In this document: piece after piece, positions 1-32,000 of the stretch
How the letters are laid out: every line of letters starts with the position of its first letter
Numbering within the stretch: the first letter of the stretch is position 1
Origin: an uncultured archaeon
Lineage (GTDB): Archaea; Iainarchaeota; Iainarchaeia; Iainarchaeales; CSSED10-239
Length of the DNA: 32,000 nucleotides
Assembly (NCBI GenBank): GCA_964591795.1
Contig: CAZQEL010000001.1
Span: 52,779 to 84,778, forward strand
Direction: 5' to 3'
Program-made: the position numbers and the translations under genes
Notes under the pieces: generated by a model
Databases searched by the model: none
Seen by the model: only the letters and a program-made list of their open reading frames with translations
What the model was told of the DNA's origin: nothing

Positions 1-3000
1 GTAATAAAAACCATTTAAACTTTGAATTACTTGTTCTTGAGGACTTAAAGGATATAATACTGTTCTTTGTGATATGAATTCTTCAGCTTTATTTATTCTG
101 TTTAAAACAACTTGAGTTAATTGAGTTGAATCACAATATTTTTCAGAACATCTATTAATATCTTGAACTGACCAATCCCAATCTAATAATACATTTGGAA
201 CTGCACCAGAACCAGTTTTACCAGTTTTACCAGTATCTGTAACACAATCTTGAACTACCAAATTATAATTTTGTGTTTCTTCTGGTTTAGTAATAAAAAA
301 TCCAAATCTATAGTTTCCAATCTTTTCAGAATTTGCAAATGCAGGATCTTGTATTTCAACTGAATCTTCAAGTGTTGGATTAAATTCATAGTTTTTAAAA
401 TAATATTTCTTTGAATCATTATTAATGTGACTATATATGTTATCAGTAAAACTAAATTGTAATGGTTTTATTCCAGATTGCTCTGGCCATAATGTTTCAT
501 TAACTTTACAAGTATAAAACATTTCAGTTTCAAGTTGTATTCTATTTCTAGTTGGTTTTGCACCATAACATTTAATTGATTGAGATAAAACTCCATCTTC
601 AATTGTTGGATTAAATGAATTATCACAATTTCTATTTTTTATTATTTGAGAATAATAATCTTCAATACTTGAATTAGGATTATTACATAAAACATAATCT
701 GTTAAAGATAAATCAGCGTCTTTTGTAAGTCTATCTTTAATTTTATTATAAATTTTATCTGAATCTTGTGTTCTTGTAATTAAATCATTATAAGTATAAT
801 ATCTAGCACCAGTAATATCAAAAATATTTAAATAAGAAGATTCATCGGATACATCATCTACAGTGATTATTTTTAAAAATTCACCATTAGAAAGTGTATA
901 CTTTTGAGGAACATCTAAATATTTATTATTTAAAACTGGATATGCAAATTCATTTTTCCAAGAAGTTGCTGCCCAAGAAACTAAAACAATCACAGCTAAA
1001 GTAATCCAACCATAAACAGGAATAGCAGCTAAAACTGCAGCAAATCCAACAGATCCAGCTGCAGTAGCACTAGCAACTGCAATTTCAAGCGCTGCAGCAG
1101 TAGCAATACTTAAACCAACCGCAGTAACAGTTGCTGCAGCTAAAACAGTTATACCAATTGCAGCAGCAACAGGCATAGCACCTTCATCAGTAGTACCCAT
1201 AAATTCTAAATTTTCTAAGGATTTATAATTCATTTTTTGGAAAGCATCATCTTGTTTATTAAAAGTTGATGACAAATAATCAGAAAAGGTAGATGTAACA
1301 GTAACTCCATTTTGAGCAATTTGAGCTTTATATTGTTCAACATCCTGAACTGTAGGAATAGAATTAACATAATCCCAAGGAGTCTGTTCTAAATTATTAT
1401 TATATAATCTTACACTTTCAGAAACTTTAGTAGTATCTGAAATTTCAATAAAAGGATCCTCCATCCATAAACCACTAGAATCTTTTGCATTTATTTTTAA
1501 TAAAGCATAAGCTGAAGTAACTTCACGTCCAATATTATTAACAACAGATATTTTATTGTTTAAAACATAAGCACCAGGAGCAATAGTTGAATCTTTTCTT
1601 TTAATTGAAACAGTTTTTTCTGAGTCTAAAAGACTAAAATTTAAAATACCATTTTCTTCATCAGTATTATCAATAGATAAATCTCTACAGGAATAATCAT
1701 TTCCTTCACAAAGATCCATTTTTAATGTTGCTTTACCAAAACATTCGTTTTTAATAGTTAGATCTTTAGCTACAGTATCCTCAAGAACAAAAAGACCACC
1801 AGAATTAATTTTTTCTCCACCATCATAATAGGATAAACATTGTGTTAAATCCATAATTGATATATTTGCTTTTAATAAAATATCATTAGAACCTTTATTT
1901 ACAAAAGTTAAACCCTCTTCTGTTTCTACTTGAGCATTTAAATAAATATCAGTTTTTACTTCTGCAAATTTAGCACCATTTGTGTTAAATGCAATTTCAA
2001 CAGTATATTCTTCTTCAGGTCTCATTTCATTAATTAAAATTCTATAATAATTTTCTGATAATTGTATTTGATTAGAAGCACCTGAACCAATTAATTTTAA
2101 GAAATAAATACCATATCTATCTCCATTAGATTTAATTTTTGCTTGAACATTCTTAATTGTTATAGGTAAATTTCCTTCTTTAGAGATACAAGTGTTTTTT
2201 ATTTTTAAAGTTGTAGATTGGGTTGTTGTTGAAACAACTGTATTCCATTCACCAGCACTTTGAGTAACAACTAAACAATCATCTTCTAAAACACCGTTTC
2301 CAACAGATAATTTTACATTAACAGGAATATTAAATAAATATTTTTGATTATTTAATAAATAAGTGGCAGTTAAAGCACCTAAAATATTTTCACTTACAGA
2401 ATGTGATTGAGCACTTTCAGAAGGTGCAAATTTAATTAAAATTTCTTTAGATTCGTTTGCAGGTATTACAAAACCATCAGGTGTACTAATTATTTGATTA
2501 TTAAGATAATTAACAGTTTGTAAAAGATTTAATAAATAGGATTTATTAAAAGAAACATCCTGTTCATTAAATTGATTTAAAATTAATGGATATGCAGTTT
2601 TATTTTTAAGTTCTAAAGTATATATCTCCCCATCCATATTTGTCTTATGAATAAATACTTCTAATGGTGAATTTGAATTAATTATTTCAGAATTATTAAA
2701 AATATCAATAATATCTCTAGTAATTGAAAATTCAACTGGATCTGCAAAATATTTAGATTTAATAGATTCAATTATAAAAGTTTCTCCTGGTCTTAAAGAT
2801 GGAAGACTAATTGTAGCTTTTCCTTCTGCATCAGTTGTTCTACCAGTTGAAACTATAGTTGTTCCAGTTATTGTTTTTTGTAAAATATTAATATTTGCAC
2901 TCTCAACAGCATTTCCAGTAGTATCTTTAACAATTACGGTTAATGTAAATGGAACACCAGGTACAATATTTTTAGGTTCATAATCAACTATCATTTTATC

Positions 3001-5733
3001 AAGATCTGATACAACAAAGTTAATTGGTAAAGTATAAATTACTGATTGTTCAGAAACAATTCTAGTTTGAAGTTTTGATTGTCCTAAAATTAATGGGAAT
3101 AATTTTAAATTAAAATTTATATTTGAAAACGGATTTAAATTATCCTTTAAAAGTTCATTTTCATAAAATGGAAGTTTAAAATTAGTTTCTCCAGTTGCAG
3201 TTTCGCCCACTGATGAAAATTCACCTGTAACATCATATGATTTAATACCAACCATAGCTGTAGGATTACCTTCAGAATTAACATTAACTGCTGAAAGTCT
3301 AGCATCAGGATAATTATTAGGTGATGAGTTTGTTATTTGATATTCTAAAGTATAATCAGAGTTAACAAGCATTGGAATATTTTTATTTCCTCCAATATCA
3401 TATCTTAATCCTTCTGAAACATCAACATATTGTCCTGAGAAACAAAATGTAGTATTACAAAGACTTGTTGCTTCTACAAAATATTGTAATTGAGTATAAT
3501 TTTGAGTCATGTAGTTTATAGATGTAATTGATGATGTATAAAAGAAAGATACTTTATCATTAGTTTGTGCATTTCTAATTCTTACAGGAATTGTAATTTC
3601 ATGAACTGATGCTGGAAAATCATTTACTTGTATATTTACAAGTTTTGATTCTAAATAATTACTTGAATTTGAAAAAGGTTCACTCTCATAATAAACAGCT
3701 ACACCTAAAGAGTTATTTTCAGACATTATAAAAATAATATCATCACTAACATTTATTTCACTTCCAGCTCTAAGTGTAAAATTAAAATTTGTACTTGAAG
3801 ATGGCATTATAATTTTATATTTTAAATAAAATACTTGATTATTTTTTAAAGATTCAACTTCTTGATAGTCAGTATTATATAAACCTAAATATTCAGTAAC
3901 AACATCTTCAGTTGTAAGCGCTCTTTCTAAAATAATATTTTTAATAATAGTTTTACTTTTATAAATTCTAAACATTTCAGTAAAATAAGGTAAATAACCA
4001 TCAGTTTCTATTTTTATGAAAACTTTTTTATCTGCTTTTATTTGATTTTGCAAAGTACCATTAGCTGAAGCCATTGCAGTTCCTAAAACAGCACCTGTTT
4101 CTGAATAAAAAGTTACTGTTGAATTACCAACTATTTCTTCTAATTTATTTTTTACATTTAAATTAATTGTTCCTTTTCCAATAATAACAGGAAGAGTAAT
4201 ATTTGTATCTGTTGGTGGTAAATTATGATATTCAGAAGAAATTTCTTCAATATAAAGATTCTTTGTCTTAACTGTAAAGTTTAAATCTGGAATATTTTTA
4301 AAAACTGCATTTCCATTTTCATCAGAAATACTAAAATCAAATCTAGGATCAATATATTGCCCATCAGCATCATATAACCAAGATTTAATACCAATAATTG
4401 GTTTATCATCTTCGTCTTTTATTGAAACAATAATATTTGAAACATTACTTATAGTTATTTTTTCTAAATTAAAAGTATATATGTTTAATGAATTAGATAC
4501 TGACATTAAATTTCCAGGAATGTACCCTTCTGCTGCTACTTTAAGTGAATAATTTTTATTAGTATCTACATTAAAAATAAAACCTTCATGAAGTTGTCTA
4601 TCTTCAACATTTTGATTTCCATCTAAAAGTAAAGTAACAATAGGATTTGTAGAAGCATCTAAAACAATACCTGTATCTCTATCTTTTACAAAAACAGTTA
4701 TTTCATTTAAAATAATTTCTTGATTTGTATCTGGATCAATAACAGGACTAATTCCATCTCCAGTATCAATCATATTAATAGTAATTTCAGACATTGCATT
4801 TTTTATAACAATTACATCTTCTTGTGATGCTAAATATCTATTTTGAACATCTGTAGCTTTAACAACATAATCACCAATAGGAATAGAATCAAAAGATCCA
4901 ACCCCAAAGTTTGATTGAATTGTTTTTATTGAACTAACAGGATCATCAACTGAGAATATTTTTAAAGTAATTGAGTCTTCAATATAATACTCTCCACTCA
5001 TTAAAGAAACATAAGCAGATCCAACTTCTAAAGAAATTTCTTTTGGACTTAATCTAATGATTGAATCAGACATTTTTATTGGAATACTTGTAGCATTATA
5101 TTTATCACTTACTACATTTGCATAAAGAGTTTTACAGCTTGAAGGAACTTCTAAAGACACAGAACCATCAACTGTTTCTATTGATGAAGGTGTAATTACA
5201 TCTCCATTATCACAAATAATAGTTACACTTAAAGCATCTTTAATTTTTTGTTCAGTTAAAGCATCTTGAAAATATACAATTTTTGGAAAATTAACTGGAA
5301 TATTTAAAAGACCGATTATAAAATTAAAAGTTTGTCTATCAAAAATTAGTTCTTGTTCATAATAGTCATAACCTTCTTGTTCAACAATAAACAAATAAGA
5401 ATTATTTTTATTTAAGGTGATTTTAAAAGAACCAGCAACATTTGTAGTATAATTATTTGTAGTTCCGTCTGATATGTTTCTAAGTTTAAAATCAAAATTA
5501 CTTAAAATATTATTTTCATTATCAGCAAGCCTTAAAGTTACATCAATGTTATTTGATTTTAATGAACCTAAACTTGAACCAAAAATTAAATAAAGTACTA
5601 TTAAAATAATTAAAATGAATAAAAAAAAAGAAGTTAAAGGATACTTTTTATCTAAAGGACCTGTTATTTTCTTAATTGGAATTCTATTATCTATCCCTGT
5701 AAGAATATTTTGCCATGTCTCTTTAAAACTCAT
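1..5733 (-). CDS. Giant N-terminally anchored surface protein, paralog A (5' complete, 3' end beyond window; 1911 codons in window)
   Basis: Absent from the supplied ORF track, presumably because it is open at the window edge. ATG at 5733-5731 with GGTGAT 4 nt upstream. Hand translation: MSFKETWQNILTGIDNRIPIKKITGPLDKKYPLTSFFLFILIILIVLYLIFGSSLGSLKSNNIDVTLRLADNENN... I read triplets 1-960 in this frame and saw no stop. An internal Met at 1200-1198 is exactly 1511 codons from the start. Domain order is collinear with the 1862-, 2307- and 2645-aa proteins. Confidence 0.88.
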   Translation of the reverse strand, partial: MSFKETWQNILTGIDNRIPIKKITGPLDKKYPLTSFFLFILIILIVLYLIFGSSLGSLKSNNIDVTLRLADNENNILSNFDFKLRNISDGTTNNYTTNVAGSFKITLNKNNSYLFIVEQEGYDYYEQELIFDRQTFNFIIGLLNIPVNFPKIVYFQDALTEQKIKDALSVTIICDNGDVITPSSIETVDGSVSLEVPSSCKTLYANVVSDKYNATSIPIKMSDSIIRLSPKEISLEVGSAYVSLMSGEYYIEDSITLKIFSVDDPVSSIKTIQSNFGVGSFDSIPIGDYVVKATDVQNRYLASQEDVIVIKNAMSEITINMIDTGDGISPVIDPDTNQEIILNEITVFVKDRDTGIVLDASTNPIVTLLLDGNQNVEDRQLHEGFIFNVDTNKNYSLKVAAEGYIPGNLMSVSNSLNIYTFNLEKITISNVSNIIVSIKDEDDKPIIGIKSWLYDADGQYIDPRFDFSISDENGNAVFKNIPDLNFTVKTKNLYIEEISSEYHNLPPTDTNITLPVIIGKGTINLNVKNKLEEIVGNSTVTFYSETGAVLGTAMASANGTLQNQIKADKKVFIKIETDGYLPYFTEMFRIYKSKTIIKNIILERALTTEDVVTEYLGLYNTDYQEVESLKNNQVFYLKYKIIMPSSSTNFNFTLRAGSEINVSDDIIFIMSENNSLGVAVYYESEPFSNSSNYLESKLVNIQVNDFPASVHEITIPVRIRNAQTNDKVSFFYTSSITSINYMTQNYTQLQYFVEATSLCNTTFCFSGQYVDVSEGLRYDIGGNKNIPMLVNSDYTLEYQITNSSPNNYPDARLSAVNVNSEGNPTAMVGIKSYDVTGEFSSVGETATGETNFKLPFYENELLKDNLNPFSNINFNLKLFPLILGQSKLQTRIVSEQSVIYTLPINFVVSDLDKMIVDYEPKNIVPGVPFTLTVIVKDTTGNAVESANINILQKTITGTTIVSTGRTTDAEGKATISLPSLRPGETFIIESIKSKYFADPVEFSITRDIIDIFNNSEIINSNSPLEVFIHKTNMDGEIYTLELKNKTAYPLILNQFNEQDVSFNKSYLLNLLQTVNYLNNQIISTPDGFVIPANESKEILIKFAPSESAQSHSVSENILGALTATYLLNNQKYLFNIPVNVKLSVGNGVLEDDCLVVTQSAGEWNTVVSTTTQSTTLKIKNTCISKEGNLPITIKNVQAKIKSNGDRYGIYFLKLIGSGASNQIQLSENYYRILINEMRPEEEYTVEIAFNTNGAKFAEVKTDIYLNAQVETEEGLTFVNKGSNDILLKANISIMDLTQCLSYYDGGEKINSGGLFVLEDTVAKDLTIKNECFGKATLKMDLCEGNDYSCRDLSIDNTDEENGILNFSLLDSEKTVSIKRKDSTIAPGAYVLNNKISVVNNIGREVTSAYALLKINAKDSSGLWMEDPFIEISDTTKVSESVRLYNNNLEQTPWDYVNSIPTVQDVEQYKAQIAQNGVTVTSTFSDYLSSTFNKQDDAFQKMNYKSLENLEFMGTTDEGAMPVAAAIGITVLAAATVTAVGLSIATAAALEIAVASATAAGSVGFAAVLAAIPVYGWITLAVIVLVSWAATSWKNEFAYPVLNNKYLDVPQKYTLSNGEFLKIITVDDVSDESSYLNIFDITGARYYTYNDLITRTQDSDKIYNKIKDRLTKDADLSLTDYVLCNNPNSSIEDYYSQIIKNRNCDNSFNPTIEDGVLSQSIKCYGAKPTRNRIQLETEMFYTCKVNETLWPEQSGIKPLQFSFTDNIYSHINNDSKKYYFKNYEFNPTLEDSVEIQDPAFANSEKIGNYRFGFFITKPEETQNYNLVVQDCVTDTGKTGKTGSGAVPNVLLDWDWSVQDINRCSEKYCDSTQLTQVVLNRINKAEEFISQRTVLYPLSPQEQVIQSLNGFYY
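958..1200 (-). other. Ala/Gly-rich hydrophobic module in A (residues ~1512-1592), about 2-3 TM-length segments
   Basis: Hand translation: MGTTDEGAMPVAAAIGITVLAAATVTAVGLSIATAAALEIAVASATAAGSVGFAAVLAAIPVYGWITLAVIVLVSWAATSW. The GC-richer GCN codon run is visible in the DNA at 1000-1190. Confidence 0.7.
3919..5571 (-). other. Protein-level array of about six CarboxypepD_reg/PEGA-like beta-sandwich repeats in A (residues ~55-605)
   Basis: Recurrent pattern of about 85-95 aa, for example IDVTLRLADNENNILSNFDFKLRNISDGTTNNYTTNVAGSFKITLNKNNSYLFIVEQEGYDYY. This matches the V.V.D..g.p...a.V.l......T...G.f.i.l..g.Y.v.v...GY logic of carboxypeptidase-regulatory-like domains. Hand translated, boundaries approximate. 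Confidence 0.55.
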
Positions 5734-5737
5734 AAAA

Positions 5738-5743
5738 ATCACC
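5738..5743 (-). promoter_or_regulatory. Shine-Dalgarno GGTGAT for gene A
   Basis: Minus strand reads ACAGGGTGATTTTTATG. It is complementary to the conserved 16S 3' end, with a 4-nt spacer. Confidence 0.6.
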
Positions 5744-5755
5744 CTGTGTTAATAA

Positions 5756-8677
5756 TTAATTTATTATACATCCATCGTTGTTTTCAATCCATATAGTTTG
5801 TGATTCACTTGATAGATCTCCACCGAATAATGGTTCTGATACTGCAATAGGATTATAATATATTTTTAATGAATTACCAGTGTAATCAATACATGCTTTC
5901 TTTTCATTAACAAGATTAAAAATCTCACTTACAAACTTAATATCATTTTCTAAAATATTATTAAGTATAACAGAGTTTGATCCACTTGTATTATCTTTTG
6001 TAAAAAACAATGCTGAATCATCAGCTGAATCTTGATATAATACACTTTTACCATTACCTGTTTTAAAATTACTTGGAGTGTATAAAACTGTTCTTAAATA
6101 AACATTTCCATGTCTTGTAATATTCTTTGCTTCCCATTCAACACCATAAGACACTGCTTGACTTGGAGTAATTGGTGCAAGTCTTGATGAAAGTGCATGT
6201 ACATCTGGTCTTTCAAGATAAGCTTCTTGTACTGATATTCCTGAAAAGTCAAGACAATTACCAATACCTGTCCATGGAACTAAAGTTCCTGAAGTAAGTG
6301 CTGGTTCTCCACCTTGATTTTGTGGTCCACCAATATCAAGTTTATAGAAACTATAAGCATCATTTGCTTGATTAGATACTTTTAAAGCAACTGGAGTTGC
6401 TCTTGATGGTATAAAATAAAGTTCTGGATTTGTTTTATTTTCAGATAAATTAATACTAAGTAACATACCTCTTGTTGAACCGTTATTTAAGAAAGAAAAT
6501 TCATTTGGAAGACGTCCATATTCCTTTACACTTACAGTATTAATTGTATTTGATTGTGTAAAAGGTTCTGTTCTTAAATATTGACCAGTTGCAGTTTCAA
6601 CAATTGTTACAATATCTCCAGTAAAATCAATACCATAACCTTGTCTTGCGTTATCTGAATCAACACCTACAAGTCCATCAAATGGCATATAATAAAGAGG
6701 AGAATCTCTTTCTGGTGAAATTTCTCTAGATAAAACTATATCTACATTTCCTGTAATATTGCCAGCATCATCAAACAATCTCCATTGATCGTCAAATGTT
6801 ACATCTAATAAAACATTATATCTTCCAGGACCTTGTAAAATAAGTCTTCCTGATTCTGAATCCATTGTTGATTTAAAATTAAAATTATTAGATATAAAAT
6901 ATTTATAATATTTTTCAATATAATCTGTTGGAGCTGCAGTTATTGTAAATCTATAATATCTATCAAAATCTGATTTAAAATCATCAGAATATCCATCTTT
7001 CATTAAATAAGATCTAAACTCAACTAATGAAGTATCAATCTTTGTGTTCTTTGAATATAAATTTAAATTCCTTGAAATCTTTGGTAAATTACAAACTTCT
7101 GAATTTGGAGTAAATATGTTTTCTAAAATATTATCCAATTCTGAATCTACAATACTATATGGGGTATCCAATATTAAAACTGCAGAAACTTTTAAACTTG
7201 TAGTATCATCTAAAATTATTCCAACATCAAATGATTCATTTCCAACATAAACTTCATTATTAAAATCATTTATATTTAAAGTAATTAATTTTGATTCAAC
7301 TTGAACATTATTTTTATAAACTGTTAAACTTAAATGACCATATGGAGAAGGAGATATATTTTTATCAGCATTATTAAAACCACCTTCTATTCTATAATCA
7401 ACAGCAATATATCTATCATCATAACTTGAATTTAAAATAGTTAGACCTAAGTTATCTGTTGCAGAAACTAAATTTTGAGTAACACCTGGTGTTGGACAAG
7501 TGAAATCTCCTTTATTTGTTTGAACAAAATCATCTATTTCTTTTAATTTATTTAAAAGTTCAATTGAGAACTGTGTTGAATCACAAAAGATTGATTGTTT
7601 ATCAGCTTCTCCTGTTAAATCAGCATCACACCAATTAAGAGTATTTACATACTTATCTGAAATTAATTGTACCTCTTGATTATATCCAAAATCCCAATTA
7701 AATGCAATCTTTGGTAATATTTCTGAACCTGTTTGTCCTAAAAGCATTCCACTTTCAGTAACACAATTAACTTGATCAAGATTAGTATTATCAAGCACAT
7801 CTCTTGTATAAGAATTAAATATTAATTTAAATGGTTCAGTTACAATTTCATCTTTTCTATTATCATTTATTATTTTTAAAAAATTATCATTTCCACTTAA
7901 AACTCTACTAATTTTTATTAATGGAGTACCTGTTGAAAAAGGTGAAGCTAAGAAAGTTAACCAATCTCCACTTAAAAATTTACCATTAAATATATCGTTT
8001 GGAGTTAAACTATAACTAATATCATTTATATATGTTGATTTAGGATATTTAACAACAAAATTTCTATATTCGTATTCGTTTTCAATAGTTTTTGCAGGAT
8101 CTTCAAATAATATTTCTCTTTTTTGAATATCTAAAACATCATTATTTGAATCTAAAACTTGTGTTAATTTTGTTTTGTCAGCAAGTCTAAATGTTGGTGA
8201 ATTGCTACCATTATCTATTTCTATTAAATTTTTAACTTTTATAAACTGTGCATCAAGAACATTTTTATCTGTTAATAAAATATTTTCATATGGTAAATAA
8301 TCGGGTATATCCTTTGCATCCAATTTATTAACATATACAAAATCTTCAACATGTTCAATTGTATAATCTTTAATGTCATTTGAAATATTTACTTTATCTC
8401 TATCAAGCGCAAAATTAATTTCAACTTTTGATAATGAACTAAAAGTTTTAAATGCTGAAAAAGCACCTACTAAAATTCCATGAACAACAGGACTTAATCC
8501 AAATACTTTGGTTAAAAGACCACCTCCAGAACTAAATAGTGAATCTACTAATCCCTTTCCAACAGCTTCTGTAGCATCATCATTGCCGGGTGCAGCTACA
8601 GGCACGCTAATAAAAGAAAGCATTAGAGTTATCATTAATATTATTCCTAGGAATTTAGTTTTATTTTCATATTTCAT
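5756..8677 (-). CDS. Secreted or N-anchored protein B, a 'headless' paralog of the C-terminal modules of the giant proteins
   Basis: 973-aa ORF in track, TAA stop. AAGGTG lies 8 nt upstream of the ATG. N-terminal hydrophobic signal/anchor FLGIILMITLMLSFISVPVAA. No CarboxypepD_reg array. By eye it shares GKG..LFSS with E, NCVTESG..WDF and FCDSTQF with A and D, YYMPFDG with D and E, and a C-terminal FNLVNEKKAC..KIYYNP with D. Confidence 0.93.
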   Translation of the reverse strand: MKYENKTKFLGIILMITLMLSFISVPVAAPGNDDATEAVGKGLVDSLFSSGGGLLTKVFGLSPVVHGILVGAFSAFKTFSSLSKVEINFALDRDKVNISNDIKDYTIEHVEDFVYVNKLDAKDIPDYLPYENILLTDKNVLDAQFIKVKNLIEIDNGSNSPTFRLADKTKLTQVLDSNNDVLDIQKREILFEDPAKTIENEYEYRNFVVKYPKSTYINDISYSLTPNDIFNGKFLSGDWLTFLASPFSTGTPLIKISRVLSGNDNFLKIINDNRKDEIVTEPFKLIFNSYTRDVLDNTNLDQVNCVTESGMLLGQTGSEILPKIAFNWDFGYNQEVQLISDKYVNTLNWCDADLTGEADKQSIFCDSTQFSIELLNKLKEIDDFVQTNKGDFTCPTPGVTQNLVSATDNLGLTILNSSYDDRYIAVDYRIEGGFNNADKNISPSPYGHLSLTVYKNNVQVESKLITLNINDFNNEVYVGNESFDVGIILDDTTSLKVSAVLILDTPYSIVDSELDNILENIFTPNSEVCNLPKISRNLNLYSKNTKIDTSLVEFRSYLMKDGYSDDFKSDFDRYYRFTITAAPTDYIEKYYKYFISNNFNFKSTMDSESGRLILQGPGRYNVLLDVTFDDQWRLFDDAGNITGNVDIVLSREISPERDSPLYYMPFDGLVGVDSDNARQGYGIDFTGDIVTIVETATGQYLRTEPFTQSNTINTVSVKEYGRLPNEFSFLNNGSTRGMLLSINLSENKTNPELYFIPSRATPVALKVSNQANDAYSFYKLDIGGPQNQGGEPALTSGTLVPWTGIGNCLDFSGISVQEAYLERPDVHALSSRLAPITPSQAVSYGVEWEAKNITRHGNVYLRTVLYTPSNFKTGNGKSVLYQDSADDSALFFTKDNTSGSNSVILNNILENDIKFVSEIFNLVNEKKACIDYTGNSLKIYYNPIAVSEPLFGGDLSSESQTIWIENNDGCIIN

Positions 8678-8685
8678 ATATTTTA

Positions 8686-8691
8686 CACCTT
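8686..8691 (-). promoter_or_regulatory. Shine-Dalgarno AAGGTG for gene B
   Basis: Minus strand reads AAATTAAAGGTGTAAAATATATG, with an 8-nt spacer. Confidence 0.55.
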
Positions 8692-8724
8692 TAATTTCAT
8701 AAAAGTTTTTTTTAATAAATTTAA

Positions 8725-11700
8725 TTATTTATATGAACAACATGGTTCATAAACCCCATGACTTGTATTTGAACATGCATTAAAAGTTGCAAACACTTTT
8801 CCAGTTTCAATTTGACAACCTCTTGCTCTATCAGTTCCATCACATCTATAGACATATTTATCTCCATTTGGTTTAATACTAAATGAAGCATCACAAGTCT
8901 CACTTGTGTTATCCAGAACTTCTAATAAATTTAAAGCAACAGCAGCTTCATTTTTATAAACGTCTAAATTATCTTGTAATTTAGATGATGTATTAAATTT
9001 TGTTGCAGCATTGTTATATGCCCCCATAGCACTATTCCAAGAATTTTCAGTATATTCTGACGCACTATAATTAGTGCCTGAAAAAGACATACTTTCTGCG
9101 CTTGCAAGAACTATTTCAACAGCATCAAAAGTCTGAGCAGCAGGGGATTTACTCACAAGTTTTGCAATCAAACTATTTAATTCAGTATTCTCTGCAACAG
9201 TAATACTTTCTTTATCTTTTAAAGAATTTGCCTTAGTAGCAAATGCAATCCAATTATTATCTGCTTCATAACTAGCAGCTAAATAACTAGTTCCATTAAC
9301 ACTATACCCATCAGTAACAACATCTACTGTATATGTACTTGAATTATTTGGTGTTACTGGATCAGTTGAAGGATAATCTGATTTAAATTTATCAAAAGCT
9401 GATTTTAATGAATCATAAGCAGAATCTCTTACTGCAATATCAGTACCTGCTAAAGCGTCTTTTAGTTTTTGATTTAATTCATTTAAATCTATCCAATCTT
9501 TATATTCTGAAGAAGTAGAATTTGTAAAAACTAATTCACCATTCTTTCTTATAGTAGTAGGGCTAGTATAAGTTTCAACAAATGTATCAACTTTTTTTAC
9601 TAACGCCTTTTCATCAATATTTTGAGGATTTGATGTTACTGAATTAACTCCAGAAGCATCACTATTTTTAAGTGCAGTTTCAAGTGCTACACTAGCTTCT
9701 TTAATTTCCCCCTTATCTCCAGTTGCAATTGCAGTTTTTAAAAAAGCTGCAGCAGCAATAACTTTTGAATCTGTACTTTTTTCTACACTATCAAGTAAAC
9801 TTTGAGCCTTATCTTTACTTGATGAAAACAACTTACCTTGCAAAAGAGCAGATAAAGTTCCAGATAATAATCCGTCTCTTAAAAAAGAAACAAAAGCCAT
9901 TTGCCACTTAGCATTATCAGCAACTTTGAATGTTCCGTTAACTTCTGTACCATAACATAAATTGATTATGTTTGTAGTATCATAGGCAGCAGCATTCATC
10001 ATAAGGCCTGTATTTTCAGAATAATCTGATCTATATAAATCAAACTCATATCTTTCAAGATCAATACAATAATCTTGAGGTCTTACATAAACTTTTATTT
10101 TTTTAATTAAATTTTCTGTTTGTCTAGAGTCAGTCATACCACTGTATACATTTAAGATATATGCACCAGGTGTAGCACCCATAGATTTCACAGTAACATT
10201 TTCACTTGTGCCTGATGCAGGAACTGTAATTTCGTTTCTAGGAGTTACAATTAAACCCTTACAATCATCACATGAAAGTCTATAGGTTATATCAGTAGGA
10301 CATGCTTTATTTTCAATAGTAAATTCATCAGCAATTTGTCCAACATTTAAAGTGTTCTTTGAAAATACAGCACAATCTCTAAGATTTGTAACATCAATTT
10401 CAAATGCAACTTCAGTTAATAATTCTTGGTTTCCTGTTCCAGTACTGTTTAAAGATCTAAATTGAATTGTTCCTTTTACAGTTCCTTTCATTCTACCAAT
10501 TGGTTCGTATTTTAAAATAACAGGATAACTTCTATCTCTGTCAAAAGTATCTAAAAGATTTCTATAGTTACCATGTGTAAGTTCTACAAATCTATTATCT
10601 ATACTAACTACAAATTTACCTTGAGGATTAGATTCAAACAGAACTCTTGCTTCAAGACCACCTGATAAAGGCATATTCTTTCCGTTAATTGTACAAGTGT
10701 TATTAATCATAAATGTAGTTTCAACTGGTTTATCTAAAGATACTTCTTTCCAGAAAGTATTAGATACTGCAAGACAATTTGCATTATCAAGCATTCCATC
10801 AAATCCAATATTAATTGTTATTGGTATTTCAGTAACCCATTTATTATCTCCACTTGCAAGAACAATACTAAGTCTTGATGATAAGTTTTGAACTTCACTA
10901 ATTGTTTCTGCTCTAGGATTTAAACTTATTTTTAATGGTATTTGTTTTGAAGAATCTGTGTTATCAGGAAAATCTGAAAGTGTATCAAATCCTTTCACAA
11001 CAGTTCCCACACTATTTAATAAATCATTATTTATGCTTAAAACATCTACAACAGTTAAATTTTTACCTTTTATTTCTAAACTTTCAATTGTTAAGTCAAT
11101 TGGTGAAATATTACTTATTGTAAAGTTTTCTGTTTTTTGTTTTTCATTAAATATATTTAATGAATATGCTAATTTTTTAGGTGTTATTTTAAATAATTTA
11201 TCTGTTGCTTTCATATCTGTAATACTTGTTTCGTATTCAGGAGAAGTAACATAAACATATATAACATCATTTGGGCCTTGTGCAGGGATTTGACTAACTG
11301 TAATTTCTCCTGTTACAGGTATTGGTAATGGACCTTTAATAATGTCTTTAAATTTATCTTTAATAGTTACAGTAGCATCTCTTACTGGAAGTAAAGTTGA
11401 TGCATCTTTTTCTTTAATCAATAAATTAAAATTTTTACCTGATGGAATTATTTGTGGATCAACTGTAACTTTGAATGTTTTATCAGAAGACACATCAATA
11501 AATAATTGATTTACAAATTTAATTTTTTGATCAGAAATAAACTTAATTGAAAGATTTCTAGTACCTTTAAGTTTAGGCATAAATGTTATTTCACCAGTAA
11601 CTTTTTGTCTTTGTAAAAGTTGAGTTATACCAATATCAAACTCATAGGCAATTGGATTACTTTCCTCATATACTCCACCATTAGGTAGTATTATTTTTAT

Positions 11701-14313
11701 GTTTTTAAAATCAAGTCCTTCATCTATATTTTCTAATATAAATCTTGAAGATAAATATCTTGATTCTGGTGAATTATTTGTTAATGTAAAAGTATATTTA
11801 TATTTTTTATTTGGTTTTGCTCCAAAACCATCTGTTACTTCATATCTTAAATCATCTAAAGTGTCAACTATATTTGAAGAAAAACAAAAATCTGTTGAAC
11901 AAATAAGTTCGTCACCAACACCATAGGTCATACTTTCATAAACATCATAGTATTCTACATTTTCATTAGGACCTAAATACTCACTGTATGTTTCATAATC
12001 ATCATTATTATTAAAACCATAACCTAATGCAAATATTTTAATTTCCTCACCAAATGCAGCAATATCTTTAACATTTATTGTTGCTGCAATTTCATATGAG
12101 TTATAGAAACCTAATATTCCAGAATAATCTATAGGTCCTTTTTTTAAAGTTGCTTGAACCCATTTAGAATTACCTTCAGTTGAACTATCATCATCACTAA
12201 AACCTTCACTTTCATGAGGAGCATTTAAATTAAATTGTGTATATTTTAAAACACTATCAATATATGGTACATCAATATTTTTAATGAAAATATTATCATT
12301 TTCAATCATTGAACTTGTACCTGTTCTTAACATAAAACCAATTTCATCAAAACTATCGTCACCAGTTCTATTTTGTGGAACTAAAAAATTGTATCTAACT
12401 TCATAGTCAGTACCTGCTGTAAGATTATCTTTAACTTCTTGCCCTTCTTTATATATTCCTACAAAAACCATTCTTGGTTTTGTGTTAGAACTATTTTGAC
12501 TAAATAAAGTTACATTTAATTCTGCATTGTTAGTTGCAGTTACTCTTATAAATCTTGATTGAGTTTTACCATAATCTCCTTCTATTCCAGGAGAAGCCAC
12601 AACATAATAATCGTTATCAGCATCAAGGAAAAATTCCATAGTTCCTTGTGAGTTTGTAAGTTCGCTTTTTATTGGTATTGCTGGCATAAAATTATAATAA
12701 CTAAATCTATCATATACATCTACTCTTGCATATGGTACTGGGTTATCATCTTTATCAACAACAGTTACCTTAAGAGAACTTTCATTTATTCCCATTGGAA
12801 TATTTATAACACCTGTATTATTAGGGTATTTAACATTAAATTCAAATTCTGCAGATTCTCCAACAGTACTTCCTTTAACAGCTTTTGCTATATATTTACC
12901 TGATGAAATATCAATTACAACATTACCATCATAATTAGCTAATGCTGGTTTATAGTCAGTTAAAAATCCAGTTTCTGCATCATATAAAACAACTTTTGCA
13001 AATTTAAAACCTTTACCATCCCAAGTTATAACTCTTACATTTAAAGGTTGTAAAGTAGCTGGTGTTATTAAAGTTAATGGAATAACAATAGGATTTGATG
13101 GAATTGTACTACTTGCAAACACAAGTTTTCTTTGGATTAAATAACCCTCAGCATCAACAACTACGTTATAATCTCTAATTTCAGGAACTGTAAAAAGCAC
13201 ATATCCATTAACATCTGAATATTTAGTTTCAATAACATTATTTATTTCAGATTTTAAACTTACTTCAGCATTTGAAATTGAAACATTTGAACCAATTATT
13301 CTAACTGAAATATATCCTTTAACATCTGAATTTAAAACTATATTTTTAGTTGAACTTTCTGATAAATAATATGTTTGAGATTGAGATGAATAAATTGGAA
13401 TTATTCTAACATCTGAAAAGTTTGCTATATACTCACCAGAAGCTAAATTTTCAATAGTACAATTTCCTGTACTTGATGTTGTACATGTATCAATTGTACC
13501 AAAATTATTTGTTAAATTAATTTTAATATTTGATAGGGTTGCACCTAAACTATTAGCTACATTAAAAACTAATTTTAAGTCATCAGTGTCTCCAAAATTA
13601 ATTTCTTGAGGATCAAGAATAATTGTTGAAGTATTATCATTTATTGCAAAGTTATATTTAGATAAATAACCATCAAAAGTTATTGAATCAATTGTAAGTG
13701 TACATTCAGGAGATGCATCCACTACAATTAAACCATTTGAAAATGATTTAGGACTAGGTGCAATTACACTATTTAAACATTTAAAAGAAACTGAACCTGA
13801 TTTATTAACTACTTGATTTGTTTGTGAATCAATAGCACTAAAAGAATAGCTAACTGTTTCTGGAGTTAATCTTATTGGTTCTAAAGCAAGAGTTACGGTT
13901 TCATCATTATCTTCAGAAAAGAAAAATTCGTTAAATGTATCATAACCATCTTCTGCAATATCTATCTGATAAGATGAATTTTTTAGGACTCTAAACTCAT
14001 CAGTTAAACCATCAGCATTAGTGTTTATGCTTGTCATGTCATTTGTTGTAGTAACAACTAACGACAGATTTTCTAAAAAGGTACCACTTTCTGCATCAAT
14101 TACCTTAAATTGAATACTTACAGAATCACCAGCTCCTCCATTAGGGACAATTAGTAAGATTAATCCTGCAATTAAAATAACCATCAAAAGAATACACAAA
14201 ACAAAAGAAGGCATAACCTTATCTATTTTATCAGTAACTTTATATATTCCGGTTTTTTCTACAAAATCATAGTATTTATCTTCTAAATAATAGTAAAATT
14301 TTTTTAGTCCCAT
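8725..14313 (-). CDS. Giant N-terminally anchored surface protein, paralog C, with CarboxypepD_reg/PEGA-like repeats and a Cys-knot C-terminus
   Basis: 1862-aa ORF, far too long to be open by chance in AT-rich DNA. ATG at 14313 with GAGGT 8 nt upstream; TAA stop. N-terminus MGLKKFYYYLEDKYYDFVEK... followed by the TM helix FVLCILLMVILIAGLILLIV. Confidence 0.95.
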   Translation of the reverse strand: MGLKKFYYYLEDKYYDFVEKTGIYKVTDKIDKVMPSFVLCILLMVILIAGLILLIVPNGGAGDSVSIQFKVIDAESGTFLENLSLVVTTTNDMTSINTNADGLTDEFRVLKNSSYQIDIAEDGYDTFNEFFFSEDNDETVTLALEPIRLTPETVSYSFSAIDSQTNQVVNKSGSVSFKCLNSVIAPSPKSFSNGLIVVDASPECTLTIDSITFDGYLSKYNFAINDNTSTIILDPQEINFGDTDDLKLVFNVANSLGATLSNIKINLTNNFGTIDTCTTSSTGNCTIENLASGEYIANFSDVRIIPIYSSQSQTYYLSESSTKNIVLNSDVKGYISVRIIGSNVSISNAEVSLKSEINNVIETKYSDVNGYVLFTVPEIRDYNVVVDAEGYLIQRKLVFASSTIPSNPIVIPLTLITPATLQPLNVRVITWDGKGFKFAKVVLYDAETGFLTDYKPALANYDGNVVIDISSGKYIAKAVKGSTVGESAEFEFNVKYPNNTGVINIPMGINESSLKVTVVDKDDNPVPYARVDVYDRFSYYNFMPAIPIKSELTNSQGTMEFFLDADNDYYVVASPGIEGDYGKTQSRFIRVTATNNAELNVTLFSQNSSNTKPRMVFVGIYKEGQEVKDNLTAGTDYEVRYNFLVPQNRTGDDSFDEIGFMLRTGTSSMIENDNIFIKNIDVPYIDSVLKYTQFNLNAPHESEGFSDDDSSTEGNSKWVQATLKKGPIDYSGILGFYNSYEIAATINVKDIAAFGEEIKIFALGYGFNNNDDYETYSEYLGPNENVEYYDVYESMTYGVGDELICSTDFCFSSNIVDTLDDLRYEVTDGFGAKPNKKYKYTFTLTNNSPESRYLSSRFILENIDEGLDFKNIKIILPNGGVYEESNPIAYEFDIGITQLLQRQKVTGEITFMPKLKGTRNLSIKFISDQKIKFVNQLFIDVSSDKTFKVTVDPQIIPSGKNFNLLIKEKDASTLLPVRDATVTIKDKFKDIIKGPLPIPVTGEITVSQIPAQGPNDVIYVYVTSPEYETSITDMKATDKLFKITPKKLAYSLNIFNEKQKTENFTISNISPIDLTIESLEIKGKNLTVVDVLSINNDLLNSVGTVVKGFDTLSDFPDNTDSSKQIPLKISLNPRAETISEVQNLSSRLSIVLASGDNKWVTEIPITINIGFDGMLDNANCLAVSNTFWKEVSLDKPVETTFMINNTCTINGKNMPLSGGLEARVLFESNPQGKFVVSIDNRFVELTHGNYRNLLDTFDRDRSYPVILKYEPIGRMKGTVKGTIQFRSLNSTGTGNQELLTEVAFEIDVTNLRDCAVFSKNTLNVGQIADEFTIENKACPTDITYRLSCDDCKGLIVTPRNEITVPASGTSENVTVKSMGATPGAYILNVYSGMTDSRQTENLIKKIKVYVRPQDYCIDLERYEFDLYRSDYSENTGLMMNAAAYDTTNIINLCYGTEVNGTFKVADNAKWQMAFVSFLRDGLLSGTLSALLQGKLFSSSKDKAQSLLDSVEKSTDSKVIAAAAFLKTAIATGDKGEIKEASVALETALKNSDASGVNSVTSNPQNIDEKALVKKVDTFVETYTSPTTIRKNGELVFTNSTSSEYKDWIDLNELNQKLKDALAGTDIAVRDSAYDSLKSAFDKFKSDYPSTDPVTPNNSSTYTVDVVTDGYSVNGTSYLAASYEADNNWIAFATKANSLKDKESITVAENTELNSLIAKLVSKSPAAQTFDAVEIVLASAESMSFSGTNYSASEYTENSWNSAMGAYNNAATKFNTSSKLQDNLDVYKNEAAVALNLLEVLDNTSETCDASFSIKPNGDKYVYRCDGTDRARGCQIETGKVFATFNACSNTSHGVYEPCCSYK
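12499..14130 (-). other. Protein-level array of CarboxypepD_reg/PEGA-like repeats in C (residues ~62-605)
   Basis: Examples: LKVTVVDKDDNPVPYARVDVYDRFS...TNSQGTMEFFLDADNDYYVVASPG and LNVRVITWDGKGFKFAKVVLYDAETGFLTDYKPALANYDGNVVIDISSGKYIAKAV. Confidence 0.6.
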
Positions 14314-14321
14314 ATTTTTTA

Positions 14322-14326
14322 ACCTC
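14322..14326 (-). promoter_or_regulatory. Shine-Dalgarno GAGGT for gene C
   Basis: Minus strand reads TTTACGAGGTTAAAAAATATG, with an 8-nt spacer. Confidence 0.55.
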
Positions 14327-14353
14327 GTAAACTCTTTAAATATTATTATTCAT

Positions 14354-17300
14354 TTAATTATTTTTAAAGTTATCTGGATTATGCCATAATTTTATTTCTG
14401 AAGAATCTGACATAAAACATACGTTATTATTTTTAATTTCATTAAATACTTGTGTCATATTATTATATGTTAATCTTGGAGACACATTATTCATATTTAA
14501 ATTATATATTGTAAATTGATTATCATTATTTGTTGTTGCTGCGAAAACCTTTGTATATTGTGTAAACTTAGGATTTGCATATATTGTTACTTTTTGATTT
14601 GTGTTATCAGAAAGTAAGAATAATTTTGATGCAACATCTAAAGATGCAATCTCAGTATTATTTTCAGATACTTCTATAAGTTTTAAAGCATAGTTCTTAC
14701 TAAAGTAAAATGGTCTTGAATTTGTAAAATTATAATTTACCATATCCTTTAATGTAAATATATAACCTTCTTGTAAACTTGACCAGTTATCAGTAGTATA
14801 AGTTGTTTTAATATACTCTGGTAAATATGGAGCTCTTAACACATTTAAAGATTTTTGATAATCTGGATTAATTGGCATATAGAATAAAATATTTTGTTTA
14901 TAATCGTCAGAAATTCCATTTACTAAATCACCAATAGTTATTGATACATTATTATCATTTATATTTAAAAGCTTTACTATATAAGTACCAGGAACTAAAA
15001 TATTTTTATCTTCTGTATACTCAAAATCATATTTTTTATATATATTATTATTATATTTAATTAATATTTTATTATTATATTCTTCTTTAGTTTGTGAAAA
15101 CTTCTTAAGATTAGAAGTAAACACTTGTGGTGATGCACCAAAGTAAACTTCCATATCTGAGTATAATGCAACTTTGTCTTCACTTGTTAAGCCTAAGTCA
15201 TTATAATTATCTAAGAAATATTTAACTGTAGTATAATTATAACCTCCAAGTGAAATTATATTACTACCATTTACGGTTAATTTATGTGTTTTAATTATTG
15301 TAATTTCTTTTAGTTCATCAGGAATATTATTTAATAATGATTCTGCAGAAGTAACATATGCATTTATAGAATTGTCACCTTTTGAGAATGCATCACAAAC
15401 ACCATCACATAAATTAACTTTGATTGGGTTTACTTTAATTGTATTATTTGCAATTTCAAAATAAATATCTCCAAGTTTAACAAAGTTAGTTGTGTTACTT
15501 AAATCATCTAAACCATTTGCTTTAAATTTAAGATAATCATAGAATTGTTCTTGATCACAATAATACTCATTACAAGTGTTTCCAGTTATGTTTGAATATT
15601 CAAATAAGATTTTATCAAATCCATATTTTTCATAAGCTTTAGTACCTGTAAATCCATCTTGGTTTTCTGAAAGATCAGGAGCATTACATAAAATTAAATC
15701 TTGTGTATCTAGATCATCTGAATCTGCATTTGGATCAGAAGGTTCAATAAAACTAAGTTCATTAGTTGCAACTTTAGTATCAACACCAATGAAAGTATGC
15801 CCTTGTAAATAAGTTTTACTACTTTCTTCATTTATTGCCCATAATTCAAATTTTTCTTTGAAAAGATCATAAATTGGTAATTTTGAATTTATAACAAAAT
15901 CATTTTCAAATGCTTCAACTGGTCTTGTAAAACATAACTTGAATACATTTTTATTTCTAGTAACAAATTCAATACTTACTTTTAATGGATCATAGGTATC
16001 AGGTAAATAGAACAAACCAATATCTTTAATATGTGAAGTTTCTTTAATCCCAGTTATAGGGAAGTCCTTAACATAACCAAAGAAACATCTAGTTACTTCT
16101 GGTTCTTGATCTATTTGTTTAAATTTATTAAAAGCTAATTCTGCTTCTGGAACTTGTATGAATACAGCATTTCTTGCAGAATCTATTTTATAAGTTAATT
16201 TTACTGAAGTATCAACAAACTCTAATTCTTCATCAGTCATATCCTGATCGCCAGTGAATTCATTTAAAATATCCCAGTTATCTTTATTATCTAAAATTAA
16301 CCACTGAAAATTATCTGTAAGTTGCATACCAATATTATTATAAATTATTGATGATTGACCCTGTGGTGATTGAAGACCAACACTAAGTATAAACTTTAAA
16401 TTAACTGTATCTTCAACATCAATTAACATTCTTCTAAATGTTGAAACTAAACCAGCTGCAACTGAGTTTGTTTTATATTTATTTAAGTATTCTTTTGCAG
16501 AGATTGTTTTTGAAATTTCAGGATTTCTTCTTAATGCAATTTCCCAAACTTCAATTGGATCATTAGTTTTTAAATCTGTTAAATAATCAACCTTTATAGG
16601 TTGAATTCTACCTTGCATTTCTCCTACATTTAAGAAAGAAACACCATCAAAATTTAAATCCATTAAATCAAGATAATTAACTTCAACAAGTCTGTATCCT
16701 TCAGAAAAGCATGAGTTCATAACTTTTACAATTTGGTATTTAGGATCTACTATATTAGAAAAATCTAATTTTTGTGGAGTTACCTGTATACATTTTGAAG
16801 GCATAAAACTTATTGGCAATGTTACACTAACTGGAATTTTTCCAACTAATGAATAAGCAGTACTTGATGAAACTGATGGTTTTACTGAAACAGGAATATT
16901 AAAACTACCCATTTCTTCTCCACCCATTAAAAGAACTTCTTCTGAATCTCCTGGATTTAAAGAAAATTCAGCGTCACTTGTGATTGTAATTCCATAGTTA
17001 GGATCTAATTTTAAATCAACTGCTTCTAAACAATTATTTTTAATATATGTAGGTCTTACAGGACAATTCATATTATTTGTATTACCTTGTGCACCATAAT
17101 TTCCTTGAGGATAACCAGATGAAAAATTATAATTATTATTATAACCAGACATATTTTGAGCTTGACCAGTAGGATAATTATAGGGATTAACACTTGATGC
17201 TTGAGTACCAGTATAACCTGTTTGACCAACTAAATTATATTGAGGATAATTATATCCTTGTTGTTGAGTATAATACCCAGAACCCTGTTGATATTGATTA

Positions 17301-20300
17301 TTTCTATTATATTGATTATTCATATTATAACTTTGAGTAAAATTGTTTCCACCATAATATGGATTATTCATTTGGTTCATTTGTCCAAAATTGTTTTGAC
17401 CATGATATTGATTATACATTCCATATCCACCAAACCAGTTACATCCTAAAATTGGAACTGCTTGTTTTGGTATTTCTATACATGTTGAATAATCGTTAAC
17501 AATTACATTTGTTTTAAGAGAAGTTTCTACAACATCAACACCATTTATATTTCCTTTAGTTGATTTAAAATTAATTATTGGTGTTTCAACAGCAGAGTTA
17601 ATTTTATAAGCTTTAAATTTAAGTTGCATTGTAGTTTTTGAATTTCTAGGCAAACTAGAAATAACTAAAGTATCAACTAAATTTTCTAAAATTGCTTCTT
17701 TATTTGAAACTGATATAGAAAATGTACCTACTTCTGATTTATTTTTCCAATCTAAAGTTGCCATTATTTGTCCAAGATCTACTGGTCTTGAGTTAACAGT
17801 ACATTTATTTTCTAATGTAAAATCAAGAGTTGTTGCTTCATTTGATTTTGTTCTTAAAGTACCTTCAACTGGAAGTATCTTTAAACAATCAAGTGAATCC
17901 AGTGAATTACCTAAAACAATTCTAACTGTAACAGGTATTGTTACTGTCCAAATTTTATTAAGTTCAGTATTTTTAAATTTAATTAAAACATCAGTTTTAA
18001 ATGTTTCTTGAGTATAAAGATTAATACCTTTTTCTGTTAATGTAGCTGAAAGCTCAACATCTGCTTGAGATGCATTATCTATTAAACTATCAGTTAAATT
18101 AAATTTTAAATCAACATATTCACTAGCAGCTGTTTGTTCAATTGACATTACTGTTAATGGAACATATGTTTCATTAATTAAACTAAAATTATAAATTTCT
18201 TTAACATCTCTTGAAGCATCAAGAGTTAATGTTATTTCTTTAGGAACTGGAGTTATTAATTTATCATCAATTACAAGTTCAATATCTTGCATTCTATATT
18301 CATTTTTAGTTACAATTATTCTTAACACATCAGATACATTTGGAGCTGGTAAAATAAATCCAAATAATCCTTGATCATTTGTAACTCCTGTTTCAATAGT
18401 TTCGTTGTTTAATAAAATTGCAACATTTGCATTCTTCACTGAAACATTAGAATCATCACTAACAGATATCATCATATTATTAGTTAAGAAAGGAACTATT
18501 TTCCTAGGAACATATTCAATAGTCATTTTCTTTGCAGCTTTTATATCTATTAATATGCTTTTTGAAAATACTTCTTGTCCGTTTGAAACTACAGTAAAAT
18601 TAATTGTGTCTGAAACATCATCAACAACCTTAAAATTAACTTCACCTGTAACTAAATCGTTTGAAGTTAAGTTACCTAAACTAATTTCAGAAAAGTCATC
18701 ACTTCTAAGTATGCTTCCTGAAGAAGAATTAATTATATATTCTTTTAAAACAACTGAAGAACCAGTAGTTACTAAAAGAACTGCATCAGGAGCTATTTTT
18801 AAGTCCATCATATTAAGACTAAATGAAAGTCTATAATCGTTATTTATTTGAGCATTATATTTATCAACAATACTTTTTGATAAATTTGTTTGTGTATTAG
18901 TAATTATAAAACTATAACATAAAAGAGAAGTACATTGATTGTATGAACCAGTGAACAACTGAACTTGCTTTGATTGTGCATATAATGTTTGCTTTGTACT
19001 TGTTGAAACTAAAGAGGTATCAACTGGTGTTCTTACAACACTTGCACCCTTATAAAATTCAGCTCTATAATTTACTGCTTGATTTGTAAAAGCAGTATCA
19101 AGAACAATAATATCAGCTTCAATTAAATGACTTCCTAAAACTGGATTTTTAATAGTTAAATTAAACCATTTTGCATTTCTTAAAGTTTTGTTTGAAAAAT
19201 CAGTTGTTTGACCTAAACATGGTGTATAAGTTAATGAACCTAAAACATCAGATTTAGAATATCTAACATCTTTAATAAATAAATTATCTTCTGAAACATT
19301 ATAAGATCTTGTAGAACATAAAGGATTTGGTGTTTCTCCAGTTCTAATATGTGCAGTTACTTTTGAAAATGATTTTGTAACATTTAAAATAAATCTTGCA
19401 GTTACTTGTGCACCAGGAGCAACTGAATTAATTTTTTCTCCAGTAGCATCATAGAAACCTAAAAATTCAATTCCAGATGTATTTGAACTTCTTGGTAAAG
19501 TAAACTCTAAGTTTTTAACTTCACTTGCATCAATTGAATATCTTGGAGTAATAAATTGTGATTCAAAATTATCTATAGCAAAATAAACTTGTTTATCTGC
19601 TCTAATTTTTATTAAAGTAAAACCATCTTGGTTAGTTGTTGTTGTTTTATCATTAAGTATCATATCATTTGAAGAATCATAAACATATATGTTACCAGAA
19701 TAATTTTCTCCAAATTCTGATTTTAAAATTAAATTAAATGTTCCTTCTCCAATTACCATTTTAATTGTTTGTTCGTTAATTTCTTGTTCTGAAATTTTAA
19801 ATGGATTTGTATAATCAGAAGTAAATTTTCCTTTAACTGCATCAAGTTTATATGTTCTTTCAGTATCTAAATTTGTAACAATAACTTTACCATAAATATC
19901 AGCTGTCATTGTTTGAAGAACAATACCTTCATCAGCATCCCAAAGTCTAACTGTTGCAAAATCAACTGGACTTAATAATACATCTTTAACTGTAATTATT
20001 AAACTTCTAATATTTTCATTTGTAATTGGAACTAATGAAATTGGTTTAACATTATCATTTATTCTTAAATTATTTTCTGTTTTTAAAATATAACTTTCGT
20101 TATTGAAAACTACTTTATAAGAAATATTTTCCTCAACACCAAAAGACACTAAACCAGTATCATCAGTAGTTTCGGTTTTAATAACTACATTTCCTTTGTA
20201 CAAAGAAGTTGTAACATTTAAAACAGGTTCTTTTGTAATTGCATTAACAACTTTAAATTTAAGTTTACCAATGAATGCTTTTTCAATTAAAACTTCACTA

Positions 20301-21277
20301 GTCGCTAAAGCACCATCAACAAAGCTAATTTGAACTGAATCAAGTTCACTTATAGGTTTATACCTATCATCATCATCATAAATCACAACATAGTATGTTC
20401 CTACTGAAACAGCATTAAAATAAACTACACCATTTGTGTTTGTAACACCTTCACGCACTGCTTGACTTTGCATATTATAAATTGAAACAGATACATTTGA
20501 AACTGGAACTTTTAAATCTTTATCTAAAACAGTAATTGTTCCATCACCTAATTTCATTGCTTCAAAACTTAAGTTAACTTCACCAGCTGCATTATCTTCA
20601 TTTACTTCTAAAGATTCTAAAGCATTAACTGTAGATGATTCTATTGACACTTGTAAATAACCACAATCAGAAGGAATATCTGTTAAAGTAATTATTCCAT
20701 CATTTATAGAAATATCACTTTTTATATAATCTTCATTTCCAGAACATGTTATACTTGAAACTGTTAATGGAGATGAATATAATTCGTTATTTGATTTAAA
20801 ATTAATTGTTTTAGAAAGAGTTTTTATTTTTAATTTTAAAGTTACAGTAAAGTTTAATTTTTCACTAAAATTTATTTCCTGAGGAGTTTCAATTAAATAT
20901 TTATCACTATTAATACCTAGTGTGATTTTTTCTTTTTTAACATCTGAGACAATTGCAGCACCATAAGCATCAGAAACTAATTGTTTCTTAGTACTACCAA
21001 ATAAAATATTAAAGGATTGATTAATTATAGGTTCGTTTTGATTATCAACAAATTTAAGAGCATAACTTTCATCTGTAGTTGGAGTTGTTCCAACAAACAT
21101 AAAAACTAAAAATATTATTAAAAGCAGTATAATTAAATTAAATAATAAAAAAGTTGGAATTCCATGCTTTTCTAAAGGATCAACAATTTTATATAAATTT
21201 ATTCCTTTTTTTTCTAAGTTATCAAGAAACTTAAAATATTTTTCTTCTTGTTTGTAGTAAAAAGCTCTTAAACCCAT
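14354..21277 (-). CDS. Giant N-terminally anchored surface protein, paralog D, with CarboxypepD_reg/PEGA-like repeats and a Q/N/Y/G-rich insert
   Basis: 2307-aa ORF. ATG at 21277 with no Shine-Dalgarno but TATA-like sequence about 15-30 nt upstream. N-terminus MGLRAFYYKQEEKYFKFLDNLEKKGINLYKIVDPLEKHGIPTF followed by the TM helix LLFNLIILLLIIFLVFMFV. Confidence 0.95.
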   Translation of the reverse strand: MGLRAFYYKQEEKYFKFLDNLEKKGINLYKIVDPLEKHGIPTFLLFNLIILLLIIFLVFMFVGTTPTTDESYALKFVDNQNEPIINQSFNILFGSTKKQLVSDAYGAAIVSDVKKEKITLGINSDKYLIETPQEINFSEKLNFTVTLKLKIKTLSKTINFKSNNELYSSPLTVSSITCSGNEDYIKSDISINDGIITLTDIPSDCGYLQVSIESSTVNALESLEVNEDNAAGEVNLSFEAMKLGDGTITVLDKDLKVPVSNVSVSIYNMQSQAVREGVTNTNGVVYFNAVSVGTYYVVIYDDDDRYKPISELDSVQISFVDGALATSEVLIEKAFIGKLKFKVVNAITKEPVLNVTTSLYKGNVVIKTETTDDTGLVSFGVEENISYKVVFNNESYILKTENNLRINDNVKPISLVPITNENIRSLIITVKDVLLSPVDFATVRLWDADEGIVLQTMTADIYGKVIVTNLDTERTYKLDAVKGKFTSDYTNPFKISEQEINEQTIKMVIGEGTFNLILKSEFGENYSGNIYVYDSSNDMILNDKTTTTNQDGFTLIKIRADKQVYFAIDNFESQFITPRYSIDASEVKNLEFTLPRSSNTSGIEFLGFYDATGEKINSVAPGAQVTARFILNVTKSFSKVTAHIRTGETPNPLCSTRSYNVSEDNLFIKDVRYSKSDVLGSLTYTPCLGQTTDFSNKTLRNAKWFNLTIKNPVLGSHLIEADIIVLDTAFTNQAVNYRAEFYKGASVVRTPVDTSLVSTSTKQTLYAQSKQVQLFTGSYNQCTSLLCYSFIITNTQTNLSKSIVDKYNAQINNDYRLSFSLNMMDLKIAPDAVLLVTTGSSVVLKEYIINSSSGSILRSDDFSEISLGNLTSNDLVTGEVNFKVVDDVSDTINFTVVSNGQEVFSKSILIDIKAAKKMTIEYVPRKIVPFLTNNMMISVSDDSNVSVKNANVAILLNNETIETGVTNDQGLFGFILPAPNVSDVLRIIVTKNEYRMQDIELVIDDKLITPVPKEITLTLDASRDVKEIYNFSLINETYVPLTVMSIEQTAASEYVDLKFNLTDSLIDNASQADVELSATLTEKGINLYTQETFKTDVLIKFKNTELNKIWTVTIPVTVRIVLGNSLDSLDCLKILPVEGTLRTKSNEATTLDFTLENKCTVNSRPVDLGQIMATLDWKNKSEVGTFSISVSNKEAILENLVDTLVISSLPRNSKTTMQLKFKAYKINSAVETPIINFKSTKGNINGVDVVETSLKTNVIVNDYSTCIEIPKQAVPILGCNWFGGYGMYNQYHGQNNFGQMNQMNNPYYGGNNFTQSYNMNNQYNRNNQYQQGSGYYTQQQGYNYPQYNLVGQTGYTGTQASSVNPYNYPTGQAQNMSGYNNNYNFSSGYPQGNYGAQGNTNNMNCPVRPTYIKNNCLEAVDLKLDPNYGITITSDAEFSLNPGDSEEVLLMGGEEMGSFNIPVSVKPSVSSSTAYSLVGKIPVSVTLPISFMPSKCIQVTPQKLDFSNIVDPKYQIVKVMNSCFSEGYRLVEVNYLDLMDLNFDGVSFLNVGEMQGRIQPIKVDYLTDLKTNDPIEVWEIALRRNPEISKTISAKEYLNKYKTNSVAAGLVSTFRRMLIDVEDTVNLKFILSVGLQSPQGQSSIIYNNIGMQLTDNFQWLILDNKDNWDILNEFTGDQDMTDEELEFVDTSVKLTYKIDSARNAVFIQVPEAELAFNKFKQIDQEPEVTRCFFGYVKDFPITGIKETSHIKDIGLFYLPDTYDPLKVSIEFVTRNKNVFKLCFTRPVEAFENDFVINSKLPIYDLFKEKFELWAINEESSKTYLQGHTFIGVDTKVATNELSFIEPSDPNADSDDLDTQDLILCNAPDLSENQDGFTGTKAYEKYGFDKILFEYSNITGNTCNEYYCDQEQFYDYLKFKANGLDDLSNTTNFVKLGDIYFEIANNTIKVNPIKVNLCDGVCDAFSKGDNSINAYVTSAESLLNNIPDELKEITIIKTHKLTVNGSNIISLGGYNYTTVKYFLDNYNDLGLTSEDKVALYSDMEVYFGASPQVFTSNLKKFSQTKEEYNNKILIKYNNNIYKKYDFEYTEDKNILVPGTYIVKLLNINDNNVSITIGDLVNGISDDYKQNILFYMPINPDYQKSLNVLRAPYLPEYIKTTYTTDNWSSLQEGYIFTLKDMVNYNFTNSRPFYFSKNYALKLIEVSENNTEIASLDVASKLFLLSDNTNQKVTIYANPKFTQYTKVFAATTNNDNQFTIYNLNMNNVSPRLTYNNMTQVFNEIKNNNVCFMSDSSEIKLWHNPDNFKNN
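17066..17446 (-). other. Q/N/Y/G-rich prion-like low-complexity segment in D (residues 1278-1404)
   Basis: GCNWFGGYGMYNQYHGQNNFGQMNQMNNPYYGGNNFTQSYNMNNQYNRNNQYQQGSGYYTQQQGYNYPQYNLVGQTGYTGTQASSVNPYNYPTGQAQNMSGYNNNYNFSSGYPQGNYGAQGNTNNMNC. It contains almost no charged or aliphatic residues. Confidence 0.9.
19496..21080 (-). other. Protein-level array of CarboxypepD_reg/PEGA-like repeats in D (residues ~66-594)
   Basis: Examples: ITVLDKDLKVPVSNVSVSIYNMQSQAVREGVTNTNGVVYFNAVSVGTYYVVIYDDDDRY and LKFKVVNAITKEPVLNVTTSLYKGNVVIKTETTDDTGLVSFGVEENISYKVVF. Confidence 0.6.
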
Positions 21278-21290
21278 AAGTTATTCTCTC

Positions 21291-21309
21291 TTTTATATAT
21301 ATATTATAC
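21291..21309 (-). promoter_or_regulatory. TATA-box-like element upstream of gene D, candidate promoter of a D-C-B-A operon
   Basis: Minus strand reads GTATAATATATATATAAAAGAGAGAATAACTTATG. The TATA-like run is centred about 19-26 nt upstream of the ATG and there is no SD, which fits a leaderless or near-leaderless archaeal transcript. The call is weak because the whole spacer is AT-rich. Confidence 0.3.
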
Positions 21310-21393
21310 TTAAACAGCATAATCCTTTAAAAACTATGTTATTTATTAAATAATAATTGTGCTTATATATTTAAATACCTTTTTATTAACCAT

Positions 21394-21447
21394 AAAAAGT
21401 TAATAGATTACAAAAACACTGTTTTTCAGCTAAAAACTAATTAAAAA
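21394..21447 (-). terminator. Cluster of T5 runs after the pilin-like gene
   Basis: Four T5 runs on the minus strand lie within about 55 nt of the TAG stop (plus-strand A5 at 21443-47, 21432-36, 21412-16, 21394-98). Confidence 0.35.
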
Positions 21448-21448
21448 C

Positions 21449-23113
21449 CTAATTTGAAACACATGCAGCAGTACCAGATTCTCCTGCTTCATAAGTTTTA
21501 CAACTCCATCCAGGATCACTTGTTTGGTCTACAATTGTAAATAAATTAAAATAACCATTATTATTTAACGATGCAAGAGGTACAGGATCAAAAAATGAAT
21601 ATTGAGAATAACTATCTTCTAATTTCACATATATTTTTGTAGTTTCATTTGAAAGAATATATCTCGGATTAGTTTCATTAAATTCAAAAAGTAAACTAGA
21701 TTTTTTAGGAGTATGACATCTAAGATATTGATTATCTGGAACTTGATTAATCACAGAAGTATCATTTAGGTTAAATAAATTACCATCTGCATCAATAGAC
21801 AGTCCAAGATTTGATGCTTTATTAAAAAATAATATATCAAATGTATCTGAAGTTAAAGTAGTTAATGAACCATTAAAATTAATCAATTTTTCAGAAATAT
21901 TTTTTGTAATTTTACTATTAGAAAGCATTTTAACATCACATATTTCAAAATCATAATTAGAAGTTAAATTATTTAAACAAGATAATCCATTTTCACTAGT
22001 TAATTTTAATCCACCCTCATAACCTATAAAACTTCTATTATCTAAATTATTTTTAACAGTAGTTTCTAAAAGATCTAAAAATATTGATTGAATATGAGAT
22101 GTTTGAAGATTATAATCAAATGAATCTGATAAATTAATAGTAGTTCCTAAAACTATAATTCCATTTCCATTATTTGCTTGAAAATTAATTACTTCTTCAG
22201 GTGCTTTACATTCTGCTCCTATAAATCCATTTTTAGTAACTGTTTTATACAAGTCTGTTCTCGGAGCACAACTATCTATATCACAAATACCAACTTTTGC
22301 ACTGTTTAATGCATAATTAATATGAGGATTCAAAAAACCCTTTGAATTATAAAGATTATTTAAAATATATTCACTATTTTCTTCTTTTTCAAGATCAACT
22401 CCAAGAGCAAAATTTCTTACAGTTCGCATTGCTTGAAAACCTCTCCAAGGTAGATAAATTCTATATTCTCTTCTTGCAAAAACAGGTCTCTGAATAACTT
22501 GATCATCAATATTTCTTTTAACTACAATCATTGGTAATTTTTCATAATCCGTTGACGATAACTTTCTTGTATCTATTTTAAAATAAAGAGTACCAATACA
22601 AAAGTCAGATGCTTGTTCACAACCAATAACTTTTATTTTTTCATCAGAAGCAATAAAAGCTTTTCCAATTATATCTGCAAGTTCAACTTGATTATAATCA
22701 GGAATTGTAATTGTATATCCTAAAGGAGGATTAGTATACTCTAAAGACTCAGTTACAGATAATGCAAAATAAGTTTCAAAACTATTATCAAAAAAAATTT
22801 TATTAGCATAATTCTCAATAAATCCATTCCAATCCATAGTTGCAAATTGTCTTGTAATAGTTACAACATTCTCTGGTTCACTTCTATATTCAGCCCATCT
22901 TTCTCTAAAGCTTACAACAAAAATATTAAATGCATCTGCTCTTGATAAATCTGCAATTGTCATTAGATCTGATGTTTTTGATTGATCTTGAATTAAAGAT
23001 AAATAGTTTTCTTCAGTTTGAACCATATTATATACAAAAACAATAGTTATTGATACAAGCATTAAAGCAATTAAGGCAGTAAAAAGATTAAATCCTCTTT
23101 TATTTTTAAGCAT
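21449..23113 (-). CDS. Large type IV pilin-like protein with a class III signal peptide
   Basis: The track ORF 21449..23128 begins at a TTG. The in-frame ATG at 23113 has GGTG 9 nt upstream and gives MLKNKRG/FNLFTALIALMLVSITIVFVYNMV. That is a short basic leader, then Gly, then a hydrophobic helix of about 22 aa, the layout of prepilin-peptidase substrates. There is no Glu at +5, which is more archaeal than bacterial. C-terminus has a Cys pair, CKTYEAGESGTAAC. TAG stop. Confidence 0.9.
   Translation of the reverse strand: MLKNKRGFNLFTALIALMLVSITIVFVYNMVQTEENYLSLIQDQSKTSDLMTIADLSRADAFNIFVVSFRERWAEYRSEPENVVTITRQFATMDWNGFIENYANKIFFDNSFETYFALSVTESLEYTNPPLGYTITIPDYNQVELADIIGKAFIASDEKIKVIGCEQASDFCIGTLYFKIDTRKLSSTDYEKLPMIVVKRNIDDQVIQRPVFARREYRIYLPWRGFQAMRTVRNFALGVDLEKEENSEYILNNLYNSKGFLNPHINYALNSAKVGICDIDSCAPRTDLYKTVTKNGFIGAECKAPEEVINFQANNGNGIIVLGTTINLSDSFDYNLQTSHIQSIFLDLLETTVKNNLDNRSFIGYEGGLKLTSENGLSCLNNLTSNYDFEICDVKMLSNSKITKNISEKLINFNGSLTTLTSDTFDILFFNKASNLGLSIDADGNLFNLNDTSVINQVPDNQYLRCHTPKKSSLLFEFNETNPRYILSNETTKIYVKLEDSYSQYSFFDPVPLASLNNNGYFNLFTIVDQTSDPGWSCKTYEAGESGTAACVSN
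23021..23113 (-). other. Class III (prepilin-type) signal peptide of the pilin-like protein
   Basis: MLKNKRG | FNLFTALIALMLVSITIVFVYNMV. The putative cleavage site is after Gly7. Confidence 0.6.
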
Positions 23114-23122
23114 CTGTATATA

Positions 23123-23126
23123 CACC
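23123..23126 (-). promoter_or_regulatory. Shine-Dalgarno core GGTG for the pilin-like gene (supports ATG 23113 as the start)
   Basis: Minus strand reads AATATTGGTGTATATACAGATG, with a 9-nt spacer. Confidence 0.4.
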
Positions 23127-23190
23127 AATATTTATAAAATATTAATTAAAATATATAGAAGTAGTTTAGGTTTTTATATATTTCTTTTTT

Positions 23191-23209
23191 AAAAATAAAA
23201 AAAGAAAAA
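23191..23209 (-). terminator. Oligo-T termination signal after gene E
   Basis: Minus strand reads CTTTTTCTTTTTTTATTTTT, beginning 24 nt after the stop at 23233. Confidence 0.4.
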
Positions 23210-23232
23210 GATTAAATTTTTAAAAATTAAAA

Positions 23233-26200
23233 TTATTTAATCTTTTTTATTGAACAAGAATCAATTCTTGTAGTTGGCATTGATGAAATAATACTTGGGT
23301 CTTGAGTATTATATGGATTAATATCAATTACATATCTTGACTTATAATCCCCATCTGAAGGTTCAATATATTCCATGCTTGCAACATACAAAATATTTTT
23401 TGTAAAAGTTGCATCTTTTTTAAATTCAATTGAATAATTTAAATTTGTCATACCATCATCTTGAAGACTTCTAATACCAGCCCAATTACCTAAAAGACCA
23501 CAACCAAGTCCTCTTGCAAATCCACCAACTCCTCTTACCCACTTAGCTGATTTTCCAACTTTAGCTACTTTTGATCCATTTAATTTTTTAAAATCATTTA
23601 ATAATTCATCAGGAACTACATATTTACCTGTAGTTGGATCTAAAGTTAAACCTTTTAATTTATTACTTAAACTAACTAAAGCAGCTTTATCTACTTTCTT
23701 TGCTACTAATTGTGAATTTAAAGTAGTTAAATCAGAAGAAGCTTTACGTGCTGCTTTATTACCAATTTGTACTTTATTAGGGTCTAATTTTACTTTTCTT
23801 GGATTTAAATTTGATCTTGCATTATTTTTTTCAATAGCTTTAATTTTATCTTCTAAAACCTTAATTGAGTCATCAGTATTTTTAATAAGTCCAGTTTTAG
23901 GATCATCTAAACTATTTACAATATTATTACGTGAAACATTATCAATTAAATTAACAGCACTAGTTGTTCCTACACCAGATATATGTAAATTAGATTTTGC
24001 TTGTATAAGTCTATTTGCGAATAAATCTTTACCTACCAAATGACTATTTTTTCCAACCATAGATCCATTTTTTATTATCCTAGAAAAATCATCAATTTCA
24101 GTTGAAGATAATTTAGTAAAATCAATTGGATTTGTATGAGAATATATTTTTGTATATAATTGATTAAATTTAGCTAAATCAGTAGGATCTGCAGCAACGA
24201 ATTTAATTGGATCTACACCAAGAAAATATCTATCAAAATTTTTTAATTGACTATTAAATAATTTAAATTCTTGAGATGACAAACCAGTTCCAGGAATTAT
24301 TGGTTGAACCTGAGTAAAAGGATCTGTACCTAAATCTAATACAGTTTCGCCTATTCTTAAAGGAGCAGCAGCAGCAGAAGAACCTGTTTTAAAAATACCT
24401 GCAGTTAATGAACCCATAGTACCTGCAAACCAAGTACTAACTGATTCTGCAGCAGGACCAAATAATTCAAAGTTCTTTGATGAAAACAAACTTCCTAAAA
24501 CTAAATCAATACCCTTACCTATTCCACCATCTCCATTATACATAGTAGATGCAAACACATCTAATGCAGGAAGACCACATGAAAATGCAAGACAATCAAT
24601 TGCAGCTCCAAAAATTGATGCTGGCATAACTAAAGCTGATACCGCATAACATCCAGCACAAACTGCAGAACATTTACCAAAGTAAATTCCAGCATTGGTT
24701 AAGGATTTATTAAGTTTTGAATTATATTTTTGATCAGAATCTTTTATAGTACAATTTAAATTTTCATAATCAAAAAACAACTTTGTATTCCTTGAACTAT
24801 ATTCAGAACTATTAATTACCTTTTCAATAACAGCACAAAACTCTTCTTTTTCTTCAGGAGAATATATTTTACTCCAATCAATAAGTGCATAGTTATTTTG
24901 AGGGAATACTTTATTATCTTCTTTATTATGTTCAGTAACAATTGTTTGATATGTTTTTAATAAAAAGCTTTCAGGAGTAATTGCACATGAAGTCAATAGC
25001 ACATCAACATTTGCAATTCTATTTCCAATAACACCTTCACCCGAATAAATACTGTTTGCAGTAATTTTAATTTTTTGATTTACAAACAAACTAATATCAT
25101 TTGGATTTTGAGGTTTAACACAAAATAAAAAGTTACTATCTTTATTTTGTATAAGGTTTAAATTAATATTATCATTTAAAGAATCGCCTTCATTTAATTT
25201 AAATCCACTAATTAAGCCTTCTCTTTTTTCAGAAGTTATGTTTAAAGTTTCATCAATTGAGGATTTAATTTTCAAAGAAGTACAACTAACATCTTCATTT
25301 AAAGGAATAATAGGTTCTTTAGTTGTAAACATTAAATCTCCTGCTTTAATAGTATCTAAAATAAGCATATAGGAATTATCTTCTGAGACACATACTTTCA
25401 AAGAAGTGTCATTCTTAACTACCATTGCACGTATTACATTGACAAAGTCTTTTGAAACTTTACTTGGAACTAAATTATTTGAAGTAACATATTTTTTATT
25501 TAAAATAACATTTATTTGTTCAGGAGCAGATATATTATAATCTTTAAGATCACTAAATACTATTTTTCCAAGTGCAACATTATTTTCTGTAATATCATCT
25601 ATTGAAACATTTAAAGTATTATTTCTACTAGATAAAATATCATAGGAATAAACATATCTTGTATTAGGATCAGTTCCAAATTTACCAATAGCTTTAATTA
25701 AATCTTTAGAAAGATTAGAATCACCTGTAAATAAAGTTACCCAACTTCCTTCTCTTTGATTTTTAGATAAACCTAAATCCCAAGGCATGAAATTTAAATA
25801 GTTTGTAATTTTCTTTTTACAATGTGATGTTTGTTCATATTTTAAAACGTTTAAATAATAGTAAGCTCTATCTGGATAGATTGAATCTGGACTAGCTGCA
25901 ATAAATCCATCAATTTCAACTGTGTATTTTCCACAACCCTTAAATTGATTAGATAAAAATATTTTATTTCCACCAACATAAACACCCAAAGCACTTTTGT
26001 TATTTATTAAAAATGGATTTGTTTCAATAAAATAATTCTTAAAAGAATAATTTGATTTGTTTAAAGCATATTTAACAAGATCAACTGAAACCATATCATT
26101 TTGCATATAAAAAGTAAATTCTAATGGATTTATATCTCCAATCTCAGAAATTTTACAAAATCCATTTCTTGCATCAGCTACAGAACAACCAGTATTCATT

Positions 26201-29200
26201 AATTTAGCTTGAGCTTGAGAGGATACTTGTTTTATTTGACTTTGAAGTTCATCTACTTTTTTTAATAAAAATTCAGCAGAAGATAAACCATCACAATAAC
26301 CTGAACTCTCAGTACAAGCACCTATTGATACAACCGGTGTATTTATTGTACTTGTATTTTGAGAATCACTGCATAAAGGTAATGAAGAAATATTAGAAAC
26401 CATTTTATCTCTAGATTCTTCTACAGAAGCATCCTGTATATTTATAGACACAGTAAAATCTTCAGATGAAACTTGGTTACCCGAATTTAAAAGTCTACCT
26501 AAAATTATCATTGGCATTTTTGGAGAACCACCAAGTGAAATAGCACTAAGTTCTAAATTATAAGTTGCTGTTTGATTAGGATAAATTATATTTCCAGAAC
26601 CACTAGCTGGAGATATCTTTAAAGGATTTAACCCAAATGTTTCTGTGTAAGCATCAAGTTTTTTATCAATACCAATAACTGAAACTGGTTCTGCACAATA
26701 ATTTGTTAAAGAAACATTTCTATTTCTTTTTTCTCCAACTTTTAAAGTAAAATCTAAATGTTTATTACTTACTTTTAAACAATTTGGAGAAGAAATTGTA
26801 AACACAATTTGAGTTGTAGCACTAATTGGATTGTTAATACCAGCCGCTTTACCTGTAACTAAAATAAACATATTGTCAGTTGTTGATTTTTTAATATTCA
26901 CTTCAAATTGAAGATCAATAGGTATTGTTTTACCTGGTTCTAAAACATTAATTTCACGAGGATATTCTGTAACTCCAATATTTGAAGAAACTATTTTTGG
27001 ATATTGACTTATTTGAATATCAGTAATTGGAACAGTACCAATATTTTTAATCATAAATCTAGTTGAGTTAACTGCAGATTGTTGAGCATTAAGTTGTGAA
27101 ATTGGAACTTGTATTAATGAAGGCATAATCCATAAAGCCTTACTTAAATCTAAAAGATCTATATTTAATAATGATGGAGAAACTGAATAATAATTGTTAT
27201 TCCATAAAATATCATAGGTATATTTTGCTGCTTGTTTTCTATTAGAATGATTTTTAATAATTACATCATACACTTTTTCTTCTCCTGCAAGAACAGTAAC
27301 ATTACCTAAAGATAATTCAATATCTTTGTTTGCAGACATAGAAGATGAAGTATATTGTGGTGTAAAAGTTACATTTTGAGAACAATTATTTTTTATAATA
27401 AAGAAAGTTGTGTTCTCTGTATATTCACTTGTTGTATTTGGCATTGATGAATAATAAGTATAATAATTAGGATCAGTATAGGTTCTAGTATTAGATGAAC
27501 CTGAATAGTTTCTAGTATTATTCTGAGATGACATATATTCGTCATAACTATTATAGTTTTGAGATTGAGCTAATAATGGATTTTGATTATTATTGGAATT
27601 ATAATTATAACTGGTATAAGGTGTATTAAACACATCAGGTGCAGTGTATTCTAAATTTAAACCAACAAAAGAATTTACTGCATTTGGAGTAATTGTTAAA
27701 CAATCACTTAAAATAAGCCCTTTATTTATTCTTACAGGAATTATTTTTGTGATTTCTCTAGAACCAATTGTTGCAAAGATTGGTATTTTTACGTATGCAG
27801 TTGTAAATTGTAAATCATTACCAATTGTAACAACAGCTTCAAAAATTTGAGAAGATTTTTTATTAATTGAAATTGCACCTCTAATATCAACAAAAACATC
27901 ACTAGGGCCTTCAATCCAAATAGGATCTCCAAATCTTATATTATTTGCAATATAATCTCCATTGTTTTGTATTGAAAAACTTTGAGATGAAGTTATTTGA
28001 TCAGTTCCTAAGTTAATTAGAATTTCCTGTGGAGTTAAAATAAATAAAGAATCATCAACAATATATAATTCTTTTTCAAAAGGAGTATAACCGTAACTAT
28101 CAACAACCATGGTTATTGATGAAAAATTAAATTTATTATCTATTGTGTATTTTCCATTTTCACCATTAGTACCTTCTGCTTTTACAAATAAAATAAATTC
28201 AAGAGTTTCAGTATTATAAAATGAAATTACAGCATTATTAATTGAAGATAAATTAGATGCATCTAAAACATCAACAGTAAATTTAGAACCATATGGTACA
28301 AATGAATCAGGATTAACCACTACTTTCATTTCTTTTTTATCATGAATATTAAAACTTAATCTATTATCAGAAACTGAATTACCTAAAATTGTATCAGTTG
28401 ATTTAAGATCAATGTAAGCTGTACCAATTTCTTTTGCAATAAAAGAAAGATATATCTTTTTTAAAACATTACCTGAAATTGATAGGCCATCTCTTGTAAC
28501 TTCAAAACTATCAATTGATTGAGATGCATTATTTAAAGATCTATTATCTGAAAATAAATTTAATGACACCAATGGAAAACTCTTTGATGTTTCTGCTAAA
28601 ATATTTAATTGAGTATTTTTTAAAGAATAAATATTTGTTTCAAGAATATATTCTTCGCCTTTGACAGCATAGAAATCCTCAACACTAAATTCATTATCTT
28701 TTGAATCTATAAACTTATTAGAAATACAAAAATTATCTTTACAATCTAAAGGTACATCAAACAAATCAACAACAACTTCTTTTGTGTTTGCATAAAGAGC
28801 TGATTTTTTGTTTGTTGAATAACTTTGATTTAAAAAAGTGTCTATTGGATCTCTAAAATATAATTTATTTTCTTCGTATAAAACTCTATATTTAAATTTT
28901 AATTTTGTAACAGATAAATCAACAGCACTTACTTTAATTTTAATTTGTTTGTTTGAAAGTGGTATTGTTGACACCCATTTAAGTTCAAGCCATTTATTTA
29001 AAACATCAGAAGAACCCTCATTTAAAAAATCTGTTGACTGCATTCCAGGTTCTGGAGCAGGATTATAGGAAGTACTATATTTAAAATTTGTAATATCCAT
29101 GGCCATAAAACCATTTATACCATAACTCATTTCTTCAGAATCAGTTTGAGTATCATCTCCTGCTCTGATATGCACTTCTCCCTTATAAACGTTTTCTGGG

Positions 29201-31170
29201 AACAAAACATCAAATACTAAATAATATTCTTTGTTTAAACTAATATAATTTGTAGTAATACCTTTTGCATCAACAACACCTACAAAATCAATTATTGGAT
29301 AATCAGTATTATTTACTTCTTTTGAAAAATCAACACGTATGTATCCTGATGAATCAGCTTCATCAGTTGTAAAATTAACAGAGGATATATTAAAGTTTTC
29401 ATCAGTATATTCAGCTAATAAATCTTTATATCCTTGAGAATTAAAAATAACTTCTTCACCTAAAGATAAATTTTGATCAAAAAGAACAGTTCCATCTTTT
29501 GCTTTAATTATAAGACTACCTTTTGTTAACTTAAATCCATTTTCATCAAACAAATCAAGCTTTATCATTTTAGATGCATTATCAACTACAAAAATAATTT
29601 TATTTTCCTTTAATGAATCAATTGTAATTTCTTCAGAAACTTGTGTATCTCCAACTTGAGCATAAATATTATAAATTGTGTTTATTCTTAGTGGAATTGA
29701 AAGCGCACCAGATAGATCAGTTTCAAGAGAAGTATTATATGGTATTTCAGATGAATCTTCTAAGGATACTAATTTTTCATGAATTTTAATATATGCTTTT
29801 GGAACTGGCATATTTTTTTCATCAACAACAAACACATTAAGTATTGCGCTGTTTGTAACATCTATCTTGTCTAAACTAAAATCTGCTTTTGTGTCTATGT
29901 TTAAATTAAAAGAATTATGTTCACAAAAATAATCAAGTTTACATGCAGTTATTAAAATATTTGAATCAACGTTTATTCCTTTAAAATTAATAAACCCTAA
30001 GGCATCAGTTTTACCTGAGTCAATAACAATATTATTTAAATTATATGCTGTAACTAAAACATCATCAAGAACTAAAAAATTACTTTTTGCTCTTGCTGTA
30101 ACATCAATAAAATTACCACCAAGTTCTAAAACAACATTATATGTCATATCAGGATTAATTATTCTATATGAAACATTATCATCACTAATATATGTTTTAT
30201 AACTTTCTTTTTTAACTTTATAAGTAATTGTTTCTCCAGAGTTAACATACACTAAAGCTTTTCCATCAATTGTTGTTTGAGATCCTATTTCATCATTAGA
30301 AAGATTGAATACAGAAACTTCTGCATCATTAACAAAATTTTCAGAAGCGTCTAAAACTACAAAAGTAACTTTACTTTTTCCTTCAAAAGAAAGAGAAGCA
30401 ATATTCATTTCAATTACTTTTTCTTGTTCTAATGAATTTATTCTGTAATTACTTTCTTTAAAATCTTCATAATTATCAGCTTTTGCTATAAGTTCAATAT
30501 CTTTGCTAATTGGAACTTCTATAATAATATAATGATTATTAAAAATATCTACAATTCCTTCAACACTCTCAGTTTTATTATTAATTGTAAAATTTGCAGT
30601 AACCATTCCAGAAGATATTTTTCTTTGATTATCTCTGTCTTTTAATTGTATTTTTAAAATACCATATTCTACTTTTTCAGAAAAAACAACAGATACTTGT
30701 TCTTCTTTATTATTTATTGTTAATTGTTTTTGATAATCAGGATATCCTGGTTTTGTTGCTTTTAAAGTATAGGTGTTACCTATCTTAAGTTTTATTTTTT
30801 GAGAAACACCATCATCAATAGCTCCTGTAAAAACTTCTTTAATAGCGTCATCGCTTATCGTTAAATAAATATCGGACACTGAAGTACCTTGATAATCAGA
30901 AACATTAAAAGTTAAAGTTGACTGACTTGAGAAAGAAAAAAATATTAAAAAAATAATTATGAAAATTAATAATAATAATATGGAGGCCATAATTGCAAAC
31001 GCAGGAAGCCCTTTTTGTTCTAAATAATTATTCCAAGTGTTTATTGGAATTCCTTTTTCAGTAAGCCAATTAGACATTGAAGTATATTTGTCTTCTAAAT
31101 AATTATAGAATCTTGAAAATATATTTTGATTTGAAGTAGTAGATTTTTTTTTTCTAACCATATTTTTCAT
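23233..31170 (-). CDS. Giant N-terminally anchored surface protein, paralog E, with CarboxypepD_reg/PEGA-like repeats, an N/Y/S-rich insert, a hydrophobic Gly/Ala/Cys module and a basic tail
   Basis: 2645-aa ORF with ATG at 31170. Basic N-terminus MKNMVRKKKSTT, then FSRFYNYLEDKYTSMSNWLTEKGIPINTWNNYLEQKGLPAF, then the TM helix AIMASILLLLIFIIIFLIFF. Confidence 0.95.
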   Translation of the reverse strand: MKNMVRKKKSTTSNQNIFSRFYNYLEDKYTSMSNWLTEKGIPINTWNNYLEQKGLPAFAIMASILLLLIFIIIFLIFFSFSSQSTLTFNVSDYQGTSVSDIYLTISDDAIKEVFTGAIDDGVSQKIKLKIGNTYTLKATKPGYPDYQKQLTINNKEEQVSVVFSEKVEYGILKIQLKDRDNQRKISSGMVTANFTINNKTESVEGIVDIFNNHYIIIEVPISKDIELIAKADNYEDFKESNYRINSLEQEKVIEMNIASLSFEGKSKVTFVVLDASENFVNDAEVSVFNLSNDEIGSQTTIDGKALVYVNSGETITYKVKKESYKTYISDDNVSYRIINPDMTYNVVLELGGNFIDVTARAKSNFLVLDDVLVTAYNLNNIVIDSGKTDALGFINFKGINVDSNILITACKLDYFCEHNSFNLNIDTKADFSLDKIDVTNSAILNVFVVDEKNMPVPKAYIKIHEKLVSLEDSSEIPYNTSLETDLSGALSIPLRINTIYNIYAQVGDTQVSEEITIDSLKENKIIFVVDNASKMIKLDLFDENGFKLTKGSLIIKAKDGTVLFDQNLSLGEEVIFNSQGYKDLLAEYTDENFNISSVNFTTDEADSSGYIRVDFSKEVNNTDYPIIDFVGVVDAKGITTNYISLNKEYYLVFDVLFPENVYKGEVHIRAGDDTQTDSEEMSYGINGFMAMDITNFKYSTSYNPAPEPGMQSTDFLNEGSSDVLNKWLELKWVSTIPLSNKQIKIKVSAVDLSVTKLKFKYRVLYEENKLYFRDPIDTFLNQSYSTNKKSALYANTKEVVVDLFDVPLDCKDNFCISNKFIDSKDNEFSVEDFYAVKGEEYILETNIYSLKNTQLNILAETSKSFPLVSLNLFSDNRSLNNASQSIDSFEVTRDGLSISGNVLKKIYLSFIAKEIGTAYIDLKSTDTILGNSVSDNRLSFNIHDKKEMKVVVNPDSFVPYGSKFTVDVLDASNLSSINNAVISFYNTETLEFILFVKAEGTNGENGKYTIDNKFNFSSITMVVDSYGYTPFEKELYIVDDSLFILTPQEILINLGTDQITSSQSFSIQNNGDYIANNIRFGDPIWIEGPSDVFVDIRGAISINKKSSQIFEAVVTIGNDLQFTTAYVKIPIFATIGSREITKIIPVRINKGLILSDCLTITPNAVNSFVGLNLEYTAPDVFNTPYTSYNYNSNNNQNPLLAQSQNYNSYDEYMSSQNNTRNYSGSSNTRTYTDPNYYTYYSSMPNTTSEYTENTTFFIIKNNCSQNVTFTPQYTSSSMSANKDIELSLGNVTVLAGEEKVYDVIIKNHSNRKQAAKYTYDILWNNNYYSVSPSLLNIDLLDLSKALWIMPSLIQVPISQLNAQQSAVNSTRFMIKNIGTVPITDIQISQYPKIVSSNIGVTEYPREINVLEPGKTIPIDLQFEVNIKKSTTDNMFILVTGKAAGINNPISATTQIVFTISSPNCLKVSNKHLDFTLKVGEKRNRNVSLTNYCAEPVSVIGIDKKLDAYTETFGLNPLKISPASGSGNIIYPNQTATYNLELSAISLGGSPKMPMIILGRLLNSGNQVSSEDFTVSINIQDASVEESRDKMVSNISSLPLCSDSQNTSTINTPVVSIGACTESSGYCDGLSSAEFLLKKVDELQSQIKQVSSQAQAKLMNTGCSVADARNGFCKISEIGDINPLEFTFYMQNDMVSVDLVKYALNKSNYSFKNYFIETNPFLINNKSALGVYVGGNKIFLSNQFKGCGKYTVEIDGFIAASPDSIYPDRAYYYLNVLKYEQTSHCKKKITNYLNFMPWDLGLSKNQREGSWVTLFTGDSNLSKDLIKAIGKFGTDPNTRYVYSYDILSSRNNTLNVSIDDITENNVALGKIVFSDLKDYNISAPEQINVILNKKYVTSNNLVPSKVSKDFVNVIRAMVVKNDTSLKVCVSEDNSYMLILDTIKAGDLMFTTKEPIIPLNEDVSCTSLKIKSSIDETLNITSEKREGLISGFKLNEGDSLNDNINLNLIQNKDSNFLFCVKPQNPNDISLFVNQKIKITANSIYSGEGVIGNRIANVDVLLTSCAITPESFLLKTYQTIVTEHNKEDNKVFPQNNYALIDWSKIYSPEEKEEFCAVIEKVINSSEYSSRNTKLFFDYENLNCTIKDSDQKYNSKLNKSLTNAGIYFGKCSAVCAGCYAVSALVMPASIFGAAIDCLAFSCGLPALDVFASTMYNGDGGIGKGIDLVLGSLFSSKNFELFGPAAESVSTWFAGTMGSLTAGIFKTGSSAAAAPLRIGETVLDLGTDPFTQVQPIIPGTGLSSQEFKLFNSQLKNFDRYFLGVDPIKFVAADPTDLAKFNQLYTKIYSHTNPIDFTKLSSTEIDDFSRIIKNGSMVGKNSHLVGKDLFANRLIQAKSNLHISGVGTTSAVNLIDNVSRNNIVNSLDDPKTGLIKNTDDSIKVLEDKIKAIEKNNARSNLNPRKVKLDPNKVQIGNKAARKASSDLTTLNSQLVAKKVDKAALVSLSNKLKGLTLDPTTGKYVVPDELLNDFKKLNGSKVAKVGKSAKWVRGVGGFARGLGCGLLGNWAGIRSLQDDGMTNLNYSIEFKKDATFTKNILYVASMEYIEPSDGDYKSRYVIDINPYNTQDPSIISSMPTTRIDSCSIKKIK
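24346..24696 (-). other. Gly/Ala/Cys-rich hydrophobic module in E (residues 2159-2275), probably membrane-interacting
   Basis: NAGIYFGKCSAVCAGCYAVSALVMPASIFGAAIDCLAFSCGLPALDVFASTMYNGDGGIGKGIDLVLGSLFSSKNFELFGPAAESVSTWFAGTMGSLTAGIFKTGSSAAAAPLRIGE. Confidence 0.7.
27406..27627 (-). other. N/Y/S/T-rich low-complexity segment in E (residues ~1182-1255)
   Basis: NTPYTSYNYNSNNNQNPLLAQSQNYNSYDEYMSSQNNTRNYSGSSNTRTYTDPNYYTYYSSMPNTTSEYTENTT. It sits in the same position relative to flanking conserved residues as the D segment. Confidence 0.85.
29317..30921 (-). other. Protein-level array of CarboxypepD_reg/PEGA-like repeats in E (residues ~84-618)
   Basis: Examples: VTFVVLDASENFVNDAEVSVFNLSNDEIGSQTTIDGKALVYVNSGETITYKVKKESY and LNVFVVDEKNMPVPKAYIKIHEK...ETDLSGALSIPLRINTIYNIYAQ. 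Confidence 0.6.
31144..31153 (-). repeat. A10 homopolymer inside codons 6-9 of gene E
   Basis: Minus strand reads ATG AAA AAT ATG GTT AGA AAA AAA AAA TCT (plus-strand T10 at 31144-31153). Confidence 0.9.
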
Positions 31171-31190
31171 CTTTCTTAGTATTTATTAGT

Positions 31191-31215
31191 TATTTTAATA
31201 TATATAATATATTCA
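31191..31215 (-). promoter_or_regulatory. TATA-box-like element upstream of gene E
   Basis: Minus strand reads ATATTATATATATTAAAATAACTAATAAATACTAAGAAAGATG. The TATA-like run is centred about 30 nt upstream of the ATG and there is no SD. Weak call in AT-rich DNA. Confidence 0.25.
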
Positions 31216-31277
31216 TAAGTAATATATATAAATATATGGAATAAAGAATAAACCTATAAATAACCTTTAATAAGAAG

Positions 31278-31296
31278 AAAAAAAAGAAAAAAAAAA
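31278..31296 (-). terminator. Oligo-T termination signal after the 111-aa gene
   Basis: Immediately 3' of the TAA, the minus strand reads T10 C T8. Oligo-T tracts are the known archaeal termination signal. Confidence 0.45.
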
Positions 31297-31632
31297 TTAT
31301 TTAGAGTTTGAAACTCTAATAATTGCAACAATTGAAACGATTAATGCAGCTGGTGCTACAAAGTAAACAAGATTAACTAAAATTCCTCTCATAATTTCTC
31401 CAACAACAGGAATTGCATTTATTGAGTTACTAGTTGCAATAAAAGTTATGGACGCTATTAAGAAAAGAGAAATATTCTTATCTTCAATGTTTAAAAGACC
31501 AACAAGCAAACCTAAAATAATTAAAACAGTAGCAAGCCATGCAGGATGTGTCATACCAAAAATTAAACCAAAAATAATTGATAATAAAATACCACCAAGA
31601 AAAGCATAAGCACCTATTCTTTCAAGTTTCAT
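31297..31632 (-). CDS. Small integral membrane protein (3-4 predicted TM helices), function unknown
   Basis: 111-aa ORF that is almost entirely hydrophobic (GAYAFLGGILLSIIFGLIFG, AWLATVLIILGLLVGLL, LFLIASITFIATS, LVNLVYFVAPAALIVSIVAII). TAA stop followed immediately by a long T-run. Same strand as the giant genes. Confidence 0.75.
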   Translation of the reverse strand: MKLERIGAYAFLGGILLSIIFGLIFGMTHPAWLATVLIILGLLVGLLNIEDKNISLFLIASITFIATSNSINAIPVVGEIMRGILVNLVYFVAPAALIVSIVAIIRVSNSK

Positions 31633-31746
31633 ATATTCTCAAAACTCCTTTTTAGTATATAAAAACAATAATATCTATATACAAAATGTTTTTAAAATAT
31701 AGAGTATTAAAAATTAGGACAAATATATTAAATAAAAATATTTAAA

Positions 31747-31808
31747 GTAGGCAGAAAAGAAGAAGGAAAGAACTAAAACTAATTATTCCCTTGTAACTTC
31801 TTTTTATT
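31747..31808. repeat. Copy 1 of a 62-nt intergenic direct repeat
   Basis: GTAGGCAGAAAAGAAGAAGGAAAGAACTAAAACTAATTATTCCCTTGTAACTTCTTTTTATT. Confidence 0.85.
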
Positions 31809-31839
31809 TAAATTTTGTGCGTAACAGTTTATTTTGTAA

Positions 31840-31901
31840 GTAGGCAGAAAAGAAGAAGGAAAGTACAAAAACTAATTATTCCCTTATAACTTCTTTTTAT
31901 T
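31840..31901. repeat. Copy 2 of a 62-nt intergenic direct repeat (59/62 identical, 93-nt period)
   Basis: GTAGGCAGAAAAGAAGAAGGAAAGTACAAAAACTAATTATTCCCTTATAACTTCTTTTTATT. Confidence 0.85.
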
Positions 31902-32000
31902 AAAATATTAAGAAAAAATAAACTTATTTTAAAACAAATATTTAAAATAAAAAAACAAGAAGAGAAGGTATAAAAATCTGTAAAAAAGGGGTTTTTACAT

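What the first reader, a model, noticed from the sequence alone, without database searches (positions are those of the whole stretch)
1..31170. 31-kb co-oriented locus of four collinear giant paralogs, a truncated paralog and a pilin-like gene, with no recognisable enzymes
Six consecutive minus-strand genes encode 10,252 aa within the window: E 2645, pilin-like 554, D 2307, C 1862, B 973 and A at least 1911. A, C, D and E share one blueprint, in four parts. (1) A cytoplasmic N-terminal motif plus a single TM helix. (2) About six CarboxypepD_reg/PEGA-like repeats that end at residue 595-613 in all four. (3) A following module that opens with a similar string in each: D IEFLGFYDATGE, C MVFVGIYKEGQE, E IDFVGVVDAKGI, A TEYLGLYNTDYQ. 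(4) A Cys-bracketed beta-sandwich (C[LI].[VI]...[IM][KN]N[TN]C) whose first Cys is at residue 1153 (A), 1180 (C), 1266 (D) and 1157 (E). After that the tails diverge. I see no catalytic motif, ATPase, secretin, sortase/archaeosortase signal or S-layer anchor. The paralogs are strongly diverged at the DNA level, so the duplications are old and all copies have been kept intact. If the host has a small genome, this locus is a large share of its coding capacity. That fits a cell-surface or host-contact apparatus, and I cannot place it in any named family.
Basis: partly seen in the sequence, partly recalled or inferred. Interest (0 to 1): 0.85.

Follow-up and report, generated by a model that had tools for sequence, protein, structure and literature searches.

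The report
Giant surface-protein gene array, DPANN archaeon
Nearly the whole window is one array of huge, related, membrane-anchored surface-protein genes plus a pilin-like gene, from a tiny-genome archaeon of the Iainarchaeota, and the same uncharacterised family turns out to be present across that phylum, probably forming its outer coat or contact surface.

Summary
The window carries six co-oriented minus-strand genes, and A, C, D and E are true collinear paralogs. No enzyme, ATPase or known anchor signal was found.

Three corrections:
- B is not a truncated paralog. It is a free-standing copy of a ~680-aa Cys-rich C-terminal "head" module that A also carries. C followed by B looks like a fission of one ancestral giant.
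- The tails are not unrelated. D keeps a degenerate head. E keeps only one motif of it.
- In D the homologous Cys pair is 1131/1159, not 1266.

The closest genome is Candidatus Forterrea multitransposorum, a DPANN archaeon of the Iainarchaeota with an 839,632-bp genome. The orthologous locus is 3.9% of that genome.

The family spans the phylum: 714 cluster representatives were found, usually as 2-3 giants in tandem. The usual layout is a conserved ~40-aa cytoplasmic leader, one TM helix, about 14 Ig-like β-sandwich domains, a Gly/Ala-rich hydrophobic segment, and then the head. No structural relative of the head was found.

Best reading: a multi-component, N-terminally anchored surface coat or pillar layer. 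The closest known kind is the colossal archaeal S-layer protein. Host adhesion or membrane contact is a serious rival. I rate it a new variant of a known kind, with function unproven.

The parts
1..5733 (-). Gene A: giant protein, at least 1911 aa in the window and 2426-2492 aa in orthologs. It is the canonical fused form: blueprint plus C-terminal head.
   Evidence: Open frame from the ATG at 5733 running off the left end. Orthologs L007, L008, L010 and L011 are 56-62% identical. GGTGA lies upstream of the ATG.
5578..5733 (-). A residues 1-52: cytoplasmic leader (IPIKKITGPLDKKYPLTSFF) plus TM helix. This is a short variant of the family-wide N-terminal motif.
   Evidence: Kyte-Doolittle score 3.05 at residue 33. 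Motif seen in the family consensus.
3931..5547 (-). A residues 63-601: six tandem CarboxypepD_reg/PEGA-like β-sandwich repeats forming the stalk.
   Evidence: jackhmmer repeat envelopes 63-140, 153-228, 247-321, 341-415, 431-519 and 520-601. Pfam PF13620 and PF17802.
958..1170 (-). A residues 1522-1592: Gly/Ala-rich segment with three hydrophobic stretches (the last 42 aa uncharged), lying between the Ig-like chain and the head.
   Evidence: Kyte-Doolittle scores 2.07, 1.84 and 1.93. The equivalent region is present in at least 56 of 133 long (≥1,800-aa) family proteins scanned.
64..468 (-). A residues 1756-1890: start of the C-terminal head module. The rest lies beyond the window.
   Evidence: Head HMM E 2.9e-21, HMM positions 223-354. 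BLASTP A 1822-1887 against B 297-385, E 2e-6.
5756..8677 (-). Gene B (973 aa): signal peptide, Gly-rich hydrophobic helix (residues 58-77), then a free-standing head module. Probably the split-off C-terminal part of a C-type giant.
   Evidence: Eight Cys are conserved across the 12 B-family members. AF2 pLDDT is 70-90 over most of residues 300-973.
5828..7870 (-). B residues 270-950: the conserved head module, with motifs C..G.TG..LP...W...WCD...IYCD(S/A)TQFSIELLNKLK, LMKDGYSxDF, PERDSPLYYMPFDGLVG, RQGYG, PSRATPV and WTGxGxCxDF.
   Evidence: Alignments A1-A3. 714 representatives match, nearly always at the extreme C-terminus of 2200-3250-aa proteins.
8725..14313 (-). Gene C (1862 aa): leader, TM helix, about 14 β-sandwich domains to residue ~1410, then a fast-evolving tail with no head.
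   Evidence: The tail (bins from residue 1601) is 25-29% identical to the ortholog, against 57-74% for the rest. Canonical giants elsewhere match C 1-1500 and then B 270-950.
9814..12516 (-). C residues 600-1500: module 3 plus the following β-sandwich domains, including the Cys-bracketed domain 1180-1207.
   Evidence: AF2 pLDDT 72.8, all-β. Foldseek finds only multi-Ig-like chains.
14354..21277 (-). Gene D (2307 aa): blueprint plus a degenerate head.
   Evidence: 18 homologs. hhalign of D 1858-1931 against B 299-389, E 6.5e-4. Transitive links through P0011, P0013 and P0014. C-terminal motif NNVCFMSDSSEIKLWHNP.
15542..15562 (-). D residues 1906-1912: YCDQEQF, the most conserved head motif.
21449..23113 (-). 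Gene P (554 aa from the ATG): class-III-type (prepilin-like) signal MLKNKRG|FNLFTALIALML followed by a Cys-paired globular part. A conserved partner gene between giants E and D.
   Evidence: Orthologs start at this Met and GGTG lies upstream. The same position between giants is kept in L004, L006, L081-L083 and distant L084 (27% identity). No Pfam or NCBIfam match.
23233..31170 (-). Gene E (2645 aa): the most divergent paralog. The blueprint runs to residue ~1463, followed by a distinct tail.
   Evidence: Profile-profile E 8e-67 over E 18-1463. The tail shares only the C...YCD...helix motif with the head.
24301..24678 (-). E residues ~2165-2290: Cys- and Gly/Ala-rich hydrophobic region.
31297..31632 (-). 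Gene S (111 aa, three TM helices): conserved immediately upstream of E in all related loci.
   Evidence: 86% identical to the Forterrea-lineage ortholog.

Best explanation
The window holds the Forterrea-lineage version of a gene family found across the Iainarchaeota (DPANN archaea). The family consists of tandem paralogous 'colossal' surface proteins.

Shown:
- Each giant has a conserved ~40-aa N-terminal leader followed by one strongly hydrophobic helix.
- About 14 Ig-like β-sandwich domains follow: six CarboxypepD_reg/PEGA-like repeats, then about eight more.
- In the canonical form the protein ends in a Gly/Ala-rich hydrophobic segment and a ~680-aa Cys-rich head with no detectable relative.

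Inferred:
- The N-terminal helix is an uncleaved signal-anchor. It leaves the leader in the cytoplasm and threads the rest through Sec.
- The six N-terminal repeats act as a pillar, as the β-sandwich domains of the Sulfolobus stalk protein SlaB and the Ig pillar of the Pyrobaculum colossal S-layer protein do.
- The non-redundant paralogs A, C+B, D and E, with the class-III-signal protein P, assemble into a hetero-oligomeric proteinaceous coat or pillar layer. This coat forms the cell's outer surface and therefore also its contact interface.
- In this lineage one giant has split into C (anchor plus Ig chain) and B (a secreted head that re-associates non-covalently).
For: - Architecture: TM helix and leader; stalk repeats; all-β chain of about eight further domains that Foldseek matches only to multi-Ig chains, including the S-layer protein SbsB.
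- The only PDB sequence match with a meaningful E-value is the S-layer stalk protein SlaB, 8qox_B, at 3.5e-6.
- A 2,667-aa membrane-anchored archaeal S-layer protein with 19 Ig-like domains is now described (bioRxiv 10.64898/2026.08.21.746120). It matches these proteins in size and domain type.
- Distribution fits a core structural component. There are 139 head-encoding stretches in 70 loci of the species-representative genome set, almost all in Iainarchaeota/Diapherotrites MAGs and including complete genomes AR10 and CP064981. Typically 2-3 giants stand in tandem. There are 714 representatives in 1.84 billion proteins.
- Each paralog has its own ortholog group in conserved order, which argues for distinct roles.
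- No enzyme domain appears in any of 18 diverse members.
- The proteins are acidic and evolve faster than the neighbouring protein S.
- C-type giants elsewhere carry B-type heads, which supports the fission.
Against: - There is no expression, abundance or lattice evidence.
- Known archaeal S-layer proteins have a cleaved N-terminal signal and a C-terminal anchor. Here the polarity is reversed.
- Four or five giant paralogs in one coat has no precedent that I know of.
- The conserved Cys pairs, the strongly hydrophobic internal segment and a head conserved across a whole phylum (about 50 invariant residues) look more like a specific binding or insertion device than a lattice protein. S-layer proteins usually diverge fast (my own knowledge, not tested here).
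- Forterrea is predicted to be a symbiont (PMC5905446), so a host-contact role is plausible.
- If the hydrophobic segment (Kyte-Doolittle score up to 2.96) integrates into the cell's own membrane, the 'pillar plus distal head' geometry is wrong for those members.
Confidence: 0.45

Rival explanations
1. Host-adhesion fibrils. Each giant is an anchor-stalk-head adhesin, functionally like bacterial giant Ig-repeat adhesins. The conserved head binds a surface component of a host or partner cell. The paralogs give different specificities or cooperate at the contact site.
For: - The anchor, Ig-like extender and C-terminal globular module follow the classic giant-adhesin layout. Foldseek hits include PrgB Ig domains, cadherin and DSCAM.
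- DPANN archaea with 0.66-0.84-Mb genomes are predicted symbionts.
- Giant surface proteins are repeatedly linked to host interaction in Nanohaloarchaeota, CPR and Omnitrophota (papers listed).
- The proteins evolve faster than the neighbouring protein S.
Against: - The head is the best-conserved part across the phylum, whereas receptor-binding tips usually vary most.
- No lectin, protease or other binding-domain signature was found.
- In many members a strongly hydrophobic segment precedes the head and would probably tether it to the producer's own membrane.
Confidence: 0.3
2. Membrane-insertion or bridging device. The Gly/Ala-rich uncharged segment (32-76 aa), often flanked by conserved Cys (C[DA]W..EA upstream, [DE]DPC downstream) and sometimes carrying a central CPxC, acts like an internal fusion loop. 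It inserts into a partner's membrane to open the cytoplasmic connection that DPANN cells make with hosts.
For: - The segment is found in at least 56 of 133 long (≥1,800-aa) family proteins scanned. In 19 of them a Cys lies close to both ends, and the sequences shown have acidic, not basic, flanks, so both ends lie on the same side of the membrane.
- A, B and E in the window carry versions of it.
- The resemblance to Cys-stapled internal fusion loops of viral class I fusion proteins is from my own knowledge and was not tested.
Against: - There is no sequence or fold similarity to any fusogen or pore former.
- A segment this hydrophobic would normally stop transfer in SecYEG and integrate into the producer's own membrane (inference).
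- In C/B-type members the segment is only moderately hydrophobic, and D lacks it.
Confidence: 0.12
3. Type IV pilus-related system. P is a pilin or minor pilin, and the giants are pilus-associated tip or anchor proteins.
For: - P has a class-III-type signal motif that is invariant even in a 27%-identical homolog (NKKGFNLFTALIS).
- P always sits between two giants.
Against: - No pilin-family model matches P.
- No assembly ATPase, platform protein or prepilin peptidase lies within 10 kb in any locus. The recurrent ~800-aa neighbour looks like a family-B DNA polymerase and the ~300-aa one like a methionine aminopeptidase; the ~500-aa ORF was not identified. This rests on reading their sequences, with no profile search.
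- P-like genes were found only in some lineages, whereas the giants are phylum-wide.
- The giants have their own membrane anchors.
Confidence: 0.08

Closest known systems
Colossal S-layer protein PySLP of Pyrobaculum arsenaticum (bioRxiv 10.64898/2026.08.21.746120)
   Same: Archaeal, ~2,700 aa, the largest protein of its genome. Membrane-anchored by one TM helix. Built almost entirely of Ig-like β-sandwich domains (19), organised as a pillar plus non-canonical distal domains (searches compared).
   Different: - PySLP has a cleaved N-terminal signal and a C-terminal TM helix. Here an N-terminal signal-anchor follows a conserved cytoplasmic leader.
- PySLP is a single gene and forms a homohexamer. 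Here there are four or five diverged paralogs, a split head and a pilin-like gene.
- PySLP has no Cys-rich ~680-aa head and no hydrophobic internal segment.
- No sequence homology was shown. PySLP candidates were reported only in Thermoproteota.
SlaB, the S-layer stalk protein of Sulfolobus acidocaldarius (PDB 8QOX chain B)
   Same: The only PDB sequence match with a meaningful E-value: the family's stalk repeats (profile positions 309-420) align to SlaB β-sandwich domains at E 3.5e-6. Both proteins hold a surface structure away from the membrane.
   Different: SlaB is 475 aa, with three β-sandwich domains, a coiled coil and a C-terminal TM helix. It pairs with the canopy protein SlaA. The similarity is confined to a generic CarboxypepD_reg-type domain.
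Bacterial giant Ig-repeat adhesins (LapA/SiiE/MpIBP type; PrgB Ig domains)
   Same: The logic of anchor, long chain of Ig-like domains and terminal non-repeat module. Foldseek finds PrgB Ig domains. Pfam finds Big_1, SpaA and SdrD_B.
   Different: - No RTX or T1SS signal, no sortase motif and no neighbouring secretion genes.
- The domains are individually diverged and positionally orthologous, not near-identical tandem repeats.
- The host is archaeal and the anchor is at the N-terminus.
SPEARE giant proteins of Nanohaloarchaeota
   Same: Giant proteins of DPANN archaea proposed to act in host interaction (papers listed; details from my own knowledge).
   Different: SPEARE proteins carry protease and restriction-endonuclease domains. 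No enzymatic domain is found here in any of 18 family members. No homology was detected.
Extended signal peptide regions of very large secreted bacterial proteins (ESPR of autotransporters, KxYKxGKxW of serine-rich adhesins)
   Same: A conserved N-terminal extension ahead of the hydrophobic core, restricted to very large exported proteins. The analogy is from my own knowledge. Here 52 of the 53 ORFs carrying the motif in the fetched loci are ≥1,200 aa or run off a contig end; the one short complete ORF (692 aa) has the same leader.
   Different: There is no sequence similarity. The context is archaeal, and the helix appears to remain as an anchor.

Membership tests
Archaeal S-layer protein (colossal PySLP-like) | Multi-domain Ig-like β-sandwich architecture of more than 2,000 aa | tested here: met
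   jackhmmer repeats, an all-β AF2 model, Foldseek hits to multi-Ig chains and Pfam β-sandwich families.
Archaeal S-layer protein (colossal PySLP-like) | Cleaved N-terminal Sec signal and a C-terminal TM helix or other C-terminal anchor | tested here: not met
   The TM helix is at residues ~33-78, after a conserved leader. There is no C-terminal hydrophobic segment and no PGF-CTERM.
Archaeal S-layer protein (colossal PySLP-like) | Sequence or structural homology to a characterised S-layer protein | tested here: inconclusive
   The only matches are a generic β-sandwich match to SlaB (E 3.5e-6) and a Foldseek hit to SbsB among hundreds of Ig-chain hits.
Archaeal S-layer protein (colossal PySLP-like) | Most abundant envelope protein, forming a 2-D lattice | not testable with these tools
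   Needs proteomics and cryo-ET.
Type IV pilin (gene P) | Class III signal peptide: short basic N-terminus, G/A at -1, then ~20 hydrophobic residues | tested here: met
   MLKNKRG|FNLFTALIALMLVSITIVFVY. The motif is invariant in orthologs and in the distant L084 homolog.
Type IV pilin (gene P) | Match to a pilin N-terminal family model (Pfam or NCBIfam) | tested here: not met
   No hit at E up to 0.1.
Type IV pilin (gene P) | Linked assembly ATPase, platform protein or prepilin peptidase | tested here: not met
   None was found within ±10 kb in the window or in the orthologous loci whose ORFs I listed. Whole genomes could not be searched.
Bacterial RTX/BIg giant adhesins | C-terminal RTX repeats or T1SS signal, with adjacent T1SS genes | tested here: not met
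   No GGxGxD motifs, no RTX Pfam hit and no transporter genes in the loci.
Alpha-2-macroglobulin / MG-domain proteins | Thioester CGEQ motif and TED domain | tested here: not met
   bMG3 and MG4 hits come from single β-sandwich domains only. No C[GL]EQ motif.
SPEARE proteins (Nanohaloarchaeota) | Serine protease and restriction-endonuclease domains within a giant protein | tested here: not met
   No enzymatic Pfam or NCBIfam domain in the window proteins or in 18 family members.
Iainarchaeota giant family (defined here) | N-terminal leader motif (LED.YY..LDK...PVY..DPIDK..PSF) followed by a TM helix | tested here: met
   Present in C, D and E, with a short variant in A.
Iainarchaeota giant family (defined here) | Collinear ~1,450-aa blueprint of β-sandwich domains | tested here: met
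   A, C, D and E all have it.
Iainarchaeota giant family (defined here) | C-terminal head module with the YCDxxQF motif | tested here: met
   Met for A and for B as a separate gene. D has a degenerate version. In E only the motif is recognisable. C lacks it.

The most novel reading that the evidence does not exclude
The giants, the split head B and the pilin-like protein P form a surface apparatus specific to the Iainarchaeota. In this reading its Cys-flanked, Gly/Ala-rich hydrophobic hairpin and its conserved head, for which no structural relative was detected, insert into or bridge to another cell's membrane. That would make it a candidate for the still-unidentified machinery by which DPANN archaea connect to hosts. 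Independently of that, it would be the first archaeal surface layer built from several N-terminally anchored colossal paralogs.
Probability: 0.15. Interest if true: 0.85.

Novelty: new variant of a known kind. Interest (0 to 1): 0.6.

Why it matters
- No Iainarchaeota (Diapherotrites) culture or envelope description turned up in the papers I searched. This family gives concrete, phylum-wide candidates for the main surface structure. They take about 4% of a 0.84-Mb genome, so they must matter to the cell.
- The work defines three previously unnamed modules that can now be searched for and tested: an N-terminal leader specific to the giants, a ~680-aa Cys-rich head with no detectable relative, and a hydrophobic Gly/Ala-rich segment often flanked by Cys.
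- It documents a gene fission (C+B) that shows the head can work as a separate polypeptide.
- If the proteins form a coat, they extend the newly described 'colossal S-layer' idea to DPANN archaea with reversed polarity and a heteromeric composition.
- If they mediate contact, they are entry points to the mechanism of DPANN-host attachment.

Tried and rejected
- Pfam and NCBIfam on all seven window proteins returned only β-sandwich families.
- PDB sequence search with the B-family profile returned nothing at E up to 10. With the whole-family profile it returned only SlaB and other generic β-sandwich hits.
- The AF2 model of B searched with Foldseek against PDB and BFVD gave only a CARDB/Ig-like subdomain match (~120-140 aa) and no global match; TM-scores normalised to the 973-aa query were ≤0.10.
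- The AF2 model of C 600-1500 searched with Foldseek gave only bead-on-string Ig proteins.
- The third word-indexed homolog search, using the head alignment, returned only the B family again and was wasted.
- The search for head relatives on viral contigs found none.
- Rfam and tRNA scans of the window found nothing.
- The idea that the recurrent ~500/800/300-aa neighbours in distant loci are pilus machinery was rejected. By inspection of the sequences, the ~800-aa ORF looks like a family-B DNA polymerase and the ~300-aa ORF like a methionine aminopeptidase; the ~500-aa ORF was not identified, and none was run against Pfam.
- Alpha-2-macroglobulin was rejected because there is no thioester motif.
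- The sequon count is not enriched over shuffles, so it gives no glycosylation signal.
- Exact look-ups of window proteins returned only shorter contigs, so no context beyond the window came from the same organism.
- The Forterrea genome paper does not mention these genes.
- The literature searches found no description of this family.
Full report
**What is in the window**

The window is 24-31% G+C. Seven minus-strand genes fill it:
- A: 1-5733, at least 1911 aa, open at the left end.
- B: 5756-8677, 973 aa.
- C: 8725-14313, 1862 aa.
- D: 14354-21277, 2307 aa.
- P: 21449-23113, 554 aa from the ATG that orthologs also use.
- E: 23233-31170, 2645 aa.
- S: 31297-31632, a small three-TM protein of 111 aa.

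Gaps between genes are 22-171 nt. GGTG(A)-type ribosome-binding motifs precede A, B, C, P and S. T-runs follow the stop codons of S and E, so D-C-B-A at least looks like one operon. No tRNA or Rfam family is present.

BLASTP gives single collinear alignments: A-C 4e-22 over 1475 aa, A-D 3e-20, C-D 6e-20 and D-E 1.5e-7. A profile of five E-type proteins against a profile of 18 family members gives probability 100%, E 8e-67, aligning E 18-1463 with positions 8-1436. All four giants therefore share a ~1,450-aa blueprint.

An iterated search seeded on one repeat finds six ~85-aa β-sandwich repeats at A 63-601. It finds most of them in C, D and E, plus one more at a collinear position (~930-1040) in all four.

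One correction concerns D. In the alignment the Cys pair homologous to A1153/1182 and C1180/1207 is D1131/1159. D1266 belongs to the next domain. E1157/1263 brackets a 78-aa N/Y/S-rich insert.

An AF2 model of C 600-1500 has mean pLDDT 72.8. It is entirely β and resolves about eight further sandwich domains up to residue ~1410. Foldseek matches it only to bead-on-string Ig-like proteins: central-pair (ciliary/flagellar) apparatus proteins, PrgB, α2-macroglobulins, cadherin and SbsB. The ectodomain is thus a chain of about 14 Ig-like domains.

**What B and the tails are**

B has no similarity to the blueprint. A profile of its 12 homologs hits the last ~680 aa of full-length A orthologs. It also hits the tails of distant family members P0015-P0017, with E from 1e-47 to 1e-89. 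With a broader 164-sequence profile these values reach 1e-116 and 1e-232. B is therefore a free-standing copy of a C-terminal 'head' module.

Elsewhere in the phylum, single proteins of 2,300-2,700 aa match C over residues 1-1500 and then B over 270-950. The heads closest to B belong to C-type giants. In this lineage C lacks a head and B starts 47 nt after C ends. I infer a gene fission of one ancestral giant into C and B.

D's tail is a degenerate head:
- It keeps YCDQEQF at residue 1906 and the terminal motif VC...WHNP.
- It aligns to B 299-389 at E 6.5e-4.
- D-like proteins P0013, P0014 and P0011 hit the head profile at 4e-29, 4e-15 and 5e-7.

E's tail shares only the C...YCD-helix motif, and the evidence is weak (hhalign probability 8%).

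**Other family features**

- A conserved cytoplasmic leader (consensus ..LKD.Y..LED.YY..LDK...PVY..DPIDK..PSF) precedes the TM helix in most members. Of the 53 ORFs in the fetched loci that carry the motif, 52 are ≥1,200 aa or run off a contig end; the remaining complete ORF (692 aa) has the same leader.
- A Gly/Ala-rich uncharged segment of 32-76 aa lies between the Ig chain and the head. It is present in at least 56 of 133 long (≥1,800-aa) family proteins scanned. Its flanks are often C[DA]W..EA upstream and [DE]DPC...L.DY downstream, and it sometimes has a central CPxC. Kyte-Doolittle hydrophobicity reaches 2.96. The window has versions of it in A (1522-1592), B (58-77) and E (~2165-2290).

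**The head has no detectable relatives**

PDB sequence search finds nothing. An AF2 model of B has pLDDT 70-90 over most of residues 300-973. Foldseek matches only an internal CARDB/Ig-like sandwich in PDB and nothing convincing in BFVD. No enzyme domain appears in any window protein or in 18 diverse members.

**Where it comes from and how widespread it is**

The best genome match is Candidatus Forterrea multitransposorum CP045477.1, a complete genome of 839,632 bp; B is 64% identical. The gene order E-P-D-C-B-A is conserved in related contigs of 0.25-0.7 Mb. In the upstream-covering loci L081-L083, S and a 147-154-aa gene lie upstream of E. In the three downstream-covering loci whose ORFs I read (L007, L008/L009), a 122-125-aa secreted protein and an ~810-aa Cys/Gly-rich secreted protein lie downstream of A. 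The six core genes total 32,550 nt, or 3.9% of the Forterrea genome.

The head module occurs in 139 stretches in 70 loci of the species-representative genome set. Nearly all are Iainarchaeota/Diapherotrites MAGs, including AR10. Usually 2-3 giants stand in tandem on one strand. An exhaustive HMMER search finds 714 representatives, 475 of them at E ≤1e-30. Almost all hits lie at the extreme C-terminus of 2,200-3,250-aa proteins. Where these carry names, the names are 'hypothetical' or 'carboxypeptidase regulatory-like domain-containing protein'. No viral relatives were found. I found no paper that describes the family.

**The pilin-like gene**

P begins MLKNKRG|FNLFTALIALML, a class-III-type signal. 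The motif is invariant in orthologs and in a 27%-identical homolog that also sits between two giants. No pilin model matches it. No pilus ATPase, platform or peptidase gene lies within 10 kb of any locus. Of the recurrent neighbours in distant loci, the ~800-aa ORF looks like a family-B DNA polymerase and the ~300-aa ORF like a methionine aminopeptidase. The ~500-aa ORF was not identified, and this rests on reading the sequences only. I treat P as a conserved partner that carries a prepilin-type anchor. It is not evidence for a pilus.

**Interpretation**

Shown:
- This is a family of paralogous giant proteins with an N-terminal TM helix, a long chain of Ig-like domains and a conserved head with no detectable relative.
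- It is conserved across a DPANN phylum and maintained as distinct ortholog groups.

Inferred:
- The proteins are type II signal-anchored and displayed on the cell surface.

The closest known kind is the archaeal S-layer pillar protein. Two points support this:
- The only PDB sequence match with a meaningful E-value is the Sulfolobus stalk protein SlaB (8qox_B, E 3.5e-6).
- A 2,667-aa, 19-Ig-domain membrane-anchored 'colossal' S-layer protein has just been described in Pyrobaculum.

Near-universal presence in the phylum, the non-redundant paralogs, the acidic composition and the absence of enzymes favour a hetero-oligomeric surface coat (confidence 0.45).

Points against that reading:
- The polarity is reversed relative to known S-layer proteins, with the anchor at the N-terminus.
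- The number of paralogs has no precedent that I know of.
- The head and its Cys pattern are conserved across the phylum.
- The internal hydrophobic segment has no counterpart in known S-layer proteins.

These features keep host adhesion (0.30) and membrane insertion or bridging (0.12) alive. A pilus-tip role is unlikely (0.08). The topology of the hydrophobic segment is unresolved. It could be a hairpin in the producer's own membrane or an exposed loop, and the answer changes the predicted geometry.

**Verdict**

The finding is real and largely accurate, with three corrections: the nature of B, the homology of the tails, and the Cys position in D. It is not a unique oddity of one genome. It is the local form of a large, unnamed, phylum-wide family. 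I rate it a new variant of a known kind (colossal Ig-domain archaeal surface proteins), with interest 0.6.

Noticed in passing
window 31738-31816 and 31831-31909: Two 79-nt direct repeats, 90% identical with 93-nt spacing, lie in the AT-rich region upstream of gene S. No Rfam match. Their function is unknown; they could be a regulatory element or a duplicated promoter region.
   Followed up: partly
window 31297-31632 (-): S is a 111-aa three-TM protein with no family match. It lies immediately upstream of E in the three related loci that extend upstream of E (L081-L083) and is 86% identical to its Forterrea-lineage ortholog, much more conserved than the giants. A 147-154-aa gene lies further upstream in those loci.
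   Followed up: partly
L007 20264-22895; L008 20388-22898 (downstream of A, outside the window): In orthologous loci the array continues with a 122-125-aa secreted protein and an ~810-aa secreted protein rich in Cys and carrying GNGGxGG repeats. Neither has a Pfam hit.
   Followed up: partly
window 27382-27699 (E residues 1157-1263) and 17059-17478 (D residues 1266-1405), both on the minus strand: Long N/Y/G/Q/S-rich low-complexity inserts sit inside Cys-bracketed β-sandwich domains of E and D, and are also present in D orthologs. They may be disordered loops or glycosylation platforms.
   Followed up: no
window 8725-9513 (-), C residues ~1600-1862: The C-terminal tail of C is only 25-29% identical to its ortholog, against 57-74% for the rest of C. 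C orthologs vary in length (1603-1867 aa). This fits a relaxed linker left behind after the head split off as B.
   Followed up: partly
L005 8191-9870: In one JGI assembly of the Forterrea-type population, the P gene is called as two ORFs (154 + 364 aa) instead of one of 559 aa. This could be a frameshift variant or an assembly error.
   Followed up: no
L025, L027, L075, L078: Contigs carrying typical family giants sit in MAGs labelled Thaumarchaeota or Chloroflexi. These are probably binning or taxonomy errors rather than real occurrences outside Iainarchaeota.
   Followed up: no
family members P0066, P0079, P0125, P0134, P0166, P0103, P0152, P0147: Many hydrophobic segments have a central CPPC/CPxC motif at the presumed hairpin turn, in addition to the flanking Cys. 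The meaning is unexplained.
   Followed up: no
window 8578-8677 (-), B residues 1-33: In the window's B the predicted signal-peptidase site is VPVAA|PG, with Pro at +1, whereas orthologs have a canonical VSA|x site. The signal peptide of this B may stay uncleaved and act as an anchor.
   Followed up: no

What the first reader, a model, noticed from the sequence alone, without database searches (positions are those of the whole stretch)
5756..8677. B is a headless paralog of the giant proteins' tail modules (gene fission, or a stand-alone distal subunit)
B has no FY.YLEDKY motif and no CarboxypepD_reg array, but it reproduces the tail modules of its neighbours in order. AVGKGLVDSLFSSGGGLLTKVFG...FKTFSS matches E GIGKGIDLVLGSLFSSKNFELFG...FKTGSS. 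QVNCVTESGMLLGQTGSEILPKIAFNWDF matches A VQDCVTDTGKTGKTGSGAVPNVLLDWDW. FCDSTQFSIELLNKLKEIDDF matches A YCDSTQLTQVVLNRINKAEEF. GPGRYNV...YYMPFDG matches D FYMPINPD and E NFMPWDLG. The C-terminal VSEIFNLVNEKKACIDYTGNSLKIYYNP matches D TQVFNEIKNNNVCFMSDSSEIKLWHNP. The spacing from the hydrophobic module to the CDSTQ motif is about 300 aa in both A and B. Either the tail works as an autonomous unit, which could also mean the giants are proteolytically processed, or B arose by fission.
Basis: seen in the sequence. Interest (0 to 1): 0.65.

Follow-up and report, generated by a model that had tools for sequence, protein, structure and literature searches.

The report
Detached tail of a giant protein
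Gene B encodes the far-end module of a giant archaeal surface protein that has split off from its stalk (the gene just upstream, C) and gained its own export signal, which suggests this uncharacterised 700-residue module can be made and exported as a separate subunit.

Summary
B (5756-8677, minus strand, 973 aa) is a real, conserved gene of a Forterrea-like Iainarchaeia (Diapherotrites, DPANN) archaeon. Residues ~265-950 are a ~690-aa, Cys-rich module with no Pfam, NCBIfam or PDB relative. This module ends more than 100 giant proteins (2000-3250 aa) across Iainarchaeia. The match to A is highly significant once a full-length A ortholog is used (E 3e-34). The match to D holds only at profile level (P 3e-6, collinear). 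In E there is only a vestigial internal core (P 5e-5 after removing an Ig-like insert). The E "hydrophobic module" match is at chance level and out of order.

The main new result is that B is not a copy of A, D or E. Unsplit giants in other Iainarchaeia map head-to-C (E 1e-110) and tail-to-B (E 1e-57). B tails group with these "C-headed" giants (92% bootstrap). C has no tail module. So C plus B is one ancestral giant, split in the variable linker between two hydrophobic segments. B then gained a Sec-type signal peptide and its own ribosome-binding site. A second, independent split at the same linker occurs in a 47%-GC lineage (100% bootstrap). Function, probably distal contact or adhesion, is inferred rather than shown.

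The parts
5756..8677 (-). Gene B, 973 aa: the stand-alone 'tail' protein
   Evidence: ORF found. Twelve orthologs of 962-1023 aa. About 10 full-length clusters at 50% identity in 1.84 billion representatives.
8686..8689 (-). GGTG Shine-Dalgarno-like element 8 nt upstream of the B start codon, inside the 47-nt C-B spacer
   Evidence: Sequence read. Its function is inferred.
8591..8677 (-). Sec-type signal peptide, residues 1-29 (MKYENKTKFLGIILMITLMLSFISVPVAA)
   Evidence: Read from the sequence. The same n/h/c pattern appears in all B-type proteins. No signal-peptide predictor was run.
8423..8566 (-). Gly-rich amphipathic hydrophobic module H2, residues 38-85
   Evidence: Weak direct profile hits to the equivalent module about 100-180 aa before the tail in other giants. 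An iterated profile of the pre-tail region collects 15 of 19 C-headed giants, plus 2 of 37 classed g2 (both borderline C-like heads) and 0 of 5 A.
7886..8422 (-). Pre-tail linker and beta-rich region, residues 86-264
   Evidence: AF2 strands at 162-216 with pLDDT 50-70. Included in the g1-specific pre-tail profile.
5759..7885 (-). Tail module, residues 265-973: about 690 aa with 8 conserved Cys
   Evidence: The B profile matches the C-terminal end of most of 131 tail-bearing ORFs in 73 loci and 589 representatives. AF2 pLDDT is about 90. No Pfam, PDB or Foldseek analog.
7568..7585 (-). C365-D-S-T-Q369-F motif, the most conserved element of the module
   Evidence: C365, D366 and Q369 are invariant in 82 sequences. 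The motif is kept in D as YYCDQEQF.
7034..7486 (-). Ig/CARDB-like beta-sandwich insert, residues ~398-548
   Evidence: AF2 strands at 409-522. It is taken to account for the domain-sized Foldseek matches (CARDB, C2, GH2 Ig-like; about 100-190 aligned columns), but those outputs do not give query coordinates. It is absent from the D and E versions.
8725..14313 (-). Gene C, 1862 aa: the head-and-stalk partner that lost its tail
   Evidence: C is the best window match for the heads of unsplit giants, for example L060 7-1451 to C 3-1490 at E 3.5e-110. It has no tail module.
9823..9906 (-). C hydrophobic helix H1 (residues ~1470-1497, AKWQMAFVSFLRDGLLSGTLSALLQGKLF), the last segment shared with unsplit giants
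   Evidence: Sequences.
8728..9813 (-). C variable post-split region (residues 1501-1862), which ends in a Cys-rich knob
   Evidence: It differs between C orthologs beyond residue ~1550. It has no match in the unsplit giants.
1..435 (-). Start of the tail module of A (residues 1767-1911). The rest is cut off by the window edge.
   Evidence: The iterated profile matches A 1767-1905 at E 4e-27. The full tail is seen in the A ortholog from L003.
958..1182 (-). Hydrophobic module of A (residues 1518-1592)
14357..15709 (-). Degenerate, shortened tail module of D (residues ~1857-2307)
   Evidence: hhalign results. HMM domain hits.
25771..26334 (-). Possible vestigial internal core of the tail module in E (residues ~1613-1800)
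   Evidence: hhalign P 5e-5 to 1e-4 with the insert-free profile. This was a post hoc test.

Best explanation
B is the distal, C-terminal third of a giant membrane-anchored surface protein, now encoded as a separate gene.

In most Iainarchaeia one polypeptide of about 2400-2700 aa carries all of the following, in order:
- an N-terminal FYxYLEDKY motif and a transmembrane anchor;
- a ~1400-aa array of Ig-like and CarboxypepD_reg-like domains;
- an amphipathic helix, H1;
- a variable linker;
- a Gly-rich hydrophobic segment, H2;
- a ~690-aa Cys-rich tail module.

In the Forterrea-like clade this gene broke in the H1|H2 linker. C keeps the anchor, the stalk and H1. B keeps H2 and the tail, and has acquired a ribosome-binding site, a start codon and a Sec-type signal peptide.

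These steps are shown: the homology, the orthology of C+B to single giants, the position of the break, the conservation of the split, and a second independent split in another lineage.

These steps are inferred. B is exported on its own. Everything after the N-terminal anchor is extracellular, because a signal peptide directly precedes H2 and the tail has 8 conserved Cys. B probably re-associates with the end of the C stalk, perhaps by H1-H2 packing. There it would serve as the distal contact or adhesion module in cell-cell interaction, the role proposed for these giants in Forterrea.
For: Homology of the tail:
- B against the full-length A ortholog gives E 3e-34.
- The B profile hits 131 ORFs in 73 Iainarchaeia loci. 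In nearly all of the strong hits it covers profile positions ~260-950 and lies within 30 residues of the C-terminus of proteins of 2000-2800 aa.
- There are 589 representative proteins database-wide.

Fission from C:
- Unsplit giants map head-to-C and tail-to-B. For example, AR10 L060:845-8176 aligns 7-1451 with C 3-1490 at E 3.5e-110, and 1791-2430 with B 272-950 at E 3.6e-57. Five other giants behave the same way.
- C-head bit scores of 326-447 mark exactly the upstream giant of each tandem pair, so gene order [giant1][giant2] corresponds to [C][B][A].
- In the tail tree the B family is monophyletic in 100 of 100 bootstraps, B plus the C-headed giants separate from A and g2 in 92 of 100, and A orthologs fall inside g2.
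- The pre-tail profile of B collects 15 of 19 g1 giants, 0 of 5 A, and only 2 borderline g2.
- C has no tail module (P 0.36-0.69).

The split is real rather than an artefact:
- The same C|B|A order occurs in L001, L003-L006 and L010 (L008 has two extra genes between C and B; L012 shows C then B before the contig ends).
- There is a 47-nt spacer with GGTG 8 nt before the ATG.
- Signal peptides are present in all B-type proteins.

Recurrence:
- In L074 (GC 47%), a 1840-aa C-like protein is followed by the 983-aa signal-peptide protein P0030. Its tail nests among unsplit giants in 100 of 100 bootstraps and never groups with B.

Context:
Against: There is no functional evidence at all. The tail has no sequence or fold analog; Foldseek gives TMq <= 0.11 against PDB and BFVD.

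Scoring B tails against separate g1 and g2 HMMs was ambiguous, at about 0 bits difference, whereas A scored -100 bits. Assignment of B to g1 therefore rests on the NJ tree, the pre-tail region, the head mapping and synteny.

The tree is a distance tree, not maximum likelihood.

Re-association of B with C is pure inference. In L008 two extra genes lie between C and B.

The signal peptide was judged by eye only.
Confidence: 0.8

Rival explanations
1. B arose by partial duplication of the tail of a neighbouring giant (A, D or E), giving a true headless paralog, while C lost or never had a tail independently.
For: B lies directly upstream of A. B and A share the module. g1-versus-g2 HMM scoring of B tails is neutral.
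Against: B tails share only 25% identity with A tails, against 29% with C-headed giants of other lineages. The tree separates B+g1 from A+g2 in 92 of 100 bootstraps. The pre-tail region of B is g1-type, with 0 of 5 A recovered. The tails of D and E are far more degenerate. C-headed giants elsewhere always carry this tail.
Confidence: 0.07
2. The C/B boundary is an artefact: a frameshift, an in-frame stop or a misassembly within one giant gene, or a recent pseudogenisation.
For: Several other loci show giants broken near the same low-complexity linker without a signal peptide on the downstream piece, for example L035, L028 and L065. These look like frameshifts or assembly errors.
Against: The split recurs in independent assemblies from ENA, Logan, NCBI and JGI. 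B orthologs down to 35% identity keep their length (962-1023 aa), their start and their signal peptide. C has about 360 aa of its own sequence after the break. A spacer with an SD-like GGTG is present.
Confidence: 0.03
3. The listed similarities are chance motif matches between compositionally biased (26% GC) proteins, with no common origin.
For: Pairwise, the B-D and B-E motif matches are no better than shuffles. The E hydrophobic match is compositional.
Against: B-A gives E 3e-34. Profile hits reach E 1e-98. D gives P 3e-6 with collinear motifs.
Confidence: 0.02
4. Unsplit giants are normally cleaved post-translationally in the H1|H2 linker, so the tail is always a separate subunit, and the fission merely hard-wires this. 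This reading is compatible with the best explanation and extends it.
For: There are two, possibly three, independent fissions at the same linker. The linker is variable and low in complexity. The tail is viable as an independently exported protein.
Against: No protease site or autoproteolytic motif was identified, and no proteomic data exist. A variable linker is in any case where breaks would be tolerated.
Confidence: 0.2

Closest known systems
The five large (>1800 aa) membrane-anchored proteins in a 42-kb region of Ca. Forterrea multitransposorum (Probst & Banfield 2018, PMC5905446)
   Same: This is the same gene cluster. L004 from the CP045477.1 genome holds the syntenic D-tail/C/B/A genes, with B at 64% identity. 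They have the same predicted surface location and the same proposed role in cell-cell interaction.
   Different: The text searched gives no sign that the paper dissects domains, describes the shared tail module, or notes that the 964-aa gene between two of the giants is the detached tail of one of them.
Unsplit 'g1' giants of other Iainarchaeia, e.g. archaeon GW2011_AR10 (CP010424.1; L060:845-8176, 2444 aa)
   Same: The head is colinear with C and the tail with B. H1, the linker and H2 occur in the same order. A g2 giant follows downstream, in the position of A.
   Different: It is a single polypeptide with no internal signal peptide. The linker is 130-300 aa, in place of the stop codon, spacer and signal peptide seen here.
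Giant repeat-rich surface adhesins with a distal ligand-binding region at the end of an Ig-like stalk, such as bacterial RTX/BIg adhesins. This comparison rests on my own knowledge and was not tested here.
   Same: The architecture is comparable: a membrane- or cell-proximal anchor, a long array of Ig-like domains acting as an extender, and a distinct module at the far end.
   Different: The organisms are archaeal. The anchor is an N-terminal transmembrane helix. The distal module has no detectable relation to known adhesin domains. Here the distal module is a separate gene product.
SPEARE giant proteins of Nanohaloarchaeota (Hamm et al. 2019, PMC6642349). That paper appeared in the list but was not read here, so the comparison rests on my own knowledge.
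   Same: They are very large surface proteins of DPANN archaea that have been proposed to mediate host contact.
   Different: No sequence relation was seen. The tail family found here appears in Iainarchaeia/Diapherotrites-type MAGs, apart from a few records labelled Thaumarchaeota, Chloroflexi or Micrarchaeota.

Membership tests
Iainarchaeial giant-protein tail module (unnamed; defined here by profiles A1 and A4) | A significant full-length profile match of about 650-700 aa | tested here: met
   B 265-950 matches the tails of more than 100 giants at E 1e-46 to 1e-98, and 589 representatives.
Iainarchaeial giant-protein tail module (unnamed; defined here by profiles A1 and A4) | Conserved Cys set and the C-D-x-x-Q-F, PGxY, YYxPFDG and VC...WNP motifs | tested here: met
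   Invariant or near-invariant columns in alignments of 82, 47 and 45 sequences. Cys conservation is 0.90-1.00.
Iainarchaeial giant-protein tail module (unnamed; defined here by profiles A1 and A4) | Preceded by a Gly/Ala-rich hydrophobic module about 100-180 aa upstream | tested here: met
   B has the module at 38-85. The same arrangement is seen in most giants.
Iainarchaeial membrane-anchored giants (A/C/D type) | N-terminal FYxYLEDKY-like motif and transmembrane anchor, followed by a ~1400-aa array of Ig-like/CarboxypepD_reg domains | tested here: not met
   B has no Pfam hits and no head homology. B is therefore only the tail part of such a protein.
Product of gene fission of a g1 giant (C+B) | The two adjacent genes map colinearly, without overlap, onto one ortholog in relatives, and the partner lacks the module | tested here: met
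   Searches show the mapping. Searches show that C lacks the tail. Searches give the phylogeny.
Thioester-containing proteins (alpha-2-macroglobulin/TED). Considered because the giant heads give bMG3/MG4 hits and because of the CDxxQ motif. | A CGEQ-type Cys/Gln thioester motif in an alpha/alpha-toroid TED, or a Gram-positive TED fold | tested here: not met
   The motif is C-D-x-x-Q (i, i+4), not CGEQ. There is no Pfam TED or A2M hit in the tails. Foldseek found no convincing TED or alpha/alpha-toroid match: the best global hits have TMq <= 0.11, and the one complement entry listed (C4b2) has probability 0.28.
Sec-exported protein with a cleavable signal peptide | A positively charged n-region, a hydrophobic h-region of 12-20 residues and small residues at -3/-1 | tested here: inconclusive
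   The pattern is visible in B and in every B-type protein, but no predictor was available and cleavage is not shown.

The most novel reading that the evidence does not exclude
The H2-plus-tail unit is a functionally autonomous subunit in all Iainarchaeia. In unsplit giants it would be released by cleavage in the H1|H2 linker and held on the stalk tip non-covalently. Its Gly-rich H2 segment and Cys-stabilised module of unknown fold would form the part that engages, and possibly inserts into, the partner cell's envelope. The repeated gene fissions at that linker would then be natural experiments revealing a two-component archaeal cell-contact apparatus built on a new protein fold.
Probability: 0.2. 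Interest if true: 0.65.

Novelty: new variant of a known kind. Interest (0 to 1): 0.45.

Why it matters
DPANN archaea such as Forterrea are thought to live off other cells. The giant surface proteins, which occupy about 5% of the Forterrea genome, are the main candidates for the contact machinery, yet nothing is known about how they work.

This analysis defines a large, unannotated module of about 690 aa, with 589 representative sequences and no Pfam or PDB relative, that forms the far end of these proteins. It shows that evolution has detached this module at least twice, at the same hinge, and equipped it with its own export signal.

The practical consequences are:
- It marks the domain boundary.
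- It argues that everything beyond the N-terminal anchor is extracellular.
- It provides a naturally soluble-sized construct (B, ~940 aa mature) for expression, structure determination and binding studies, in place of a 2500-aa membrane protein.
- It corrects gene-family bookkeeping, because C and B should be treated as one functional unit.

Tried and rejected
- The homolog search with the E tail (residues 1651-2645) returned nothing, not even E itself. This was a limitation of the method, because E orthologs were later found with the E head.
- AF2 with only the 12 B orthologs gave a useless model, with mean pLDDT 41. An 82-sequence alignment was too large to submit. The 47-sequence alignment worked.
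- Foldseek against PDB and BFVD gave no global analog. The top hits, GH66 CITase and phage baseplate or tail proteins, have TMq ~0.1 and rmsd >25 Å and were disregarded.
- Profile searches against PDB sequences with A1 and A4 returned nothing. Pfam on 45 tails gave one marginal hit, Peptidase_C25_C, in one member.
- Scoring B tails against separate g1 and g2 tail HMMs did not discriminate.
- A co-loss analysis of the 8 Cys, meant to infer disulfide pairs, was uninformative.
- The D-family versus E-family profile comparison was not significant, at P 0.11.
- A thioester idea for the CDxxQ motif was considered and dropped for lack of any support.
- The sigma-70 promoter and terminator scan is not meaningful for an archaeon, and it showed no enrichment.
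Full report
LAYOUT. The window has 26.5% GC, and every long ORF is on the minus strand. In transcription order the genes are:
- a 111-aa membrane protein at 31297-31632;
- E at 23233-31170 (2645 aa);
- a 559-aa protein with a type-IV-pilin-like (class III) N-terminus at 21449-23128;
- D at 14354-21277 (2307 aa);
- C at 8725-14313 (1862 aa);
- B at 5756-8677 (973 aa);
- A, which starts at 5733 and runs off the window edge after 1911 aa.

The spacers between D, C, B and A are 22-47 nt. Searching public genomes with the B family places the organism next to Ca. Forterrea multitransposorum within Iainarchaeia/Diapherotrites, which are DPANN archaea. [quoted passage not shown]

CHECKING THE OBSERVATION. 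B has no Pfam or NCBIfam domain. A, C and D carry CarboxypepD_reg, bMG3, SpaA or Big_1 hits in their first ~1000 residues.

Within the window, only the B-A block is significant by BLASTP: B 297-385 against A 1822-1887 at E 1e-6, with shuffle z = 13. The window truncates A. Neighbourhoods of B orthologs gave a full-length A ortholog of 2426 aa. Against it, B 551-946 aligns with 2029-2410 at E 3e-34. The cognate B ortholog aligns over 289-921 with 1755-2392 at E 7e-36. So about 650 residues of B are homologous to the C-terminal end of A.

Profile-profile comparison of the tail family with the D family is significant and collinear through C..G.TG, yCDxxQF, PGxY, fYMP and the C-terminal VC...WNP. 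The figures are E 3.4e-5 over 636 columns, Prob 88% and E 3.4e-6, and P 5e-6 for the C-terminal block alone. D lacks the Ig-like insert and is about 250 aa shorter.

For E, the Gly/Ser-rich hydrophobic match is not above shuffles. The two E motifs are in the reverse order relative to B. With seven E orthologs the plain profile comparison is not significant, at P ~0.02. It does show two collinear pieces with B-like spacing. After deleting the Ig-like insert from the tail profile, these merge into one alignment covering E 1613-1798 (Prob 55-66%, P 5e-5 to 1e-4). I regard E as probably holding a vestigial, internal copy of the core of the module. That test was post hoc. C has no trace of the module.

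WHAT THE MODULE IS. The B profile hits 131 ORFs in the 73 fetched loci. In nearly all of the strong hits it covers profile positions ~260-950 and ends within 30 residues of the C-terminus of a protein of 2000-2800 aa. These giants often occur in tandem pairs or triplets.

An exhaustive HMMER scan of 1.84 billion representatives finds 589 proteins at E <= 1e-3. About 10 are full-length B-type proteins of 960-1090 aa. The rest are giant C-termini or fragments.

The module has eight conserved Cys and several near-invariant motifs. The strongest motif is C365-D-x-x-Q369-F. It has no Pfam family and no PDB sequence relative.

With a 47-sequence alignment, AlphaFold2 gives a confident model, with pLDDT about 90 for residues 300-973. 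Foldseek finds no global analog in PDB or BFVD. It finds only domain-sized Ig/CARDB/C2-like sandwich matches, which I attribute to the beta-sandwich at ~405-525. Most giants also carry a Gly/Ala-rich hydrophobic module about 100-180 aa before the tail. B has the same module at residues 38-85, directly after a typical signal peptide.

WHERE B CAME FROM. The heads of A, C and D are mutually homologous over about 1400 residues, but their ends differ. Unsplit giants from other Iainarchaeia align with C over their first ~1450-1500 residues and with B over their last ~650. For example, the AR10 giant L060:845-8176 matches C 3-1490 at E 3.5e-110 and B 272-950 at E 3.6e-57. C is always the best head match in the window.

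C-like heads (326-447 bits) mark exactly the upstream giant of each tandem pair. Gene order [g1][g2] elsewhere therefore corresponds to [C][B][A] here.

In a bootstrapped NJ tree of 81 tails, the results are:
- the B family is monophyletic in 100 of 100 replicates;
- B plus the C-headed giants separate from A and g2 in 92 of 100;
- the A orthologs sit inside g2.

Iterating the pre-tail region of B (H2 plus linker) against pre-tail regions collects 15 of 19 g1 giants. It also collects two borderline g1 giants, no other g2, and none of the five A orthologs.

The break lies in the variable linker between an amphipathic helix retained at C ~1470-1497 (H1) and the Gly-rich module retained at B 38-85 (H2). 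After the break, C carries about 360 residues of its own. This region is variable between orthologs and ends in a Cys-rich knob. B starts with GGTG-N8-ATG and a Sec-type signal peptide.

The split is present in every assembly of the clade that covers the region. It is also seen in B orthologs down to 35% identity.

RECURRENCE. A 47%-GC Iainarchaeon (L074) has the same arrangement: a 1840-aa C-like protein, then a 983-aa signal-peptide protein (P0030) with H2 and the tail, then a 2392-aa A-like giant. The P0030 tail nests among unsplit g1 giants in 100 of 100 bootstraps and never groups with the B family. This is therefore an independent fission at the same linker. P0048 (L075) may be a third event, grouping with an unsplit giant in 68 of 100 replicates. 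Other short tail-bearing ORFs in the loci lack signal peptides and look like frameshifted or misassembled giants.

MECHANISM (inferred). A cleavable export signal sits directly in front of H2, and the tail has eight conserved Cys. The simplest topology therefore places everything after the N-terminal anchor outside the cell. On that reading, H1 and H2 are not a membrane hairpin with a cytoplasmic loop. I propose that C forms the anchored stalk. B would be exported separately and dock on the stalk end, with H1-H2 packing or the C-terminal knob of C as candidate interfaces. B would then present the tail module as the distal contact element. No function of the tail can be read from sequence or fold. 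The repeated fission at one hinge is compatible with, but does not show, proteolytic processing of the unsplit giants there.

VERDICT. B is the detached tail of C, produced by an old gene fission that has happened at least twice in Iainarchaeia. The E evidence was mostly wrong, and the D evidence holds only at profile level. The phenomenon, gene fission of a multidomain surface protein, is ordinary in kind. The module is an undescribed family restricted, as far as these searches show, to Iainarchaeia-type MAGs, and the natural 'domain dissection' is useful. Interest is moderate.

Noticed in passing
window 21449-23128 (-): A 559-aa protein between E and D starts with ...MLKNKRGFNLFTALIALMLVSITIVFV. 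This looks like an archaeal class III (type-IV-pilin-like) signal peptide. It has no Pfam or NCBIfam family.
   Followed up: no
P0168 (2731 aa, NCBI source), a 25%-identity relative of the E head: Its precomputed Pfam list includes PF01464 (SLT lytic transglycosylase) along with CarboxypepD_reg. Some giants of this superfamily may therefore carry a murein-degrading domain, which would point to bacterial partners or prey.
   Followed up: no
window 8728-9813 (-), C residues 1501-1862; L008:4925-5761: The post-split end of C is hypervariable between orthologs and ends in a Cys-rich knob (CDGTDRARGCQIETGKVFATFNACSN...CCSYK). In L008 a similar knob is a separate 279-aa protein that begins with a hydrophobic, signal-peptide-like N-terminus, and a further 1325-aa gene lies between C and B. 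This suggests further fragmentation of the locus.
   Followed up: partly
window ~17057-17464 (-), D residues 1272-1407: This is a 136-residue stretch with no charged residues. It is rich in N, Q, Y and G (prion-like low complexity) and is not hydrophobic.
   Followed up: no
window 24301-24693 (-), E residues 2160-2290: E has its Gly/Ala/Cys-rich hydrophobic module downstream of the vestigial tail core. It is followed by about 350 residues with no detectable relatives outside the E family. The module order is therefore permuted relative to A and B.
   Followed up: partly
loci L026, L034, L044, L050, L051, L060 and L068 (g2 giants): The hydrophobic modules of many g2-type giants contain a conserved CPxC motif (for example WCPPC or CPVC) inside a strongly hydrophobic, transmembrane-like segment. 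The Gly-zipper-like g1/B module lacks it.
   Followed up: no
window 31297-31632 (-): A 111-aa protein made up almost entirely of three hydrophobic segments lies directly upstream of E. It has no family match.
   Followed up: no
L035, L028 and L065: Several giants in other MAGs are broken into pieces of ~1340-1490 aa and ~760-1090 aa near the same linker, without a signal peptide on the second piece. These could be assembly frameshifts in the low-complexity linker, or incipient fissions.
   Followed up: partly

Follow-up and report, generated by a model that had tools for sequence, protein, structure and literature searches.

A conserved, aromatic-rich, predicted disordered loop inside an Ig-like domain of a giant and most likely extracellular archaeal protein

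What is the role of a long, almost uncharged segment rich in asparagine, glutamine, tyrosine and glycine within a folded domain of a giant protein, and is it the prion-like element that a first-pass annotation took it to be? The question is raised by gene D, which lies in a 32,000-nucleotide stretch of DNA (the window) from a member of the Iainarchaeota (Diapherotrites), i.e., a tiny symbiotic DPANN archaeon. Protein D, an identical sequence of which is present in NCBI/ENA, begins with a short cytoplasmic segment, which is followed by a single TM helix and a long series of Ig-like domains (Table 1). An uncharged stretch of 31 residues from aa 38 on marks the signal-anchor region, and the lysine-rich motif on the N-terminal side of the helix was invariant in close orthologues. 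By the positive-inside rule the N-terminus would be inside and the C-terminus outside; the protein has an N-terminal membrane anchor and is most likely extracellular, as had been supposed. Pfam matches in the N-terminal part of D were to CarboxypepD_reg, bMG3 and SdrD_B, and an NCBIfam search gave no match to the protein, the Iainarchaeota and Micrarchaeota family to which it belongs being without an NCBIfam model or name.

Table 1. Features of gene D and of its paralogue g23233, with positions in the window
Feature	Position	Strand	Basis
Gene D, 2307-aa giant protein	14354..21277	-	ORF, translated
Signal-anchor TM helix LLFNLIILLLIIFLVFMFVG, aa 44-63	21089..21148	-	predicted; conserved K-rich cytoplasmic motif before it
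Preceding PapD-like domain, aa 1131-1262	17492..17887	-	alignment; AF2 pLDDT >90
Strand A of host PapD-like domain, CIEIPKQAVPILGC, C1 (aa 1266) to C2 (aa 1279)	17441..17482	-	AF2, alignment A1
Insert, 125 aa (aa 1280-1404), N/Q/Y/G-rich, uncharged, predicted disordered	17066..17440	-	composition, AF2, conservation
Entry motif GGYGMY	17414..17431	-	family consensus P-[YFW]-N-x-G-[YFW]-G-x-[YF]
Late motif NPYNYPTGQAQN	17153..17188	-	family consensus [YF]-P-[NSY]-x-x-[YF]-x-x-P-[FY]
Strand B of host domain, CPVRPTYIKNNC, C3 (aa 1405) to C4 (aa 1416)	17030..17065	-	AF2, alignment A1
Rest of host PapD-like/ASH beta-sandwich, aa 1417-1495	16793..17029	-	AF2 pLDDT 90-97
Second related loop, paralogue g23233, aa 1157-1263, ~105 aa, N/Y/S/T-rich	27382..27702	-	orthologue conservation, alignment

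The insert had been located correctly to within 3 nt. Thus, minus-strand translation of positions 17066–17446 gave 127 aa (GCNWFGG...NTNNMN), and the cysteine-bracketed frame STCIEIPKQAVPILGC...NCPVRPTYIKNNC was found in the sequence, the bordering residues being C1279 (nt 17441–17443) and C1405 (nt 17063–17065). Between and including these cysteines, N (29), Y (20), G (19) and Q (19) made up 68.5% of the segment, which held 25 aromatic, 6 aliphatic (I, L, V or A) and 1 charged residue (R). The same four amino acids averaged 21.4% (SD 4.0%, maximum 37%) in all other 127-aa segments of the seven proteins of the window (about 10,400 aa). No comparable run was present in the window's other proteins, and the finding of such an outlier in DNA of 26% GC argues that AT bias alone does not yield runs of this kind. 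Tandem Repeats Finder detected only 20-nt and 39-nt micro-arrays over the insert region, with neither a slippage or repeat signature in the DNA nor curli-type internal or other oligopeptide repeats in the loop. An origin of the insert as a slippage artefact was rejected, since the loop is kept family-wide and is free of indels in close relatives (see below).

AlphaFold2 (AF2) placed the insert between strands A and B (residues 175–178 and 308–315 of alignment A1) of a PapD-like/ASH domain, in agreement with the earlier assignment to a beta-sandwich loop. The insert itself was without regular secondary structure, with pLDDT values of 23–33 from a 13-sequence and 33–48 from a 37-sequence alignment, low pLDDT not being proof of disorder. 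The best Foldseek matches of the host domain were the HYDIN PapD-like domain, MSP, CsuC and ASH domains of CEP192, and matches of this domain and its neighbours reached a probability of 1.0, E values down to 6e-5 and target-normalised TM scores of 0.45–0.58. The fold of these domains is that of the ASH/PapD-like/MSP group (HYDIN, CEP192, OCRL, chaperone-usher chaperones), with which they share the typical strand-B signature F-x-[IV]-x-N-x-[CG]. Pfam gave no significant match to models of this group, the sole weak match being Cep192_D4 in paralogue A (E = 0.086), and ASH domains are not known to carry an A-B loop of 100 aa and low complexity, or two cysteine staples. Short loops in proteins A and C had been contrasted with the insert of D from segments (CLVVTQSAG... 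and CLAVSNTFW...) that in fact align to the aa 1131 domain of D; the loops of A and C that do correspond in position are, however, also short, so the contrast still holds.

Conservation was evident from an exhaustive profile search that returned 289 cluster representatives, the best 150 of which were examined and the loop delimited in 144. The C1-C4 span was long (63–242 aa) in 109 of these, comprising 107 D-type and 2 C-type representatives as classified by best BLAST match, while the remaining 35, all C-type, had loops of 25–41 aa. Orthologues lacking the insert, which would have spoken against a function, were not found: among the best 150 of 289, a long loop occupied this position in all 107 D-type representatives, from Iainarchaeota/Diapherotrites as well as Micrarchaeota and down to 22% identity. 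In full-length orthologues of 57–62% overall identity, loops were 55–65% identical as compared with 65–69% for the flanks. Loop length varied about four-fold across the family. Two clusters of relatives at least 90% identical (10 sequences each) contained no loop indels; substitution rates in the loop of such relatives matched those of the rest of the protein and the changes were mostly conservative (e.g., Y/F, S/T). The loop is an ancient hallmark of the protein family, constrained in length and sequence. No mention of the tyrosine-rich loop of this family was found in a literature search.

The cysteines around the loop followed a distinct pattern. In alignment A1, C1 and C4 did not vary and C2 hardly did. 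Among the 109 long loops, C2 and C3 were both present in 50, both absent in 59 and in no case present one without the other, and the pair switched independently at least 12 times on a neighbour-joining tree. This joint presence or absence supports a disulfide clasp, and the extra pair thus probably closes the loop as first suggested, although 59 of the 109 loops do without a clasp. Disulfides would presumably form in vivo in this anoxic-aquifer archaeon.

Aromatic residues made up 20% of family loops as against 8% of the rest of the protein, charged residues 4.6% as against 23%, and I/L/V 6% as against 23%, with loop medians of 20% aromatic residues, 7% proline and 15% glycine. N+Q ranged from 4% to 38% and followed a proxy of AT bias (rho 0.5), which makes the yeast-prion look of the D loop partly a lineage overlay; aromatic content (rho -0.08) and charge depletion were independent of this proxy. 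In 92% of the 109 long loops, aromatic residues were more evenly spaced than after shuffling of the sequence (median z = -1.41, Wilcoxon p = 3e-17), and neighbouring aromatic pairs were about half as frequent as expected (194 vs 408), these statistics, like those of composition, overstating independence because the representatives are phylogenetically related. The constants of the family are about 20% evenly spaced aromatics, almost no charge and spacers of G, S, N, Q and P. Even spacing of aromatics in eukaryotic prion-like domains is linked to reversible, liquid-like association and not to amyloid.

A tolerated, functionless low-complexity expansion shaped by mutational bias would fit the low GC content of the genome, the correlation of N+Q with the AT-bias proxy and the variation in loop length. 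This account is strongly disfavoured and, in our estimate, very improbable, given that the loop occurs in every D-type representative examined in two phyla and is absent from 35 of 35 short-loop C-type representatives, that its aromatic enrichment and charge depletion do not track the bias proxy, that aromatic spacing is non-random and the clasp cysteines covary, and that neither indels among close relatives nor signs of slippage or repeats at the DNA level were seen.

The explanation to which we give an even chance is that of a disordered sticker-and-spacer loop that would act at the cell surface in cohesion or adhesion of a weak, multivalent kind, with evenly spaced Tyr and Phe as stickers and N, Q, G, S and P as spacers. 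It is favoured by the related loop of paralogue g23233, which is encoded in the same syntenic cluster of six genes and has its loop about as far from the membrane anchor as that of D. The g23233 loop is set in the same C...FFIIKNNC frame, with a PxxFNTPY entry motif, and was 51–65% identical in four orthologues; its region also aligned (E = 4e-6) with the loop-bearing domain of a D orthologue. The closest known systems include eukaryotic prion-like domains of the FUS/hnRNPA1 type, which are likewise about 100–150 aa in length, predicted disordered and almost uncharged, with 15–25% aromatics spaced more evenly than by chance among G, S, N and Q; pooled family loop composition correlated with that of FUS LC at r = 0.73. 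In contrast with these tails, the family loop is archaeal, presumably extracellular, carries conserved short motifs and has both of its ends fixed within a PapD-like Ig domain, often with a disulfide clasp. Cohesive domains of FG-nucleoporins are also uncharged and disordered, with aromatics regularly spaced in polar spacers and a fixed position on a scaffold, and they provide the multivalent weak cohesion that is proposed for the D loop. Stickers of the family are mainly Tyr rather than Phe (14% vs 4% in pooled loops), FG or GLFG repeats are absent and the location is, by inference, the cell surface.

A functional amyloid or prion, in which the Q/N/Y-rich loop would adopt cross-beta structure and zip neighbouring giant proteins into fibres, adhesion nanodomains or a matrix, perhaps by templating itself, was suggested by the likeness of the D loop to yeast prion domains. 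Its PAPA-like score was 0.206 (threshold 0.05) as compared with 0.093 for Sup35N from the same code, and its Q/N/Y/G composition correlated with that of Sup35N at r = 0.87. A PLAAC catalogue of archaeal candidate prion domains includes fragments of giant Micrarchaeota membrane proteins, possibly of the same family, and some archaeal candidates form amyloid according to that report, in which the sole cell-wall-related candidate tested was negative both with Congo red and in a yeast reporter assay (Zajkowski et al., 10.1101/2020.07.20.212902). While the prion-like composition noted in the first-pass annotation was borne out, Q/N richness as the key trait was not, being lineage-specific and as low as 4% in the family. 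Proline and glycine are retained, even aromatics with depleted adjacent pairs form a pattern associated with aggregation avoidance, and the loop lacks the repeats of curli and differs from yeast and archaeal candidates in its embedded and presumably extracellular position. In addition, hairpin and clasp pin the loop ends within a few angstroms, a restriction under which in-register stacking is harder though still allowed. The unconserved Q/N content, even aromatics and negative assays of the cell-wall-related candidate make amyloid a minority reading, possible but quite unlikely.

As a counterpoint to the sticker-and-spacer loop, its motifs, and a conservation among close orthologues near that of the flanks, could mean that folding occurs upon binding to one specific partner. 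Its motifs (G[YF]Gx[YF], DPY, YPxxxYxxP[FY]) would then dock on a defined protein, with the remainder as linkers, and candidates would be the S-layer, a further giant protein encoded in the cluster, or its proteins of 973 aa and 559 aa. Y1288 of the entry motif and P1369 of the late motif (Y43 and P124, nearly invariant, in alignment A3) were the same in at least 90% of sequences, and the motifs could be recognised in both phyla. The near-flank identity of loops in close orthologues and the lack of indels in close relatives are also consistent with this possibility, as is the strict synteny of six genes, whose constant order suggests an assembly of several proteins. Between the motifs, however, loops of the family differ freely in length and sequence but retain their composition and aromatic spacing, which argues that the whole loop matters and not the motifs alone, and the deeper alignment added no AF2 structure or confidence. 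Docking on one partner, which we consider unlikely, is compatible with the sticker-spacer interpretation and not exclusive of it.

Post-translational modification was also considered, i.e., dense glycosylation (N-linked, or O-linked to Tyr, Ser or Thr) or cross-linking (dityrosine, Gln isopeptide) that would harden a surface coat. Other organisms have S-layer glycans linked through tyrosine, and Gly/Tyr-rich structural proteins with dityrosine cross-links, and the loop contains three N-x-S/T sequons and plentiful Tyr, Gln, Ser and Thr. Sequon density, however, was 2.4 per 100 aa as compared with 1.7 elsewhere in the protein, barely higher despite an N content more than twice as great, so sequons are not enriched. 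Lysine, the usual partner of Gln in cross-links, made up 0.3% of pooled loops, and no oxidase, transglutaminase or glycosyltransferase gene was found in the 32-kb cluster, all of which renders a modification scaffold improbable.

On the sticker-and-spacer account, the loop would sit in the A-B hairpin of the PapD-like/ASH Ig domain, some 1,200 residues out from the membrane anchor, with the hairpin probably stapled by two disulfides, C1-C4 being part of the ancestral domain and C2-C3 lying at the loop base. Because C2-C3 would pinch this base, the loop would jut sideways from the stalk and bear no tensile load. In other DPANN archaea, giant surface proteins such as those discussed for Nanohaloarchaeota (PMC10266531) are presumed to mediate host contact and by description resemble D in being multi-thousand-residue, membrane-anchored and Ig-domain-rich products of reduced symbiont genomes. 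The loop would most likely serve in binding of a weak, multivalent and reversible kind, by way of aromatic and polar contacts, possibly to other copies of D, to the g23233 loop or to a glycan or protein surface of the host cell, by which stalks may be bundled or clustered or an adhesive pad may be formed.

Translation of the minus strand reproduced the 127-residue stretch rich in Q, N, Y and G that a first-pass annotation of this DNA had reported within D, a giant membrane-anchored protein whose giant paralogues A, C and g23233 are encoded in the same window. Between the cysteines at residues 1279 and 1405, N (29), Y (20), G (19) and Q (19) were found together with a single charged residue, such that N+Q+Y+G amounted to 68.5% and N+Q to 38%, as opposed to a mean of 21.4% (SD 4.0%) and a maximum of 37% N+Q+Y+G for the remaining 127-residue windows of the seven window proteins. 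The insert is genuine and lies far beyond the effect of AT bias elsewhere in the window, and the concern raised in the annotation, that runs of this kind might simply be common, was not borne out among the seven proteins. Codon use in the insert was similar to that in the remainder of gene D. The segments of A and C with which the annotation had compared the insert were taken from the wrong domain, as they align to the preceding domain of D at residue 1131; at the positions of A and C that do correspond to the insert, the loops are short too. A search of PDB sequences with the loop gave no significant match (best E = 0.26).

The assignment of the insert to a loop of a beta-sandwich was supported by AlphaFold2 and Foldseek, which also specified the fold as PapD-like/ASH. 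Beta-sandwiches were confidently predicted (pLDDT 90–97) both for D residues 1100–1640 with 13 sequences and for residues 1246–1510 with 37 sequences, whereas the insert of about 120 residues, placed between short strand A (CIEIPKQAVPILGC) and strand B (CPVRPTYIKNNC), had no regular secondary structure and pLDDT values of 23–33 and 33–48 with the smaller and larger alignment, respectively, and is thus predicted to be intrinsically disordered. The modelled host domain fits the description of a PapD-like/ASH/MSP domain, an Ig-like sandwich of seven or eight strands, with Foldseek matches to the HYDIN PapD-like domain 2e6j (E = 5.9e-5, TMt 0.49), the MSP-like domain 1row (TMt 0.58), CsuC and the ASH domains of OCRL and CEP192/Spd-2, and the two-domain model matched HYDIN-type central-apparatus chains (E = 1.7e-9). 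No Pfam family was matched over D residues 1100–1640, the sole related match being Cep192_D4 in paralogue A (E = 0.086).

Homologues of between 62% and 26% identity all carried a loop at the same site, contrary to the possibility, raised in the annotation, that orthologues might lack the insert as with a slippage artefact. An exhaustive profile search over 1.84 billion cluster representatives gave 289 matches, and among the 150 matches listed, loops were delimited in 144 from hmmsearch domain coordinates snapped to cysteines. Among these, the span from the first to the fourth host-domain cysteine (C1, residue 1266 of D, to C4, residue 1416) was 63–242 residues in 109 proteins and 25–41 residues in the other 35. 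The best BLAST match was D-type for 107 of the 109 long-loop proteins and C-type for all 35 short-loop proteins. Thus, as judged from these sequences, the long loop is characteristic of D and its orthologues, a group which extends over at least two DPANN phyla. A 26-residue loop was noted in family members of the P0015–P0017 type (21–24% identity).

Among orthologues at 57–62% identity, loops were 55–65% identical compared with 65–69% for the flanks, while in more distant homologues the corresponding values were 11–34% and 20–44% with shifts in length, indicating faster divergence of the loop. Two groups, each of ten relatives sharing at least 90% identity, had no gapped columns in the loop; substitution rates were similar to those of the rest of the protein and most changes were conservative (Y/F, S/T, V/I), which excludes a recent slippage artefact or hypervariable tract. 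An origin by DNA slippage or tandem repetition was likewise rejected, since TRF detected no more than a 20-nt and a 39-nt micro-repeat in the insert DNA and loop indels were absent from close relatives. Neutral filler, i.e., a loop of no consequence for the protein, is effectively excluded.

The proposal that a cysteine pair bounds the loop by a disulfide was well supported by covariation. Thus, C2 (residue 1279) and C3 (residue 1405) were both present in 50 of the 109 long loops and both missing from 59, while neither occurred alone (Fisher p = 3e-32), and on a tree built from the flanks by neighbour joining the state changed at least 12 times; roughly one in two family members lacks this clasp. 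C1 and C4 were invariant, short-loop paralogues included. In the predicted arrangement, strands A and B would form an antiparallel hairpin with the C1–C4 pair at one end and the C2–C3 pair at the loop base, disulfide formation and extracellular topology being assumed from sequence logic.

Composition of the 109 long loops differed from that of the rest of each protein in median content of aromatic residues (20% versus 8%), charged residues (4.6% versus 23%), I/L/V (6% versus 23%) and N+Q (18.5%, range 4–38%, versus 10%), the loop medians for G, S+T and P being 15%, 16% and 7%. As a proxy for AT bias, the FYMINK/GARP ratio was computed for each protein outside its loop; loop N+Q content correlated with this ratio (rho 0.5, p = 4e-8), whereas aromatic content did not (rho -0.08). 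Thus, the resemblance of D to yeast prions is in part an overlay of AT bias, beneath which the deeper signature of the loop is an uncharged sequence with about one aromatic per five residues. The aromatics were also evenly spaced: in 92% of the 109 loops, which are phylogenetically related sequences, the gaps between aromatics had a smaller coefficient of variation than the average of shuffled sequences (median z = -1.41, Wilcoxon p = 3e-17; z = -1.48 for D itself), and adjacent aromatic pairs in these related loops numbered 194 compared with 408 expected. Even spacing of aromatics is known from prion-like low-complexity domains of eukaryotes, in which it promotes association that is reversible rather than aggregation. 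Among the short motifs that recur, P-[YFW]-N-x-G-[YFW]-G-x-[YF] marks the loop entry and [YF]-P-x-x-x-[YF]-x-x-P-[FY] its late part, and DPY...YGYGTG is found in many members; residues Y1288 and P1369 were retained by 90% or more of the sequences. A second low-complexity segment, rich in G, Y, N and P and about 150 residues downstream of the loop, was seen in some D-family members (e.g., P0014, residues ~1560–1600).

The description of the insert as prion-like held for composition in D but not as a statement of what the family conserves. An approximate PAPA-like score, from our own re-implementation with approximate versions of the propensity table and of the Sup35 and FUS sequences, was 0.206 for the D loop compared with 0.093 for Sup35N and a threshold of 0.05, with FoldIndex below zero, and the only other window protein above threshold was g23233 (0.076). 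The D loop thus fits the compositional PLAAC/PAPA definition, which asks for a stretch of at least about 60 residues that is rich in Q/N, poor in charged and hydrophobic residues and scored over the cut-off, but Q/N enrichment is not the conserved property, given that family N+Q content varied so widely and tracked the AT-bias proxy. Against the same approximate sequences, composition of the D loop correlated better with Sup35N (r = 0.87) than with the FUS low-complexity domain (r = 0.58), while that of pooled family loops correlated about equally with each (0.74 and 0.73). Neither curli-type (CsgA-like) repeats nor a Q/N ladder was found, as TRF detected micro-arrays only and no peptide repeat was visible. 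Amyloid or prion behaviour of the loop is possible and ranks below the sticker-and-spacer reading.

The family medians, aromatic-rich and charge-poor with polar and glycine spacers, together with the even distribution of aromatics in the 109 related loops, correspond to sticker-and-spacer domains of the FUS/hnRNPA1 class, and a conserved disordered sticker-and-spacer loop is the best-supported reading of sequence and model, in which fold and disorder are predicted and function is inferred. Such a loop would project sideways, mid-way along a long stalk of Ig domains, with its base held by the hairpin and, in D, by the disulfide clasp, and would supply weak multivalent contacts. Two further possibilities, both ranked below the sticker-and-spacer loop, are that the loop folds on binding a specific partner and that it is cross-linked post-translationally; enrichment of glycosylation sequons in the loop was checked and none was found. 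Identity of the D family as S-layer protein was rejected, as D is unlike the characterised Micrarchaeota S-layer protein (101 kDa, PF05123).

The entire window, of about 26% GC, is a single minus-strand cluster of six giant genes and a gene for a small membrane protein.

Genes of the cluster and segments of D and g23233, in window coordinates
Feature	Window position	Strand	Length and remarks
Paralogue A	1–5733	minus	at least 1,911 aa; runs past left window end
973-aa protein	5756–8677	minus	973 aa
Paralogue C		minus	1,862 aa
Gene D	14354–21277	minus	2,307 aa
Q/N/Y/G-rich stretch of D	17066–17446	minus	127 residues
N-terminal segment of D with pre-TM motif	21080–21277	minus	motif of about 40 aa
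559-aa protein	21449–23128	minus	559 aa
g23233	 	minus	2,645 aa; first giant gene of cluster
Loop of g23233 (aa 1157–1263)	27382–27702	minus	about 105 aa
Small membrane protein	 	minus	111 aa

Identical copies of D were present in NCBI/ENA, and full-length orthologues of 57–62% identity in Candidatus Forterrea multitransposorum (complete genome, 839,632 bp) and Ca. Iainarchaeum/Diapherotrites MAGs. The gene order 2671-559-D-C-964-A was matched in Ca. Forterrea (CP045477.1, 233298–260266), a JGI contig and Ca. Iainarchaeum MAGs; related loci were found with an alignment of five close D orthologues. By BLAST classification and gene order, D fits the D-type orthologous group as defined by a length of about 2,200–2,700 aa, an N-terminal anchor, a best reciprocal match to D and not to A, C or g23233, and shared synteny. 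The source organism is accordingly placed in the Iainarchaeota, among the DPANN archaea. Remoter D-family members are labelled Ca. Iainarchaeum or Ca. Micrarchaeota; one from Micrarchaeota (P0080, 3,046 aa) ends in a C-terminal CAP (cysteine-rich secretory protein) domain. Pfam matches in the N-terminal halves of the giant proteins were to generic Ig-like modules only (CarboxypepD_reg, bMG3, SdrD_B, Big_1), no NCBIfam family was matched by the cluster proteins, and the cluster carries no functional annotation. The cluster and its tyrosine-rich loop were described in no paper found by literature search, and the cluster genes were not mentioned in the Forterrea genome paper, DPANN cryo-ET papers or dark-matter papers.

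Other features of the cluster proteins were noted. All giant paralogues share a cytoplasmic motif, FY.K.E.KYF..LD.LE.KGI..YK..DPLEK.GIP.F, before the TM helix (also at the N-termini of C and g23233) that is invariant in close orthologues and suggests a shared cytoplasmic partner or sorting signal. The N-terminus of the 559-aa protein (MLKNKRGFNLFTALIALMLVSITIVF), which matched no Pfam or NCBIfam family, resembles a type IV pilin or class III signal peptide and hints that a pilin-type pathway may process or assemble part of the cluster. In paralogue A, a long hydrophobic segment rich in Ala, Val and Gly (residues ~1520–1590), similar to one in P0015–P0017, probably forms several TM helices, so that A may cross the membrane a second time. 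A conserved C-terminal module of the 973-aa protein (...MKDGYSDDFKSDF..., ...YYMPFDG.VG.DS...R.GYG..F...), common to giant-protein C-termini (D, P0013–P0017), represents another family of uncharacterised domains, the second in this cluster.

A second loop, rich in N, Y, S and T, was found in g23233, a paralogue encoded in the same operon, with the same frame as that of D, C...F-x-I-K-N-N-C (Cys...FFIIKNNC), and the entry motif P-x-x-F-N-T-P-Y. It was conserved at 51–65% identity in four orthologues, and its region aligned weakly to the loop domain of a D orthologue (E = 4e-6). The D loop is estimated to start about 1,200 residues, or about 11–12 Ig-like domains, from the anchor, and the similar anchor distance of the related g23233 loop suggests that the two might come together at about the same level above the membrane. 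It is conceivable, although we consider it improbable, that loops so placed interlock as a cohesive layer in two dimensions, an extracellular equivalent in prokaryotes of FG-nucleoporin or prion-like-domain condensates, and that this layer would act as an adhesive pad or selective gasket at the site of DPANN–host contact or at S-layer height.

In a PLAAC scan of archaeal proteomes, candidate prion domains were reported in about 0.1% of proteins, with the AT-bias confound noted, and the sole cell-wall-related candidate tested was negative (Zajkowski et al., bioRxiv 10.1101/2020.07.20.212902). The supplement of that study includes PLAAC-positive fragments of giant Micrarchaeota membrane proteins, UniProt A0A2G9PFM9 (2,009 aa) and A0A2G9NZV2 (1,744 aa), which may be D-family members; if so, the family is already present, unnoticed, in a published list of prion candidates. 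A prion-like appearance can be an AT-bias overlay on a conserved trait of uncharged sequence with aromatic stickers, a caution for proteome-wide PLAAC surveys.

In relation to the 0.84-Mb genome of the relative Ca. Forterrea, the cluster amounts to about 4%. DPANN archaea attach to other cells, and to our knowledge the molecules that make these contacts are almost wholly uncharacterised; a conserved, disordered loop that is rich in tyrosine, regularly patterned and held at a single position along a stalk provides a concrete, testable handle. Proof of cohesion would add the archaeal cell surface to the known range of sticker-and-spacer domains, and a meshed layer of loops, if real, would represent condensate-type material physics outside the archaeal cell, conserved across two phyla.

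Follow-up and report, generated by a model that had tools for sequence, protein, structure and literature searches.

How DPANN archaea attach to and exchange with their partners is an open question, and the host of the Diapherotrites/Iainarchaeota is not known. In a 32,000-nucleotide stretch of DNA from an uncultured archaeon of the Iainarchaeota (the whole stretch is referred to as the window), several giant genes stand in a row, and the product of one of them, gene E, raises the question of where its C-terminal end is located. The sequence-only reading had noted a hydrophobic module deep in the protein followed by a Lys-rich tail, and had proposed either that the tail is cytoplasmic, the protein being pinned to the membrane at both ends, or that the module is a latent segment inserting into the membrane of another cell. 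The analysis described here suggested that E is probably a type-II anchored surface fibre without a second anchor, in which the hydrophobic hairpin belongs to an extracellular distal tip engaging the envelope of a partner cell.

Gene E and its family

Gene E (23233..31170, minus strand) is a 2645-aa ORF read from 31170 to 23233, with the stop codon at 23233-23235; codon 2159 begins at window position 24696, in agreement with the placement of the module in the earlier reading. The ORF and its orthologues identified E as a giant, N-terminally anchored surface protein of DPANN (Iainarchaeota/Diapherotrites-type) archaea. The family was recovered by an exhaustive HMMER search and a full-length profile; a word-indexed homologue search with the C-terminal region of E returned one fragment only (P0001). 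Approximately 30 relatives were found, every one from DPANN genomes or metagenomes, and the orthologues (32-60% identity) belonged to Ca. Iainarchaeum, Ca. Forterrea, and Diapherotrites MAGs, with a conserved gene order. An apparent split of the orthologue at one locus (L001) was attributed to scaffold gaps (runs of N) and rejected as genuine gene breakage. Weak matches to Ig-like and CarboxypepD_reg domains were detected in E, and nothing relevant was matched by its C-terminal 506-545 aa in Pfam, NCBIfam, PHROGs, or the PDB.

The complete genome of Ca. Forterrea (CP045477.1, locus L011) contained a full-length orthologue with 54% identity over residues 3-2640. The window and this locus had in common an E-type gene, followed by a pilin-like gene of ~560 aa and a paralogue of ~2300 aa. 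E showed the features of the Forterrea-type giant cluster: a length of more than 1,800 aa, an N-terminal membrane anchor, a position among tandem giant genes (its paralogues A, C, and D), and a Diapherotrites/Iainarchaeota genome. "Five large membrane-anchored proteins", probably involved in cell-cell interaction, were described in Ca. Forterrea multitransposorum (Probst and Banfield 2018, PMC5905446), and E is an orthologue of one of them.

A single strong membrane anchor

The N-terminal cytoplasmic segment of E (aa 1-52; 31015..31170, minus strand) is basic (pI 9.6) and contains a motif, FSRFYNYLEDKY...WLTEKGIP, that is common to paralogues C and D; its invariant columns are F18, S19, E26, Y29, W35, G40, and I41. 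The membrane anchor follows (aa 53-86; 30913..31014, minus strand), with a Kyte-Doolittle value of 3.40 and a Hessa sum of -7.4 kcal/mol. All Hessa sums given here are crude, without position or length terms. Anchors of this type were found in 13 out of 13 orthologues scanned (crude Hessa sums of -3.9 to -7.6 kcal/mol).

The composition of the module was as previously claimed: residues 2159-2275 of E contained 14.5% Gly, 16.2% Ala, and 4.3% Cys (4.5, 4.0, and 1.0%, respectively, in residues 81-2158), and all of the strings quoted were found in the sequence. On the other hand, its hydrophobicity was marginal. The Kyte-Doolittle maximum was 1.83 vs 3.40 for the anchor, and the crude Hessa sum was +3.1 vs -7.4 kcal/mol. 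Several segments of transmembrane (TM) length had been proposed; one stretch, 2168-2203, reached a Kyte-Doolittle value of 1.6 or higher, and no other did. The best 19-mer of the module gave crude Hessa sums of +2.4 to +7.1 kcal/mol in 13 orthologues and was TM-grade in none of them: Iainarchaeota-type modules ranged between +2.4 and +4.3 kcal/mol (Kyte-Doolittle, 1.4-2.0), and the Micrarchaeota relative gave +7.1 kcal/mol. Nevertheless, the module was the most hydrophobic element besides the anchor, the best Hessa sums in the rest of the ectodomain being +5 to +9.4. Two to five charged residues were present within the module core in most orthologues (e.g., IAGQVKFLKDILIDCGIF). In the clade of the window, a deletion of 8 residues removed most of the charges, and the hairpin was, thus, more hydrophobic than those of other orthologues; this, together with the lack of a hydrolase in E (see below), counts against the extracellular tip. 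Since only one strong anchor was found and the module was marginal, these results supported single N-terminal anchoring.

A hairpin seated in the membrane of the same cell, either re-entrant or as two spans, with an extracellular loop of ~2000 aa and the tail emerging outside again, is very unlikely. This topology would leave the tail outside the cell, in keeping with the Cys pair and hydrolase fusions described below, and an even number of spans best fits paralogue A, in which a deep 74-aa segment with a Hessa sum of ~0 precedes a domain homologous to the signal-peptide-bearing B. However, the helices of E each gave +2.4 to +4.3 kcal/mol, Lys, Asp, or Asn occupied conserved positions on helix 2 in most orthologues, and the ectodomain-like conservation of Cys argues for an exposed, oxidising site. 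No deep TM-grade segment was detected in giant ORFs other than A in the loci examined. The far more hydrophobic deep module of A indicates that true deep membrane segments may exist in the cluster, and this also counts against the extracellular tip of E. The contigs carrying B end 471 aa into A.

Two further properties ascribed to the module did not hold. GxxxG-like spacing was at the level of chance, pairs and triples of small-xxx-small residues equalling the shuffle means (P 0.5-0.7), and no match of E was found at E <= 0.1 in the glycine-zipper families of Pfam (Gly-zipper_Omp, Gly-zipper_YMGG, Gly-zipper_OmpA, and Rick_17kDa_Anti); therefore, a glycine-zipper nature was rejected. Part of the module, within its second half (aa 2205-2275), was also said to recur in B and weakly in C. 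Although aa 38-80 of B do contain GKGL, SLFSS, and FKTFSS, the best local alignment scored 31 vs a mean of 38.5 for shuffled queries, and the resemblance was not significant. In C, LLQGKLFSSSKD was present at aa 1490, but without statistical support. Since the family profile of the module gave zero matches in A, B, C, and D, and the residues of the motif were not conserved even among the close orthologues of E, homology of the module with B and C was dropped.

Cysteine framework of the tip

Of the 28 Cys residues of E, 27 did not vary in orthologues with 35-56% identity; aa 1-409 contained no Cys. Seven had been assigned to the module; we counted five (2167, 2171, 2174, 2193, and 2198), and two more conserved residues, C2112 and C2140, were found upstream. 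The latter, together with conserved C2062, are located in the start of an all-α tip domain (aa 2058-2160; 24691..24999, minus strand), for which helices were predicted at low confidence in both AlphaFold runs. C2112 and C2140 were both present in 18 out of 21 orthologues and both missing in the other 3.

The module core (aa 2161-2204; 24559..24690, minus strand) is a hydrophobic helix, a Met-Pro turn, and a second helix, containing C2167-x3-C2171-x2-C2174 and D2192-C2193-x4-C2198-G-L-P. The consensus among 21 orthologues was C-x3-C(-x2-C)...[DN]-C-x(3-4)-C-G-[ILV]-P, and Y2163, F2164, C2167, C2171, C2174, D2192, C2193, F2196, C2198, G2199, and P2201 were invariant in five full-length orthologues. 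All 21 orthologues contained C2167 and C2198; 19 contained C2171 and C2193, and 16 contained C2174. Two AlphaFold2 runs, on aa 2107-2645 (8 sequences; mean pLDDT, 44) and aa 2058-2301 (12 sequences; mean pLDDT, 49.7), both predicted a helix-turn-helix at low confidence (helices 2145-2181 and 2186-2210). Because of this low confidence, only secondary structure was taken from the models, and disulfide geometry and burial of the hairpin were beyond their reach. The rest of the module (aa 2205-2275; 24346..24558, minus strand) consists of Gly/Ala/Ser-rich amphipathic helices (predicted, 2217-2230 and 2238-2258) and was poorly conserved, with D2222 as the sole invariant residue.

This pattern suggests that C2167/C2171, facing C2193/C2198, staple the hairpin by disulfides. 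The number of Cys residues in the module is odd (five), which counts against this reading. Radical-SAM cluster motifs have the spacing CX3CX2C; together with the presence of five Cys and a conserved Asp, this would fit a metal or Fe-S cluster bound by CX3CX2C and D-C-x4-C in place of disulfides. This cluster almost certainly does not exist: the third Cys gave way to Leu or Ala throughout one clade, with further reduction of the framework in P0014 and L022, neither Pfam nor NCBIfam yielded a radical-SAM or ferredoxin match, and the protein is exported, with remaining Cys residues that apparently pair.

Location and structure of the tail

The tail of E (aa 2276-2645) is indeed basic, with a net charge of +14, a Lys content of 10.8% (vs 7.4%), and a pI of 9.47 (vs 4.80 for the ectodomain); however, this property was not retained, and the tails of orthologues ranged between -12 and +21. 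The positive charge was mainly found in aa ~2364-2560, the most positive 190-aa window of E, and the basic patch begins ~200 residues downstream of the module. The flank of the module itself was acidic to neutral: the 25 aa directly after it had a net charge of 0 to -3 in 12 out of 12 aligned orthologues, and aa 2202-2275 had 0 to -8 in 21 out of 21.

The tail starts with a variable linker and helical region (aa 2276-2413; 23932..24345, minus strand), Pro/Thr/Gly-rich at first and then containing S.xE[IL]DDF..I[IV]; its length was 77-239 aa among orthologues, and it was unalignable even to the 78%-identical relative at L001. A basic Lys-rich, coiled-coil-like helical hairpin follows (aa 2414-2539; 23554..23931, minus strand; predicted helices, 2414-2455 and 2464-2506), and segment 2433-2560 was net positive in 19 out of 21 orthologues (+2 to +17). 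A conserved Gly-rich amphipathic helix (aa 2540-2571; 23458..23553, minus strand; W.RG.GGFARGLGCGLLGNWAG), predicted by AlphaFold and with a hydrophobic moment of 0.39, contains Cys 2557 and a single GxxxGxxxG (GFARGLGCG at 2550-2558), in a position separate from the module; C2557, G2561, G2565, and G2573 were invariant around it. The C-terminal cap (aa 2572-2645; 23236..23457, minus strand) is β-rich, as judged from predicted strands, and ends in R-I-D-S-C2639, with L2577, F2589, K2591, N2592, Y2595, D2637, and C2639 as invariant residues. C2557 and C2639 were both present in 16 out of 21 orthologues and were lost jointly in four or five, including the L019/L021/L023/L036 clade.

In some relatives, extensions of varying length followed the conserved R-x-D-x-C junction: 139-246 aa in P0007, P0013, P0014, and the L019 clade, 49 aa in L022, and 16 aa or fewer in the other 13 orthologues. 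Matches in Pfam were obtained to NLPC_P60 in P0007 (E, 5.5e-10; 39.6 bits; cutoff, 23) and to SLT at the C-terminus of P0013 (2731 aa; E, 5.9e-12; 45.6 bits; cutoff, 21.3), and both domains directly followed a conserved R-L-D-K-C end. NlpC/P60 and SLT murein hydrolases act outside the cytoplasm. The ~220-aa extension of the L019/L021/L023 clade appeared NlpC/P60-like by eye (PGAIIGI...HVVVYVGK...IIHQ), but no support for this came from Pfam, from searching the PDB with a profile, from hhalign comparison with the domain of P0007, or from a tblastn search of phages. No hydrolase domain was detected in E itself by Pfam. As to a possible polymorphic-toxin-like architecture, in which a conserved stalk would carry a variable C-terminal effector with an immunity gene downstream, two additional small ORFs were present downstream only of the NlpC/P60-bearing gene, in L002.

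These data bear on a SPEARE-like topology, in which the module would cross the membrane once as a second anchor and leave the Lys-rich tail in the cytoplasm. The basic tail of E (pI 9.47) and the SPEARE-type proteins, a DPANN precedent for such a topology (PMC10266531), speak for it. However, insertion energies and core charges miss the values of a TM segment, the positive flank expected from the positive-inside rule was absent, the net charge of the whole tail varied, and the tail contained a covarying Cys pair, carried NlpC/P60 and SLT domains at its end in relatives, and had no ATPase or other cytoplasmic-type domain in Pfam or NCBIfam. A cytoplasmic tail is thus contradicted and extremely improbable; we infer that the tail of E is outside the cell.

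A proposed extracellular tip engaging a partner cell

In the preferred explanation, E would be anchored with its N-terminus inside and C-terminus outside, and a long Ig-like stalk would carry the tip away from the cell. The module may be the hydrophobic core of a small all-α domain, not a constitutive second TM anchor, behind which the variable linker, basic helical hairpin, Gly-rich amphipathic helix, and β-cap, putatively closed by the pair 2557-2639, would be arranged in this order. The basic helices may touch anionic surfaces, and the hydrophobic hairpin may serve as a structural core or contact surface. In some lineages, murein-degrading enzymes are appended to the conserved C-terminus. 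The tip probably attaches to the envelope of another cell, a partner that would, sometimes at least, be bacterial. Cys residues of the module and tail were conserved in the same manner as those of the ectodomain, arguing for an oxidising, exposed location, and the joint retention or loss of 2112/2140 and of 2557/2639 was also consistent with this explanation.

The second proposal of the sequence-only reading, insertion of the module into the membrane of another cell, is unlikely, yet has several points in its favor. In this case, the stapled hairpin would be latent and membrane-active, becoming exposed on contact and entering the membrane of the partner cell. It would then be similar to viral fusion peptides or to the buried hydrophobic hairpin in pore domains of the colicin or Bcl-2 type, would be assisted by the basic helices and in some cases wall hydrolases, and would contribute to cytoplasmic bridges between DPANN cells and their hosts. 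The module occupies a distal position in a fibre anchored at its N-terminus and exceeds every element but the anchor in hydrophobicity, either predicted helix is sufficiently long for a bilayer, the downstream basic segment was kept in 19 out of 21 orthologues, and the fusions to NlpC/P60 and SLT point to a tool for breaching an envelope. A Foldseek search of the PDB with the tip model (mean pLDDT, 49.7) returned no match at E < 1; the top matches, the α-pore-forming toxins AhlB and SmhB, were non-significant (E >= 1; TM-score, 0.14), came from a low-confidence query, and were set aside. However, no homology with pore-forming or glycine-zipper proteins was found in Pfam, NCBIfam, PHROGs, or the PDB, hairpins of orthologues contained several charges, GxxxG-type spacing was at chance, and disulfides, if present, would limit unfolding.

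Comparison with known systems

The description of the Forterrea giants (PMC5905446) gives no account of the cysteine-framed hairpin, basic helices, β-cap, or hydrolase fusions. Murein-transglycosylase giants of DPANN (up to ~3000 aa, predicted extracellular, with an SLT domain) were proposed to bind and degrade bacterial walls, and fam00969 was reported for Pacearchaeota and Woesearchaeota (2021, PMC8204110). As judged from descriptions, not sequences, P0013 resembles these giants in its C-terminal SLT, while E differs in having neither SLT nor another hydrolase domain. SPEARE-type giants of Nanohaloarchaeota consist of a signal peptide, an Ig-like array, a TM domain, and a cytosolic VirB4/TraG-like ATPase (PMC10266531). 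E is similar as a giant DPANN surface protein with mostly Ig-like domains and a hydrophobic element plus a further region near the C-terminus, and differs in its N-terminal signal-anchor, non-TM-grade hairpin, lack of an ATPase, and apparently extracellular tail.

By analogy, a Gly/Ala-rich hydrophobic helix-turn-helix within an amphipathic all-α domain may be compared with the colicin pore domain, diphtheria toxin T domain, and Bcl-2 family, which do not have the conserved cysteine framework of E and gave no sequence or significant structural match. Pairs of Cys approximately one turn apart on consecutive helices (C-x3-C and C-x4-C) are likewise reminiscent of small Tim/CHCH proteins (twin-CX3C/CX9C). 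However, these proteins are not homologous to E, in which helix 2 has an x4 spacing (x3 in one clade) and a third Cys is added; E is an archaeal surface protein, and its disulfides are putative.

Biological significance

The chief result corrects the first reading, in that E most likely has neither a second anchor nor a cytoplasmic tail. What was vaguely a "large membrane-anchored protein" now has a defined architecture of an anchor, an Ig-like stalk, and a conserved tip. The tip (cysteine-framed hairpin, basic helices, and β-cap) is conserved and had no match in Pfam, NCBIfam, PHROGs, or the PDB, and its boundaries define constructs for experiments (aa 2058-2301 and aa 2414-2645). In some lineages, the C-terminus of the E family is a docking point for bacterial-wall hydrolases, which argues that some of these archaea touch bacteria. 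It is quite unlikely, but of interest, that the hairpin, together with the basic helical hairpin and Gly-rich helix, is a device for insertion into or fusion with the host membrane, accompanied in some lineages by a murein hydrolase that breaches the bacterial envelope. If true, this device would be a molecular candidate for the opening of cytoplasmic connections between ultrasmall archaea and their hosts, and would be evidence for bacteria as hosts of some Iainarchaeota-type DPANN.

Gene row and family of E

Minus-strand genes occupy nearly the whole window (GC content of ~26%). A 111-aa membrane protein with 3-4 hydrophobic segments (31632-31297, minus strand) precedes the 2645-aa giant surface protein E (31170-23233, minus); directly after E comes the gene for a protein of 559 aa whose N-terminus is pilin-like (23128-21449, minus), followed on the same strand by D (2307 aa; N-terminus at 21277), C (1862 aa; N-terminus at 14313), B (973 aa), and A (>1916 aa), which runs off the left window end. 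Genes of exactly 111 codons were found at the same pre-E position in relatives (L002 and L007-L009). The first residues of the 559-aa protein, MLKNKRG/FNLFTALIALMLV, resemble a class III (type IV pilin-like) signal, and the orthologue of this protein (558-624 aa) came after the E-type gene, directly or past small ORFs, in every relative examined. Sequence comparison showed A, C, D, and E to be distant paralogues along their first 1100-1400 residues; all four have an anchor of very high hydrophobicity at the N-terminus and domains of the Ig-like or CarboxypepD_reg type. C, D, and E also have in common, before the anchor, a short cytoplasmic motif, F.(R/Y)FY..LE.KY ... KGIP (E: 31015-31170), invariant among E orthologues too, which may act as a shared signal for docking or export. 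Midway along the ectodomain of E (27421-27648; aa ~1175-1250), and likewise in D (aa 1278-1410), there is a low-complexity linker rich in Asn/Gln/Tyr/Ser; that of E is expanded to GYNNYNQSNYGSNNT repeats in the orthologue P0005, and its position in the window coincides with the only kilobase of the gene row with positive GC skew.

An exhaustive HMMER search with E residues 2140-2645 returned only seven cluster representatives; the number grew to ~30 loci when genomes and metagenomes were scanned with patterns and a full-length profile. The named sources were all DPANN archaea: Ca. Iainarchaeum, Ca. Forterrea multitransposorum (complete genome), Diapherotrites and, distantly, Micrarchaeota. Gene order was kept among relatives (111-aa protein, E-type gene, ~560-620-aa pilin-like gene, next giant), and E is an orthologue of one of the five large membrane-anchored proteins reported in Forterrea. 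In a 78%-identical relative (L001; JGI 3300009345 contig Ga0123253_103173), gene calling had split E into several proteins at runs of N (scaffold gaps), so that P0001 and similar database entries each represent a piece of a single giant gene.

Composition and hydrophobicity of the module

The hydrophobic module and tail described in the sequence-only reading (23233-24696), a description that was confirmed in part, coincide exactly with residues 2159-2645 of E and its stop codon. The module (aa 2159-2275) was Gly/Ala/Cys-rich as claimed: 14.5, 16.2, and 4.3%, versus 4.5, 4.0, and 1.0%, respectively, in the rest of the ectodomain; five Cys were counted instead of seven. Several TM-length segments had been proposed, of which 2168-2203 alone passed the usual Kyte-Doolittle threshold. 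The Kyte-Doolittle maximum was 1.83 in the module, 3.40 in the N-terminal anchor, and ~1.4 at the highest peak elsewhere in the ectodomain; crude Hessa biological-scale sums for the best 19-mer (without positional terms) were +3.1, -7.4, and +9 kcal/mol, respectively. The supposed GxxxG/A-like spacing was that expected from composition (small-xxx-small frequency; P 0.5-0.7). Most orthologues have Lys, Asp, Asn, or Gln inside the hairpin core (aa 2161-2204 in E), e.g., IAGQVKFLKDILIDCGIF, and none of those scanned reached TM-grade hydrophobicity; the greater apparent hydrophobicity of the hairpin in the window clade is due solely to an 8-residue deletion.

A recurrence of the module in B and C failed every test applied. 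The E-B local alignment scored 31, below the mean of 38.5 for shuffled queries, the family module profile detected nothing in A, B, C, or D, and the motif letters GKG and SLFSS were not retained even in the closest orthologues of E; this link was therefore rejected.

The paralogue A contains a 74-aa deep Ala/Gly/Thr/Val-rich module (aa 1523-1596; 961-1182, minus) that is much more hydrophobic than that of E (Kyte-Doolittle maximum of 2.44; crude Hessa sums near 0) and plausibly forms a genuine membrane hairpin of two spans. The tail beyond it (aa 1827-1892) was homologous to B aa 297-385 (E-value of 9e-7). The second membrane attachment proposed for E may therefore suit A better.

Conserved cysteines and predicted structure

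In full-length alignments (35-56% identity), 27 of the 28 Cys of E were invariant; residues before 410 contain none. K2155, N2159, Y2163, F2164, C2167, C2171, C2174, D2192, C2193, F2196, C2198, G2199, and P2201 were invariant around the module, and its second half (2205-2275) kept composition alone. Among 21 distinct orthologues, C2167 and C2198 were present in all, C2171 and C2193 in 19, and C2174 was missing from one clade. C2112/C2140 were both present in 18 and both missing in three; C2557/C2639 were both present in 16 and both missing in the L019/L021/L023/L036 clade, P0014 being ambiguous for this pair (two alignments conflict). Conserved as in the ectodomain and kept or lost in pairs, the Cys of the module and tail would form structural disulfides of an exported protein.

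Two AlphaFold2 runs of low overall confidence (mean pLDDT of 44 and 49.7) agreed in their secondary structure. Helices 2145-2181 and 2186-2210 are separated by a Met-Pro break, and shorter ones extend to about 2258; further on come a long hairpin of two helices (2414-2455 and 2464-2506), a helical Gly-rich segment (2540-2571), and beta strands from there to the end of E. In the predicted hairpin, the C-x3-C of helix 1 would stand opposite the C-x4-C of helix 2.

Charge and C-terminal extensions of the tail

The tail (last 370 aa) is indeed basic in E (pI 9.47 versus 4.80 for the ectodomain; net charge +14), with the positive charge at ~2364-2560 and acidic flanks on both sides. From this charge, one of the two interpretations in the sequence-only reading had derived a cytoplasmic tail, the module being a second anchor. 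Residues right after the module were net acidic in every orthologue, and the basic patch starts ~200 residues downstream, a distance out of range for the positive-inside rule. Whole-tail net charge varied from -12 to +21 among orthologues, and only the segment equivalent to 2433-2560 was conserved as basic (19/21); the tail also holds the covarying pair C2557/C2639. Beyond its conserved R-L-D-K-C end, P0007 has a Pfam-significant NlpC/P60 domain (aa 2537-2649; L002 12200-12787) and P0013 an SLT domain (aa 2551-2601; L024), both bacterial-type murein hydrolases at the extreme C-terminus of an archaeal giant. Peptidoglycan cleavage by NlpC/P60 and SLT enzymes takes place outside the cytoplasm, and murein is not known from archaea; the C-terminus is therefore almost certainly exposed and, in those lineages, would be aimed at bacterial walls. 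Because of the non-TM-grade hairpin, acidic flank, variable charge, Cys pair, and hydrolase fusions, a cytoplasmic tail behind a second anchor was rejected.

A whole clade (L019 13079-13768, L021 18017-18706, L023 18521-19210; also L036 and L038-L040) has a conserved ~220-aa C-terminal extension ending in SGYA[TL]YD. By eye it recalls NlpC/P60 or CHAP (Cys in NYCAAFV, then PGAIIGI...HVVVYVGK...IIHQ); profile and BLAST searches gave no support for either. Between the NlpC/P60-bearing orthologue and the pilin-like gene, L002 has two additional small ORFs (12842-13788; 81 and 191 aa) that are missing from the other loci, and an immunity-like role for them is pure speculation. Antisense to the E tail, a 192-codon stop-free stretch (23465-24040, plus strand) had no evidence of being a gene and is most likely a by-product of sense-strand codon composition.

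Probable topology and role of E

E most likely has one anchor only, N-terminal and preceded by a short basic head in the cytoplasm; ~2000 residues of beta-rich domains would project outward from it. Residues 2159-2645 would belong to the distal tip, where an all-alpha domain with a Cys-framed hydrophobic hairpin core would be followed by a variable linker, after which come a basic helical hairpin, an amphipathic helix rich in Gly, and a small beta cap. The most likely role of this tip is binding to a partner envelope, in agreement with the literature's view of these giant proteins. That the hairpin is a latent membrane-active element entering another cell's membrane, rather than a mere structural core, is plausible at modest probability. 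In favor are the place of the hairpin in E, a hydrophobicity above that of other parts of the ectodomain, the adjoining basic helices, and the hydrolase fusions in relatives. Searches of Pfam, NCBIfam, PHROGs, and PDB revealed no homology of E with pore-forming or glycine-zipper families. The only structural matches (Foldseek against PDB), AhlB and SmhB, were non-significant and came from a poor query model. The tip domains had no match in the same four databases; the family is known but uncharacterised, and these parts of it are undescribed.

E is a member of the Forterrea-type giant proteins and resembles the SLT-bearing giant DPANN proteins (PMC8204110), but has no hydrolase. It differs from SPEARE-type nanohaloarchaeal proteins, in which a true C-terminal TM domain is combined with a cytosolic VirB4-like ATPase (PMC10266531), the architecture that a second anchor in E had supposed. 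While a new mechanism is not established, these results provide a clearer architecture of a DPANN host-interaction protein together with a testable candidate element, and the hydrolase fusions suggest that some of these DPANN lineages have bacterial partners.
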